Notes under the pieces: model-generated
What the model saw: the letters and a program-made list of their open reading frames with translations, nothing else
Told to the model about the DNA's origin: nothing
Databases searched by the model: none
NCBI RefSeq assembly: GCF_002105155.1
Contig: NW_019028997.1
Location: 558,001-622,000 of the forward strand
Direction: 5' to 3'
Origin: Lobosporangium transversale
Lineage: Eukaryota
Length of the DNA: 64,000 bases
Program-made: the position numbers and the translations under genes
In this document: one piece after another, positions 1 through 64,000 of the stretch
How the letters are laid out: each line of letters begins with the position of its first letter
How positions within the stretch are numbered: the first letter of the stretch is position 1

Positions 1-1105
1 CCCATTCGCATTCAACATCCACACCCATTCACACTCACATCCACACACATACCTATACACAGAAAGAAAGAGAAGAAAGAAAAACCAGTACAGACAAGGT
101 ACACGTCGCTCTGTAGTCCTTAATGCTCATTGTACGAAACACTTGTTATATCTTTTTCCTTTTTCCTTTTTCTTTTTTCCTTTTTCTTTTTCTAGTGTCC
201 TTAAAGCTCTTTTGTTAACGTTGAGTGCTTTGATAGATGGATGCGGGATAATCGATTAATGTCAGTCTACTTTCTTTTTTAATATCAATTGCAGACGAAC
301 GACGCTTGCACAATGAGCTGAGTGAGCTTTTTTTTTTTTTTTTTTTTATTTTTTTTTTATTTGATCGTTGTTGAAAAGTAGTGGTACAATATTATACAAG
401 GAAAAGAATACAAGTCAAGGAGGGACAAAGGGAAGATGGGGGAAGGAGTAGAAAAGAGGGCACCCCAATGGCATCTTTTTTGGGTTTGCCACACAAGCCT
501 TTTTTTAATCATTCTGGGTTCCCGTCTCTTTGATCAAGAAACAAAGTAAAATCCAAATTGCAATTGAATTCTTGACAAAGGGACTCGCAAGGTAAGCTCA
601 GTTAAAGTGTAAAGGGATACAGGTTATTATAGAGAATAGATGAATTCAAAGATGAATTACATAGTATATATATATATGTATGTATTGTATATATGTATAT
701 TTATATGTATTTTATATAATCTGGACACTTATAAAATATGTTTATATTTATATATATATTATATACAACATATATACTGGTATAGCTATAATGGTTATCT
801 ACAACATTTGTTCAAAAGGAATTACTTTTAATCCGCTCTGTGCCCCGTGCTCCAGGTCCACAAGGTCATGGTCAAATGTCAGTGCCCCCAAGTGTTGAAA
901 GTGCTCAACTGTTAAAAAATTAAAAAGTTTTTTTTTTTTTTCTAGTTCCCAAGCATTTTTTGTTTCCTTCATCATATCCTAAAGTAGGTCTATTTTGATC
1001 AATCATGTCATACAAACTAGACTGGTCATTGTAAATAAATGTAATTGTGCTGTAGTTCAAGCTGTTTGTGATCGGGTCAAGTTCAAGCTGTTTGTGGTCG
1101 GGTCG

Positions 1106-1136
<31 letters not shown>

Positions 1137-1970
1137 CCCCTACTGTAGGCGAGGATGATGGACATTGATTACGATGGTCTTGGCTTTTGTCATGTTGCTT
1201 GAATGTTTTGTTTTGAGAATGTCTCAGTTTTGTTGAGATCTGTATAATTCCTTACTTACCAGGGTGTGGTAAATAGGGAAGTTTGAGAAGAAGAAAAAAA
1301 AAAAAAAAAAAAAAAAGGGAGGCGAACTAAGAAAGCATCATGATGTCTGCAGATCAATCAAAACAAATCAAAAAGATGTTACCACTATGCATGCAAGGCA
1401 CGATCTCTGTCCTTTTATTTTTTTTTTTTTTTTTTTTTCTTTTTCTTCCCTTCCTCCCCTTCCTGTGAATTCATGATAATCATCTTTTTTTTTCTTTAAA
1501 AAAAAAAGGGGGAAAAAACGAAAAAAGTGTACAAGGACCGAAGAAGGGAGGGAAAAAGGGACGGGGGGGGGGACCGAAAAGATGATCGAAAAAAAGGAAT
1601 TTTCAATTGCATATTTTATTGTTCATGTCCATATCCATATCCATTTCCATATCCATGTCCATGTCCATGTCCATGTCGATGTAGGACAAAATGGATAAAA
1701 GATCAATCAAATCGTTACAGACAAAACTCTTTTTTTTTTTTTACTTTTTATTTATTTATTTTTATTTCAGATAGTTGACAGTTATTTGTGAGTTCATGAG
1801 AAAAAAAATAAAAAATAAAAAATAAGAAATAGGGCATAAAGGCTTTTTTACTTTTTGTCAATTCCCATTTTTATTGTTATCGACCCTCATGGACAAAAAC
1901 AAACTGTCGCTATGGCCATAATCGCCTCTTTTCTTTTTCAATTGAATATACCTCTGTAATAAATACATGT

Positions 1971-2007
<37 letters not shown>

Positions 2008-5000
2008 ATAACATTAAGGCACTTTTTTTATTTTTTGTTTTTTTTGTTTGTTTGTTTTTTTATTCCGATTGCAAAAAAATAAAAAAAAAAAAAAAAGATC
2101 ATGTTTATATATTAATTATATATATATATACTTTATTTATTTTACTATATTCTATTGAATGTAACCAATTAATCCAAATGGCCCAAAATGCGGGATTCAT
2201 TTGGCGTTTAGGAAAATGTAAGCCAAGTTAGGGTAAAAAAAATGCGACATGTTCAAACATTTCAATCATGTCTAGAAACAGGGCACGGATAATGGATGCA
2301 AAGTGTTTATATATTTATATATAAAGAGACCCATAGGCTAGGACAGGATGAGGATGAGGATGAAGGGGAAGGGGAAGGGGAAGGGGAAGGGGAAAGGGGG
2401 AAAGGGAAGAAAGGGAATAGAAAAGAATTGCTGGGGTTGAGTGAGTCTCAGTGATGGGTTTGTAGCCTTTTATATTACAGTTTGAATAGGCGATGAAGAT
2501 CAACTTGGTTTTATATATAGTATAGATATACAGGTGTCTAAGAAGAATCGACATGATTCGGGACTAAAAAAAAAAAAACAGCTAATCAAAGTAATCACTA
2601 GAATGGCTGGATTGAATGGCGAAGACTCTAAAAAACGGTTTGAGCATATCCATCGAAAAAGCGCTTTTTTTTTTTTTTTTTTAATGGGCTTTGTTGCCAT
2701 GCTCACTCTACATGCTATTGACAACTTGACAAAAAAAAAAAAAAAAAAAAAAACAGCATAGAGGACCAGCCTCTTCTTTTTTATTTAAAACATCAAGAGC
2801 AATCATGGAGAAGATCAGCATGCCTGCGCACATTCTGAAAAAAAAGGGTCATGAAGGAAAAGGAGGAGGGTGGTAAATGACTTTTAGAGATCAATCCCAA
2901 GCATTGGCGGGTAATGCATGTTCAACAGGACGCTTACAATGCTTGTGTGGTTGCCTTAGGTTGTCGATGTTGTTGTTGTATAGAGTTATGGATGTTTTGA
3001 TGATGTGCGTATGAGCATGAGTTGTGGCCAAAGTACATGTGTTGTGTATGTAATAATATTTTTATCTTTTGACCCTAATGACCACCATTCTTATGGATTG
3101 AGTATGCGTATGGTAAAAAAGAGATTAAATGTTTAAGGTGCAAGAGTGTTTGCATATGCATATCGCATGTTGTGCAAAGCATTGTAGATGTATACCAATT
3201 TGAAAATCCCATCGTCTTTACATCCCTCAACACCATTGGAACCGATGCGGATGATATTATAAAACGTACGATTGTATTTAAAGTATTTTATTTTAATTCA
3301 ATATCTTTTCTATTGTATCCACTGTAACCTATTGTAATCCTTTCAATAGAAAGTATACCATCAACATATGCAACCACTTCTTCATCCATTCAATCCCATC
3401 CATTGTCCTGCTCTGCCCTGCCCTGCCCTGCCCTGCCCTGTTCTGCTCCTGCTCTTTGCTCTATTCTTGACAGTAAATAAACGGACAGACAGCGGTGCTA
3501 CAAAGACCGAGCCATGAACAGACCAGGGTTCGTTTGTATTTCTTATTTTATTTTATTTTCTTTATTTTATTTTTTTTATTTTAAGCCAAATGGCTCGACC
3601 TTCGCCACTTTTCTTTCTCTCCCCTTCTTTTGCAACTTTCATCACCCACTTCTCCTCCTACGCTCCTATTTCTACTCTCGTTGCTCTCTCTCTCTCTCTG
3701 TCTCTCTATTCCTTTCTACTCTTCCGCCACCCTCTCATTCTTCAAAAAAAGAATTGTATCCGCAACCATCGCCCATCCCATCTCATCCTCTTCTTCCTTT
3801 ATAAAGCCTCTTGATCATCTCTACTCTTCACTTCTCTCTTCTCTTTTCTCTCTACTCCAACTTACTCTCCACAATCCGACTTGATTGTCCTTCTTGATCT
3901 TGACATCTAACAGTTTTGTTTTTTCCTTTTTCATTCATTCACTCTACGTGTCCTTCTTCTCCATATTTCCACTCTTGGCATTTTTCTTTTTTAACGTTCA
4001 TTCTGTGGCGTTAATGGCCGTTGCGACACTTCATTCTTCTTTATCCAAACATCCGTCCATCAGTTACATACCTTTCTTTACAGCCGTGATATCTGTCCGG
4101 TCAGCCTATTTATCCATCCTATCATCATTTCGATCATCCTTATCAGAAAGATCTCGGCCACAGCTGGTACCGTATCATTGCTATCTCAACATCCGTTCAC
4201 ACCTCTTGCCTTTTAAACCTGCATTATCACAGCTGGACAGATTTTAAAATTTTTTTTTCCTCCCTTTTTGAAATAATCATTGTTCAAAGCAGCCAGCTCC
4301 TCCAACACCAACAACATATAACCTGAATATCCATAGTGTCGATAGATATCCATCTTTTGTAGAATTTTTCACGTCCTTTTAGTACAGAATCATTTTTGCT
4401 CAACCTTTTTTTTTGTTTCTTTTTTGATAGCTTTTGTAGTACCATTTTCATTTGTATAGAGTTATTTCATTTTTTTTTGTTATTTCTGTCGCTCTTTGAT
4501 TTCTCTTTCCCCCCTCCCCCCCCCCCAAGCAATCCTGTATCGCTCTCTGACCTCATTTCGTTTCATATACAATAACTCAAAATCCCCAGGGCCGAGGAAA
4601 AAGCGCTTTGTTGTTGTTGCTGTTTTCTAGTCCCTATTCTGACGTTTTATCTAACGTATTTTTGTGAATATCCTTCAATCCTTTGCCCTTTGTTCATCAC
4701 TATAATCCTTCATCAACATACTTCAAAGAAAGTTCTCTCAATTTGAGTTTACCTTTTTTTTTTTTTTTTTTTTTTTTTTTTGATTCTCCTTTTCTTTGTA
4801 TATAGTATAAGATTGAACCTTTTTTTTTTTTTTTTTTTTTTTGAGGCATTTGCTTTGTTTTGCTTTGCTTTGCTTCCCAAGACATTGAACTCACGAGACA
4901 AGTCGCGTTATATTGTTCCTTTTGAACCCGACAGAACAACAGTAAATTTCACCTGCGGGATAAAATCAGACGAAGTCTAATCGTTTTTAAGAGTCCTCAG

Positions 5001-5039
5001 ACAGTAAACTCTACTATTTGCAAAGGTATATAGAAAGTC

Positions 5040-5073
<34 letters not shown>

Positions 5074-5237
5074 AGCATAGAACGATATGTTTGACTTGTT
5101 AATGCTGCTTCATCCATCTAACGCATGAACTCTTTCCCTATTTTCCTCTCAGCCTTTACGCAGCTTTTTTTTTTTTAAAAAAAAAACAAAAAGGGCCCTT
5201 TTGATCATTATCCCCTTTGTTTCTCTACAGTATACCT

Positions 5238-7847
5238 ATGGAGCCACACTCCTTCCCCATTTCATCCCCTGATCGCATGTCTCCCCTTCAAAATAATACA
5301 TCCAGGTCGGGGGAAGAGAGGCTCGAAACACCAACTGTTTCCTCCCAGTCGTTCCAATCCATGGAATACCCTGTTGGGTTTCAACAACAACAACAACAAC
5401 AACAACAACATCAAGGACTAAAATTCAGTCCAATGTATCCTCAACAAATACTTGCGTCGTCTAACTGTAACCCGGTTCATGGCCATCCTAATTCGGATGG
5501 GATGCAGGGAGCATGGCATCCATCACCGATCAAGACAAGAAAAGAGGGGAATCATCTATATTTCCAACCCCGGTATGGACATTTCGTGCAGTCCCAGTCC
5601 TACATACCATTCCTTCCTCTGGGTAACCAACCAACATTAGCATATCCAGCGACTACACAGTCATCGCATACTTCTCCTCCCCCCCAAGGGCAATATGATT
5701 ATACTGCGGCCCTCAATGCAAGTCATCAGTTCTCGCCTTACGAGGAGCTTACGAATGTGGAGAGGCCAGACAGGACAGTGAGTGAGAGCCAAGTGGTCTT
5801 GTTGGAGATGGCCGCCAACAATTTGGCGCTTACAACTCCATCCACGTCCCCCAGCATGCGTTCTTCGTCCTTCCCGCCAGAGTCAAGTACACATCCCACG
5901 TCGGAGCTGACAAACACTTCTGCAATCAAACAGAGCGGGAGCGGTAAAGGGAGACGAAGCCCAAGTAGAAACGAGGGTGTCAAGGCTAGCTCAGAGACAG
6001 ATGGAGAGTCTGAGCGGGACGACAGCAGCTTTGCGGGGAGCACGAATCTCAATAGAGGATCATACGGAAAAGCCGGTATGGCCCGTGACCAATCCGCTCC
6101 CAGAGAATCTTCCGTCATCAGCTACATAGATAGTCCGACCAGTACCGCGTCGCATTCAGTTTCGCCATCAACAACTCACTCGTTGCCTTCGACGTCACCG
6201 CTTCTTCCGCCATATTTCCACTCTGCAGTCCTGCCTTCGTCGGACACACTTCCACAGACACTTTTCTTTGGTGGCGGTGTGCGTGACTTCACTGCATCGC
6301 TTCAGCAGCGCAATCTGCCAATGACCCTACAGCAGTCTGCTCAAGGATCTATCCACTCCCAGAGTCTATGGCAGCAATCAGAATTAAGCAATCACAGCGC
6401 CCCCGCAGGCTTCACAGTCCCTGTGACCTCTACAATGGCCATTAGCTCAGCCCACTCGAGCCCGGTGAGCCAAAGTGTTGCTTCGTTTGTGAGGGAAGCG
6501 ACCAATTTCTCGGGTCCAGTAGCAGTACCAGGTGAAAGCCCTGGAGCTCTTTCACCGTTCCTTGGAAGTCCACACGGGCTACAGATGAACCCTGACTACT
6601 TTGCATGCAAGCCACTGCACATGGGTGAGCAAATGCAGGTGGATCCACGCTGCTTCCCACAGGGGGAGGAACAAGCCCAGGAAAATACTTTGCGGACACA
6701 ACATGTTTATCAAATGCACCCATCGCAACAGATAATCAATGGTGGCCAAATACGCCAAGCAGGACAAATGTCCGGCCAGACTCTTTCCCTCCAGAGTATA
6801 CAACATCAACAGCAGCTGCATCTGGAGAGAAGGGATAATCCTGAAGGGTTCTTGGGCACGCATCAGGCATTAGTAGACCAATATGGCTTGGTAGTAAACA
6901 CGAACCCAGAAATGCTAGAGACTCATAGCGATGATGAGTTTGTTCTTTATTCATCAGGAAATGAGGGGAGTTCCTACGCGACAGCAAGCACGGGCTCTAT
7001 TAATCAAATGCGTCCACGATCACTGACTGCCCCAAGGAGTGAGACTCCTTTGGGTTCTATTCTATCTACAGGAGCGGATGCAATCGCTCAGGAGGATAAC
7101 AATCAGATGCAGTATATACATACACAGGTTCTATTCGATCCAACAGCGTATACCCTTGCTCAAAGATTATCGAACGAGGCGAGCTTTCAACAGGAGAGGC
7201 GTCTACAGCAGCAGAGAAAGCAAGAGGCCCAAGCACTCGGGACTTCAGTATCATCGTCGTCAAAGTCAACAAAACCATTGCTCCTACCAAAGACAAAACC
7301 AAAGCAAGGCTGCTCCGCTTACCCATATCCAACGTCATCTAGTGTAGATTCAACTAGCTCTAGTACGGATGGAAGCGGGAAGGATTCAAAGGGTTCATCA
7401 AAGAGCAAGAGTAGCAGTAGTGGAGGAAGGAGAAGCAAGGCATCCACGCCCGAGTCCAAAGCAACAAGGACCCTGTTTACCTGTAATGAACCCGACTGTG
7501 GGAAAACGTTTACACGGCCGTTCAATCTCCGATCCCATTTAGATACTCATGCAGGCATAAGGCCACATCGATGTATTGATTTGGTGGGAGTCGAAAATGG
7601 AGCTTGCTCATACGATTTCACGCGACGTCACGATTTGGTGCGTCATGTGAAGGCCAAGCATCGGGATGTCTATGAGGTGCTCTTAGCAACCTCTACCAGG
7701 AAAAAGGCGGCTAAAAAGACGACAGAAGAATCCACCATGGATGTGAACAATGATGATGAGCATCAACATCATTATCTTCATCATATCGATGGTGGTAGTG
7801 ATACTACGGACAGTGATGCTGAAGAAGAAGATGAAGATGATGTATGA
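5238..7847 (+). CDS. C2H2 zinc-finger transcription factor (Crz1/Swi5-like finger pair)
   Basis: Long S/Q/P-rich ORF, first ATG at 5238. C-terminal fingers FTCNEPDCGKTFTRPFNLRSHLDTH and RCIDLVGVENGACSYDFTRRHDLVRHVKAKH resemble the Crz1-type FTRxYNLRSH...FxRxHD pattern. Acidic tail. Possible 5'-UTR intron(s) upstream (acceptor-like ctacag ending 5230). Confidence 0.85.
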   Translation: MEPHSFPISSPDRMSPLQNNTSRSGEERLETPTVSSQSFQSMEYPVGFQQQQQQQQQHQGLKFSPMYPQQILASSNCNPVHGHPNSDGMQGAWHPSPIKTRKEGNHLYFQPRYGHFVQSQSYIPFLPLGNQPTLAYPATTQSSHTSPPPQGQYDYTAALNASHQFSPYEELTNVERPDRTVSESQVVLLEMAANNLALTTPSTSPSMRSSSFPPESSTHPTSELTNTSAIKQSGSGKGRRSPSRNEGVKASSETDGESERDDSSFAGSTNLNRGSYGKAGMARDQSAPRESSVISYIDSPTSTASHSVSPSTTHSLPSTSPLLPPYFHSAVLPSSDTLPQTLFFGGGVRDFTASLQQRNLPMTLQQSAQGSIHSQSLWQQSELSNHSAPAGFTVPVTSTMAISSAHSSPVSQSVASFVREATNFSGPVAVPGESPGALSPFLGSPHGLQMNPDYFACKPLHMGEQMQVDPRCFPQGEEQAQENTLRTQHVYQMHPSQQIINGGQIRQAGQMSGQTLSLQSIQHQQQLHLERRDNPEGFLGTHQALVDQYGLVVNTNPEMLETHSDDEFVLYSSGNEGSSYATASTGSINQMRPRSLTAPRSETPLGSILSTGADAIAQEDNNQMQYIHTQVLFDPTAYTLAQRLSNEASFQQERRLQQQRKQEAQALGTSVSSSSKSTKPLLLPKTKPKQGCSAYPYPTSSSVDSTSSSTDGSGKDSKGSSKSKSSSSGGRRSKASTPESKATRTLFTCNEPDCGKTFTRPFNLRSHLDTHAGIRPHRCIDLVGVENGACSYDFTRRHDLVRHVKAKHRDVYEVLLATSTRKKAAKKTTEESTMDVNNDDEHQHHYLHHIDGGSDTTDSDAEEEDEDDV

Positions 7848-8288
7848 GAAAAAAAAAAAAAAAAAAAAAAAAGCGACAGATAGCATCATCCCATTTAGCA
7901 CAGCATTCACCTTTTTGTCTCTTTGTCTTTTTTGTATAATATAATTTATTTATTCTGATCTTGGACAAAGGTGCATAAAGAGAGTGTTATCATGTTATCA
8001 TACTATCATGTTATCAGACAAGAAATGACACATATAAAGCTCAATCAGGTATTATACGTGCATGCATAAAATATTAATATATTTTATGAATACAAAGGGA
8101 ACAAGGACGGTTCCTGTTTGTAAAAAGAATGAAAAAGATTGGTTGTTATGATGCTCCCACATTAGAATCCATCAGAACATGGAATGATGATTTTAATTCC
8201 TCCAAAATCTTTTTTAGTCTAGCTAAACATGGTAGCGTAACTTGTAAAAAGTTCATATAAACCCGATCGATTCTTAATCCCAAACGCG

Positions 8289-8323
<35 letters not shown>

Positions 8324-8795
8324 AGACATGGCATGCAAAAAGAATTATTATGTCAATCATTTATTTCTTTATTTATTATGTATTATTGATCTTATTTATT
8401 TGTTAATTATTTTGGATTGTAGGATTGTAAGGATTTGTAGGCATTTAGTTTTTTTTTTTTTAAAGAGGTTTTTGTGTAATATAAGTTTGTTGTAGAAAGT
8501 CGTTCCTTCTTCTTTTATTTGTCCCTTCTTTTCTCTTTTCTTTTTTTTTTTTTTTTTTTTTTTTTCCTCTTTACTCCTTTCTACTCCTTTAACTTTCTTT
8601 TCTCCATATTATATCCCATCTACCCATCTAACTGCGGTTGATAATTTTCACAACGTTTTCACACACACACACAGACATCTTCCCTTCACCCCCTTTGGAT
8701 TATATCTGTTTGAATATACCTTCTCTTCTCCTTTTTCCTTTTCCTTTTTTTTTTTTTTTTTTTTTTTACTGCAAACAAACAAACAAAAAGTCAAC

Positions 8796-9077
8796 ATGCG
8801 TTTTACCGGTACAACCATCCTTTCAGTCCTTGGTAAGCAGGAAAATAAAAATAAAAAAAATAATAATAACGCGTTTTTGTTATTTATGCCTTTTACAATG
8901 CATGTGTCACACGACGTAATCTGCGATCTCATCTTTACCCATCTCTTGGAGATGGAGGGGGGGGGGGAGGGGACAGAAGGTCGGAAAGAGAAAAGAGAAG
9001 GAGGAAAGAGAGAGTGAGCACGGACCTTGAAGCTGGCTTGTGCGTCAATTCATTGTCACACCCCATCACATCACTAA

Positions 9078-9118
<41 letters not shown>

Positions 9119-9345
9119 GCTTTTTTGTACTCCCTCCTATCTTCACTTTCCCACTTCTTCACTTCTTCGCTTCTGCAGCACTCCCTGCGATCGCCGTCAA
9201 TGCTCAAAGCGCGACATATGCAGACTTTGTGACATCTTGTCAAACCCCCGGCCAGGTTGCTCTTACCTATGTAAGTCTAAAGAAAAGAAAAGAAAAGAAA
9301 AGAAAAGAAAGTTTAAAAGTTATAATCATGTCAATTTTCTAAAAC

Positions 9346-9379
<34 letters not shown>

Positions 9380-10327
9380 ACCTCCTTTTTATAGAGCGAA
9401 GGACCTTCGGAAGCAACGATGGAGATGCTTCAGACGCTTAAAGAAGCTCAAGCAAGAGTCACGTTCTTTGCGAATGCCACATGGTTGCAATACATGCAAT
9501 ATGCTGGAGTGACCCGCCATGCGTATTTGGATGGTCATCTGATCGGTATGACCTACCGTCTCCCCTCCGACAGCTCCTCGACCTTGACAGATGATCAGAT
9601 CAAGAACGATATCGCAAAGAACTCGCGTACGATCCAAGACCTGATTGGAGTGTACCCCAAATACATGAAGATCCACGAGTCGAACCTGAAGGATTCAAGG
9701 CTGTTGAGCCTGGTCAAGACCATGGGTTACAGTCTGGTGGGCTTCAACATGGATGAGTACGATTACAAGTACACGACACTGGAGACAGCGGGTCAGATCG
9801 CAGAGGTTTACAACTCCATGTTTTCGAAACAGATGGATGCGTACGGTCGTAAGGCCTCGTATGTGGTTGCTGGGTATGATGTGCCCTCGACAGGCGCAGC
9901 AGCGGCGTTGCCCAAGGTTGTGAATACGATCAATACACACGGGTATGATATGGTTCGTCTGGATGGATGTGTGAATGACAAGACGCCATACAAGAAGGAT
10001 CCGATTACCAATGAAGGCTATATGGGGGATGAACAATCCTTTGGTGGACCAAAATACAAGCATGGACAGGTCACTGTCAAGGTCTCGAACGGTGCACCCG
10101 GTCCAAAGCCAAACAACAACAATAATAATAACGGCCACAACGGCGGCAATGCCGCTGGTGGCACTAATAATGATAACAAGGATCTGCAAGGTGGAGCTGG
10201 ACCGAGCAAGAACGTGAATAACAACAGTGGACCACTCAAGCCCTCTGGTGTCTCCCGAATGACTGTCGCAGCCTCGTCCACCCTCGCTGTTGTCATCCCA
10301 GCAATGGTTTATTCTTTGTTCTTTTAA
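8796..10327 (+). CDS. Secreted, probably GPI-anchored polysaccharide deacetylase-fold (CE4/NodB) protein with degenerate active-site motifs
   Basis: Exons 8796-8832, 9179-9270 and 9395-10327 with GT..AG introns join in frame: signal peptide MRFTGTTILSVLALPAIAVNA, then SCQTPGQVALTYSEGPS..ARVTFF..GHLIGMTY..IGVYPKYM..GYDMVRLDGC, an N/G-rich linker and a hydrophobic C-terminus. Confidence 0.85.
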
Positions 10328-10697
10328 AGCTTCCCTCCCTTTTCCTTTCTTTTTTAAAGTAGATGAATCCCCTCTTTTTTTTTATTTTTTTATTTTTTTT
10401 TTCTGTCTTCAAGAAACTTTCCAATGCCTAGTAATTCTCTAATTCAGAAAAAATAAAAAAATTAAATAAAAAATGAGCCAAGCCAGATCGAGATCAATTT
10501 CTTTAATTTTGTTTTGTTTTGTTTGATAACAGATCTATTCTGCAATTTGCTATTTGCTGGGAATATGTGGGAAATAAAAATGACGGACACGGAGGATGAT
10601 GACTCTTTTTAATCTCTCTCTCTCTCTCTCTCTCTCTCCATAACTTTATAACTCTAACTCCAACTTCATCAACTTCAACTCCAACTTCAACTTTCCA

Positions 10698-10729
<32 letters not shown>

Positions 10730-10835
10730 TTTCCTCTTCCTTTTTTTTTTTTTTTTTTTTTTTTTTGAAATTCAATTCATCCATTGAATTCATTTATTCA
10801 CATTCAGTTTCATTCTCATTTGGGTTGTTCATTCA

Positions 10836-13627
<2,792 letters not shown>

Positions 13628-13734
13628 AGAAAAAAAATAAGAAAAATAAGAAAATAAGAATTTATATAAAAAATAAAAGAGTAAAGAAAAGAGTGTTATT
13701 GCCGATGTTCCAATGGACGATGTACTCAGGATGA

Positions 13735-14000
13735 TCGTGGGGCTAACCGATTATTCGGTTAATAACCAGTCTTTACCAGTTAAAGTGGTTAATTTTTGCC
13801 ATATCAGGTGCACCTAAACCGATTTTTTTTTTTTTCTTTTTTCTTTTTTCTTTTTAACCATGGTCAGAATTAGTCGGTTAAAATCGCTGCCGCCCATGTT
13901 ATAGTTCCAGACAATACCCGAGGCTGGCAAGACTTCATCTGAAGCTTTGATTGAATTCAAACGTCGTTCTGCAACCAAAGTTCAAAAAATGATTCGTTAA
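13735..14000. mobile_element. Possible decayed hAT-like DNA transposon remnant
   Basis: Cluster of AACCG/CGGTT motifs at 13745-13880, as in hAT subterminal regions, followed by a short QYPRLARL-like reading. No TIR or TSD resolved. Confidence 0.2.
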
Positions 14001-15371
14001 ATTGAGCAAGGATTATGGCCTTGGTGCTGGGACACTGCCTTGAAAATGATCTTTCGCAGCCTTCAACTTCATTTGGACTTGCTTTCTTTGTGGGAATTCA
14101 GTTTTTTTTTTTTTTTTTTTATTTCTTTTTTTTTTCTGGGCTTCTTCAAGAGCATCAAAAGTCGAATACAAATTACAATATGGTCAGTTTCGGGCACAAG
14201 CATATCCCGGTTGAAGCTTGAATTCGTGTTCTCATTGATCAACAGGAAAAAAGGCCCAATGGCTGATATTCCAGCTGAAGCAAAATGGCATGAGAGAGCT
14301 TGAATAAAAATTCAACTTTGGTCTCATAGACGACTCCTTTTTGTGAAGAAACTCCATCTGAGATGCCACTGTTTCCCTTTTGCTATATACAAAGCCCTTT
14401 AAATCCCCTTTTGAACTACCCGATATTTACGATATTATACGTCTCATATACTTTTCTTTCTTTGAAAGATTCAGGTTCAATATAATACTTTACTTAGAGC
14501 CAACATGATAACTTCCACTTATATTACCAATAGTAACATGGCTGAGTGCCTTCTTAACACATATCTTTTAAAGGCTAGGATTAGGTGAAGAATGATATGG
14601 ATGGGAACAGCGAGTCAAAATTTATTTTTAGCAAGGGCATAAATGAAATTACTTGGGCCGTAAAACGGGCAAATTTGCCCATTTAGCATTCATTAGCCAC
14701 CTATACATGGGGCAGGCCAGATCCAGTTCTCTGTGATTTTATTAACAGAAAACAACTGACCATTGGCTTCTTGTCACCCATACGAGGCCGCTGAGGGAAG
14801 CTGCTTGCATGGTCCCCGGACTTCGATACATCGGCATATGAGGATCCTTCCCTCATCCCAGAAGGGTTCAGTCAGTCCTTTCGTGATGAGTCTCACACAA
14901 GAGATATTTGAGATGGGTTGGACGCAAGAAGTAAATCACATTCCGGTGCAAGGTTCCCTGCACATGCCCAACCCCGAGCAAATCTCAAACCACGACCGAT
15001 GCTATGACAGCTACAGGCAGGTAGTGAGAGCTAAAGAGAGGGGGAAAAAAAATAAAAAAAGAGAGGAAGCAACTGCAGAGTTATCTAAACAGGATAATAA
15101 AGAATTGATAGACGTGCGGGAGGGATTGGATCGTATTATGCTTGATACGAGTATTTTGCGAACTCCATCTTAAGGAAAGGCAAACAAAATCAGTCTTGAA
15201 GTGTAGTCTATAAAGCCAGCCATTGTTTTAGATGATTTAGCGATGACACAATACATTAAAAATGGTGGCACAAAAAGTTTCAATTGGTGCATCGCATTGA
15301 AATTTCTTTCCCCCTCACTCTCATTTCTCTCATTCCCATTCTCATTTCCCATTTCCATTCACACGGGTACC

Positions 15372-16630
15372 ATGGCAAACACCTATAGGTTTGGTCCGCA
15401 TATCATCCCAGCTAGCCAAATCTTCTTCAGGTCGAAGTACAGTCTAGGACTTGTCAACCTGAAGCCAATTCTTCCGTAAGAGTGATTTTTTTTTTTTTTT
15501 TTTATTTTTTTTTTATTTTTAAAAAAAGCAGGAATAAAATAAAAATTTTGTCCAAGCAATAACGCGTCAGGAAAGCACCACAGCGCCATAACAATATTGC
15601 ATTGTGATTATTATATTGTATATAACAGGGTCTCATACCTTGCTAATAACTTTTTTTTTTTTTTTTTTTTCTTGTTTTGTTTTTTGATCTTAGTGGCCGT
15701 AAGTTACTCCTTTAATTATCATGTATGCTTTCAAATCAAGAAAACCAAATTACAATGCATATTTATTTCTAATTATTAGATGTTTTGGTGATCAGCCGTC
15801 GCAGTGTGCCTCGATTCTTGGATTTGAATGCTGATGAGGTTAGTCAAACAGGAGGAGGAGGAGGAAAAAGGGTATACAAGTTTAAAGAAGATAAAGGTTT
15901 TTTTTATTTATTTATTTTATTTTCTGACTTTGGATTTTTTTTTTCTTAATTCTCCCATGATGCCTAATCAAGGTTAGTGACATGTTCCAGTCTGCCCAGC
16001 GTATTGGTAAGGTCATTGAGAAGGAGTATAATAGTACCTCTTTGACGATCGCATGCCAAGTAAGTCCTTTTTCTGAAAACAATATTTAAATAGTAGTAAA
16101 AACATTAGAAGAAAAAGATGTTTCTGATTAATTAATATCAACGCACTGGTCCTTTTCATTGATATACTTGATATACTTGATATGCTATTTTGCAGGACGG
16201 GCCACATGGTAAGAACGGGAAATGCTTTCTGTAGTCTCTTAATGAGGATTTTTTCCTTTTTTTTTTTTTTCTCCTTCTTCAAAGTAATAACCCTTGACAA
16301 TAATTAATCTATTGTATAACTAATATTTTTATCTTTAATTTTTTTTTAGCCGGACAATCTGTTCCTCATGTCCACGTTCATATTATCCCTCGACGGCTAG
16401 GGGATTTTGGCAATAACGATGATATATACGATGAGATTGCTCGTAATACTAAGGAGTATTTAACAAAAGACTCGGATTCAGTCGATATAGTAGGCATTGG
16501 AGCAGCATTGGCAGCACCTCCAGAGAAGAAAGGAGTGGATTTTGATGAACGGAAACCTCGATCTGAACAAGATATGGCCCAAGAAGCCACGCGATTGGCC
16601 GAATTATTGGATCAACACCAGCTGTCATAA
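15372..16630 (+). CDS. HNT2: FHIT/Hnt2-type dinucleoside triphosphate hydrolase (HIT family)
   Basis: Exons 15372-15475, 15694-15698, 15780-15838, 15973-16059, 16196-16208 and 16350-16630, all GT..AG. They give [77 protein letters not shown], which carries the FHIT-branch HxHxH and NDDIY motifs. Confidence 0.93.
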
Positions 16631-17399
16631 ATTATATAATAGAGTTGCTTTTTTTTTTTTTTTTTTTAGGAGTCAACTTGAGAAAAATATAAAGGCCCAT
16701 TTCCTCATATTAACAATGCTGGCTATTCTATTCAATAAGGCACGACTCAATTGCCTTTTACATGGCGATGACGCTTATTCAATATAAAAACAAATGCTAA
16801 TGAGGAATTGTAGAAGAACATGAGGATCCTCAACAAGGAGACAGTTTGAATTTCAAAAACTCAATAGATTTAAAGAAGCATCATGGCCCACAATTAGACT
16901 CTATCCAGCAATGGAATAGCTTTTTTTTTTTTTATATAAATATATTTTCATTTTTTAACTTTCCTCAAAAATATTAAATACGTCTTGGATCCATGGTCCA
17001 TGTGCGTGGAGCCATACATGCACTTTGTTGGTTGCATATGCCCGATTATTTGATTATTAGATTATACTATCCATGGATCGATATTTATGCCATGCATGGT
17101 ATTTACGATATCCATCTTATTCTCTATATCGTCCTAGTCCAAGCTGTTGGCCCAGAAGTAGAACATTTCCAATGGCCTCAATTCGCATTGCGGTAACTGA
17201 TTTCAGATCGTTTTTGTCATAGTGCTGCGCCACTTACTTTATCAGAGTAGAAACACTCTTATATCCTGTTTCAGAACTTTTGCAATTTCAAATCAACATA
17301 TATTTTTTAAGGAAAATAGCAACAACAGCAAAAATAACCCCCCCCCCCCTCCCCGCCACCCTCAATCGAGCCTCATCAGGCAATTGGATCCATCCATTC

Positions 17400-17435
<36 letters not shown>

Positions 17436-17622
17436 AAGGGTTTAATGATCTAAATTGGCTTATTTTGGTGACTAAATGGAAGACACCGTAGCCTGATATT
17501 TTAATGATATTCTGATTCGATCACTGTCCACAGATTGAATGGTAGATCTAAACTCCTCTGCAGTACTTTATTTGGACTGAACTGTATTCCTTAGCTACTA
17601 TAATATTATTTCCAGGATCAAA

Positions 17623-20600
17623 TCACTCATATAAATGTGAGTACAGGTCCAAGTCAGTATCAAGGTCCAAACCGGCGTTAACCTCATTTGCCTCTATCAT
17701 TGCGACGCGCCCTTCATTCTCAATTGAGTTGTATCTCAAATACAGCTTTTTTAAAGTCCTATTAATCTTGAGCGCCTCAGACAGTGCCACAGCTCCTCCA
17801 TTCCCAATTGGGTTGTTATCCAGGTCCAAGGAGGTCAAAGTGCTATTAGTCTTGAGTGCCTCTGACAGTGCAAGAGCCCCCTCCTTCTCAATTGCGTTAC
17901 AATACAAGTTTAAAGTCGTCAAAGTACAGTTTGTCTTGAGTGCCTCTGATAGTGCAAGAGCTCCTTCATCCCCAGCTGAGTTGTTCGTCAAATCCAATGT
18001 AGTCAAAGTCCAGTTAGTCTTGAGTGCTCTTGACAGCGCCAGGACTCCTTCCTTCTTAATTGAGTTGCTACTCAAGTTCAGGGAGGTCAAAGTCCTCCTA
18101 GCCTTGAGTGCCTCTGATAGTGCAAGAGCCCCTTCATCCCCAATGGAGTTGTATCTCAAGTCTAGAGCAGTTAAAGTGGTGTTAGCCTTGAGGGCCTCTG
18201 ACAACGCCACAGCTCCTTCTTTCCTAATTGAGTTGGAACTCAAGTCCAAGGAGACCAAAGTAGAATTGGCCTTGAGTGCCTCTGACAGTGCAAGAACTCC
18301 TTCTTCCCCAATCGAGTTGCTTCCCAAGTCCAGAGTGGTCAAAGCAGTGTTAGTCTTGAGTGCCTCTGATAGCGCAAGAGCTCCTCCGTGCCCAATTGGG
18401 TTGTAATTCAAGTTCAAGGAGACCAAAGTGAGGTTAGCCTTGAGTGCCTCCGACAGTGAAAGAGCCCCTTCAGCCCCAATTGAGTTGCCTCCCAAGTTCA
18501 AATTGGTCAAAGTCCAGTTAGCCTTGAGTGCCTTCGATAGTGCAAGAGCCCCTTCCTTTCCAATTGAGGCATGATTCAAGTTCAAGGAGGTCAAAGTCGT
18601 ATTGGCCTTGAGCGCCTCTGAGATTGCACATGCGCCTTCCTCCCCGATTGGTTTGGAACTAAAATTTAAAGTAGTTAAGGTTGTGTTGATCTTCGATAGC
18701 AACAAAGCTCCTTCCTTTCCAAGTGGGCCGAAGTCCAAGTCTAAATTGAGCAAAGTTCTATTAACCTTGAGCGCCTCTAATAGTGCAAGAGCTCCTTCCT
18801 TCCCGATTGAATTGCCCATCAAATCCAATGTGGTCAAAGTCTTATTAGTCTTGAGCGCCTCTGACAGTGCCAGGGCTCCCCCATTGCCAATTGAGTTATC
18901 CCTCAAGTCCAAGGAGGTCAATGCTGGGTCAGCCTTGAGTGATTTTAAAAGCACTCGAAGTTCAGTAGTAGCCATCTTTCGAGGCCTCAGCCTAACGGAT
19001 AAATCCTTAAGGTATGGTGATCTTTTGGGTCGTAGATTGGAAAGTTCTATGAGATTCGGGGGTAGAACAATGTCAATTGTCCTTAAGTTGATAAGCTCCA
19101 TAATGCGAACAAGTATTTCATATCGCGTGGATGTTGAAAGCAATTTCCTGGTGGTGCTTTCTTGGAATTCTCCGAATTTAAGGTGAAGGGCTGATACGCT
19201 TGATCTTTTTATCACTTCTTCGAATGCTTCAAGATCAGCTTTGGTCCAGCTCCAGCTGAAGGTGATATCCAACTCGTAAACACGTCTTGCTTTGGCTAAC
19301 GCATCAAAGAATTCTCCAGCTGTAGTTCTAGACTTTAATGTAATAATCACTTTGCCGAGGTGCGAGTCATACTCGCCACCATTCCACTGCATTGTCTTTT
19401 CAAACGCCCTCTGTTCTTCTTCTCTATACGTCGAACGATAGTGATCAAGACAGACCCATTTGACATAGCCTGCTTCCGTCGTGATCCTGTACAAGTTGCC
19501 AAGTTGTTTGCCTTCGTCGGTAGTTTGAAGAAATGTATTTAGCTGTCGGAGATCAGCTCCTTCGAGTGCCTCACAGTTATCGATTGTGTTGATCTTGCTC
19601 AAGGCCGAATGCTCATCAGAGATTGCCTCCATATATTTGATTGAAGAATCAATAGCGGCACTGAAGTCCGAGGCTGGCGCGAGAGGATTAGCCAAGGGTG
19701 CCCCTATCTTGAGGCACTGTAAAAGGATGAACATGTACCTTCCATACTTGCGGAAGAACTCTGTGCTGTTTCGGATCTCATATCCTTCATGTTTGGCAAT
19801 ATGGATTTCGTTCCGTCTGCTTTTGCTTGCATCCACGGTGTGTTCTCCACATTCACATAGGAAATATAGGCGGACCTTGCTTCTCAGGGCATTCATTGGG
19901 TCCCACTTGGTGGTGTCGACAGGCAAGACTATAAAGAGTCGAGGGATCGGATATTCGTGTAGCTCGAAGTTCTGAATGAGGATAGCATTAGCGTGCTTTT
20001 GAAGGATGGCGAGTCTGTCTAAGGCCTGATGTTGCAGCTTAAGCATTTCATCGTCCTTCGCCTTCGCCTCCTGTTGCAGCTTAAACATTTCCATCTGCAT
20101 TTTAAGCATTTCGTCGTTCTTCTTCTTGGCTTCCTGTTGCAGTCTAAGTATCTCCGATTGTAGCTTAAGCACTTCGTCACTCTTTTTATCGATCTTTTGC
20201 AGCAGCTGTATACCCTTTTCAGAGCTGATCATATCGGTTTGTCCATTATTACGAGTAGTGAGGGATGAATTGAAAGGTGGGGTTGTCGTATTTGATAATG
20301 CTAAAGGAAGGTCTTGAGAGGCCAGATTTGTCGACTTCTCCAGGGAAGGTAAATCGGTGGCGGTGCTTGAGTTGTCGAACTGCGGTACCCATGTGATGAC
20401 GTCCAGGATCTTGCCAGGATAGAACGCAATGCGTGGGGGTTCGATTCTAATTGAACAAAAGAAAGAGACCATACCCAATTGAGTTTTTCACTTTTTTTTT
20501 TTTTTTTTTTTTTTTTTCTTTCAGGAAAGTTGATAAGACAGACACATTAGGCACAGTTATAAAATACTACTACCTGTTGCCATCAGAGTCTTCAAGGAAT

Positions 20601-20776
20601 GGGATGGGATGTCCATTCAACTTGAAGCGCAATGCATCTGGAAACACGTCTTGAATGTCTCTCAACTTTACATAAGATGACGAGCTGCCATTACTTGCAG
20701 AGGTGGAGGGAGTTCTGACACAAACTTCTTCAATGATGCCAGCATTTTGAAATCTTTGATATCGTTGAGTCATCAT
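17623..20776 (-). CDS. LRR family paralog 1 (intact): N-domain, coiled coil, PRLF/CECGEH domain, about 15 RI-like 28-aa LRRs
   Basis: Exon 1 20776-20574, GT..AG intron 20573-20447, exon 2 20446-17623, joining ...DGNR/IEPPRIAFYP. Repeats LxxLDLxxNSIGxEGALALSEALKxN. Confidence 0.9.
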
Positions 20777-20868
20777 GGAGGTAATTTGATGGATGATGAT
20801 GAAAAGGATGAAAGGATGAAACAGATGAAAAGACTCCTTCCATTTTATGGGTGCATGAGATGCATTGA

Positions 20869-20903
<35 letters not shown>

Positions 20904-21489
20904 CCGCAGGATAGGTCTTTGTCTAGATGAATAGTCTCTTGTGATTAGATGGATCCTTCTGTCAGAGCTGGCCACTTTGTTGTACATACAGCTAGCAAGA
21001 AAGACAGTTTGGTTCAGAAAAACAAAGATCTGAAATGGATATGAAAAGAAGCATTCACTTCAGACCCATTTCATGCAATGCCAACCATAACCACATTGAC
21101 CTCTTGAACAAAAAGTGAATACATTCATTCTTGACTGATGAAGTTTGTTGCAAGCATTGCAATAAAGCTGCTCAAGTGGCTGAAGATACTTTCCTCCGTT
21201 TAGAGTTCAATCAGACCCTGAAAACGATGGTAGGCCCTGAAATGGAATGCAAATACACCATTCCCTGTTGTAGAAATGGAAAGAAAGTCGCCTTTATCCA
21301 CAAATGAAGGGACGGAGGTCTGAAAGGATAGTGTCTGAATGCAAAGGGATCCCTTTACCCTTTCTAAAAAGATGTTGCATTGACTGGCAAGTAAGAAATA
21401 AGGTATTAGCAGTATATCCATACTCAAAACCAAAATACACTGTAATGTTGATAGGATAATATCATCCTCATATATTCTTCTCTCACCAG

Positions 21490-21640
21490 TCGACTTTGCT
21501 GGTGCTTTTTTTTTTTTTTTTTTTTTTTAACTTCAATTTTGAGGTCAGGTACATTAGCATTTAGTACAATCATGCCTTTGAACACGCTAAACATAGGCCC
21601 ATCTGTTTACAAAGCAGAAAAGCTCTTGTTTTATTGTTGC
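21490..21640 (-). pseudogene. Crinkler (CRN)-like N-terminal domain relic
   Basis: Minus strand reads ELFCFV..(frameshift)..VFKGMIVLNANVPDLKIEVKKK, resembling the CRN LFCLV...F.V......V.DLK..IK motif. Upstream flank (about 21810-21990) is homologous to about 59020-59210. Confidence 0.5.
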
Positions 21641-23358
21641 TAATGTTTTTTTTTTTTTTGTGTTGTTATTGTTGTTAAGAAAGCAGTGTTGGATTAATGA
21701 GCGTATCTGAGTATCAGAAGAGAACAAAAAAGACAAAGACAAAGGAGAGGTTGGTGGAAATATTACTGGTGTACTAGTGTAACTGGTGAACAAACGACAG
21801 TTCGAATGTCACTATAAGCGCCACCAAATAATTAGTGGCGTTTGCCTTCATGCCACTATAAATTTATCAGGGGAGGAGAGCCTTATTTATGTAATGTTAC
21901 GCGTTCTTTAGGATCAAATAATCACCCGCTTGATGCTGACATAGTTTGTAGATAAGGATGTTATATGGCGACAGTAAAGGGAGTTGATATCAAGGCTGAG
22001 AACCAAAAGCTGGCATACTTTGCATTCCTCTATTGCATAAACATTAAGACTGGTTACCCGCCTGTAGAGCTCAGTGTTACAATACAATACTAATAACCTT
22101 TACGGCAACACTGGTTCAAGTTGTCCATAAAAAAAAAGAAAAGAAAATTACGAGGACAGAGATAATACGACTTTTACAGCCGTAAACATCCATGATTTGT
22201 CAGTCTGATGCATTTTTTTTTTTATTTTTTTATTTTTTTAATTTTCCTCAATAAATATCATCTTGGGCCTATGGTCCGTGCGCATTGGACTATATTTATT
22301 TGACTATACCTGCTTGATTTTTTTTTTTATTAGTCAATGTCATTCAGAAAACGATGTTTATGGATGTTTACGATGTCAATCTTATTCTGTGTACGATTGT
22401 GATGCACGTTGTTGACCTTGGAAGAAAACCCATCCAACGAGCTCAAATCCCTTTATGGTACTTTCAATATCAAGCCCCTCACAGTATTGCACCTCTTACT
22501 TTACCAAAGTAGGAGTGCTCTAGTTTTCTGTTCCAGTGCTTGTCAAGTGCTTCTGCGGCTTCATAGGTTTTTTAAGGGAACAAATACATTTAATATATTT
22601 TTTTTGAACCTCATTAGTCAATCAAATCCATTATTTACCTTTTTTTATTTTTTATTGTTCCCTTTTTTGAAGGGTGAAATGGTCCATATTGACTTATTTT
22701 GGTGTTGGGTGGTAGGAGTCGTATCCAGGTCTCCTATTGGAGCTTCGGTCCAACCGCTCTTCATAGCTTGAACAATAAGGCTAAAATCCCCTACAAAGCT
22801 TGGATCCTCTTGCATCTAAAGTCGCTTCAGCTTGTAACTCTGTAGAAGCAGATAAGACAGAGATGTCTCCTTTATGAAAAAAGTAAGAGCAGCTTTTGTT
22901 CAGACAAAAACACAAGACAGATCACTTTCTCTGCGATGATTTTTTTTTTTTTTTTTTTTTTTTGCTAATTTGTCTCTTCTCTTCTGCTCAGTCCAGCTGT
23001 ATAGGAAAGAGTTCCTAGTGAAGCTAACATGGTTTATCAAAAACATTCTCAGCTAGAGAGAGAAGGAAAGAGAAAGAGAGAGGGGTATTTATAATTCATT
23101 CGGATGTACCACACTTAGAAGAGCGATTCGCGTAAATAGTTCTCCATATTTGGATCTATGCGGTCTGTGGAAGCATTTGCACGGCGCTTGGAAACGCGAC
23201 AAAAAAAAAGGAAATGACTAGAAGGAAGCTATGTGGAAGAATAAAGCTGGGGACGGTTATGAAGTTTACGCTGCGCTCATCCGCACCTGCAAGTCCTCAA
23301 AAAGCGTCATTTTTATACTCTGGTTATATGAAAACCTACTGAATTTACCAATGAAAAT

Positions 23359-23391
<33 letters not shown>

Positions 23392-23512
23392 TTCATTTTT
23401 GACTATTACAGTAAATATCTATATTTATGGGTTTTCAAGAGTACTGGAGTAAGGAAAAGCATCGGTAATGATGGGGAGAAGGAGTCATAGAGGCATGTGA
23501 AGTAAACGAGAT

Positions 23513-24043
23513 GTATCTGCCTTGCGGCAGCCAAGCGTTCATAATGATATTGCTTTTGATCCTTCGATGTCGGTTCTTCCTATCATACTGGAGCAGAAAT
23601 CAGTAAGCGTTGGATTGTTCACCCACTAATAGGGAACGTGAGCTGTGTTTAGACTGCCGTAAGGCAGCTTAATATTATTCGTCTGATGAAATGTTGTTGC
23701 ATTAGTAGTACGAGAGGAACCGTTCATTCGGATAAATGGTATTTGGTCCTGCCTGGCCAGGCAGTAGCCCGAAGCTAATATCCGTTGGATTATGGCTGAA
23801 CGCCTCTAAGTCGGGATCCGTGCTAGAGCGCGGCGGTTACTGCCTTTTCTGACAATTAGTTGAATACAAATAGTGCTTCGGCTCCTGAATCATGCTACGC
23901 GGAGCCAATATCCAGGGCTAAAAGTCTTGTGTGGTGCCTGCCAATGTTAATTTCCAATATTGGAAGATATATATCCATTGCAAGCGAGTTTAAAGCAGTG
24001 CTGCACTATAAGTCGTAGTGTAGCCTTGCCGCTACAGATTTGT
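23513..24043 (+). pseudogene. Degenerate 3' portion of 28S/25S LSU rRNA gene
   Basis: Colinear with the recalled eukaryotic LSU 3' end: ggcagccaagcgttcata, ttttgatccttcgatgtcgg, gtaagcgttggattgttcacccactaatagggaacgtgagctg, sarcin-ricin loop agtacgagaggaacc, ggattatggctgaacgcctctaagtc, gtagccttg...gatttgt. Many substitutions and deletions; no 18S or 5.8S nearby. Confidence 0.93.
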
Positions 24044-24188
24044 CTCAAAGAACAAACATTTCTCTCTCCTTGTTACTTTACTTTGTATTATTGTAAACTG
24101 GAAGGGGTGGCTCAAGGAGCAGGCTATGGTAACTATGAAAGTGATGAATAAAGTTATGGGTATCGATTATGGTGATTCAGGATCGCTT

Positions 24189-25733
24189 TTACAAGATCTC
24201 GGAGAGTATTTTTTTTGCGACCTTCAAATTCTTGTTAGAAATCGCTTTGGAGAACTCATTCGAAAGGTCTGAAAGAACTTTCTCTGCCTCTTCATTGCCA
24301 GTGACAACAAGTTCTCTACTGCCCGGAAAAAGACCAAGCAGTCTCCTTGTAATATTTGCAGCCTCTGAGTGGTCGTCTTGCTGCGGTTCTTCAATGTCAC
24401 AAAAATGCAGAGTAATCTTGGCCTCCTTGTTTTGCCTTGCCCTTATTGCAAGGCTCCGAAAGACAAGACTAAGAGGTACCTTGTACTGCGAGAGTGAGAA
24501 AATGGTAACAGGCGTTAAGTAGAGTGAGCCATATCCCAGCAATGCTTCCCGACGTGCTGTATAGGTGGTAGGATGACCAAACCCACTTCTTACTTGTGCG
24601 AGGCCAAGGATGTCACTTGAGAGCAATCCTGGATCTTGAACTTCGTTTTTAATGAACATTTTAGTTGATCGATCCACCTTGAATGCAGCACATCGATTGG
24701 GACCTACAAAAGCGAATGTTTGGTTTCCCTGAGACTTGTCGTTGTTTTTGTATAAACCTGAGGTAATAAGATAATTGCAGGCTCTTGCTCCAATAACAAG
24801 TTTATTGCGTTTGTATCGGTCGTGGACTAAAGTAATCTTGATTCTTGCTTTGTATTGTGTCGCTTCAGAATCAATGGGGATACTGGATGGGGAAGCATTT
24901 TCAGACTCTGCATGTGGGTCGCTTATTGTATCTCGAGCATATACCTCAGCACAAAGGATTTTTAAGGTACTTTTTCCCGTTTGCAAAATAGCACCGACAA
25001 CTCGCCTCAACCCATTGATTCCACCGGACTCAATCTCGGACATGTGCTCTACAGTTATTTCTCGATGGGTTGTGAATATATCGTCATTTTCCACGGAATG
25101 GTAACCGTCGGAAGGATTTATTTCTGAGATAATATATTCAGGCTTGAGGGCTTTTCGGAAAAAATCGAGCGACTGTAGCGGAAATATCCCTGCTTCCAAT
25201 CCTCCTTTGGAGCAGATTTTGAATACACCCGCTTGCATTGATCCTACAGTCGCCTCGAACATTTTAGGTGGCACATCCCCACGAATCCTCTTTAAAAGCT
25301 TTTGATCCTCCATGTGGTCTTTCACTCGTTTCCTTTGACATGTTCCTTCGGATATTCCAGACTTAATGCTTTCATTGTCAGTATTTTCACTTTCAGTTAG
25401 ATCATCCTCGGAAGAGACTTGTGTAAGGCTTTGCTTATCTGCTGTTAGTGTATTCTCTTGAAAAACCTGCGTACAGTCATATGCAACTGCGGTGTCCACA
25501 CACTGCTTTGAGCCATCATTTGTGAGACCAGTTGTCCCATGCTCCATTTCATCCCGCACGACGCACACATCGACCGCATTAGCAGATTTGGAGTGGATTT
25601 TCATGAAGTGCCTTCGAGCTTTTTTCTTAGAAATCGTACATAAACAGACAGGACAAACCACGCGATCCCCCTTGTAGCTTCCTTTGGGAACATTATCAAA
25701 TACAATCTCTTTGTCCCCAATGTGAATTTCCAT
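24189..25733 (-). CDS. Orphan 514-aa protein with an N-terminal C2H2/BED-like zinc finger
   Basis: Uninterrupted ORF from MEIHIGD (ATG at 25733). Contains CPVCLCTISKKKARRHFMKIH (C-x2-C-x11-H-x4-H), an acidic linker, a basic KRKRVK segment and a globular-looking C-terminal region I do not recognise. A homologous deleted copy lies at 36.5-36.9 kb. Confidence 0.7.
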   Translation of the reverse strand: MEIHIGDKEIVFDNVPKGSYKGDRVVCPVCLCTISKKKARRHFMKIHSKSANAVDVCVVRDEMEHGTTGLTNDGSKQCVDTAVAYDCTQVFQENTLTADKQSLTQVSSEDDLTESENTDNESIKSGISEGTCQRKRVKDHMEDQKLLKRIRGDVPPKMFEATVGSMQAGVFKICSKGGLEAGIFPLQSLDFFRKALKPEYIISEINPSDGYHSVENDDIFTTHREITVEHMSEIESGGINGLRRVVGAILQTGKSTLKILCAEVYARDTISDPHAESENASPSSIPIDSEATQYKARIKITLVHDRYKRNKLVIGARACNYLITSGLYKNNDKSQGNQTFAFVGPNRCAAFKVDRSTKMFIKNEVQDPGLLSSDILGLAQVRSGFGHPTTYTARREALLGYGSLYLTPVTIFSLSQYKVPLSLVFRSLAIRARQNKEAKITLHFCDIEEPQQDDHSEAANITRRLLGLFPGSRELVVTGNEEAEKVLSDLSNEFSKAISNKNLKVAKKILSEIL

Positions 25734-25752
25734 GGTACAATGTCTTCTAATG

Positions 25753-25783
<31 letters not shown>

Positions 25784-25831
25784 AAAAACATTGCCTGCAT
25801 CCGGACAAACAACAGGAATTGAGAGGTTACA

Positions 25832-26550
25832 GGGGACACCATACTAAAAAACATAAGAGGGGACACCATACTAAAAAACATAAGAGGGGACACCATACTA
25901 AAAAACATAAGAGGGGACACCATACTAAAAAACATAAGAGGGGACACCATACTAAAAAACATAAGAGGGGACACCATACTAAAAAACATAAGAGGGGACA
26001 CCATACTAAAAAACATAAGAGGGGACACCATACTAAAAAACATAAGAGGGGACACCATACTAAAAAACATAAGAGGGGACACCATACTAAAAAACATAAG
26101 AGGGGACACCATACTAAAAAACATAAGAGGGGACACCATACTAAAAAACATAAGAGGGGACACCATACTAAAAAACATAAGAGGGGACACCATACTAAAA
26201 AACATAAGAGGGGACACCATACTAAAAAACATAAGAGGGGACACCATACTAAAAAACATAAGAGGGGACACCATACTAAAAAACATAAGAGGGGACACCA
26301 TACTAAAAAACATAAGAGGGGACACCATACTAAAAAACATAAGAGGGGACACCATACTAAAAAACATAAGAGGGGACACCATACTAAAAAACATAAGAGG
26401 GGACACCATACTAAAAAACATAAGAGGGGACACCATACTAAAAAACATAAGAGGGGACACCATACTAAAAAACATAAGAGGGGACACCATACTAAAAAAC
26501 ATAAGAGGGGACACCATACTAAAAAACATAAGAGGGGACACCATACTAAA
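25832..26550. repeat. Perfect 27-bp minisatellite (GGGGACACCATACTAAAAAACATAAGA), 26 full units plus a partial one
   Basis: Seen directly. The ORF track shows 26 GHHTKKHKR units plus GHHTK. No spacers. Confidence 0.98.
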
Positions 26551-27631
26551 TACAGACCGACCAGACAACAGACAGCACTACAGCACAGCAGGCAGTGCAG
26601 AAGGGAACATGCGGAACCATGCTAAAAGCGTGATAATTTTACATCATGTGACGAAATTCCCACCGGCCGATCTGTTCCTTTTCCTCTTGACAATATTCTT
26701 TGTACACGTTATTTTCCGAGCGACGAAAACAAGAATCTTTTTAACGAAAATAAGGTTTAATTTCCTGATGAAAATCCTTGACGAAAAAAAAATTTAGAAA
26801 ACTCTCTAATAAGAGAAGACTTCCTAAATTACTTAAAACCAGCTACAAGCTTTTTTTTTGTCCACAAAGCCGTTCAGTTACAGCGCTGGGAAGCTGGAGA
26901 ACAATGGACCAGTAATTCAAGGAAACACCAAAGAAAAAAAAAGAAATAAAAGAAAATGAGATGGAGTAACAATGGTATTACCGAGGAGAGTTCACAAGAT
27001 TATGCGAGTCTGGACAATGAATAGACACAAAGTGGAGTTTGGTCAGTCGAGAAAAAGTGGACAGAGGAAGAAGGAAGATGAATAAGACTTCAGTGAGAGG
27101 AGGAAAAGAAAGGCGGATAAGGTGGCAAAGAGAGAAGAGTAAGAAAGATGGATAAGGTGGTAAAAAGGGGGGAGATATTGCTTTGAAGAAAGTGAAAGAT
27201 GCGAAGAAAGTAAAGAAGAAAGTGTACAGCATCGAGAGCAAAATAAATACCATGGAAAAAAAAAAGTAAAATGACCCCTGAAAACGGTCTGTACGGGGTG
27301 ACGTGGAGCGCATTAACAATTTTTTTTTACATTATCCTTTTTTTTTTTTATATTTAATTGTTCAAGCGAAACTGCTGTACCAACGGAGACAGAGAAGCTT
27401 ACCAATGTATTAGGAAGCCTAGCAATAGTTAGATCATCAAATGTTCGGGCACGGTTTAGAGCTACGTAACGCTTGCCCTGAACAGAATAATTTTTCGAGA
27501 TCGAAATGGGTTACTGGCAAGGTCAAGCGCTGGGATCGATGCATCGTCAGCCAATACGACCTTGTAACAGTGAATATTATACTGAAGTTTAGGGGCATGT
27601 TGCAAGTAAATGAGTGTGAGTGAATGTAACT

Positions 27632-27662
<31 letters not shown>

Positions 27663-30261
27663 GATCAGTTTTAATCACTTTAATCAGTTTCAGTCATGGC
27701 CTCCATTCAACCAGAAAAGCTTACCTCTCTTTTACTCATCCACGCAAGAGTTTTCACATAAAGCACTTTCCGTCTTTCCACGCATCTATTTGTTCTATTG
27801 AATGGTCTACGAAAGACGACCTATTCACAATGTCATAGGTGCCATGGGCACATGTCCCCCCACACTGCCCCTTTGGTTCGAGAAATAAATCCAGATCAGA
27901 TTTACAGGGCTTTATTTAGTATGTATACGGACATGGTACCGTAGACATTGCTCGTCCGCAAAGCGCCTTAACCACGCAGTGCTTCTCATCCTTTTAGTCA
28001 TTTATTTACTTACTTGCCTAACGCTCTACACACATAAAATAGTCAAATATATCGCCATAACTGTCAAAAGCTTCAAAGTAAGGCTGCATATGATGGCATA
28101 CTTCGAGGAGGAATTAGAGTTGTTATGCCTTCCTGAAGCCTTTGACAATGCAAAAGGGCTAAACGTGTCCACGAACACCTAAACCAAGGCCTCTGACGAT
28201 GATAGCGAGACTGAAAAATATTCAGTAGATAGATCGTGAGCAGTAGAAAAAGTAAGTGAAAATTAGATGTGAGTCCGTATACCACACCCATGTGAGTATT
28301 TATTCATGTTCTGATAGAGGGGCTTGTGCCAAATAATTACGTATCCACCTATAAGATGGCACTACCAGCATCAAATACTGAGCCGCCCATTTTTTGAAAT
28401 CGTCCCCCTATGAAATACATCAAGTACAACATAAGCTTTCAATAGCGACTCCAACATACCACATTCTCCAAGAAGATAATTGAAACGAACCTTCAAAAGT
28501 TGTGAAAGGTCATGGTTGTTCGTAGCATCCAGTGATGCATGGAGAGCGCCCATAATAGACAGACAAAGGCAGAGGAATAGAGAGAGAGACGACCTACAAG
28601 GCGCGTTTTTCCCTCTCTCTGTAGACGTGTCTGGGTGTTGATGCCGCTCAGCGCATAATATTTAACTGATTTGCTTCTTGCACCTTTTCCTCGTCTACGT
28701 CTACTCTCAGCTGAAAATACTCTCTTGGGTGACCTCGAGGGACACTAAGGCCACAGGGAATAAGGGCTATACAGGAGATGCCCTCAGAGGCCATTGACCC
28801 AGCACCTCTCCGCCGCCGCCACATTCTCTCCGCCTCATTCCGGCTATGTTACCGCGTTGATCCTTGTCCGTGCGCAAAAGAAATAAATAAGCTTTTATTT
28901 GAGCGAGAGCCACACTCAGTTGCAATGGACATGCAGCGATACAGCGCGGCTACGATTCAATACGAACAAACTAAATAAACAATAAACAGTAATAATAATA
29001 ATTTTCTTCTCTCTTTCCCGCCAATGTTTTGGATTTTATGTGCTATGTAAATGTGAACGCACTGTAACACGGTAATCGCCTGTAACAACACACGCCCACC
29101 AAAGTAGCAGCCCGAAATCATTGACTAGGGAACAGCTCATAGACTCTACCTAAGGAATTAACCAGAGCTATGTAGTTGTGTGAGCGTAGCTAAATACATA
29201 GGGCTTTAGACATGCTATTGCTACTAGACAAAAAAAAAAAGAATACACTTTTGCACGATGTTTTCCTCTAAAGAATAAACCAATGCTTGATGAGTGGAGC
29301 TGCTTTTAAAACTAATGGTTAGCAGCCCCTATCTTTGCCACTCTTGTGTAGATTAGGTTGAAGACCCTCTTCTCTTTTCAGTAGATTATGAGTTATATTG
29401 ATTATGGAACTCGTTCGGCAAATCAAATGCACAGCCTAAACTAACAATTATAGTCAAAGCCTACCGAGCTTAACTCCACTAGGGTATTCATGTGCTTGAT
29501 TGGGCTCTTCAAGACCGTGAATGAGTGAATGTAAGTATACAGCCAGCTATATATTACTGAGGAGCTTGCTATCAATAGCTGATACAGTTTAGTCCATTGA
29601 CTTTGCTATTGATTGTCGCTACTAATTTTCTATTCCTATTTGAGGACATTTGCATTTACAACAATCACAGATCCTTCACAATTTCAGACAAAAGACAAAG
29701 ATCATTGTACCTGATCTTGTCTTTTAATATTTACTGTTAATTGTTTACTATGCTATGGTTTGCAAGCTGCATCCTGGCCCAAGAGTAGTGATGCCCTCGA
29801 TACGTGTGCATGACTAGATGTGCTTGGATTCTTTTGATGGTACTTTTTAGCATATTCTTTGATGGCGCCTTGGCTAACTGCCTTGGTAACCTTGGTTGGC
29901 TGGCCCTAGTAGCCTGGCTTTGAGATGGTTGACTGCTTTTGATTGTTTGGACTCTTATAGGTTGCCCTTGGTTGACTTTGGCTTTGGTAGTCTTTGATTT
30001 CCTTGATTGCAGCAAACTGTGTTTGATTAATTGTGGGTGCCTGGCTGCCTTCGATTGCTTTGACTTTGGTTTTCTGTCTTTGATTTTGTTGATGCAGTCT
30101 CTGGCTGGTATGGCTGAGGCAACCTTCTACCGGCTTTGTGCCTTAGCTGGCTTTCAATGAGGTTTCTTTTGGTTGAGTGGAGTGAGCTGGTTGACTTTTT
30201 TTTTTTTTTTTTTTATTTTTTTTTATTTTTTTTTGCAGTGACGTGGCTGCTATCTGCTTGC

Positions 30262-30525
30262 TTTTTGGCTTCTGGCTTTTGGTTTTTGGTTTCTGACTTT
30301 TAGTTCCTGACTTCTGGCTTTTGACTTCTGGCTTTTAGCTTCTGGCTTCTGGCTTCTGGCTTTGATCTTTTGACTTCCGACTTCTGGCATTTGGCTTCTG
30401 GCTTTTGGCTTTTGGATTCTGGCTTCTGACTTTTGGCTTCTGACTTCGGTCTTTTGACTTCCGGCTTCTGGCTTTTGGCTTCTGGCTTTTGGCTTCTGGC
30501 TTTTGGCTTTTGGATTCTGGCTTCG
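30262..30525. repeat. Degenerate 7-bp tandem repeat (TTCTGGC/TTTTGGC); a short GTTGGCT array follows at about 30636-30683
   Basis: Seen directly. Confidence 0.85.
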
Positions 30526-33500
30526 GGGAGGGGGGGTTTATTTTTTATTTTTTATTCTTTTTTTTTTTATTTTCATTTGAAGTTTTTTTTTTTTTTTTTT
30601 TTTTTTGGTTTTTTTTATTTGGGTTTTTATATGACCGTTGGCTGTTAACTGTTGGCCGTTGGCTGTTGGCTGTTGGCTGTTGGTTATTAGCTCTGAGGCT
30701 ATTTCTCCAGGCGCTCTACCTCGGCCTGATGCTCTTTCCCAGGCCTTCTGCTTTCCTCCATGGACAGTAGGCCTCGCTTCTCCAAGCAAAAGTCCCATTG
30801 CAGTGGTCTATCAAACGACTAACCAATGGAGCCTCACTTTGACCAGAGCATCTTTGGTTCAGACGGCAGGAAACAGGGGTCACACAACATGACGCCTCTA
30901 CGCCATGCACCCACTACGACCAGACGTCCCTGGCGCAGCATCGCTAATTGGATAACCTAAGAATGATAAGTCAGCAACAATGAACCATTCACAAAGCCCT
31001 ATAGAGCACCGAGTTGCCAAAGATTCCATCTAACCAGAGAGAACGAAAGCAAAGGTAAAATAGAATTAATATGTTCATTGTGTCTTTTTTTTTACCTACC
31101 TTAGATGCTACCAGGCCTCGATAGCACCTGATCCTGATCCTGATCCTGGTCCTGCTGGAGGGGGAATCTCCTTGACGGCCGAGGCTCGAGCTCTACAGGT
31201 CCCTGTGAATAATTCATTGGTACTGACTTACCATTCTTAGACTACCGCAACTGTGTGTCATCCTGTCCCTACGCGAAATCCCCAGAGATACTCGGATCAA
31301 AGTGAGGCCCAGAGGCTAGAAGCTCTCTAGCGCCACCACAATGGTCCTCCCTCAAGGAGTCGTGAGGGTCCGACGGAGTGGAACCCCCCATCAGAGCAGA
31401 TGAGGAGTTCGTAGGAGGCGGCAGAGGGGCCCCCGGGCTCCGATGGTAGGACGGAGTGGAGCCCTTATCGAAACGGATAGGCCCCTATGGAAAGAGCCGA
31501 AGAAAGAAATAAAAAAAAAAAAAAAAAGCGTGGTTAGAATATTTGGTAACCAAAGTACAGATGACCATATCTCATTACAAAGAACAGTATAACGCAGCAA
31601 ACCCAAAGAGAAAAAAAGTGCAATATGTTTACTCAATAAGAGAGAATACTTACAGATCCGCTTGGGGCCCCATTTCGGTAAGCACTGCATGAACTTATTG
31701 CAGTCTTTAGGATGGCCGCCGCTGAGCATCCAGAGGTAGTGTTTCTTGTGATGACTAGAAGGACAAAGGTAAAAGAATAGGAATAAGTTAATGGACCTGC
31801 TGGACTCATTTAGCAATAGCTAAGCAGTGGGTGACGGTAGGCAAGAGAAAGTGAAGCCATGCTAGATACTTACTTGATGACGGCTCTATAGTGGGTTGTA
31901 TTTCACGCCTGGGATAGAGCATTTTTTATGGCCTCTGTGTGGCCTTTGTAGTGCAAGTGAAGGGGAGGTGGAGAGGATGTGGGTGAAGAGAGGAGAAAAG
32001 AAAAGAAAAGCTGGGAGGAGAGGAAGGGTATTTATGAAAACTGTTTTCCATTTTGTGTCGTCCGTATGACGTTTTACAGCAACGCAAAGGAAACTTGGTA
32101 TCCCACTGCCAAAGGTATTAAATAATAATAAGAATACTAATAATATTCATCATATGTCAGCAATAAAGAAAGCCATTGTGAAGTATAATAGTAAGCGAAT
32201 GAGCGAGTAAAAAATAAATATTTAAAATGTAAAGAGATAACGCGTTTAGAGGGTAATGCCACAAAAATATTTATCTTTCCGCCATGACGCCCTCGGTCAG
32301 ATGTTCGCTATTTTCTGGTTGGTCAAAACATTTACACGGCAGATAAGGGAAGCAGACATTGTCCACCTCGGTAAAATTAACCTTTTTTATCTCCAAATGC
32401 TGCATGAATGAGTATGGAAAGAACCATTGAGCCAAATATAATGAATAATACAAACTAATGCATTATATAGACATATACTTACTTGCTGTCGACGACGAGG
32501 GCTCTTTGGCGGATTGTACTTTGGAGAAAAGGAGAAAGGATGAATGCCGAGTGGTTTTTGAAATCGCTCAGGGAAAATAGTAAGTGAAACCAATTTGAGA
32601 TCACAAAGTATTGATTGAATAACAATACAAATACGGCATTTTGCTTTTAAGCAAGAAAAAAAAAAAAGGAAAAAGAAAGCGGCATAGCGGGAATTGAAAA
32701 TCGATCATCTGCGCACCCGTGATATCATTCGTCAATTTTCATATGCTTACAAGGTGGAGAAAGAGAAAAACATTCCATCCTCAAAGACATGCAGGGTCAT
32801 ACATACAACAATCTGCCTGCCCACAACATGAGCACGAGCCACATTGCTCTCTTTGGTGTACAGCAAAGAGAGAATAAAGGACCGAGAAGTGTAAAGCGAC
32901 TAAAGTAAAGGGACAGGATTCAGAGCACAATAGCTTATCAACGCTCGCATGCTCCCATTTTTCACCAGCGTTAAGCTCGAGTACCTTTTTTTGTTTAGCA
33001 ATAGAGCCCATCAGACACTATCAGTCAAATTTGCTACTTAATTCCCTTCTTCTCTTCTCTCTCTTCACCCCTTACAATGAATAGGATAAACTACCGTGGG
33101 AACTCTGCTTCAGCAGTTTTTGTCCGAACAAACTTTTTTTTTTTTTTTTTTTCCTTTTTTCCTTTTCCTTTTCAGGACGCCAAAAAGATACGGCACGTCA
33201 TTCCCTCGATACGATTGTGTGCTTTTTATTGGTCGATACATAAACGTTGATACTTTATTTCACCTTCAAACAAAGGAATTATAAACGCACCGCTTAATCA
33301 GCTATTCACTAATCTTTATATATCCTATATTGTATTGCATGAAAATAAAACTAATAAATAATATTCTGAGGATTTGTCATGTGTTATTTTCTATCACACT
33401 CTGGAAAAACGGCAATCTGCCAATGTACAGTTCCAACGATTAGTCTATCCCATCTCTTGTTAGGAGTGAAGAAAGAGAATAGAATAATAAGATTAAGATG

Positions 33501-34489
33501 ATGATTCCCTTTACCAACAAGAGTAAATAACTCGAGATCAATGCAGCTCATGCTCTGTTTGGTTGTGGGCAGGCTTTTATTACGAGTCTTGAAGACAGAG
33601 TGTCTTCTCCATCTCTACTCGTGAGAGTCTCTTCATTATCATATGAAATATGACAGATGACATCAAATACACGTATATTTATTTATTTTTTATCTTTTTA
33701 AATTGTTGCTCATCTTTTATTGGTCGCTCTTGAGCGTACAGCAAGCAAGGTACTTAGTACATCGTGCTTTTGAAATATAATCACTACTCGTCCCTTCTCC
33801 TCTTCTTTCGCGGACGTAAAAAAATGATAAGAAAAACGAATATAAAAAAGACCAATTTTGATTCTCTTCTTTTTTTTTTTTCTTTTCTCTTCTCTTTCTC
33901 CTCGGTCTCCTTGACCATCGGCCTCCTCAACCAAGATTAAAGGTAAGCAACACTCTCCAAACACACACTCCTACTGAAGTCTTCAACCTTCTTGCTCTGC
34001 GCTGTACTGTTCTTGTTCTGATGTTTCTTCCCCTACCTCTTTCTTTTCATTCCATGATTAGACTGTAAACGACATGAACCCATCGAAAGCAACTGGAACT
34101 TTATAGCTCACAATGAGGCCGCTGCATCCAAACGGCCGCACTCAAACAAACAGCCGCGCTCAGACAGCCACGCTCAAACAGCCCGCCGCATCCAAGCAGC
34201 CGCACTCAAACAAGCAGCTGTAGCCAAACAGTCGTATTCAAGCGACTCCACACAAATGGCCGGACTACCACATTCGAGCGGCCAGCTCTTTTCAATGGCC
34301 AGACAGCCAGCCCGTCTCCTGGGCATGATGGCTAAATGGCGAAGGCTTCTCAGCAACTCCGGGCCACAATAACCAGATCGTTTCCCATAGCACATCCTAC
34401 AAGGTACTGGTACTGAAAGCTCGGCGCCGCCAGCTGAAGAACGAAACCAAAGAAAGGCTGAACAATCCATCAAGCCAAAACAAACACCT

Positions 34490-34721
34490 CCAAAAAAAAA
34501 GAAAAAAAAAGAAGAAAAAAAAGAAAAAAACAAAAAAAAAGAAGAAAAAAAAGAAAAAAACAAAAAAAAAAGAGACGAAAACAAAAAAAAAAAAAAAGAA
34601 ATAAAAAGAAGAAAAAAAAGAAAAAAACAAAAAAAGAGACGAAAACAAAAAAAAAAAAAAGAAATAAAAACAAAAGAAAAAAAAAGAGACGAAAAACAAA
34701 GAAAAAAAAAGAGACGAAAAA

Positions 34722-34758
<37 letters not shown>

Positions 34759-34890
34759 GATGAAAAAAAATATAAATAATCCAAAGAAAAGAACAAAAAA
34801 AAAATCAAAGACAAAAACAAAAATCCAAAGAAAAAAAAATCCAAATAAAAAAAAAAAAACCTCAAACCAGAAAAAAAAAAAAAAAAAAAT
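34490..34890. repeat. A-rich low-complexity array with recurring GAGACGAAAA(A)C units
   Basis: Seen directly. Preceded by short GCCGCACTCAAACA-like repeats at about 34130-34230. Confidence 0.75.
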
Positions 34891-35554
34891 TCATACTAAC
34901 ACCCTTTAATATAGCAACAATGCATATCCAAGGTAGGTCCGAACGGGCATGAGCCTACGCTGGTCCTTGAATGAGCCATGCGGTGGCGGAGCCCCTTCGG
35001 TTGGGAATGGGAATGGGAATGGGAAAATGGGTTAATGGGTGTGTGTGCGGGCGTTTGCAAGGCCATGGGGCCTGACCAACGGAGCACGATATGCCAGACC
35101 ACCTCCACGTGGTGTGCTCCGGACAACATCTTGGAGAGTCTTTTCGATGGTGACAAAGGAAAGTGCTTTCCAAGGTGGCTAAGAGTCTGGCTTCTTGTAG
35201 AATAGTAGCCAGGTAAGCTAGATAGCTAGATAGCAAGCAACCATTAATAAAAAAGTGTAAAAAAAAAAAAGCTTTAAATGCACTCTGAAAATTGAAAAAC
35301 TTAGTAGAGGCAACATTGCTTAGATGATAGAGTCGCTCATTTTTTTTTCTTTTCTCTGTTGTACACCACACAAAGAGGGCAATGTGGCTCGTGCTCTTGT
35401 TTGCACAGGATTGTTGTTTGCAGATCATTGAAGATGGAATGTTATTAATGCTCTTTTCATCCCACCTACACCCGTGAGAGCTCTTTCTTTCTCATCTTGC
35501 AAAGATATGAAAATTGATGGATGATGTCATCGGTGCGCTGATTATCCATTTTCA

Positions 35555-35589
<35 letters not shown>

Positions 35590-36340
35590 ACACACGCTCT
35601 AGGTTATTTTATTTTGTTTTATTTTCTCCTCTCTCTTTTTTTCACACATCGTCACATCGTCACATCATCACATCATCAAAGAGCATAACCGGGACGCCGA
35701 TTGCTTCTCAATGATCTCGCTCTCGAGGGGTAAATCCAAGTTGACATTGCTGACACTGATGAGTCACAAGCTTTGGACTATTCTCTGTCCTAATTGTTTG
35801 TTGCTGTATCTCCAAGCCATTGCAACTGTTGGTGCTATTTTTTATGGAGAAGATGAAGAGATCCTTGGATTCAGCGAGTTCCTTCCTGTGCAAACCTACA
35901 GAATGTAAAAACCACCCGAAAAGATTGTGGTCTACGCGGTCATCAAGCCTGTTTTTTTTTTAATGGGTGTAGTTCCTACTACTTGAGCTAATAGCCAAGC
36001 GAAGTGGCACTATCAGATTCCATCTTAGGCAGGGCGTCAAGCAAGACTCCCTTCGCCGAAAAAGAATCATGATGTATGGATGTTCAGTGGGAATAGAAGC
36101 TGATAGGCTGAAGCTACTGAATACAAACTAAAAACATCCAAACTGAATGCACAAGCCAATGATAATCTTGGAGATTTAACAGAACTTGACAATTTTTTGA
36201 TTTGCAATCCCCATCGCGCTCGATGGGTTTCCAAATTAAAATCGAGAAAATAAATTGTCCATTTCCACATCTGTCTTCAATCTGCCATCCTAACTTTTAC
36301 TGCAACCTGTGCCAACATATTTGTACCTACTTATAAGGCC

Positions 36341-37048
36341 GCTAAGGTCGGCTGAGGCCAATCACTTTTTGTTGCACACATTTGTCCCAAAGAACAAACA
36401 TTTCTCTCTCCTTGTTGCTTTGTATTACTGTAAACTGGAAGGGGTGGCTCAAGGAGCAGGCTATGGTAACTATGAAAGTGATGAATAAAGTTATGGGTAT
36501 CGATTATGGTGATTCAGGATCGCTTTTACAAGATCTCGGAGAGTATTTTTTTTGCGACCTTCAAATTCTTGTTAGAAATCGCTTTGGAGAACTCATTCGA
36601 AAGATCTGAAAGAGCTCTCTCTGCCTCTTCATTGCCAGTGACAACAAGCTCTCTACTGTCCGAAAAAAGACCAAGCAGTCGCCTTGTAATATTTGCAGCA
36701 TCTGAGTGGTCGTCTTGCTGCGGTTCTTCAATGTCATAAAAATGCAGAGTAATCTTGGCCTGCTTGTTTTGCCCTGCCCTTATTGCAAGGCTCCGAAGGG
36801 CAAGACTTAGTGGTACCTTGTACTGAGAGAGTGAGAAAATGGTAACAGGCAGTAAGTAGAGTGAGCCATATCCCAGCAATGCTTCTGGACGTTCTGTATA
36901 TATCGTCAATTTCCATGGAATGGTAGCCATCGGAACAAACAACAGGAACTGAGAGAACAAAGGAGACACTACTCCAAAAATATAAGAGAATACCACACTT
37001 AAAACATTGGAGCGGACACCACACTAAAAGGCATAATAAACACATAAT
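36341..37048 (-). pseudogene. Internally deleted second copy of the 28S-end / orphan zinc-finger ORF / 27-bp-repeat cassette
   Basis: 36341-36385 resembles the final ~45 nt of LSU rRNA on the plus strand. About 36383-36900 matches 24041-24562, 36899-36935 matches 25077-25113, and 36936-37048 matches 25806 onward with about 3 diverged 27-bp units. Confidence 0.9.
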
Positions 37049-37709
37049 CTCTTGGGCAAAAGGTTGGTATTGTTCGAGCGTATCAAAACTATGATCCTTT
37101 CACTTACAAATCTGTGAAGAGAGAGTCGATCTTCCTAATCATTCTTTTCCCGAGCGCTTCGCAGGGCTAACGCGGAAACCCGTCGCAGTTCTCGCAGCTG
37201 CCGTTATGGGTTTAAGCTTCTTGGGTCGCATTTGAGATGTACCATATGCGCAAGGCATTTCCCACTAGTATTTTCAGGACCATATTTCAAGGAGCTGGTG
37301 TGACTGGTTTGCCGGCAACGTACGCTGGCAAAATATCTATGAATGCCAACAGCACTATCCTAGCAATGTGAGCCTGCGATCAATCGTTTTTTTTTTTTTA
37401 ATAAATATTTTTTGACCAGAATGGAGGCTGACTCGGCAACATACCTTTAGCAGTAAAGAAATCACTAAGGAGGTAGGAAATAATAGAGATGGATACTAGC
37501 TTGGGCGGGATAAGGTGGAAGTTGGGAAATGCGCAGAGGAGTGGAGGCTATTTAAAGATGAATAAAGTGGCATCGTGATGATAGAGCTTGATACATGGAT
37601 TTTACTGATTTTTTACTGATTGATTTTTGCGGTTGGTTTTTGTTTGGTTTTTAATGGTTGATTTTTATTGATTGTGATGGCTGGTTTTCCATAACTATTT
37701 AAGGGTTGG

Positions 37710-37737
37710 AATGTGCACAAAGCGTGAGTTGATCCGC

Positions 37738-37786
<49 letters not shown>

Positions 37787-37850
37787 GCAGCAGCATTGTC
37801 CAACTCGAAAGTCCTTCTTTTTTTTTTTTCTTTTTTTTCGCCTCAAATAG
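37710..37850 (-). pseudogene. Crinkler-like N-terminal relic interrupted by an expanded (GTT)n microsatellite
   Basis: Minus strand reads ..DNAAAV(V)n ADQLTLCAH, matching the CRN F.DV.AD.LTLW motif and the 58610-58700 relic. Confidence 0.45.
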
Positions 37851-38325
37851 TAAATGTCATCTTGGCTCTATAGCCCATGCACATGAGGCCGTACATTATT
37901 GACGATGTATGCTTGATCTGTTTATTAGCTTATGTTATTCATGAGCCGATATTTATTCATTGAGCGCAATATTAAGTGCATAGCAAGCGTTTAATATATT
38001 ACAGTTGTTTCCAGACGATCATCAACCTATATTCATGAGTCTATACCCATGATACTACTAAATAAAACGAACTCTCAGCAGCCTTGGTATGCTAAGATTC
38101 CCTTTTAAAGAGAGAGACCAGACAGCGAAGGTTCAAAAGGCACCAATGTTATGAGCGTTTGTTACTATCAGTCAGCTTATTTGGATCAAACTAACATTCT
38201 TAACTATCGACTATATTGATGACCAAACCAATCAAATAAATCTAGCAATGGCCCATGTTTATCAGTCAGCATCGAGCGTGTTACACCACTGGGAATATTT
38301 GGGTGTCGGTTAAGGTACTCTCACA

Positions 38326-40348
38326 CATGAATGGCCAAAGTCGCGTTGGTCTTGCGTGCCTCTGACAGCGTAAGGGCTCCTTCGCCCCTGATTGAGTTGT
38401 ATCCCAGTTACAAGGTAGTGTTAACCTTGAGTGCCTGTGGCAGTACAAGAGCTCCTTCGCTCCCAACTGAGTTGCACCACAAGGCCAAAGTAGTCAAGGT
38501 TGTGTTAACCTTGAGTGCCTCTGACAGTGCAAGGGCTCCTTCGTCCCCAACTGAGTTGTACCGCAAGTTCAAACAAGTCAAGGTTGTGTTAATCTTGAGT
38601 GCCTGTGACAGTACAAGAGCTCCTTCCTTCCCAATTGAGTTGTACCGCAAGTCCAAAGCAGTCAAGGTTGTGTTAGCCTTGAGTGTCTCTGACAGTACAA
38701 GGGCTCCTTCATCCCCAATTGCTTTACTACTGAAGCTCAAAGAAGTCAAGGTTGTGTTCGTCTTCGACAGCAACAGAATTCCTTCCTTCCCAAGCGAGTC
38801 GTACTCCAAGTCCAAAGTGACCAAAGTTGTATTGGTCTTGAGCACTTCTAACAGTGCAAGAGCTCCTTCCTTCCCAATGGAGTTGCCCATCAAATCTAGT
38901 GTGGTCAAAGTCCTGTTAGCCTTGAGTCCCTCTGATAGTGCCATGACTCCTTTATCTCCAATTCGGTTGCACATCAAATCCAGCGTGGTCAAAGTCTTGT
39001 TAGTCTTGAGTGCTTCTGATAGTTCCAGAACTTATTCATCCCCAATTGAAAGGCCCTTCAAGTTCAACGTAGTAATAGCGTTATCGTCCCTGAGTGTATT
39101 TGCGAGTGATCGAAAGTCACTAGCATCAATCTCTCGAGGCTTCATCTCAATAGTTAGCTTTTGAAGGTGTGGTGGCCTGCTGAGCTGTAAACTGGGGACC
39201 TTTATAGTGTTCGGAGGTAAAACAATATGGATCGCCTTCATGCTGCTAAGTTCTATGATGTGAACAAGCATTCCATATCTGGGAGCCATTGAAAGTATTT
39301 CTTTGGTGGTGCTTTCTTGAAACTCTCCGAGTTCAAGCCGAAGGATCGATACACTTGACTTCTTTAGTGCTTCTTCAAATGCTTCAAGATCACTTTTACT
39401 CCAATTCCAGTCAAAACTGATATCCAACTCGTAAACACGTCTTGCATTGGTCAGCGCATTGAAGAATTCTTCAGCTGTGGTTTTGGATTTCAATGTGATG
39501 ATCACTTTGCCAAGGTGCAAGTCATATTCGCCGCCATTCAACCCCACTACCTTTTTGAACACTTTCTGTTCTGCTTCTCCATATGTCCAACGATAGTGAT
39601 CTATACAGACCCATTTGACATGGCCTGTCTCTGTCGTGATCCTGTACAAGTTGCCAAGTTGTTTATCTTCATCATTGTTTTGAAGGAATTTCCCCAGTTG
39701 CAGCTTAAGCATTTCATCGTCCTTCTTTCTGGCTTCCAGTAACAGGTCAATCACCATGTTGCTCTTTTCCAACATCATCTCTGCAATCGTTTTAAGGTTA
39801 GAGTTGATCATTTCAGTTTGTGCGTTGTCGCGAGTAGTAAGGATTGAGTTGAAAGAATGAACCAAGTTTGATAATGGGTAAAATATCCTGGGAGGCTAGA
39901 TTGGTTGGTACTCCCAACGCGGACAAACTGATGACGGCCATGCTGTTGCTGCTGGCACTGGTGCTACTATTACTGCTGCTATTACAGTTGCAGGCCTGTG
40001 GTTCTGCTGTAATGACGTCCAGGATCTTGTCAGGATAGAATGCAATGCGTGGGGGTTCGATTCTAGTAGGACGAAAGAAAAATCAAAGTTAGGATACGCA
40101 CTTACTTTTTGTTCCTGAGCAACACAAATGGTAAAATAAAACTCTTACCTGTTACCATTAGAGTCTTGAAGGAACAGGATGGGATGTCCATCCAACTTGA
40201 ATCGCTGTGCATCTGGAAACACATCCTGAATGTCTTGCAAACACACATAGTATGACGAGTCGCCATTGCTTGCCGAGATGGAAGCAATCCTGACACCGAC
40301 TTCTTCAATGATGTCAGCTTTTCGGAATCGTTGGTATTGTTGGGTCAT
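38326..40348 (-). pseudogene. LRR family paralog 2 (pseudogene)
   Basis: ATG 40348, intron 40148-40063. Frameshift near 39870, an in-frame deletion joining LKLQ to LGKFLQ that removes most of the PRLF/CECGEH domain, TAA at 39034-39032 and a further stop at 38410-38408. About 9 LRRs. Confidence 0.9.
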
Positions 40349-41299
40349 GGAGATGAGTCGAGGGATGATGATGAAAAGGAAGAATGAAAAGATTCGTTCA
40401 TTCTATTTTTTATGCATTTTCTTTTTTTTGCTTCGCCATTTGGTGACGCAGGTGAGAAATATGGCTGTAACGTACTTTCTTGTTGTTTAGAGCTTGATCT
40501 TGCTTGACATACTAGTTGTTTTTCCATCCATGGATACGATCCACTTGTGTCCTTGGCTTAAAGTAAAGTGCTCCTTGTTGAAGGCAAAGATGCTTTCGAA
40601 TGATGTTGCATCGATTATGACCAGACATGGTTATACCAACCAACAATGCCCTGCTTACGAAAGATAGTTCAGGCTTCGAGCTACCGACTACTATGTTAAG
40701 CAATAATGGCAGATAACGGAGCGATGACTATAAAATATCTGTAGTTTGCAATGGTACTCTAGTCAAGTTGATAAGAGCGGTAGCTCATAGCTTTATATTG
40801 ACTTCTGATGAAAAGGTGATGATCTGAAATTAGAGTATATGGCCCAGCACAATACAAAAGCTGATACTTTGATCATAAATTTGGACCGCTGCTGTCAATA
40901 TCCAATATCAAAACCGAAAATGCCATATGATTTTTACTTTACATAGCTGCCTCAGGGAGAGAGCTTGGTCGACAGATGTATTGGAGCATCTGTGCAGCAT
41001 GGACTTTCATACAAGTGGACCAGGACTTATAAAAAGCAAAGATTTGCACTTCCAGAGCTGAGTAAATGACTAGGTATACTATCCTTACCAATATCACAAT
41101 AATGGTGATCGACCATATCTTCCAAAGCTATCAACTCTTCAAGACCAAAAAGATATCATGACGCCAAATCCATGGTGATGAAGCAAGTCCTTGTGGAGAT
41201 ATTAAAGTAACAGTAAAAAATAACTAAAACACTCACTCAGTTATGCGTGTTAGTGCATGAAGAGCAAGTCTTGTCCAGACAAACAACGGCCCACTTCGT

Positions 41300-41640
41300 A
41301 CTCAATGGCTTTTAATTTTTCTTTGTTGTTCAATCGAGTCGAGCAGGAGAGACTTACTAATGGAGTTATATAGCTTATCATAAAATATCCTTTCAGAGAG
41401 AGAGGAGTATTCGAAACTCATTTGGATGCGTCGCACATAAAGAGCGACTTGGACAAGTAATTCTTCAGACTTAGGTCTATTCAATCGGGAATAATATTTG
41501 GAGAATGCTTGGAAACGCGACAAAAGGGAAGCTAACTCATTTGTGAAGACATTTGGAAGATATGTTGTAGATGATTAGAGGAGCATATACGGATAGTGAG
41601 GATAGTATGTAAGAGAGCGAGAAGTCCAAGGGTTCAAGAA
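41300..41640 (-). pseudogene. Degenerate repeated coding fragment, possibly an F-box-like N-terminus
   Basis: Reverse complement of about 63650-64000, with a partial copy at about 23100-23220. The 63.7 kb copy reads CLPYVFTNELAFLCRVSKH, reminiscent of F-box motifs. Confidence 0.35.
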
Positions 41641-41826
41641 AATGATGTAAAATTATTTTTTATTTCTTATTTTTATTTTATTTTAATTTCCATATTTTTG
41701 TTTTTATTTCTTATTTTTATTTCTTATTTTTTATTTCCTTAATTTAATTCTTATTTTATTTCTATTTACTATTTGTTTTTTTTTTTTTTTAATATTTTGT
41801 TTAATGATTTAATTTTATCTCACTTC

Positions 41827-42287
41827 TTTGTTTAAAAAATATAACAAGGCCAGAGTCAATAGCTGAATATCTATTTGTTCATGCTTATGCTTCCATATGC
41901 GAAGAGAAGAAAGGCGGACATTAAGAGAACAATATGACTTGTTGATGACACTTATCGCTTGTGGAGCTGCAAATGACGAGAGTAAGCATACATTTATTTA
42001 AATGCATTGTGCTTACTATCTTTTCATATTCCACTGAATTATCTTGAATAGTACTCTTCATAATGTACTCTTACTTCATTTAATCGCAGTCAGCCTCTTC
42101 AAAGGAAAGGAAGACAAACTTGGCTGGTGTTGTCAAGATACTCTGCCTCTATTCTTGATCAAGGGCTGGCTGCCTGTGAGCATGGGTGTGTAAATACAAC
42201 CGTCACTATGCTTATGTTATGGGCCTTTGTCCTGTTTAGTTTAACCACATCACACTACATGTTGCTCGTTGCTCATTGTCTAAATAA
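41827..42287. repeat. Near-identical ~460-bp direct duplication, copy A
   Basis: Matches 48511-48982 apart from a few small indels and substitutions. Lies upstream of LRR paralog 2. Confidence 0.93.
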
Positions 42288-43014
42288 GTTTCTTCCCTTG
42301 GAGTATGGGAGGTCTTTGCTTGCTCTGGTACCAAGAGGTATGAGAGGAGTATAGATGACATCAGAAGCGGATAATGAGCGGCATAGACTCCATGCATCTG
42401 CTGCTATTCGCTGTCTCAATTTCTAAATTTTTGCCACCAACAGGACGGACCAATAGATGTGAGAGATGTAAGGGCAATGGACGCGCGCACATCACATGAA
42501 TCTCTCTCGGCTCTTTTTGCTTGACCCTTCTTCTCCCTTGCTTCGTCTCTTTCACTATACAATCTCAGCATTAAATCGAATATTGAATCGATAGAGCGAT
42601 GAACAACGTTGGATGATGTCACTTGCCTCTTGGCTTTCAAAAACGAACATTTATAAAGGTGTCATCTGTCCACTCTTTCTCTTTTTCTTCTTTTCTTTAT
42701 CCTTCAACCACTTTGACGAAAATGAAAGGTAAGAAGCTCCACTCCCAAAAGAAAAAGATAAAAAAAACATATCCACTCTTACTTGATAAGAAAAAAAAAT
42801 AATGACCACAGCTCTCATACTTTGTGTTAACTGACTGTGATGCTAACTTTTTCTTTCTTTTCTTTTCTCTTTCGCTTTCTTTTTCAGTCACTACAACCAC
42901 AATAAGAGCTACCACGTCCCTTGACAGGCATCCAGGCTCTTGGCCTCTCTTCTGGCCGAACCTAGGACCGGCCTTCCCCAAGCCCGACGAAGGGCTTTGG
43001 TCGATGCCGATCCC

Positions 43015-43720
43015 ATAAAAACCAGAAAAACCCAAAAAAATCGAAAAAACACGAAAAACCAAAAAAAATCCATAAAACACAAAAACCAAAAAAAATCCAT
43101 AAAACACAAAAACCAAAAAAAACTATAAAACAAAAAAGACCAAAAAAATCATAAAAAAAAAAGACCCAAAAAAAACATTATAAAAAACAAAAACAAAAAA
43201 AAAGTATTAAAAAGAATTAAAAAAGCAAAAAAAAATGCATAAAAAAAACAAAAAGCAAACAAAAAAAAATATAAAAATACAAAAAGCAAAAAAAAATATA
43301 AAACTAAAAAAAAGCCGAAAAAAACAAAAAAAATAAGAAAAAAAAAAAAAAAAATTTAATAACTAATATTTAATATGTAACATTATAATATTTACTCATA
43401 ATATGTAACACTATAATATGTACCAATATAATGTGTACATTATAATAATAACAACTATATTAATCAAGGTGTTTAAGGTGTCTAAGGTGTTCAGGATGCT
43501 CAAGGCGCCAAGGTACCCAAGGCCTGCTAGACACAAGATATCCAAGATACCCTAAGGCGTCTAGAAGGCTCGATACATCCAACGGTACCCAATATACCCT
43601 CCGAAACACCCGAAGAACTCTGGACACAAGGCACTCAAGACACCAAAGATACCCAAGGCATCCTAGATACTTAACGCACTTGATACACTAGAGATAGTCA
43701 AAATAGCCAACATTAATCCT
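43015..43720. repeat. A-rich array (AAAAACCAAAAAAAATCCATAAAACAC-like units) followed by short TAATATGTAAC and CAAGATACCC/CAAGGCA degenerate repeats
   Basis: Seen directly. Confidence 0.65.
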
Positions 43721-44050
43721 CAAGACCCTTATACCCTAGTCGTAGTTGTTAAAATAATAAATAAAAAGAATAAAAATTATAAACCATCGTATTTAAATAT
43801 TCTCCCTATAAGCGCAGACGGAATGCGAAAATGGATGTTAACCAACAGTGCTTTTGCCAGGTTCAAAAACCGAATATGAGGTTGCGTGTGTGGAGGAAAA
43901 CGAACGGCTGCGCGATTTAGTTATTTTTTACAGGTGCATTGGATCACTCATCACGCCCAATTGTTTTTGGTGGCATTTTTTTAAATTTATTTTATACAAC
44001 GGGGAGCCTCCATCAACGTTAGCACGTTAGAATCCCCTTGCAAGGAGAGA

Positions 44051-44117
44051 AAGAGTAAACGTCGAAAGATCAAAAGGCAACGTCGGAATGAATGCTTGGC
44101 TACTGCAAGTCAGTTAT
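44051..44117 (-). pseudogene. Short degenerate 28S rRNA fragment downstream of LRR paralog 3
   Basis: Minus strand ataactgacttgcagtagccaagcattcattccgacgttgccttttgatctttcgacgtttactctt aligns ungapped to recalled LSU ataactggcttgtggcagccaagcgttcatagcgacgttgctttttgatccttcgatgtcggctctt (54/67 by hand). Confidence 0.8.
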
Positions 44118-44180
44118 TTATTTGGACTGAATAATATTCAAACATCATTATGATGCTCAAGTCATCCAACCTGCTATCAT

Positions 44181-47100
44181 TTAGACTGCTACAGTCAAAG
44201 TGGTGCTATTCTTCAGTGCCTTCGATAGCGCATGAGCTCCTTCATCCCCAATTGAGTTGCACCACAAGTTCAAAGTAGTCAGGGTTGTATTAGCCTTGAG
44301 TGCCTTTGACAGTGCAATTGCTCCTTCAGCTCCAATTGAGTTGCATGCCAAGTTCAGAGTAGTCAAAGCTGTGTTAGCCTTGAGTGCCTCTGACAGTGCA
44401 AATGCTCCTTCCTTTCCAATTAAGTTATTGGGTAAGTCCAAAGCGTTCAGGGTTGTGTTAGCCTTGAGTGCCTCTGACAGTGCAAGTGCTCCTTCATCCC
44501 CAATTGAGTTGTCCCGCAAGTTCAAAGTAGTCAGGATAGTGTTAACCTTGAGTGCATCTGACAGTGCAAGCGCTCCTTCCTCCTCAATTGAGTTGTCCTG
44601 CAAGTTCAAAGTAGTCAAGGCTGTGTTAGCCTTGAGTGCCTCTGACAGTGCAAGAGCTCCTTCCTTCTCAATTGAGTTGTGCGACAAATTCAAAGCAGCC
44701 AGGGTTGTGTTAACCTTGAGTGCCTCTGACAGTGCAAGAGCCCCTTCCTTCTCAATTGAGTTGCCTTCCAAGTTCAGGGTAGTCAAAGCGATGTTATTCT
44801 TGAGTGCCTCTGACAGTGCAAGTGTTCCTTCCTTTCCAATTAAGTTATTGGACAAGTCCAAAGCGTTCAGAGTTGTGTTAGCCTTGAGCGCCTCTGACAG
44901 TGCAAGAGCACCTTCATTCCCAATTGAGTTGCTGAACAAGTCTAAAGTAGTCAGGATAGTGTTAGCCTTAAGTGCCTCTGACAATGCAAGAGTTCCTTCG
45001 TACCCAATTGAGTTGCCCTGCAGGTCCAAAGCAGTCAAGGCTGTGTTAGCCTTGAGCGCATCTGACAGTGCAAGAGCACCTTCATTCCCAATTGAATTGC
45101 CTTCCAAGTTCAGGGTAGTCAAAGCGGTGTTATTCTTGAGTGCTTCTGACAGTGCAAGTGCTCCTTCCTTCTCAATTGAGTTGCGCGACAAGTTCAAAGC
45201 AGCCAGGGTTGTGTTAACCTTAAGTGCCTCTGACAGTGCAAAAGCCCCTTCCTTCTCAATTGAGTTGCCTTCCAAGTTCAGAGTAGCCAAAGTTGTGTTA
45301 ATCTTGAGTGCCTCTGACAATGCCAGCGCTCCTTCATTCTCAATTAAGTTATTGGACAAGTCCAAAGTAGTCAAGGCTGTGATAGCCTTGAGTGCCTCTG
45401 ATAGTGCAAGAGCTCCTTCATTCCCAATGGAGTTGCTGAACAAGAGCAAAGTATTCAGGGTAATGTTAGCCTTGAGTGCCTCTGACAGCGCAAGAGTTCC
45501 TTCCTTCCCAATTGAGTTGTCTTCCAAGTTCAGAGTAGTCAAGACTGTGTTAACCTTGAGTGCCTCTGACAGTGCAAGTGCTCCTTCATACCCAATTGAG
45601 TTGCCCTGCAGGTCCAAAGTAGTCAAGGCTGTCTTAGCTTTGAGTGCCTCTGACAGCGCAAGAGCTCCTTCCTTCCCAACTGAGTTGTACCGCAAGTCCA
45701 AAGCAGTCAGGGTAATGTTAGCCTTGAGTGCCTCTGGCAGTGCAAGTGCTCCTTCCTTCCCAATTGCATTAAATCTGAAGTTCAAAGAAGTCAAGGTTGT
45801 GTTCGTCTTCGACAGCAACAGAATTCCTTCCTTCCCAAGCGAGTCGTACTCCAAGTCCAAAGTGACCAAAGTTGTATTGGTCTTGAGCACTTCTAACAGT
45901 GCAAGAGCTCCTTCCTTCCCAATGGAGTTGCCCATCAAATCTAGTGTGGTCAAAGTCCTGTTAGCCTTGAGTCCCTCTGATAGTGCCATGACTCCTTTAT
46001 CTCCAATTAAGTTGTTCCTCAAGTTCAAAGTAGTCAAACATCTGTTGGCCTTGAGTGCCTCTGACAGTGCCAGAGCTCCTTCAACCATAACTGAATTATC
46101 CCTCAAGTTCAACATGGTTATAGCAGTATCGGTCTTGAGTATATTTGCGAGTGATTGAAAGTCACTAGTGTTAATCAATCGAGGCTTCATCTCAATAGTT
46201 AGTTTTTGAAGGTGTGGTGGCCTGCTGAGCTGTAAACTGGGGACCTTTATAGTGTTCGGAGGTAAAACAATATGGATCGTCTTCATGCTGCTAAGTTTTG
46301 TGATGTGAACAAGCATTCCATATCGCGAGGATGTCGAAAGTAATTTCTCGGTGGTGCTTTCTTGGAACTCTCCGAGTTCAAGTCGAAGGGCCGATATACT
46401 TGACTTATTTAATACTTCCTCCAAAGCTTCAAGATCAGCTTTGGTCCAATTCCAGTTAAAGATGATATCCAACTCGTAAACACGTCTTGCATTGGTCAGC
46501 GCATTGAAGAATTCTTCAGCTGTGGTTTTGGATTTCAATGTGATGGTCACTTTGCCAAGGTACGAGTCATATTCACCGCCATTCAACTCCACTGCTTTTT
46601 CGAACGCTTTCTGTTCTGCTTCTCTATATGTCGAGCGATAGTGATCGAGACAAACCCATTTGACATGACCTGCTTCGGTCGTGATCCTGTACAAGTTACC
46701 AAGTTGATTGCCTTCATCATTTGTTTGAAAGAATGTTCCCAGTTGTCGAAGATCGGCTTCTTCAAGTACCTTATAGTCATCAATTGTGGTGATGTTGCTC
46801 AAGACCGGATGTACATTGGAAAGCGCTTCCATATATTTGACCGAGTAGTTGATAGCGGCATCGACATTCGGGATTGGTGCCAGAGAAGCCGTCGGAGACG
46901 ATGTATCCTTGAGACAGTGTAAAAGGGTGAGCATGTATTTTCCATACTTGCGATAAAACTCCATACTGCTTCGAACTTCATATCCATTATGGTTGGCAAT
47001 ATGGATTTGGCTCTGGCTGCTTGTCGTTGCGGAGTGATCCCCACATTCACAGAGGAAATAAAGGCGAAACTTCTTTTTCAAGATATTCCTTGGATTCCAC

Positions 47101-47715
47101 TCGGTCTGCTGGATAGGTAAAATAATAAAAAGTCGCGGGATTGGACACTCGTGTAGCTCAAGGCTCTGGACGAGGATGGCGTTAACATGCTTTTGAAGGA
47201 TAGCAAGTCTGTCGAGGGCTTGACGTTGGAGTTCTTTAGGTATCTCATTACTCTTCTCCTTAGTCTCCTGTTGTTGTGGTTCCTCCAAGGAAGACAAGTT
47301 AGTGACAATATTACTATTGCTGGACTGCGACGTTCCCGTAATGATGTCCAGGATCTTGTGAGGATAGAAAGCAATGCGTGGAGGTTCGATTCTAATAGAA
47401 TAAGAAAAGAAAGACATGAATGTCCAATCGAGTTCACTTATTTGGTTCTTTTTTCTTTCCAAGGCAATTGACAAGGCACCTTGATAAAGTAAATATTATA
47501 CTATACCTGTTGCCATTAGAGTCTTCAAGGAATGGGATGGGATCTCCATCGGATTTGAAATGTATTGCCTCTGGAAACATGTCTCGAATGTCCGTCAAAT
47601 CCACATAGAATGTCAAGTCGCCATTGCTTCGAGAGGTGGAATCAATTCTGACACAAACTTGTTCAATCGTTCCAGTGCCAGCCTGTCGGAACTGTTGGTA
47701 ATGAATTTGTGTCAT
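44181..47715 (-). CDS. LRR family paralog 3 (intact), about 23 LRRs
   Basis: ATG 47715 (MTQIHYQQFRQ), intron 47506-47392, exon 2 47391-44181 open throughout. Confidence 0.92.
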
Positions 47716-48510
47716 TTTTCTTTTTTTCTTTTTTTTGGTGATTATTCGATGAATGATGACAAGCTGAAGGGTTTTCTCATTTTCATTTTCTGAGCAATGG
47801 AGTCGCCGACCATCTTTTTTTTTTTGTCTGGCTTTACCGCTTGAGTACAAAAGTACAAGGATACAGGTCTGTCGAATGCATTCATCTGCTGTGCCTAATA
47901 AATTAGAAAAGCTATCCACATGCACATGCAGTCTTTGATTGGCTCTCAAATGATGACTACAGACACAATTAAGTGCGCCTTGGGCTGTTGATACAGTACG
48001 GACCACATAATGGCGCCGTATCATTCTCTCTTCTTGCAAATTTCCTGAAATACCACCCACCCTGACAACTGAACTAAGGTGCTTTCCTCATCCTTGTGCT
48101 TGTCCTCCCGGTCACCTTTGAGCTCTTCAACAATGTTATCTTTGTCACTGGCAGAGGGTACTTTGTGAAATATTCCTCAATCGATGGTCTACTGTAGTTG
48201 AAAGGAGTATCTGTTCCGTATAAACGCTAATGGAGGAGTTAATCCTCATGTGGGAACTAACGGAAGGCGTAGCTGGAGGGAGATCATACGGAGAGTATGG
48301 ACAGTGTATAGGAGAGCGAGAAAATGAATTAAGTCCAAGGGTTCCAGGAAATGAAGTAAGGAATTTTTTTATTTTTATTTTACATTTTTTATTTTTATTT
48401 TACATTTTTTATTTTTATTTTACATTTTTTATTTTTATTCCATATTTTATTTTTTATTCCATATTTTTTATTTCGTATTTTTATTTGTTTTTTATTTATT
48501 TTATATTTAT

Positions 48511-48982
48511 TTTGTTTAAAAAATATAGCAAGGCCAGAGTCAATAGCTGAATATCTACTTGTTCATGCTTATGCTTATGCTTCCATATGCGAAGAGAAGA
48601 AAGGCGGACATTAAGAGAACATTATGACTTGTTGATGACACTTATCGCTTGTGGAGCTGCAAATGACGAGAGTAAGCATACATTTATTTAAATGCATTGT
48701 GCTTACTATCTTTTCATATTCCACTGAATTATCTTGAATAGTACTCTTCATAATGTACTCTTACTTCATTTAATCGCAGTCAGCCTCTTCAAAGGAAAGG
48801 AGGGAAAGACAAACTTGGCTGGTGTTGTCAAGATACTCTGCCTCTATTCTTGATCAAGGGCTGGCTGCCTGTGAGCATGGGTGTGCAAATGCGGTGCCAC
48901 TGTGCTTATGTTATGGGCCTTTGTCCTATTTACTTTAGCCACATCACACTACATGTTACTTGTTGCTCATTGTCCAAATAAA
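48511..48982. repeat. Near-identical ~460-bp direct duplication, copy B
   Basis: Matches 41827-42287. Lies upstream of LRR paralog 3. Confidence 0.93.
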
Positions 48983-50943
48983 TGTTTATTGACATATTTA
49001 TTTTATTTGCTACAAGTCATCTACCCTGCCATCTTTAGAGCTGCTGGCATTTCCACTATCACAACATGCATCTACTGCAAAAGACGCATCCTTGGGGTCC
49101 GTATCTCCTTCGCTCATTGAACACATTAAGAGAGCTTTTAATGGTATTGCACTAACCTGAGATACCTCCATTGTCATTCTTGTCATCATTTGGATCATCC
49201 TTGTGTATCTCAGTTGCTGTCCCTCTATCTAACAGAGCGATAAGGTGCGAATATCTCTGCTTACTCACTTGTGCCTGCTTTAGCACCTGGCTGGTGAGCA
49301 GCGGTAGCTGCCTGCTCAATGGGGATCTTGCTCAGTTATAGGCAATATCTAATGAGAAGAACTAAAATAATTGGGGATTGGTTAGTGAGCTGAAGAGACA
49401 AAACACAACCGCACAACTTCCTTTGTGCTATTAATCTGCTCATTTCCTCAGGGGCAGGGGTCCCAGACATCCAACGATGAAAACAACCGCAATTGGATGA
49501 TTCCTAACGTTCGTCATAGCCATCAGCCTCAAAGAGACAACAGGCATCGATTGCAGCACTGCCAAGAGCCAAAAAGACTCATGGGGAGGTCATAGCAAGA
49601 GACAGTCCACACCTTTTAGCATCGACTATGTGTCTCTCATGTACCCAAAGAGCAACCAACATGATGAGCAGAATTGCTTACAATATGACTCCCAGATAGG
49701 TCCAACGGGAAGTGGACTCCAAAGAAGTCGGATGAGGCCATATGGAGGAGGGACTTATTTGCACCACATTATCAACTGCGTGGTACAACAACCCCCTCAT
49801 GGACCCACGAGTCTGACGGAGAACATGTCGTTCAAGCTGCTGCACCATCCATGCTCAACATGGAGAGGTGAAGACACCCAACGGAGCAAACAAGAACAAC
49901 AAGCTCAAATCCAGCACCACCTCAGTCCCGGGCTCTGAGGCGAGGTCATAGCGAGAAGCAATCCAGCGCCTTAGCATAGACTGTACTCTTCTCATGTACC
50001 CACGGAGGACCCTGCTCGCATCCTTTCTCTGAAATCCGTACACACGCTATGCTTGTTCTTAGTCACAACCAATCCCTTACCTTGTGGCTATACTTCGTTT
50101 CATTGCGCTTGCTAGTCTTGATAACCTTGTAAAGCAACCTCATGTTATGGGAAGCAGGTTTGAATTGAAGACAGAAGCAATTGCTGAGCAGAGTGAATGA
50201 AGTGAGTGAAGAGGAATGTTTACGCGTCATGCCAAGAACGAGAGAGAAAAAAAAAGAAAATGGGTGTCACGTGCCTTATAGAACCAAATTACGCGTTTAA
50301 TCACCACACGAATAAAATGCATGCAAGGCAGAATTCATAAGTAGATGCGCCACTCGCAGTTCTAATTTAGAGCATCTAAACGGGTGTCGAGCATCTGGTC
50401 AGGGATGACTATTTCCTGCATTTTCGACGTTCTAGTTTGGATGGCTATATTCTTGGAGTTACTGTCCAGAAAGGAGGACTTTATTTAAGGATTGACGCAG
50501 AGTATAATCAGCTTGGAGCAACATTGACTGATAGGAAGCGAAAGTGGCCATCCGATGCGGGATAGGAAAAAGTACACATTGCAACAGATGCAAGGGATTG
50601 GGAAACTCTCCAGTGCTCGGTGGTCATAGACGACAACATTCCGTGTACGATGTCAAAGGTGGATGAGAGGACCGATTTCCCAAGTGGTTAGAGAGTAACT
50701 GTACGCTCAGTGGATCAATGGAGAAGCTGTTCTGAAGAATAATATGGCATGAGGAGCCATATTAGTCCTCGAGTGGAAAGAAATATGAATGATACACCAG
50801 AATCACTCCATAAAATAAAGAAATGGATGAGATGGAGAGTCGAAGCCAAAAATAAAAAAATAAAAAAAAAAAAACATTGTATAAAAAATAGATGGAACGA
50901 ATCTTTTCATTCCTACTTTTCATCATTATCCTCGAATTATCTC

Positions 50944-53475
50944 ATGACTCAACAGTACCAACAATTCCGAAAAGCTGGCATCATTGAAGAAGTCGGTGTC
51001 AGGACTGCCTCCATCTCTGCAAGCAATGGCAACTCATCATACTATGTGTGTTTACAAGACATTCAGGATGTGTTTCCAGATGCACAGCGATTCAAGCTGG
51101 ATGAACATCCCATCCTGTTCCTTCAAGACTCTAATGGCAACAGGTAAAGTATTTATTTATCGTATGTGTTGCTCAGGAACAAAAAGTAAGAGAACTCAAT
51201 TGCATATCCTAAGTTTTGTTTTTACTTTTGTCCTATTAGAATCGAACCCCCATGCATTGCATTCTATCCTGACAAGATCCTGGATGTCATTACAGATGGA
51301 CCACAGGTCTGCAATAATAATAGCAGCAGTAATAGTAGCAGCTCCAGCCTTAAAACGACTACGGATTTGATCCTAGAGACTAAAGAAAACGCCAAAAAGA
51401 TGCTTGACTTGTTACTGGAAGCCAAAAAGAAGGACGACGAAATGCTTAAACTGCAGCAGCAAGTTCTTGACAGACTTGCTATCCTTATCCAGAACTTTGA
51501 GTTACATGAGTACCCAATCCCTCGACTCTTTATAGTCCTGCCTGTTGACACCACCAAGTGGGACCCAAGGAATATCCTGAGGAGCAAGTTCCGCCTTCAT
51601 TTCCTTTGTGAATGTGGAGAGCACACTGCAACGATAAGCAAAAGCAATCAGAACCAGATCCATATTGCCAAACATGAAGGATATGACATCCGAAACAGCA
51701 CAGAGTTCTTTCGCAAGTATGGAAAGTACATGCTTATCCTTTTACATTCTCTCAAAATGGGGATGCCTTTGACAGCTTCCCTGGTACCAACTCCTAATCT
51801 CGATGCCGGTATCGACTATTCGATCAAATATATGGAAGCACTCCCTAATGAGTACCCAGTCTTGAGCAAGATCAACAAAATCGGTGAGTGTGAGGCACTT
51901 GAAGAAGCCGATCTTCGGCAACTGGGGAAATTCCTTCAAAACAATGATGAAGACAAACAACTTGGCAACTTGTACAGCATCACGACAGAGACAGGCCATG
52001 TCAAATGGGTCTGTTTTGATCACTATCGCTCAACATATAGAGAAGCAGAACAAAAAGCGTTCGAAAAGGTAGTGGAGCTGAATGGCGGCGAATATGACTT
52101 GCACCTAGGCAAAGTGACCATCATATTGAAGACCAAAACAACAGCTGAAGAATTCTTCAATGTGCTGACCGATGCGAGACGTGTTTACGAGTTGGATATC
52201 AGTTTTGACTGGAATTGGAGTAAAAGTGATCTTGAAGCATTTGAAGAAGCACTAAAGAAGTCAAGTGTATCGATCCTTCGGCTTGAACTCGGAGAGTTTC
52301 AAGAAAGCACCACCAAAGAAATACTTTCAATGGCTCCCAGATATGGAATGCTTGTTCACATCATAGAACTTAGCAGCATGAAGGCGATCCATATTGTTTT
52401 ACCTCCGAACACTATAAAGGCCCCCAGTTTACGACTCAGCAGGCCACCACACCTTCAAAAGCTAACTATTGAGATGAAGCCTCGAGAGATTGATGCTAGT
52501 GACTTTCGATCACTCGCAAATACACTCAGGGACGATAACGCTATTACTACGTTGAACTTGAAGGGCCTTTCAATTGGGGATGAATAAGTTCTGGAACTAT
52601 CAGAAGCACTCAAGACTAACAAGACTTTGACCACGCTGGATTTGATGTGCAACCGAATTGGGAAGGAAGGAGCTCTTGCACTGTTAGAAGCACTCAAGAC
52701 TAATACAACTTTGATTACTTTGGACATGGAGTACGACTCGCTTGGAAAGGAAGGGGCTCTGTTACTGTCGAAGACGAATACAACTTTGACTTGTTTGGAC
52801 TTCAGTAGTAAATCAATTGGGGATGAAGGAGCTCTTGCACTGTCAGAGGCGCTCAAGATCAACACAACCTTGACTACTTTGAACTTGCGTTACAGCTCAA
52901 TTGGGAAGAAAGGAGCTCTTGCACTGTCAGATGCACTTAAGACTAACACAACCTTGAGTATTTTGCGCTTGAGGCACAACTTAATTGGGAAGGAAGGGGC
53001 TCTTGCGCTGTCAGAGGCACTCAAGGCCAACACATCCTTGACTACTTTGGACTTGTTCAGCAACGCCATTGGGAAGGAAGGAGCTCTTGCGCTGTCAGAG
53101 GCACTCAAAGCTAACGCTACCTTGACAACTCTGGACTTGAGGTACAACTCAATTGGGAATAAAGGAACATTTGCATTATCAGAGGCACTCAAGGCTAACG
53201 CATCCTTGACTACTTTGGACTTGAGGCACAACTCAATTGGGGATGATGGGGCCCTTGCACTGTCAGAGGCACTCAAGGTCAATACAACTTTGACTACTTT
53301 GAACTTGCATTACAACTCAATTGGGAAGGAAGGAGTTCTTGCGCTGTCAGAAGCGCTCAAGACTAACGCCACATTGACTAAATTGGACTTGAGGGACAAC
53401 TCAATTGGAAAGGAAGAAGCCCTTGCACTGTCTGAGGTGCTCAAGACTATTGCGGCGCGGATCCGTTTTACGTGA
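50944..53475 (+). pseudogene. LRR family paralog 4, interrupted only by one in-frame TAA (52585-52587) in the first LRR; about 11 LRRs
   Basis: ATG 50944, intron 51144-51239. Exon 2 is in frame to ..LSIGDE-TAA-VLELSEALKTNKTL.. and then stays open in the same frame to 53475. Confidence 0.85.
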
Positions 53476-54172
53476 GGGTATCTTTACTGACATCCAAAAT
53501 TGCCGGCGGCGTAACACATTCGAAGTTGACTGATGAATATGAGCCATCATTAGATTTATTTGATGATTTGGTTAGCAATGTAATCTTGATAGCTAAGAAT
53601 ATTAGTTTGACCAAATAAGTTAGTGGCTGCTGGAAGCAAACGCTCATAACATTGGTGGCTTTTGATCCTTCGATGTCTGGTCCCTCTCTTTGCAAGAGAA
53701 TCCTAACATACCAATGCTGCTAAGAGTTCGTTTTATTTGGCAGCATCATAGGTATAGAGCTATGAGAATGGGTTAATGATCGCCTGGAAACAACCGTAGT
53801 ATGTTTAACGCCCGCTATCCATTCAATACTGTTCTCATCTAAACTGCTCTTGTTACAATAGCTTCTCATCTAAAATGTGTGCGGTCGAATGATCGATTCA
53901 ATAGAATACCAATGTACAGCGCCTTGCACTTAGTCATCAATCATTAAATAAGCTTTGTACCATTGCACCCTTCAAACTTTAACAATGGCTGGAGCCGATC
54001 GTCTGATGAGGGCCATTTTTATTTTATTTTGTTAATGTCGCCGCTCCCTTAAGGATTTCTATGATGGCAAGCACTGGAACAGAATGCAAGTGTTCTTACT
54101 AAAGAAAGCAATGTTGCAATGAACACTTTACTGCAGATCAGCAAATTATTTGGAATAAGTTATTTTCCTACA

Positions 54173-56659
54173 CTATTCAAATACTATTGTGATGGTCGCC
54201 TCTAGTAGTGCAAGAGCTCCTTCCTTTCCAATTGGGTTCCTCCACAAATCCAAGGCAGTCAAAGCTATATTAGTCTTGAGTGCCATTGACAATGCAAGGG
54301 CTCCTTCATTCCCAATTGAGTTGTCGGACAAGTCCAAACCAGTTAAGGTTGTGTTAATCTTGAGAGCCTCTGACAGTGCAAGAGCTCCTTCATTCCCAAT
54401 TGAGTTGTATCCCAGTTTCAAGGTAGTCAAAGTAGTGTTAGTCGCGAGCGTCTCTGACAGTGCAAGAACTCCTTCTTTCCCAATTGAATTGTTTCCCAGG
54501 CCTAGAGCGGTCAAAGTAGTGTTAACCTTGAGTGCCTCTGACAGTGCAAGGGCTCCTCCATTCCCAATTGAGTTGTAATGCAGGTTCAAGAAGGTCAAAG
54601 TGACGTTAGTCTTGAGCGCTTCTGACAGTGAATGAGCTCCTTCTTCCCCGATTGCATTGCTGGACAAGTGTAAAATAGTCAAAGTGGTGTTAGTCATGAG
54701 TGCCTCAGATAGTGCAAAAGCTCCTTCTTTTCCCATTGAGTTGCTGGACAAGTTTAAGGTAGTCAAATTAGTGTTAGACTTGAGCGCCTCTGACAGTGCA
54801 AGAGCTCCTTCATTCCCAATCGAGCTGTTCCTCATGTCCAAAGTGGTTAAAACCGTGTCGGTCTTGAGCGCATTTACAAGTACTCGAAGTTCACTAGGTT
54901 CAATCCTCCGAGATCTCAGCTCAATTGATAACTTGTGAAGGTTTGGTGATCTTTCGAGTCTTAGGGTGGAGAACTCGATAGATTTTGGGGGTAGGATAAT
55001 ATGAACCGCCCCCAAGATGGGAAGCCCTATGATACGAGAAAGTATTTGATATCGCGTAGATGACGAAAAAAACTTCCAGATATTACTTTCTTGAAACTCT
55101 CCGAGTTCAAGCTGAAGGATCGATATACTTGACCCTCTAAGTACTTCTCTTAATGCTTCAAGATCAGCTGTAGTCCAATTCCATCTGAATGTAATATCCA
55201 ACTCGTAAATTCGCTCTACATTCGCCAGCGCATCATAGAATTCTTTAGCTGCGGTTCTGGATTTTAACGTGATAGTTACTTTGCCAATCTGCAAGTCATA
55301 TTCACCGCCGCCATTCAACTCCATTGCTTTCTCAAACGCTATCTGTTCTTCGTCTCTATACATCGAAAGATAGTGATCAAAACAAACCCACTTGGCATGC
55401 CCTGTTTCCGATGTGACTCTGTACAAGCTGCCAAGTTTATTTTCTCCATTCTTGGTTTGAAGAAATGTACCCAGTTGCCGAAGATCTGCCCCTTCAAGTT
55501 CAAGGGCCACATAGTCATCAACTGCGTTGATGTTCTTCAAGGCCGAATACTCATTTGCGAGCGCTTTCATATAGTCGAGCGAATAATTGATACCAGCATC
55601 GAGATATGAGGTTGGCATCAGAGAAGCCGTCATGGGCATTTCCAACTTGAGCCACTGTAAAAGGATGACCATGTATTTCCCATACTTGCGGAAGAACTCT
55701 ATACTGCTTCGAACTCCATATCCATAATGTTGAGTAATGTGAATTTGGCTCTGATTTCTATCGCTTGCTGATGCGGTATGATCTCCACACTCGCAAAGGA
55801 AATGAAGGCGAAACTTTTTCCCCAAGACATTTCTTGGGTCCCACTTGTCAGTATCGTCAGGCAAGATTATAAAGAGTCGAGGGACTGGGTGCTCGTGTAG
55901 TTCAAAGTTCTGAGCGAGGGCGGCGCTGACGTGCTTTTGAAGGATGGCGCATCTATAGGGGGATTGATATTGCAGTTTAAGCATCTCATCGTCCTTCTTT
56001 TTGGTCTCCTGTTGCAGCTTAAGCATTTCAAATTGCACTTTAAGCATCTCCGATTGTAGTTGAAGCATTTGCTGCAGTCCAGATGTTCCGTCGCCCTGCT
56101 TATCGATCTTTTGCGGTAACTCTATACTCTTTTCGGAGTTAAATATCTCGGTTTGTCCAATGTTGTGAGGAGTGAGGGATGACTCGAAAGATGGAGGAGC
56201 CGTGTTTGATAATGATAAAGGAAGATCTTGGGATGTTAGGTTGGTCGACTTCTCCAAGAAAGGTAAAGTGAGGACAATGTTACTGTTACTGTTACTGTAC
56301 TGGGGTACTCCCGTAATGACGTCCAGGACCTTGTCAGGATAGAAAGCAATCCGTGGAGGCTCGATTCTAATGGGGCAGAAAAATAAATTAATTTGTTCCT
56401 GAGTTGATGTTAGGCACATTCGAAGTCATGATAGGACAAACAAACGCTCTCACCTGTTGCCATCACGGTCTTGGAGGAACAGGATGGGATGTCCATCCAA
56501 CTTGAATCGCTGTGCATCTGGAAACACATCCTGAATGTCTTGCAAACACACATAGTATGACGAGTCGCCATTTCTTGCAGAGATGGAAGCAATCCTGACA
56601 CCAACTTCTTCAATGATGTCGCTGTCAGCTTTTCGGAATCGTTGGTATTGTTGAGTCAT
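54173..56659 (-). CDS. LRR family paralog 5 (intact), about 8 LRRs
   Basis: ATG 56659, intron 56453-56367, exon 2 56366-54173 open. Confidence 0.9.
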
Positions 56660-56975
56660 CTTGGAGATTATTTGATAAAGGATGATGAAAAGGATGAAGA
56701 AGATGAAAAGATTCATCCATTTTATACATTGAGCATGGAATGCATTTTTTTTTTTGAATTCCATTTCGCCCGAGTTTGCAAGGGTCTCTTATCCCTTCGT
56801 CTGTTTCCAGAACAAATTTGTTCCAGATTTTTATGGGCACTAAATGCACGTAACGCCATATGATAAATGTCAGTAAAAGAGGTTGGAATCGAGATGTTTA
56901 TTCTTCATTTATTACTTTATCTTGCGTTTTTTTGTGAGGGAGGGTGAGCATAGGCGGTTGGTGTGATATTGAGGG

Positions 56976-58213
56976 CTAAAGGTCTTTGATATCATGATAT
57001 TCAAGAAAACAATTTCTGGAGGAGAATAGGCAGAGAGGGACATTACACTTCACACATTTCCACGGCGCTGGAGTCTTGGCTTTGTAATTAGAATCCTTTA
57101 GTATATTTGTCTTGTAGCGGCAGAGAACGCAATTCGGCCTGCCTTCAATACTAACCGGGAGATGGGCCCCTGGAGACAAACGAATGAAAAGGGAGTGAAT
57201 CTACGAACTTACTCAACTTTTTCATCAATGACTTCTACGTCGTTCTCTTGGATTCTTGTCAGGGCCTGGTGAACAATAGAGAAAGACAATTCGTCGTTCT
57301 CTGCATGTGTGGTTCTATTGGGTTCTTTAGTATGTTCGAATTTATCAAAAGACAAAAGGAACAATGGAATGAAGGCATCAGGGTAACCATATCATGCGTA
57401 ATGCTCGGCACGAACCCCCATCCGATGTAAAATTGGTCTGTGGATAGATTTCGCTTGGGAGAATAGGGATGGTTCTCATAGCCAGTTATTGTGGAAAACT
57501 TCTTTATTTGAAAATCGAGGAATCCTTCAGGAAGTGCCTTTTCGCTTGACTCTTACAAACTCGTTGCAGTAACAGATGCTAGCCTTGCATGGGTCCACTT
57601 GGTTGTGATTCCATCCTTTGTCTAAAAGTGACTTGATCTTTGTTGGAAATGGAGAATGCTCTTGCATGAAGGTAAATTTAATGTTTATGACCTGAGATTG
57701 ATACTCTGATCAAGCAGAGCAGTTTATTGACATGATTAATATTGAATCCAAGAGCACGCCTAGAGCTATAGATATGAATAGCATAGCATAACGATATCAA
57801 TGCACTACCACTATTTTCTCTTGGAGGATCTTTAGAGGCTTGGAATCTAAGCTTTGGCGCTTTTCTCATCTTGATCATGTTTGAGCTCATTGACAATGTT
57901 ATTGTCTTTGTCCCTGGCAGAACAGAGACAATCGGAAAGAACTATTGTTCAACTGTTCATTTTTGCTTCCATAAATCTTGCTGTTTCCCATGAACGATAT
58001 GGATAAGTTCAAGAATGCATGATATTCTCCTCAAAAGATGAACATTACATGTCTTGGTATTGTTTTCCTGGAGTAAATTACAGAGCTATTCGTCTTTCTC
58101 TCAGATGGTACCTTGGAACGTTGCAATGATTGAACGGTGCCGATATTGAGGTATTTAAAAAAGCATCTCCTTAGGCGGCTGCTTCCAGCACCAATGTGCG
58201 AAGCATCCATCAT
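56976..58213 (-). mobile_element. Decayed piggyBac-like (PGBD) transposase
   Basis: The terminal fragment RPNCVLCRYK..WKCVKCNVPLCLFSSRNCFLEYH is a typical piggyBac C-terminal cysteine-rich domain. Upstream broken fragments FFKYLNIGTV and DNNIV resemble DDD-core motifs. Termini not resolved. Confidence 0.7.
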
Positions 58214-58614
58214 TAGACCTCTCCCTCAATCTATCTCCAAAAGTCTGATCTTACTGAACATTGCTCACTTGACCTTCTGTCCCGCAGGCTAGGAAAGAGA
58301 AAACTAAACAGTCTACTGCTAAACATTTAGTCCAGTTTACCTGCCTGCAATGCTACGGGGTTCGCTAATATCTCAAACCCCCGTCTGTATTAAAGCTTGT
58401 CTCTCTTTGTTCGCTTGTCTTGAGTAAAAAAAAAAAAAAAAAAAGACGAGATTGAATATGCTTACCTGATAGAGGACATTGCGTAATGATATACGAAGTA
58501 TCGTTTGCGAATGCAGCGTGGAAAGAAAGGCTTACTCTTAGGTCAAGAGATCCCTTTATCTAAATGATAGTTTCGAGTGTGATGACTGATTTATTTTCCA
58601 TTACCATTCAAGGG

Positions 58615-58845
58615 TTAGGATGCGCGTGCAGAGGGGTAGGTTGATCCGCAACAACAACAATAACAACAACAGCAACAGCATCGTTGAAGTCAAAAGTCTT
58701 TTTTTTTATTCCTTTTCTTTTTGCTTTGATTTCATCCTTGAGATCAGGCACATTAGTATGTGCCTCTACCATGGCTTTGAAACGCACTAGAAATGGGTCA
58801 TTTGAATTACAAAGCAAAAAAAGCTTCAGTTGTTGTCAACCATTG
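58615..58845 (-). pseudogene. Crinkler-like N-terminal domain relic
   Basis: With frameshifts the minus strand reads MVDN..LKLF.CFV..FKAMVEAHTNVPDLKDEIKAKRK..FDFNDAVA..ADQPT, following the CRN N-terminal consensus (LFCLV..F.V..V.DLK..IK.K..F.DV.AD.LTLW). Confidence 0.6.
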
Positions 58846-59585
58846 TTTTTTTTTTTTTCTGTTGTTAAGAGAACAGTGTTGATGTTACTGAACGTAGCTG
58901 GATATCAGAAGCGAAAGGAAAAGACAAGGAAACAGGGATAAGGGCGTTGAAAGCAAATAGTCGGTGAATGTTTGAGTGAACTATAGACTACGAGCATACT
59001 GGCATACTGGTGGATGCGCTGTGCTTTAAGCGCCACCAAATAATTGGTGGCGACTGCAATTATGCACAGCACATTTAATAGGGAGCAAAGCTGTAAATAT
59101 ATACATGCATGCAGTGCTACGCGTTCCTTTGGGTTCAAACAGTCACACAATTAATAAAACTGACACAATTTGTTGATAAGGATGTCGAATGGTGACGGCA
59201 AGGGGGAATGTGGTGCATTTAAGGCTGATTATTAGAAGTCACCCTAGGTTAATGATAATGAAAGCGGATAAGCTATTTATAGCATTCATAATGCGACCTT
59301 GGCACCCAGTAGTACTTTTTTTTGTTTGTTTGTTTGTTTGAACAAAACAAACAAAAGAGAACGTAGGGCTACGGGGGCTAAAAGGATAGCGGCTAATTTA
59401 TTTGGATGCTATGCTGTATATGGTATGATATATGCCTTTTTTTTTATTGCAAGAGAGGTATTATATTCATTTGAAGGGAAGAGGAGTGACAACCATTGTA
59501 TATATATATAATATAAATGAATCTATATAGGGTTATAGGATTATGGATGATTTCTAAGTCTTTGTTGTATATATTTTATATAGTT

Positions 59586-61062
59586 TTAGATGGTGAACAG
59601 GCTTGACAGTAAGATTACTGATCCTGCGACCAATACAGCCTGGGTCTTTGGAAGGGCTGCAGGGTTGATGATGAGCCCATTCGCATTGTTAGGGTGGCTA
59701 TTCCTATTGTTTGCAGAAGTTTCATTGCCACTGCTTCCACTCAATTTGAAAGTGCCTGCGCCTTCCCTATAGGGCTTGCCATCATTCAAACACTGAGCAA
59801 TTGGTTGCATCACAAGGCTCTTGGTCTCATAAGCAACAGGCAACACACCGTTCAGGGCAACGTCCACCTCTTGAGCGAATAGATCGTGTTGCAAAACAAT
59901 GAACCCAGTACTGAGAGATGGGATCTTGGTGAGCCAAGTTTTGAAGGTATCGACAACGGATTGAGGTGTAGCAGTGCCACCAGGGATGTTCCAGTCGTTT
60001 GTATCAAATCCCTGTGTCCAGATAGAGGTCTTCAGTCCAAGCTGAGTAGCAATATTGCGAACACGAGCATCAATATCGCCTAAAAATAAAAAAATAAAAT
60101 AAAAAAAAGAAGCATAGGAATGTGTTAGGGTTGCAACTAATCCGCTTTGAAATAAACATTAAGACTATTGACAAAGCCAACCCCCATTATGAATTACCGA
60201 AGGGAGGACGCCAGTAAAGAGGAGTGACACCGATGACATCAAAGATTGCCTTCTCCGTCCACTTGAGTTCAGCAACGATCTGCTCATTGGTCAGGCTGGT
60301 CATGGAGTGGTGAGACCAGGTGTGGATGGCAATGTGGTGTCCCTCATCATAAGCACGCTTCAAAGTGGCGGGGTAGCTGATAGCACGAGAACCGACGATG
60401 AACAGTGTGGCTTTCTGGTTGTGAGCAAGGAGGTTATCGTAAAGACGAGGTGAATCAGGCGAAGGACCGTCTGGAGTTGAAAATAAAAGTAAAAATAAAC
60501 AGTCATACGTTAGGTAATTGTGCCGGTTTAATTGTTAAACAAAGGCTTTTTTAACAATGTCAAATACTTCAAACTGCCAATGTACTCCTTTGAGGGAAAT
60601 GAGGCGAGGAACAATAAAAATAAAGAAAAATAGTAATAATAATAATTGTATGTAAATAAAGCCATTCTTATTCTTACCATCGTAGGTCAAGCCCCAGGTA
60701 CCTGGAGTAGGGCATGTGGTGATGTCGTCGGAGGCTTCACACTTTTGACAAGTCCACCAACATTGTTCCTTTGGAAGACTGGAGGTGGGGTTAGGACAAA
60801 CACCTTCATTAGAGGGAGGGAAGACAGGGGCCTTTGAGAGATCGACCAGCTTTAACCACTCCTGGACTTGTGGATCCTGTGTGAAGGGAACGCAATCAAT
60901 GGTTGGGTATTTTCCCTTTTCAACAGGGGTGTATTGTTGAGGGCAAGTAGGGCCAGCTCTCTTGTCTAGATGAGTATGACCATGGGAATGAGCAGAGACA
61001 AGGGAGAGGGAAGAGGAAAGGGAGAGGATTGCAGCTGCAACTGTGAAGCTGATCTTGACCAT
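59586..61062 (-). CDS. Chitin deacetylase (CE4), secreted, probably GPI-anchored
   Basis: Exons 61062-60678, 60470-60198 and 60079-59586. Signal peptide, CWWTC..C..WGLTYDDGPS, HTWSH, RPPFGDID, DTNDW, GFIVLQHD all intact; hydrophobic C-terminus. Confidence 0.95.
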
Positions 61063-62299
61063 AATTGCTGATGATATGATATGATATATGATATGAAAGA
61101 AAAAAAAAATAAAAAATAAAAAATAAAAAAGTTCAGGGATGGGTAGGACTGAAGAGTGTGGGAAAGAGGAGGAAGAAGTGAATGAAAAAAAGATATTTTT
61201 AAGAGGAATGTCTAGTAAAGAGATGAAAGAAGATATAAAGATAAAGAAGATGAAGATGAAGGGGCCACTTTTTATATACGAATCAAAGGTGCAAAGGAAT
61301 GACCGTTGGGGAAGCAGTGACGAAAGATTCGATCCGATCCAATGCAAAATACAGATACGATATCCATGTAAACATCGACATAAACATAAACATATAAACA
61401 TAGACATAAACAATTACAAATGATGCTAAATTACAAAGAATGATTTCAGGACAGGTGTCCCCCCCTGACAATGCAGAGCTATTGTTACATGTCTGTTACT
61501 TCCTCATTGTCTTTAGTGTGTTTGTCGATATTATTTTTAAACCGTTAGACTTGGATCGCCCCTTTGCTTAGTCTCCATTTGGATGACAAAATACAACTTT
61601 TACTGTCATTCTTTGCCATGAATGGTGTCTAGTCTGGCCAAGTGGACAGGGTGCACCATTACGGAGTTGTAATTTAGTTAAATGTGCCATATTTTATTTT
61701 ACATGTACATGTACATGTATACACACATATACATATTATATATATACATGTTATATTACATTTATATTATTACTGCATCTTTATATGTTATATCTGTACA
61801 GTCTACTAGACTACTACATGTACGCCATGTAGAAGGAAAAGCCAGATGTTATAAATATATATACCAACAACTCGTCTTCGTGAATGAATAAAGTGTCCAT
61901 GTACGCACAGACATGCTAAAAAAGTTTTTTCCCCGTCTGCATCCCTGTCTACTCCATCTCTTCCTTACTCTGTACACATGCTCTGTTCTGGGGGAGAAGA
62001 AACATCCACTGCCAACTACACTCATGTAAAAAGGTACATTGGTATAAAAAATATCATTACAGAAAAGCATACATCCACTTTTATACATTTCATACAGGAG
62101 ACATGTACATTGTACGGCTCTACCTGTAACAACGCACATAAACAGTAGTAGAACCCATTGTTAAAGTGGTCCCTATTCCATATATTATTATTCCTCGGTC
62201 GAATGACAATTCATGCATAGCAAAGTGGCGATGCTGGAATCGAGAAATGGGCACATCTTTTCATCTTTTCATCATCCATCGAATAATCACCACCAAAAA

Positions 62300-63480
62300 C
62301 GACACTACATCTGTACTAACAGTTCTGAATGGCTGGCAACAACATCATTGGAAAAGTTTATGTCAGAACCGCCTCTGCCTCTGTAAGCAACGGTAACTCG
62401 TCATACAATGTCAATCCGAGAGACATTCGACACATGTTTCCAGATGCAATGCGCTTCAAGCTGGATGGACGTCCCATCTCATTTCTCAAAGACTCTGATG
62501 CCTCTGAAAAAAAAAAAAGAAAAGAAAAAAAAAAAAGAGTCTGCGCATGGCATTCTATCCTAACGAGATCCTGGACGTCATTACAGGAGTACGCAGCTCA
62601 GCAACAGCAATGTTGCCATCAGTATGTCTTGCTTGAGGGAGTCAGTAAACCCGGCCTCGCAGGATCTTCCTTTAGTATCATCAAATACGACTACTCCATC
62701 TTTCAATTCTTCCCTCACTACCCCCAATAATGGACAAACCGAGATGATCAACACTAGTCTTGGAAAGGGTATAGAGCTATTGCTAGAGGTCAAAGACTAG
62801 AGCGACGAAAGCCTCAAATTATAATTAGATGCCGAGGTGAAAGACTACCAAATGCTTAAACTGCAATCGGAGGTACTTAGGCTACAGCAGGAGAGTAGGA
62901 CGAAGAATAATGAAATACTTAAACTGCAACGTCAAGCCCTCGACAGACTTGACATCCTTCAGAAACATGTTAACGTTATTCGCATCCAGAACTTTGAGCA
63001 AAACGAGTATTCAATCCCTTGACTCTTAAAAATCTTGCCTGTTGATACAGCCAAGTAGAATTAGAACAAGAGGCGTTTGGAAATGCGGTGAAATTGAATG
63101 GCAACACATATGACTTTGTAAATTAACCATCACATTGGAATCCAGAATTACAGCCCAACAACTCTTTGATACGTTGACCAACGCGAGACGTCTTTACGGG
63201 TTGGACAGCACATTCAATTGGAATTAGGCCAAAGCTGATTTTGAAGCGTTTGAGAAAGTACTAAGGAAGTCAAATGCATCAATCCTTTGACTTGAACTTG
63301 GGGGCTTCCAAGGAAGTACTGGAGCTTCATTATATTGAAGCTACTGGAATTTGAATACTTGTAAATTCACTCAAGGCCCAACCTAGCCTTGACCTGCTTG
63401 GATTTGAACGACAAAATAATTGGAGATGAAGAAACTCTTATACTGTCAGAGGCACTCAAGACTAACAGCACTCTGGCCCT
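62300..63480 (+). pseudogene. LRR family paralog 6 (heavily decayed)
   Basis: Fragments VYVRTASASVSNGNSSY..DIRHMFPDAMRFKLDGRPISFLKDSD, AFYPNEILDVITG, QALDRLDILQKHVNVIRIQNFE and a single LRR remnant (IGDEETLILSEALKTN), with many stops and deletions. Confidence 0.88.
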
Positions 63481-64000
63481 TGTAAAACAGTCTAATGAAA
63501 GTAAGTGTATATGAACTAATTTTGAGGCTTTCCCAGATACAATTGACTGGTTTGAAGTTGGAAATAGTATTTGTATAGCGAATAAATATAGTTTAGTTTC
63601 AATAAATAATGATCCGCAGCCAAGCGCTCATTGCGAGGTTGCATTTTGATCCATTTTCTTCAATCCTTAAACTCAATTCTTCTTCCCGCTCTCTTATATA
63701 CCATCCTTACTATCCGTATATGCTCCCCTAATCATCTACAGCAATGCCTTCCATATGTTTTCACAAATGAGTTAGCCTTCCTTTGTCGCGTTTCCAAGCA
63801 TTCTCCAAATGTTTCCCCGACTGAATAGATCTTAGCCTGAAAATTTACTTGTCCAAGTCGCTCTTTATGTGCGGCTCTTCCAAATGAGTTTTGCATGATC
63901 CTCTCCCCCTGAAAGAATATTTCATGGTAAGCTATATAGCTCCATTAACAAGTCTCTCCTGCTCGCCTTGATTGAACAACAAAGAAAAAATAAAAAGGCA

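What the first reader, a model, noticed from the sequence alone, without database searches (positions are those of the whole stretch)
17623..63480. Cluster of six NBD-less LRR receptor-like genes undergoing birth and death: candidate non-canonical fungal immune system
Seen: six paralogs. The five well-preserved copies share one intron position (GNR/IEPP) and one architecture: ~85-aa N-domain, variable coiled coil, conserved Cys/His domain, linker, and RI-like 28-aa LRR array. Three are intact (17.6, 44.2, 54.2 kb), one has a single stop and two are decayed, in mixed orientations. No Walker A/NACHT/NB-ARC is visible. Established: fungal NLRs normally use WD40/ANK/TPR sensors with an NBD, and clustering, pseudogenisation and repeat-number variation are hallmarks of non-self recognition genes. 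Inference: a sensor-effector family without an NBD that may detect bacteria or competitors.
Basis: partly seen in the sequence, partly recalled or inferred. Interest (0 to 1): 0.88.

Follow-up and report, generated by a model that had tools for sequence, protein, structure and literature searches.

The report
GTPase-less Roco-derived fungal LRR family
Six copies of a fast-duplicating soil-fungus gene, four with all parts present, join leucine-rich repeats to an unnamed domain also found at the tail of bacterial and plant Roco GTPases; they likely act as immune sensors without the usual nucleotide switch.

Summary
The cluster is real: six paralogs, three intact (A, C, E), one with a single stop (D) and two broken (B, F). 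Corrections: B and F have lost most of the Cys/His domain, B is a mosaic that shares D's stop, and the 'linker' is predicted degenerate LRR. The genes belong to a Mortierellaceae-wide expansion (1291 clusters at 50% identity; at least 24 proteins in one Lobosporangium transversale annotation set). New: the coil plus Cys/His domain has no Pfam or PDB match, but it is homologous to the C-terminal domain of bacterial LRR-Roc-COR proteins (HHalign 99.8%; 99.2% without the search motif) and, more weakly, of plant TORNADO1. In bacteria it sits where Roco defence proteins carry effectors. The fungal genes put it before the LRRs and lack the GTPase. Core domains are under purifying selection; LRR positions 7-8 give omega about 1.9 in one codon test but not in another. 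Copy C is covered in a run that splices B's intron. Best reading: a switch-less intracellular non-self sensor (0.5). No function was tested, and alleles in two annotation sets are almost identical.

The parts
17623..20776 (-). Copy A, intact, 1008 aa; exon 1 20776-20574, intron 20573-20447, exon 2 20446-17623
   Evidence: identical over 1007 aa to P0124
19396..19998 (-). Cys/His domain of copy A (Roco C-terminal domain); C265, H283, C400, H403 are the predicted zinc ligands
   Evidence: no Pfam or PDB match
18922..19419 (-).
   Evidence: AlphaFold model; model residues 228-400 match LRR solenoids, best Z 10.6, rmsd 4.0, 162 aligned
17670..18921 (-). Ribonuclease-inhibitor-like 28-aa LRR array of copy A
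   Evidence: Pfam LRR_6 E 5e-68; 14 copies of 84 bp
38321..40348 (-). Copy B, mosaic pseudogene: intron 40148-40063, frameshift near 39870, in-frame deletion of most of the Cys/His domain near 39700, stops at 39034-39032 (shared with D) and 38410-38408
   Evidence: the same deleted form is annotated as P0406
44181..47715 (-). Copy C, intact, 1139 aa, about 23 LRRs; intron 47506-47392
   Evidence: covered by contigs of run X5
50944..53475 (+). Copy D, one TAA at 52585-52587 at the start of the LRR array; intron 51144-51239
   Evidence: P0008 and P0125 are annotated around the same stop
54173..56659 (-). Copy E, intact, 799 aa, 8 regular LRRs; intron 56453-56367
   Evidence: identical to P0057 over 682 aa
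62329..63480 (+). Copy F, relic: N-domain, coil and cap fragments, one LRR remnant, Cys/His core missing, many stops and frameshifts

Best explanation
These genes join a coil and Cys/His domain homologous to the tail of Roco proteins to an LRR array, lack the GTPase, and likely work as intracellular non-self sensors. Shown: the order N-domain, coil, Cys/His domain, LRR solenoid; the homology; the absence of Roc-COR; turnover and sequence exchange among copies; purifying selection on the core. Inferred: the LRR face binds foreign or non-self proteins inside the hypha, for example from endobacteria, viruses or competitors. Binding would unmask or cluster the coil and Cys/His module (a predicted C-H-C-H zinc fold), which would signal directly or through a partner such as an NLR, with the N-domain as an exchangeable adaptor. 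LRR autoinhibition would replace the GTP switch.
For: Homology: HHalign fungal versus bacterial C-termini 99.8%, E 1e-27; with the search motif removed 99.2%, E 2.6e-18; 17 of 56 bacterial regions reach 20 bits against 0 of 1120 shuffles and 0 of 56 reversals. 51 of 57 long motif-bearing bacterial ORFs also hit Roc-COR. Of 20 chosen ORFs, 19 have COR-B and 13 have Roc. Kaur et al. 2021 (PMC8195603, section 15) describe this position as the effector slot of predicted counter-invader proteins. Expansion: 1373 proteins and 1291 clusters at 50% identity. Pairwise dN/dS is 0.22-0.38 in the Cys/His domain and 0.25-0.67 in the N-domain. Across 47 repeats, positions 7-8 give omega 1.86 (2dlnL 13.5) with a shared synonymous rate, while framework positions give 0.01-0.3. 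Module swapping: Sel1 repeats (P0255), an ARM_5-NACHT fusion (P0224) and a Crinkler header (P0040). No clear signal or membrane segment. Splicing and cover of copy C in run X5.
Against: No ligand, partner or phenotype is known. Alleles in two annotation sets are almost identical (7 of 7 pairs, 0-3 real differences); whether the sets are independent isolates was not determined. With the rate left free, IQ-TREE gives omega 0.72 for positions 7-8. The pre-chosen concave set (3, 5, 7, 8, 10) gives only 1.29 (2dlnL 4.9). Positions 13, 25 and 27, off the concave strand, are equally fast, and exchange among repeats can inflate such tests. The effector role of the bacterial slot is itself a prediction. 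The plant homolog TORNADO1 acts in leaf patterning (PMC4104024), so the domain is not immune-specific.
Confidence: 0.5

Rival explanations
1. Outward-acting, Crinkler-like effectors: the N-domain is a delivery header, and the Cys/His-LRR part acts on targets in bacteria, other fungi, plants or nematodes.
For: P0040 has a Crinkler header (E 7e-21) in place of the N-domain. P0129 is annotated as fused to a P-loop NTPase region that I read, from recall, as Crinkler-type; another annotation splits it into separate genes. Crinkler headers need no signal peptide (PMC5289972 passages).
Against: One Crinkler swap was seen. The N-domain does not resemble that header (HHalign 0.2%). Crinkler headers also occur on fungal NLRs (PMC9815663). 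No enzymatic toxin domain was found.
Confidence: 0.2
2. Sensors or decoys that are inactive alone and signal only through a separate helper NLR (ARM_5-NACHT type) or a Roc GTPase in trans.
For: P0224 joins ARM_5-NACHT to the coil, Cys/His domain and cap on a 4113-bp contig. Mortierellales carry NLR expansions (PMC9815663, PMC12258605 passages).
Against: 1 such fusion among 291 proteins screened, possibly a gene-model artefact; no NACHT or Roc gene in the window.
Confidence: 0.13
3. A largely neutral expansion driven by repeats and segmental duplication, with a structural or ubiquitin-adaptor role for a few copies.
For: Three of six copies are broken. There are duplicated flanks and exact shared tracts, near-identical alleles, and a free-rate omega below 1.
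Against: Purifying selection on the core in all 6 pairs of A, C, D and E; invariant Cys/His across kingdoms; retention across many Mortierellaceae genera; splicing.
Confidence: 0.14
4. Housekeeping RNI-like protein (RanGAP, CARMIL or tropomodulin-like).
For: Fold matches of the LRR part include CARMIL, tropomodulin and RanGAP.
Against: These matches cover only the LRR solenoid at 6-17% identity, tied with NLR LRRs. The family is multi-copy, lineage-restricted and often broken.
Confidence: 0.03

Closest known systems
Bacterial LRR-Roc(AP-GTPase)-COR proteins (Kaur et al. 2021, PMC8195603)
   Same: Homologous coil plus Cys/His domain; LRRs; several paralogs per genome; many gene fragments.
   Different: No Roc-COR; the domain lies before the LRRs, not at the C-terminus; RI-like 28-aa LRRs instead of LRR_8 type; an extra N-domain.
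Plant TORNADO1 (Roco)
   Same: Homologous C-terminal domain (bacteria versus plant 94%, fungus versus plant 78% local and 95% global; reversed control 1%); RI-like LRRs; the precomputed family PF27087 on both.
   Different: TORNADO1 keeps Roc-COR, is highly conserved and acts in development.
Fungal NLRs (NACHT or NB-ARC with WD40, ANK or TPR)
   Same: Tripartite layout, clustering, repeat turnover; one fusion with NACHT (P0224).
   Different: No STAND NTPase; LRR sensor.
Brown algal ROCO candidate immune receptors (PMC11378527)
   Same: Expanded LRR repertoire with diversifying repeats.
   Different: They keep Roc-COR and encode each LRR on its own exon; here the array lies in one exon.
Crinkler (CR) proteins
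   Same: Exchangeable N-terminal header (P0040); one adjacent NTPase gene (P0129).
   Different: The usual N-domain is not Crinkler-like by profile; no enzymatic toxin tail.

Membership tests
Roco proteins | Roc GTPase followed by COR | tested here: not met
   No Pfam Roc or COR in A, C, E; Roc-COR seeds hit 0 of 291 family-search proteins and no window ORF. Only the top hits of each search could be seen.
Roco proteins | C-terminal coil plus Cys/His domain of one Roco subgroup | tested here: met
NLR (STAND) | NACHT or NB-ARC domain with Walker A | tested here: not met
   NACHT in 1 of 291 proteins (P0224)
NLR (STAND) | C-terminal repeat sensor | tested here: met
   LRR_6 arrays
NLR (STAND) | Known N-terminal effector domain (HeLo, TIR, CARD, CC, amyloid) | tested here: inconclusive
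   The N-domain has no consistent Pfam or PDB match; it was not folded
Non-self recognition genes | Diversifying selection on the sensor surface | tested here: inconclusive
   omega 1.86 at positions 7-8 with a shared synonymous rate; 0.72 with a free rate
Non-self recognition genes | High allelic diversity between isolates | tested here: inconclusive
   7 of 7 pairs nearly identical; independence of the two sets not determined
Non-self recognition genes | Ligand-triggered defence or cell death | not testable with these tools
   needs experiment
Crinkler effectors | Crinkler ubiquitin-like header (PF20147) | tested here: not met
   Absent from the window copies; profile comparison 0.2%; present only in P0040
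Zinc-binding domain | Four conserved Cys/His ligands that meet in space | tested here: inconclusive
   C, H, C, H are 98-100% conserved in 90 fungal, 56 bacterial and 117 plant sequences (the last pair was selected for in bacteria and plants). Geometry was not inspected.

The most novel reading that the evidence does not exclude
Mortierellaceae have built a large LRR-based innate immune repertoire from a Roco protein by discarding its GTPase switch and moving its C-terminal zinc domain in front of the sensor. That domain is an undescribed signalling or killing module of new fold, shared by multicellular bacteria, plants (TORNADO1) and fungi.
Probability: 0.35. Interest if true: 0.92.

Novelty: new variant of a known kind. 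Interest (0 to 1): 0.73.

Why it matters
Fungi are described as lacking LRR pattern-recognition receptors (PMC2939053, abstract), as lacking ROCO genes (PMC4104024, passage), and as using WD40, ANK or TPR sensors in NLRs. A Roco-derived LRR family with over a thousand sequence clusters in one fungal family would be an exception on all three counts. It would also be a natural test of whether a repeat receptor can work without a nucleotide switch. Independently of the immune reading, it defines a roughly 200-aa domain with no Pfam or PDB match here that ends bacterial Roco proteins and plant TORNADO1, and makes its function testable in yeast or E. coli.

Tried and rejected
No whole genome was held, so copy number comes from protein searches. 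The ESM Atlas gave no answer. tblastn against plasmids and a degenerate scan of GTDB with fungal motifs (70 pattern matches, 0 confirmed) missed the bacterial homologs; a motif scan found them. Fold searches with the Cys/His model (pLDDT 71, pTM 0.71) found nothing: best Z 3.8, no Foldseek hit at E 0.001; absence is not proof of a new fold. A two-copy complex prediction gave no verdict. NCBIfam and PADLOC gave no relevant match. The fungal post-domain region is not specially like TORNADO1's N-terminal LRRs (69%, generic LRR), so head-to-tail permutation of a TORNADO1-like gene is not supported. A recalled likeness of the N-domain to the TDP-43 N-terminal fold got no support from Pfam or PDB sequence searches. 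I first read P0036 as an allele of B; P0406 is B's annotated twin on the same contig, so P0036 is a further paralog. The run search listed no holder on record as RNA. No tree of the domain was built, so donor and direction of transfer are open. Zhang et al. 2016 on Crinklers was not held. Three look-ups of earlier findings were empty.
Full report
Observation. tblastn with copy C finds six loci. Five have a GT-AG intron at GNR/IEPP. Spliced models give A 1008 aa, C 1139 aa and E 799 aa without stops, and D 515 aa, TAA, 295 aa. B has a frameshift, an in-frame deletion that joins the coil to the last part of the Cys/His domain, and two stops; F is a relic without that domain. B is a mosaic, with exact tracts of 244 and 227 nt shared with D (the second includes D's stop), 227 nt with C and 98 nt with E. 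The 84-bp arrays hold about 4 to 23 units. Only 1 of 2075 window ORFs has a Walker A motif, and it is unrelated.

Organism and family. Proteins identical to A and E, and to B and D apart from how the annotation skips their breaks, are annotated as Lobosporangium transversale. The Cys/His domain finds 1373 proteins of 353-2000 aa; every named one among the 120 listed is from Mortierellaceae. It finds 1291 clusters at 50% identity, of which 150 were listed. One annotation set holds at least 24 members on 9 contigs, 7 of them on one contig, so clustering extends beyond this window (counted). Of 267 proteins held, 155 had the plain order N-domain then Cys/His domain, 63 of them with typical LRRs. 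Variants include Sel1 repeats (P0255), ARM_5-NACHT (P0224) and a Crinkler header (P0040). The N-domain profile found 48 proteins, all Mortierellaceae (only 7994 candidates scored), and has no consistent Pfam or PDB match.

Structure. An AlphaFold model of coil, domain and 'linker' (pLDDT 78) matches LRR solenoids over residues 228-400 (best Z 10.6, rmsd 4.0, 162 aligned; NLRP1 LRR Z 9.9). The linker is therefore predicted to be a cap plus degenerate LRRs. The Cys/His domain alone (pLDDT 71) has no match among 48161 chains (best Z 3.8) or by Foldseek, and no Pfam family.

Origin of the Cys/His domain. I recalled a likeness to the ends of bacterial Roco proteins and tested it. In the first 79 loci, 57 motif ORFs were 300 aa or longer, and 51 of them hit a Roc-COR seed. 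Of 20 ORFs I chose, mostly long ones, 19 have COR-B, 17 COR-A and 13 Roc. The motif lies a few residues from the stop in most. Profile comparison of 90 fungal and 56 bacterial regions gives 99.8%, E 1e-27 over 229 columns including the coil. With the motif cut away it gives 99.2%, E 2.6e-18, and 17 of 56 regions reach 20 bits against 0 of 1120 shuffles. A second recalled motif fetched 13 metagenome loci whose relatives are named TORNADO 1. Their tails match the bacterial profile at 94% and the fungal one at 78% (local) or 95% (global), with reversed controls at 1%. One Cys, one His and the WxCxxH pair are 98-100% conserved in all three groups, which suggests a discontinuous zinc site (inference). 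Roc-COR seeds hit 0 of 291 family-search proteins.

Literature seen. Kaur et al. 2021 (PMC8195603: passages, section 15 whole, first places of one supplement) describe bacterial LRR + AP-GTPase + COR proteins with at least 24 effector domains at the C-terminus. Their table lists a 961-aa Polyangium fumosum protein with nothing named after COR. Locus L053 of that species has a 968-codon ORF ending in this domain, probably the same protein (not checked by sequence). Passages only: PMC7159879, PMC4104024 (fungi lack ROCO; TORNADO1 in leaf patterning), PMC11378527, PMC9815663, PMC5289972, PMC12258605, PMC10197012, PMC10507103. Abstract only: PMC2939053. Eight searches listed no paper on this family or domain. 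The library lacks most subscription papers, Zhang et al. 2016 was not held, and unread supplements or Pfam releases newer than the local copy may name the domain.

Evolution. Pairwise dN/dS among A, C, D and E is 0.22-0.38 in the Cys/His domain, 0.25-0.67 in the N-domain and 0.32-0.47 in the cap region. Over 47 regular repeats, positions 7 and 8 are the most variable (3.3 and 3.0 bits); their nonsynonymous distances are 0.71 and 0.51 against 0.34 at fourfold sites. A codon model with a shared synonymous rate gives omega 1.86 for positions 7-8 (2dlnL 13.5), 1.29 for the pre-chosen concave set, about 1.8-1.9 also at 13, 25 and 27, and 0.01-0.3 at framework positions. With the rate free, omega at 7-8 is 0.72 on a tree about 2.7 times longer than for the other positions. 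Diversifying selection is therefore suggested, not established. Against a balanced-allele picture, 7 of 7 pairs from two annotation sets differ by 0-3 real residues; the sets may not be independent.

Expression. In run X5 (kind guessed as RNA), two contigs skip exactly the 86-nt intron of B, which may come from B or from its paralog P0036. Contigs cover copy C with no differing letters, and the bins between the genes at 40356-42854 have depth 0-1.7 where the DNA runs mostly have cover. This is one run, as contigs, with no level or condition.

Mechanism. The most likely reading (0.5) is a switch-less intracellular sensor: variable LRRs bind a foreign protein, and the coil plus Cys/His module, which sits in the effector slot of bacterial Roco proteins, is released or clustered and signals. 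Rivals are an exported Crinkler-like effector (0.2), neutral expansion (0.14), a sensor needing a helper NLR (0.13) and a housekeeping role (0.03). All functional steps are inferred.

Verdict. The family is neither an NLR nor a Roco protein by their defining domains. It is a rearranged, GTPase-less relative of a Roco subgroup, expanded across Mortierellaceae. New variant of a known kind; interest 0.73.

Noticed in passing
window 24192-25826 (-), partial copy at 36376-37023 (-): ORF of about 514 aa with an N-terminal CxxC...HxxxxH motif and a Walker A-like motif; no Pfam, NCBIfam, PADLOC or PDB match. Its 3' part is duplicated at 94%. Possibly a mobile element.
   Followed up: partly
window 25831-26550: Perfect 27-bp tandem repeat, 26.7 copies at 100% match, directly upstream of that ORF.
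   Followed up: no
window 41672-42287 / 48364-48981 and 41310-41624 / 63682-63995: Duplicated non-coding stretches (89% and 87%) between family copies; possible substrates for unequal crossover.
   Followed up: no
window 5205-16627 and 59589-61413: Ordinary neighbours: C2H2 zinc-finger factor, two polysaccharide deacetylases, MTHFR and a HIT protein.
   Followed up: partly
L001-L079: Many bacterial motif hits are frameshifted or isolated fragments of Roco tails; L014 and L038 hold two copies. This suggests birth and death of these genes in bacteria too.
   Followed up: partly
L122-L134; P0274-P0393: The C-terminus of plant TORNADO1 is the same Cys/His domain as in bacterial Roco tails; not found described in the papers searched.
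   Followed up: yes
P0224: Linnemannia exigua protein joining ARM_5-NACHT to the coil, Cys/His domain and cap; real fusion or gene-model artefact unresolved.
   Followed up: partly
P0394: The family's N-domain fused to an Ifi-6-16-like hydrophobic region (precomputed PF06140; family name recalled) without the Cys/His domain, a hint that the N-domain is a mobile header.
   Followed up: no

Follow-up and report, generated by a model that had tools for sequence, protein, structure and literature searches.

Segments of 28S rRNA behind clustered LRR paralogs, probably one captured fragment multiplied by local duplication

Six RNI-type LRR paralogs (P1–P6) lie within 46 kb of a 64-kb window, by which the whole stretch of DNA analysed is meant, and five of the six (P2–P6) carry a sense-oriented piece of 28S, 45–75 nt long, directly behind a CCAAATAA motif. 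Homology links these tags both to 28S and among themselves. Their left junction is the same in all five; the flanks remain homologous beyond them, and the divergence among the paralogs is graded. The probable history is a single ancestral capture of a 28S piece, followed by local tandem and inverted duplication and by neutral decay.

The paralog cluster and its 28S tags

The host is a Mortierella-type soil fungus, and the N-domain of P1 matches a protein named Lobosporangium transversale at 100% identity. The six paralogs fall in one clade of 10 rows in the tree (SH-aLRT 98), with dS values grading from 0.08, found between the sister paralogs P2 and P4, to 0.80. Their positions are as follows.

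17623..20487, minus strand: P1, LRR paralog, open frame of 954 aa
38336..40429, minus strand: P2, LRR paralog, frame-shifted
44181..47495, minus strand: P3, LRR paralog, intact open frame of 1104 aa
51190..53475, plus strand: P4, LRR paralog, in-frame stop at 52585-52587
54173..56425, minus strand: P5, LRR paralog, open frame of 750 aa
62254..63480, plus strand: P6, LRR paralog, decayed remnant

Homology in both flanks and the presence of close copies with graded divergence mark this as a locally duplicated (tandem/inverted) cluster. A repeat that begins at 63682, past the P6 tag, has a second copy at 41310-41624.

Ahead of every tag stands a CCAAATAA-type motif, which P1 has as well. The tags start at about Rfam LSU position 2826 (GAUAAC), in the peptidyl-transferase region, and a much longer 28S relic elsewhere in the cluster begins at the same point.

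17568..17579, minus strand: P1 motif CAGTCCAAATAA, no 28S tag behind it
38109..38184, minus strand: P2 motif (38177-38184) and 28S tag (38176 to about 38109)
44045..44129, minus strand: P3 motif (44118-44129) and 28S tag (44117-44045)
53611..53693, plus strand: P4 motif (53611-53618) and 28S tag (53619 to about 53693)
54078..54152, minus strand: P5 motif and weak 28S tag
63600..63653, plus strand: P6 motif variant (63600-63609) and 28S tag (63610-63653)
23513..24073, plus strand: long 28S relic of 560 nt, Rfam LSU model about 2826 to 3399

For comparison with 28S, the relic and the Rfam consensus as printed were used. A blastn search of the window with the relic returned 16 rows at E ≤ 10, self included, in which the tag matches all fell within relic positions 49-119 and had the orientation of the gene beside them: P3 at 44116-44045 on the minus strand (E 1e-7), P4 at 53628-53682 on the plus strand (E 1e-4), P2 at 38161-38115 on the minus strand and P6 at 63616-63652 on the plus strand (both E 6e-3), and P5 at 54134-54105 on the minus strand (E 5.9). 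For local alignment, with 200 shuffles for each paralog, the z values were 9.3 for P3, 7.9 for P4, 4.6 for P6 and 3.7 for P2, with 0.9 for P5 and −0.8 for P1. Leave-one-out profiles recovered all five left-out tags in the 64-kb window at E ≤ 0.001 (P3 2.2e-12, P6 6.2e-7, P5 1e-3, and P4 6.5e-6 and P2 3e-5 with these two omitted jointly), the best match outside the tags and the relic having E ≥ 0.07. When the P3 flank alone was submitted to cmscan, LSU_rRNA_eukarya was placed at 44117-44059 with 16.8 bits, starting at model position 2826 (E 0.11 over 4227 families); LSU was not among the six matches listed for the P4 and P5 flanks. An earlier note, drawn from the letters alone, had claimed a sense-oriented relic of one 28S segment just downstream of five of the six paralogs, and blastn, shuffles and leave-one-out profiles confirm it. 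Of the five similarities, only that of P5, taken alone, did not stand out against shuffled controls.

DNA contigs from two runs of different studies, one of which may be the source of the assembly, span 43701-44397 with 0 differences, so that the P3 junction was not created by the assembly. Run X5, which is RNA only by guess, covers intergenic positions 43500-43727 and leaves 43782-44345 uncovered. As a possible 28S reference from another eukaryote, one viral-contig locus, L001, begins downstream of the tag region, and a second pattern had no match. The probability that chance or an assembly artefact lies behind the similarity is close to nil, for although P5 alone is insignificant against the relic and cmscan missed both P4 and P5, four independent E values converge on the same 28S segment, orientation and gene-relative place, every tag is recovered when left out, and the P3 junction reads the same in contigs from two studies.

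Past about 75 nt, nothing with significant 28S similarity was found behind any paralog. An extension of the P4 tag to about 53765, aligned by eye, was rejected, its score being reached by 63 of 300 shuffles, and the other flanks did worse. Nor is a decayed tag in P1 supported: in comparisons with the relic, P3, P4 and P6, between 485 and 911 of 1000 shuffles reached the score (485-911), as did 105 of 1000 with P5, and there was no HMM match.

A common junction and duplicated flanks

In all five tagged paralogs the tag starts immediately after the same conserved 3′-UTR block of about 28 nt, which ends in CCAAATAA; the A/T-rich motif leaves the junction ambiguous by about 3 nt. The block is also present in P1, where its end is identical to that of P3 at 14 of 14 positions. 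Flank homology between P3 and P4 (44139-44014 with 53597-53719, E 2e-13) and between P2 and P3 (38199-38076 with 44139-44011) runs about 30 nt past the last detectable 28S similarity, and these roughly 30 nt of non-28S sequence after the tag are common to P2, P3 and P4. The P2 and P4 flanks can be aligned over 365 nt, P1 17520-17432 matches P4 53885-53976 (E 6e-7), P1 17088-16945 matches P2 37956-37826 (E 3e-11), and the regions upstream of P2 and P3 match at 85% (41587-42287 with 48286-48981). The duplicated units are larger than gene plus tag, and the pattern is that of segmental duplication. Since the five tags have one junction and share sequence past the tag, they probably represent one event.

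A single capture would have placed the 28S piece in the 3′ flank of an ancestral LRR copy, probably when an rDNA- or rRNA-derived fragment was inserted as filler at a break, and the piece would then have been inherited through local tandem and inverted duplications of LRR units. P1 may be an empty site or a case of later loss. Stray DNA or cDNA is captured as filler at repaired double-strand breaks, as in NUMT-like insertions, and the tags resemble such cases in being a short foreign fragment at one point of a non-coding flank, with P1 as a possible empty site; the capture here is a putative one.

The earlier note had further suggested that the family ancestor inserted at, or was fused to, this rDNA site and was amplified with an rDNA tag, or else that rDNA homology drives its duplication. 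Fusion and amplification with the tag are supported by the common left junction, the sequence shared beyond the tag and a divergence that follows the paralog tree. Insertion into rDNA and site targeting are not supported. No 28S piece lies upstream of any paralog, and the 5′ part of 28S is absent from the window. Pfam detected no reverse transcriptase, transposase, integrase or homing endonuclease among 18 + 85 (103) window ORFs, and Rfam gave no Intron_gpI match in the window at E ≤ 10. The duplicated units have no terminal repeat or poly(A) end, and no A tract of the kind expected of a processed retrocopy or chimeric retrogene follows the tags. No HDV-like ribozyme was found beside the paralogs, the sole candidate (35081-35190) scoring 36 bits, below the gathering score of 44. 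Nor does rDNA homology appear to drive the duplications: the units extend past the tag, and P1 has the motif and the far flank without it.

Relatives of the family on metagenome contigs (69 loci) also speak against targeting, as a sense-strand search with the relic and the tag profile found a tag in 0 of 64 3′ flanks, in a set whose members are only about 35-42% identical, in which at least 10 of the 64 'stops' look internal, and which leaves out P0002 and P0003, the closest paralogs outside the window. A tag-like match in locus L029 (E 0.017) is antisense and lies between two genes, and was taken as chance.

Decay of the tags and a possible 3′-end role

By hand count, the tags agree with the Rfam consensus at 33/37 positions in P6, 49/59 in P3 and 42/60 in P4, and the relic does so at 50/59. 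The rRNA helix is not kept in the tags: the share of paired cells, 50.7%, is equalled or exceeded in 402 of 500 shuffles. The decay of the tags fits neutrality, and they would be decaying without selection and without a function of their own.

The distant pairs P3-P5, P3-P6 and P5-P6 present another side of the picture. At a dS of about 0.6 the motif block and tag form their only alignable flank, with 66-75% identity over 71 nt versus 51-58% identity at synonymous sites, which hints at some constraint. The motif and the first 50-60 nt of the tag may accordingly be pictured as a module for 3′-end formation or regulation that the LRR subfamily has adopted and that is under selection. Every tagged copy has an AAUAAA-like motif directly ahead of its tag, P1 and P3 do not differ over the final 14 nt of the block, and 25 of the 64 metagenome relatives, which belong to another species, have a conserved flank starting with an AAUAAA-type motif at the stop codon (this flank shows no homology to those of the window). 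However, P1 is intact without a tag, the tags of the pseudogenes P2 and P6 are no less well preserved than that of the intact P5, or are better preserved, structural conservation is absent, and the 28S identity, judged by dS and the hand counts, lies within what neutral decay predicts. A selected module is unlikely.

The long relic and comparison with known systems

Rfam lists an LSU_rRNA_eukarya match at 23466-24073 on the plus strand with 267 bits, within which a convincing 28S alignment extends from about 23513 (model about 2825/2826, GAUAAC) to the end of the model. At most 116 nt separate the 3′ edge of the relic from the stop codon of a conserved gene that runs towards it (24189-25826). 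That the relic starts at about the same 28S point as the tags, another claim of the earlier note, proved correct within about 3 nt, with an edge that is possibly fuzzy. The motif block is missing ahead of the relic and its left junction differs from that of the tags; given the same 28S start without the block, a single capture alone does not explain the relic. To read it as a copy of the same capture, several independent losses would be needed, since its distal 28S part is not detectable behind any paralog. The relic was also considered as a possible remnant of a seventh paralog: the 120 nt upstream of it resemble the P1 coding end (6 of 1000 shuffles reach the score), and the LRR-unit profile has no match there. 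At the relic, cmscan also aligned 21 nt, similarly weakly, to model positions 2391-2411. Besides relic and tags, Rfam found no other rRNA pieces in the window. The end of the relic recurs in one further feature.

36376..36900, plus strand: 94% copy of 24034-24563, comprising the last relic bases and the 3′ part of the neighbouring gene

Model position 2826 presumably corresponds to L2449 (by E. coli numbering). In the most far-reaching interpretation, which we consider quite improbable, a cut at GAUAAC, the L2449 equivalent, in the 28S gene of this fungus or in its RNA yields a 3′ piece that is a recurrent insertion donor. One such piece, having landed behind the poly(A)-signal-like motif of an LRR gene, would now be a 3′-end module of a fast-duplicating, immune-receptor-like LRR subfamily, and another would be the 560-nt relic, which reaches the mature 28S end.

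Repeated capture as such, in which a site-specific process makes 28S ends at the tag start and tags and relic are separate events, has a low probability. Its source could be a double-strand cut by an intron-encoded endonuclease at the L2449 equivalent, cDNA of a free 3′-exon RNA or of an rRNA fragment, or an rDNA-targeting element. It would accommodate a 28S start that is common to two types of left junction (the motif in P2–P6, unrelated sequence in the relic), and also the extent of the relic, which reaches the LSU model end and hence stops close to the mature 3′ end of 28S or at it, like an rRNA cDNA. L2449 is described as a nuclear group I intron site in fungi (PMC1299323, PMC3679873); a breakpoint near an intron site is not compelling, though, because more than 90 rDNA intron sites are known (PMC1299323). 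Against repeated capture, the five tags share their junction and the sequence after it, the window holds no intron, endonuclease or reverse transcriptase, and the relic start is fuzzy, with 4 of its first 13 positions off consensus. The link between model 2826 and L2449 is, moreover, a presumed one, and the papers found on group I introns and 28S in Mortierella offer, by title or abstract, nothing bearing on the tags. No such tags were found in the literature on Mortierellaceae LRR expansion, Lobosporangium rDNA or rDNA-fragment capture.

Under the favoured history of one capture, the tags can be placed beside known systems. rRNA-like or rRNA-complementary tracts are reported from mRNAs and 3′ UTRs (PMC4911919 and others), as short antisense matches in many genes. 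The tags similarly put rRNA-related sequence next to or in a 3′ UTR; in contrast, they are a single fragment in sense orientation whose homology is clear, and they are confined to one local gene cluster. Beyond the rDNA array, dispersed pseudogene fragments of rDNA have been described (Robicheau et al. 2017, cited in PMC10946416). As far as that account goes, the tags are of this kind: they have significant similarity to an rRNA gene, their neighbours and those of the relic are LRR genes and a conserved gene, and they are truncated, decaying 28S among protein genes, with the rRNA structure gone and no sign of function. They differ in their fixed place in the 3′ flank, in having been multiplied five-fold with an LRR gene, and in the presence of a second, longer piece with the same start in the LRR cluster. 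Mobile elements with rDNA pieces, namely R2-type elements, SINE28 (28S) and Pokey (IGS repeats), are also covered there (PMC10946416), and from what is reported of them they have in common with the LRR units a 28S piece on the 3′ side of a multiplying unit. Unlike R2, SINE28 and Pokey, the LRR units lack reverse transcriptase, transposase, terminal repeat and poly(A) end, their homology continues past the tag, and the copies are clustered within 46 kb.

The tags most likely amount to a curiosity and to no new mechanism. They illustrate cleanly how a stray piece of rDNA can hitch-hike with a gene family that duplicates in tandem, which in itself matters little, and they could serve as a neutral marker for ordering the duplications of the cluster. 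A site-specific break in rDNA or rRNA, if it lies behind the common 28S start of tags and relic, would reveal mutagenesis as a side effect of rDNA intron or processing biology in an early-diverging fungus, and a tag acting within the LRR 3′-end signal would be an exaptation of rRNA sequence.

The LRR paralog cluster

The window has a G+C content of about 40% and a eukaryotic character. It holds six paralogs (P1–P6) of an RNI-type LRR protein whose N-terminal domain measures about 450 residues.

RNI-type LRR paralogs in the window
17623–20487 (-): P1, open
about 38336–40429 (-): P2, frame-shifted (38336–39895)
44181–47495 (-): P3, intact, 1104 aa
51190–53475 (+): P4, one in-frame stop at 52585–52587
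54173–56425 (-): P5, open
about 62254–63480 (+): P6, decayed

With P1, P3 and P5 open versus P2, P4 and P6 broken, the cluster is subject to birth-and-death turnover. Pairwise dS extends from 0.08 (P2–P4) up to 0.75–0.80 (P1 versus the others), and dN/dS between the window paralogs is 0.26–0.49. The P3 N-domain, used as a protein query, yielded 739 matches with E <= 1e-3 out of 7993 candidates scored, the names being nearly all Mortierellaceae. The evolutionary tree comprised 65 rows, i.e. 5 from the window and 60 of the first 64 protein matches, after removal of four matches with <300 aligned residues and of P6, which is too fragmentary. Among the tree rows, proteins named Lobosporangium transversale match P1 and P5 at 100% identity, and a third protein of that name matches P4 at 97%. 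One clade of 10 rows (SH-aLRT 98) unites the window paralogs with P0002 and P0003, two further L. transversale proteins encoded outside the window. Two polysaccharide deacetylase gene pieces flank the cluster at its opposite ends (9395–10327 (+) and 60190–60534 (-)). In one run with the same species label as the runs covering the P3 region (43500–47700), this region was nearly absent, with only three short pieces; a strain difference or a labelling issue may be the reason.

28S rRNA gene pieces

The single LSU piece recognized by Rfam in the window is a long relic at 23466–24073 (+), scoring 267 bits, of which the convincing alignment runs from about 23513, at model position ~2825/2826 (GAUAAC), to the model end. 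Since it reaches that end and 116 nt separate it from the stop codon of a convergent gene (24189–25826; annotated on the same contig, with homologues in Dissophora), the relic stops at or close to the 3' terminus of mature 28S; judging from fungal 25S termini, the true 28S end may lie ~30 nt earlier. The last bases of the relic, together with the 3' portion of this gene (24034–24563), recur as a 94% copy at 36376–36900, a pseudogene fragment. On the 5' side of the gene, a 54-nt unit is repeated ~13 times in tandem at 25831–26550, all copies being 100% identical and the array open in several frames.

The presence of short 28S tags behind five of the paralogs, as described in the earlier note, was confirmed, with a detectable similarity of only 45–75 nt. 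In blastn against the window, the relic matched the 3' flanks of P3 (E 1e-7), P4 (E 1e-4), P2 and P6 (both E 6e-3), and that of P5 at E 5.9 only, all five matches being confined to relic positions 49–119 and in the sense of the neighbouring gene. Shuffled controls backed the tags of P3, P4, P6 and P2, not P5 and not P1. Leave-one-out profiles searched over the 64-kb window regained 5/5 tags, with E from 2e-12 to 1e-3, their best match beyond tags and relic having E >= 0.07; the P1 flank did not match the tag profiles. With cmscan, the P3 flank alone was assigned to LSU_rRNA_eukarya (16.8 bits), from model position 2826, presumably the L2449 equivalent; LSU was missed in the flanks of P4 and P5. 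DNA contigs from two studies span the P3 junction without difference.

Ahead of every tag, and in P1 as well, stands a conserved ~28-nt UTR block with CCAAATAA at its end. The relic begins at about the same 28S point as the tags, as previously noted, but has no such block ahead of it. The 120 nt upstream of the relic are similar to the terminal part of the P1 coding sequence (6/1000 shuffles reach the score), and the LRR-unit profile found nothing in these 120 nt. The relic may conceivably be the flank of a lost seventh copy.

A probable capture copied by local duplication

The left junction is identical in all five tags, and ~30 nt of non-28S sequence past the tag is common to P2, P3 and P4. 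The P1 flank is devoid of ~220 nt including the tag, yet aligns with P4 (E 6e-7) and P2 (E 3e-11) farther out in their flanks. Between P2 and P4, flank homology spans 365 nt, and P2 and P3 also match each other upstream (41587–42287 with 48286–48981; repeats of 85–87% identity). These features speak for one event rather than many. The duplicated units are thus blocks of several kb with the tag internal, not at the unit end. A further repeat pair (41310–41624 and 63682–63995, 85–87% identity) has its latter member, inverted, beginning 30 nt past the P6 tag.

Metagenome relatives were found at 69 loci (33–42% identity, one scan, N-domain alignment) carrying 91 family gene pieces; 64 with a stop and >= 200 nt of 3' flank were counted and the other 27 dropped. 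None of these 64 flanks gave a blastn match to the relic at E <= 10 or a sense-oriented match to the tag profile; the relatives are distant, however, and 10 or more of the 'stops' are probably internal. The best hits in all 477 kb were an 18-nt match (E 5.9) and one antisense intergenic match (E 0.017). In 25 of the 64 genes, from another Mortierellaceae-like organism, a ~200-nt 3' flank is conserved; it opens with an AAUAAA-type motif located on the stop codon or beside it, and has no homology to the window flanks. Paralogs among these relatives likewise keep alignable flanks.

Origin of the tags

A preferred 28S end, from a cut at the L2449 equivalent or from rRNA-derived cDNA, could have fed both tags and relic and would account for two junction types with one start; apart from this junction pattern, nothing else favours it. 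Exaptation of the tag as a 3'-end module of the LRR genes is possible but unsupported. Identical positions versus the consensus, counted by hand (P6 33/37, relic 50/59, P3 49/59, P4 42/60), are compatible with neutral decay over the dS distances between the paralogs, and the segment does not retain its rRNA hairpin (50.7% of cells are paired; 402/500 shuffles as high).

Targeting of the rDNA site is unlikely, and an insertion at it, as the earlier note proposed, is not supported: the 18 + 85 window ORFs gave no match to reverse transcriptase, transposase, integrase or homing endonuclease, and Rfam found neither a group I intron nor the 5' part of 28S in the window. The L2449 intron site is documented in fungi and myxomycetes (extracts of PMC1299323 and PMC3679873). 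A breakpoint near a known intron site is weak evidence because more than 90 rDNA intron sites are known (extract of PMC1299323). A candidate HDV-like self-cleaving ribozyme lies at 35081–35190 (+), scoring 36 bits with the HDV-F-prausnitzii model (gathering score 44, E 0.005) and 33 bits with HDV_ribozyme; no retroelement ORF was found near it.

Of the proposed ancestral fusion and amplification with an rDNA tag, what is supported is a probable capture copied by local duplication. The best reading is a captured 28S fragment hitch-hiking with a locally duplicating LRR cluster. Dispersed rDNA fragments are a known class (extract of PMC10946416), and the tags of the LRR cluster belong to it.
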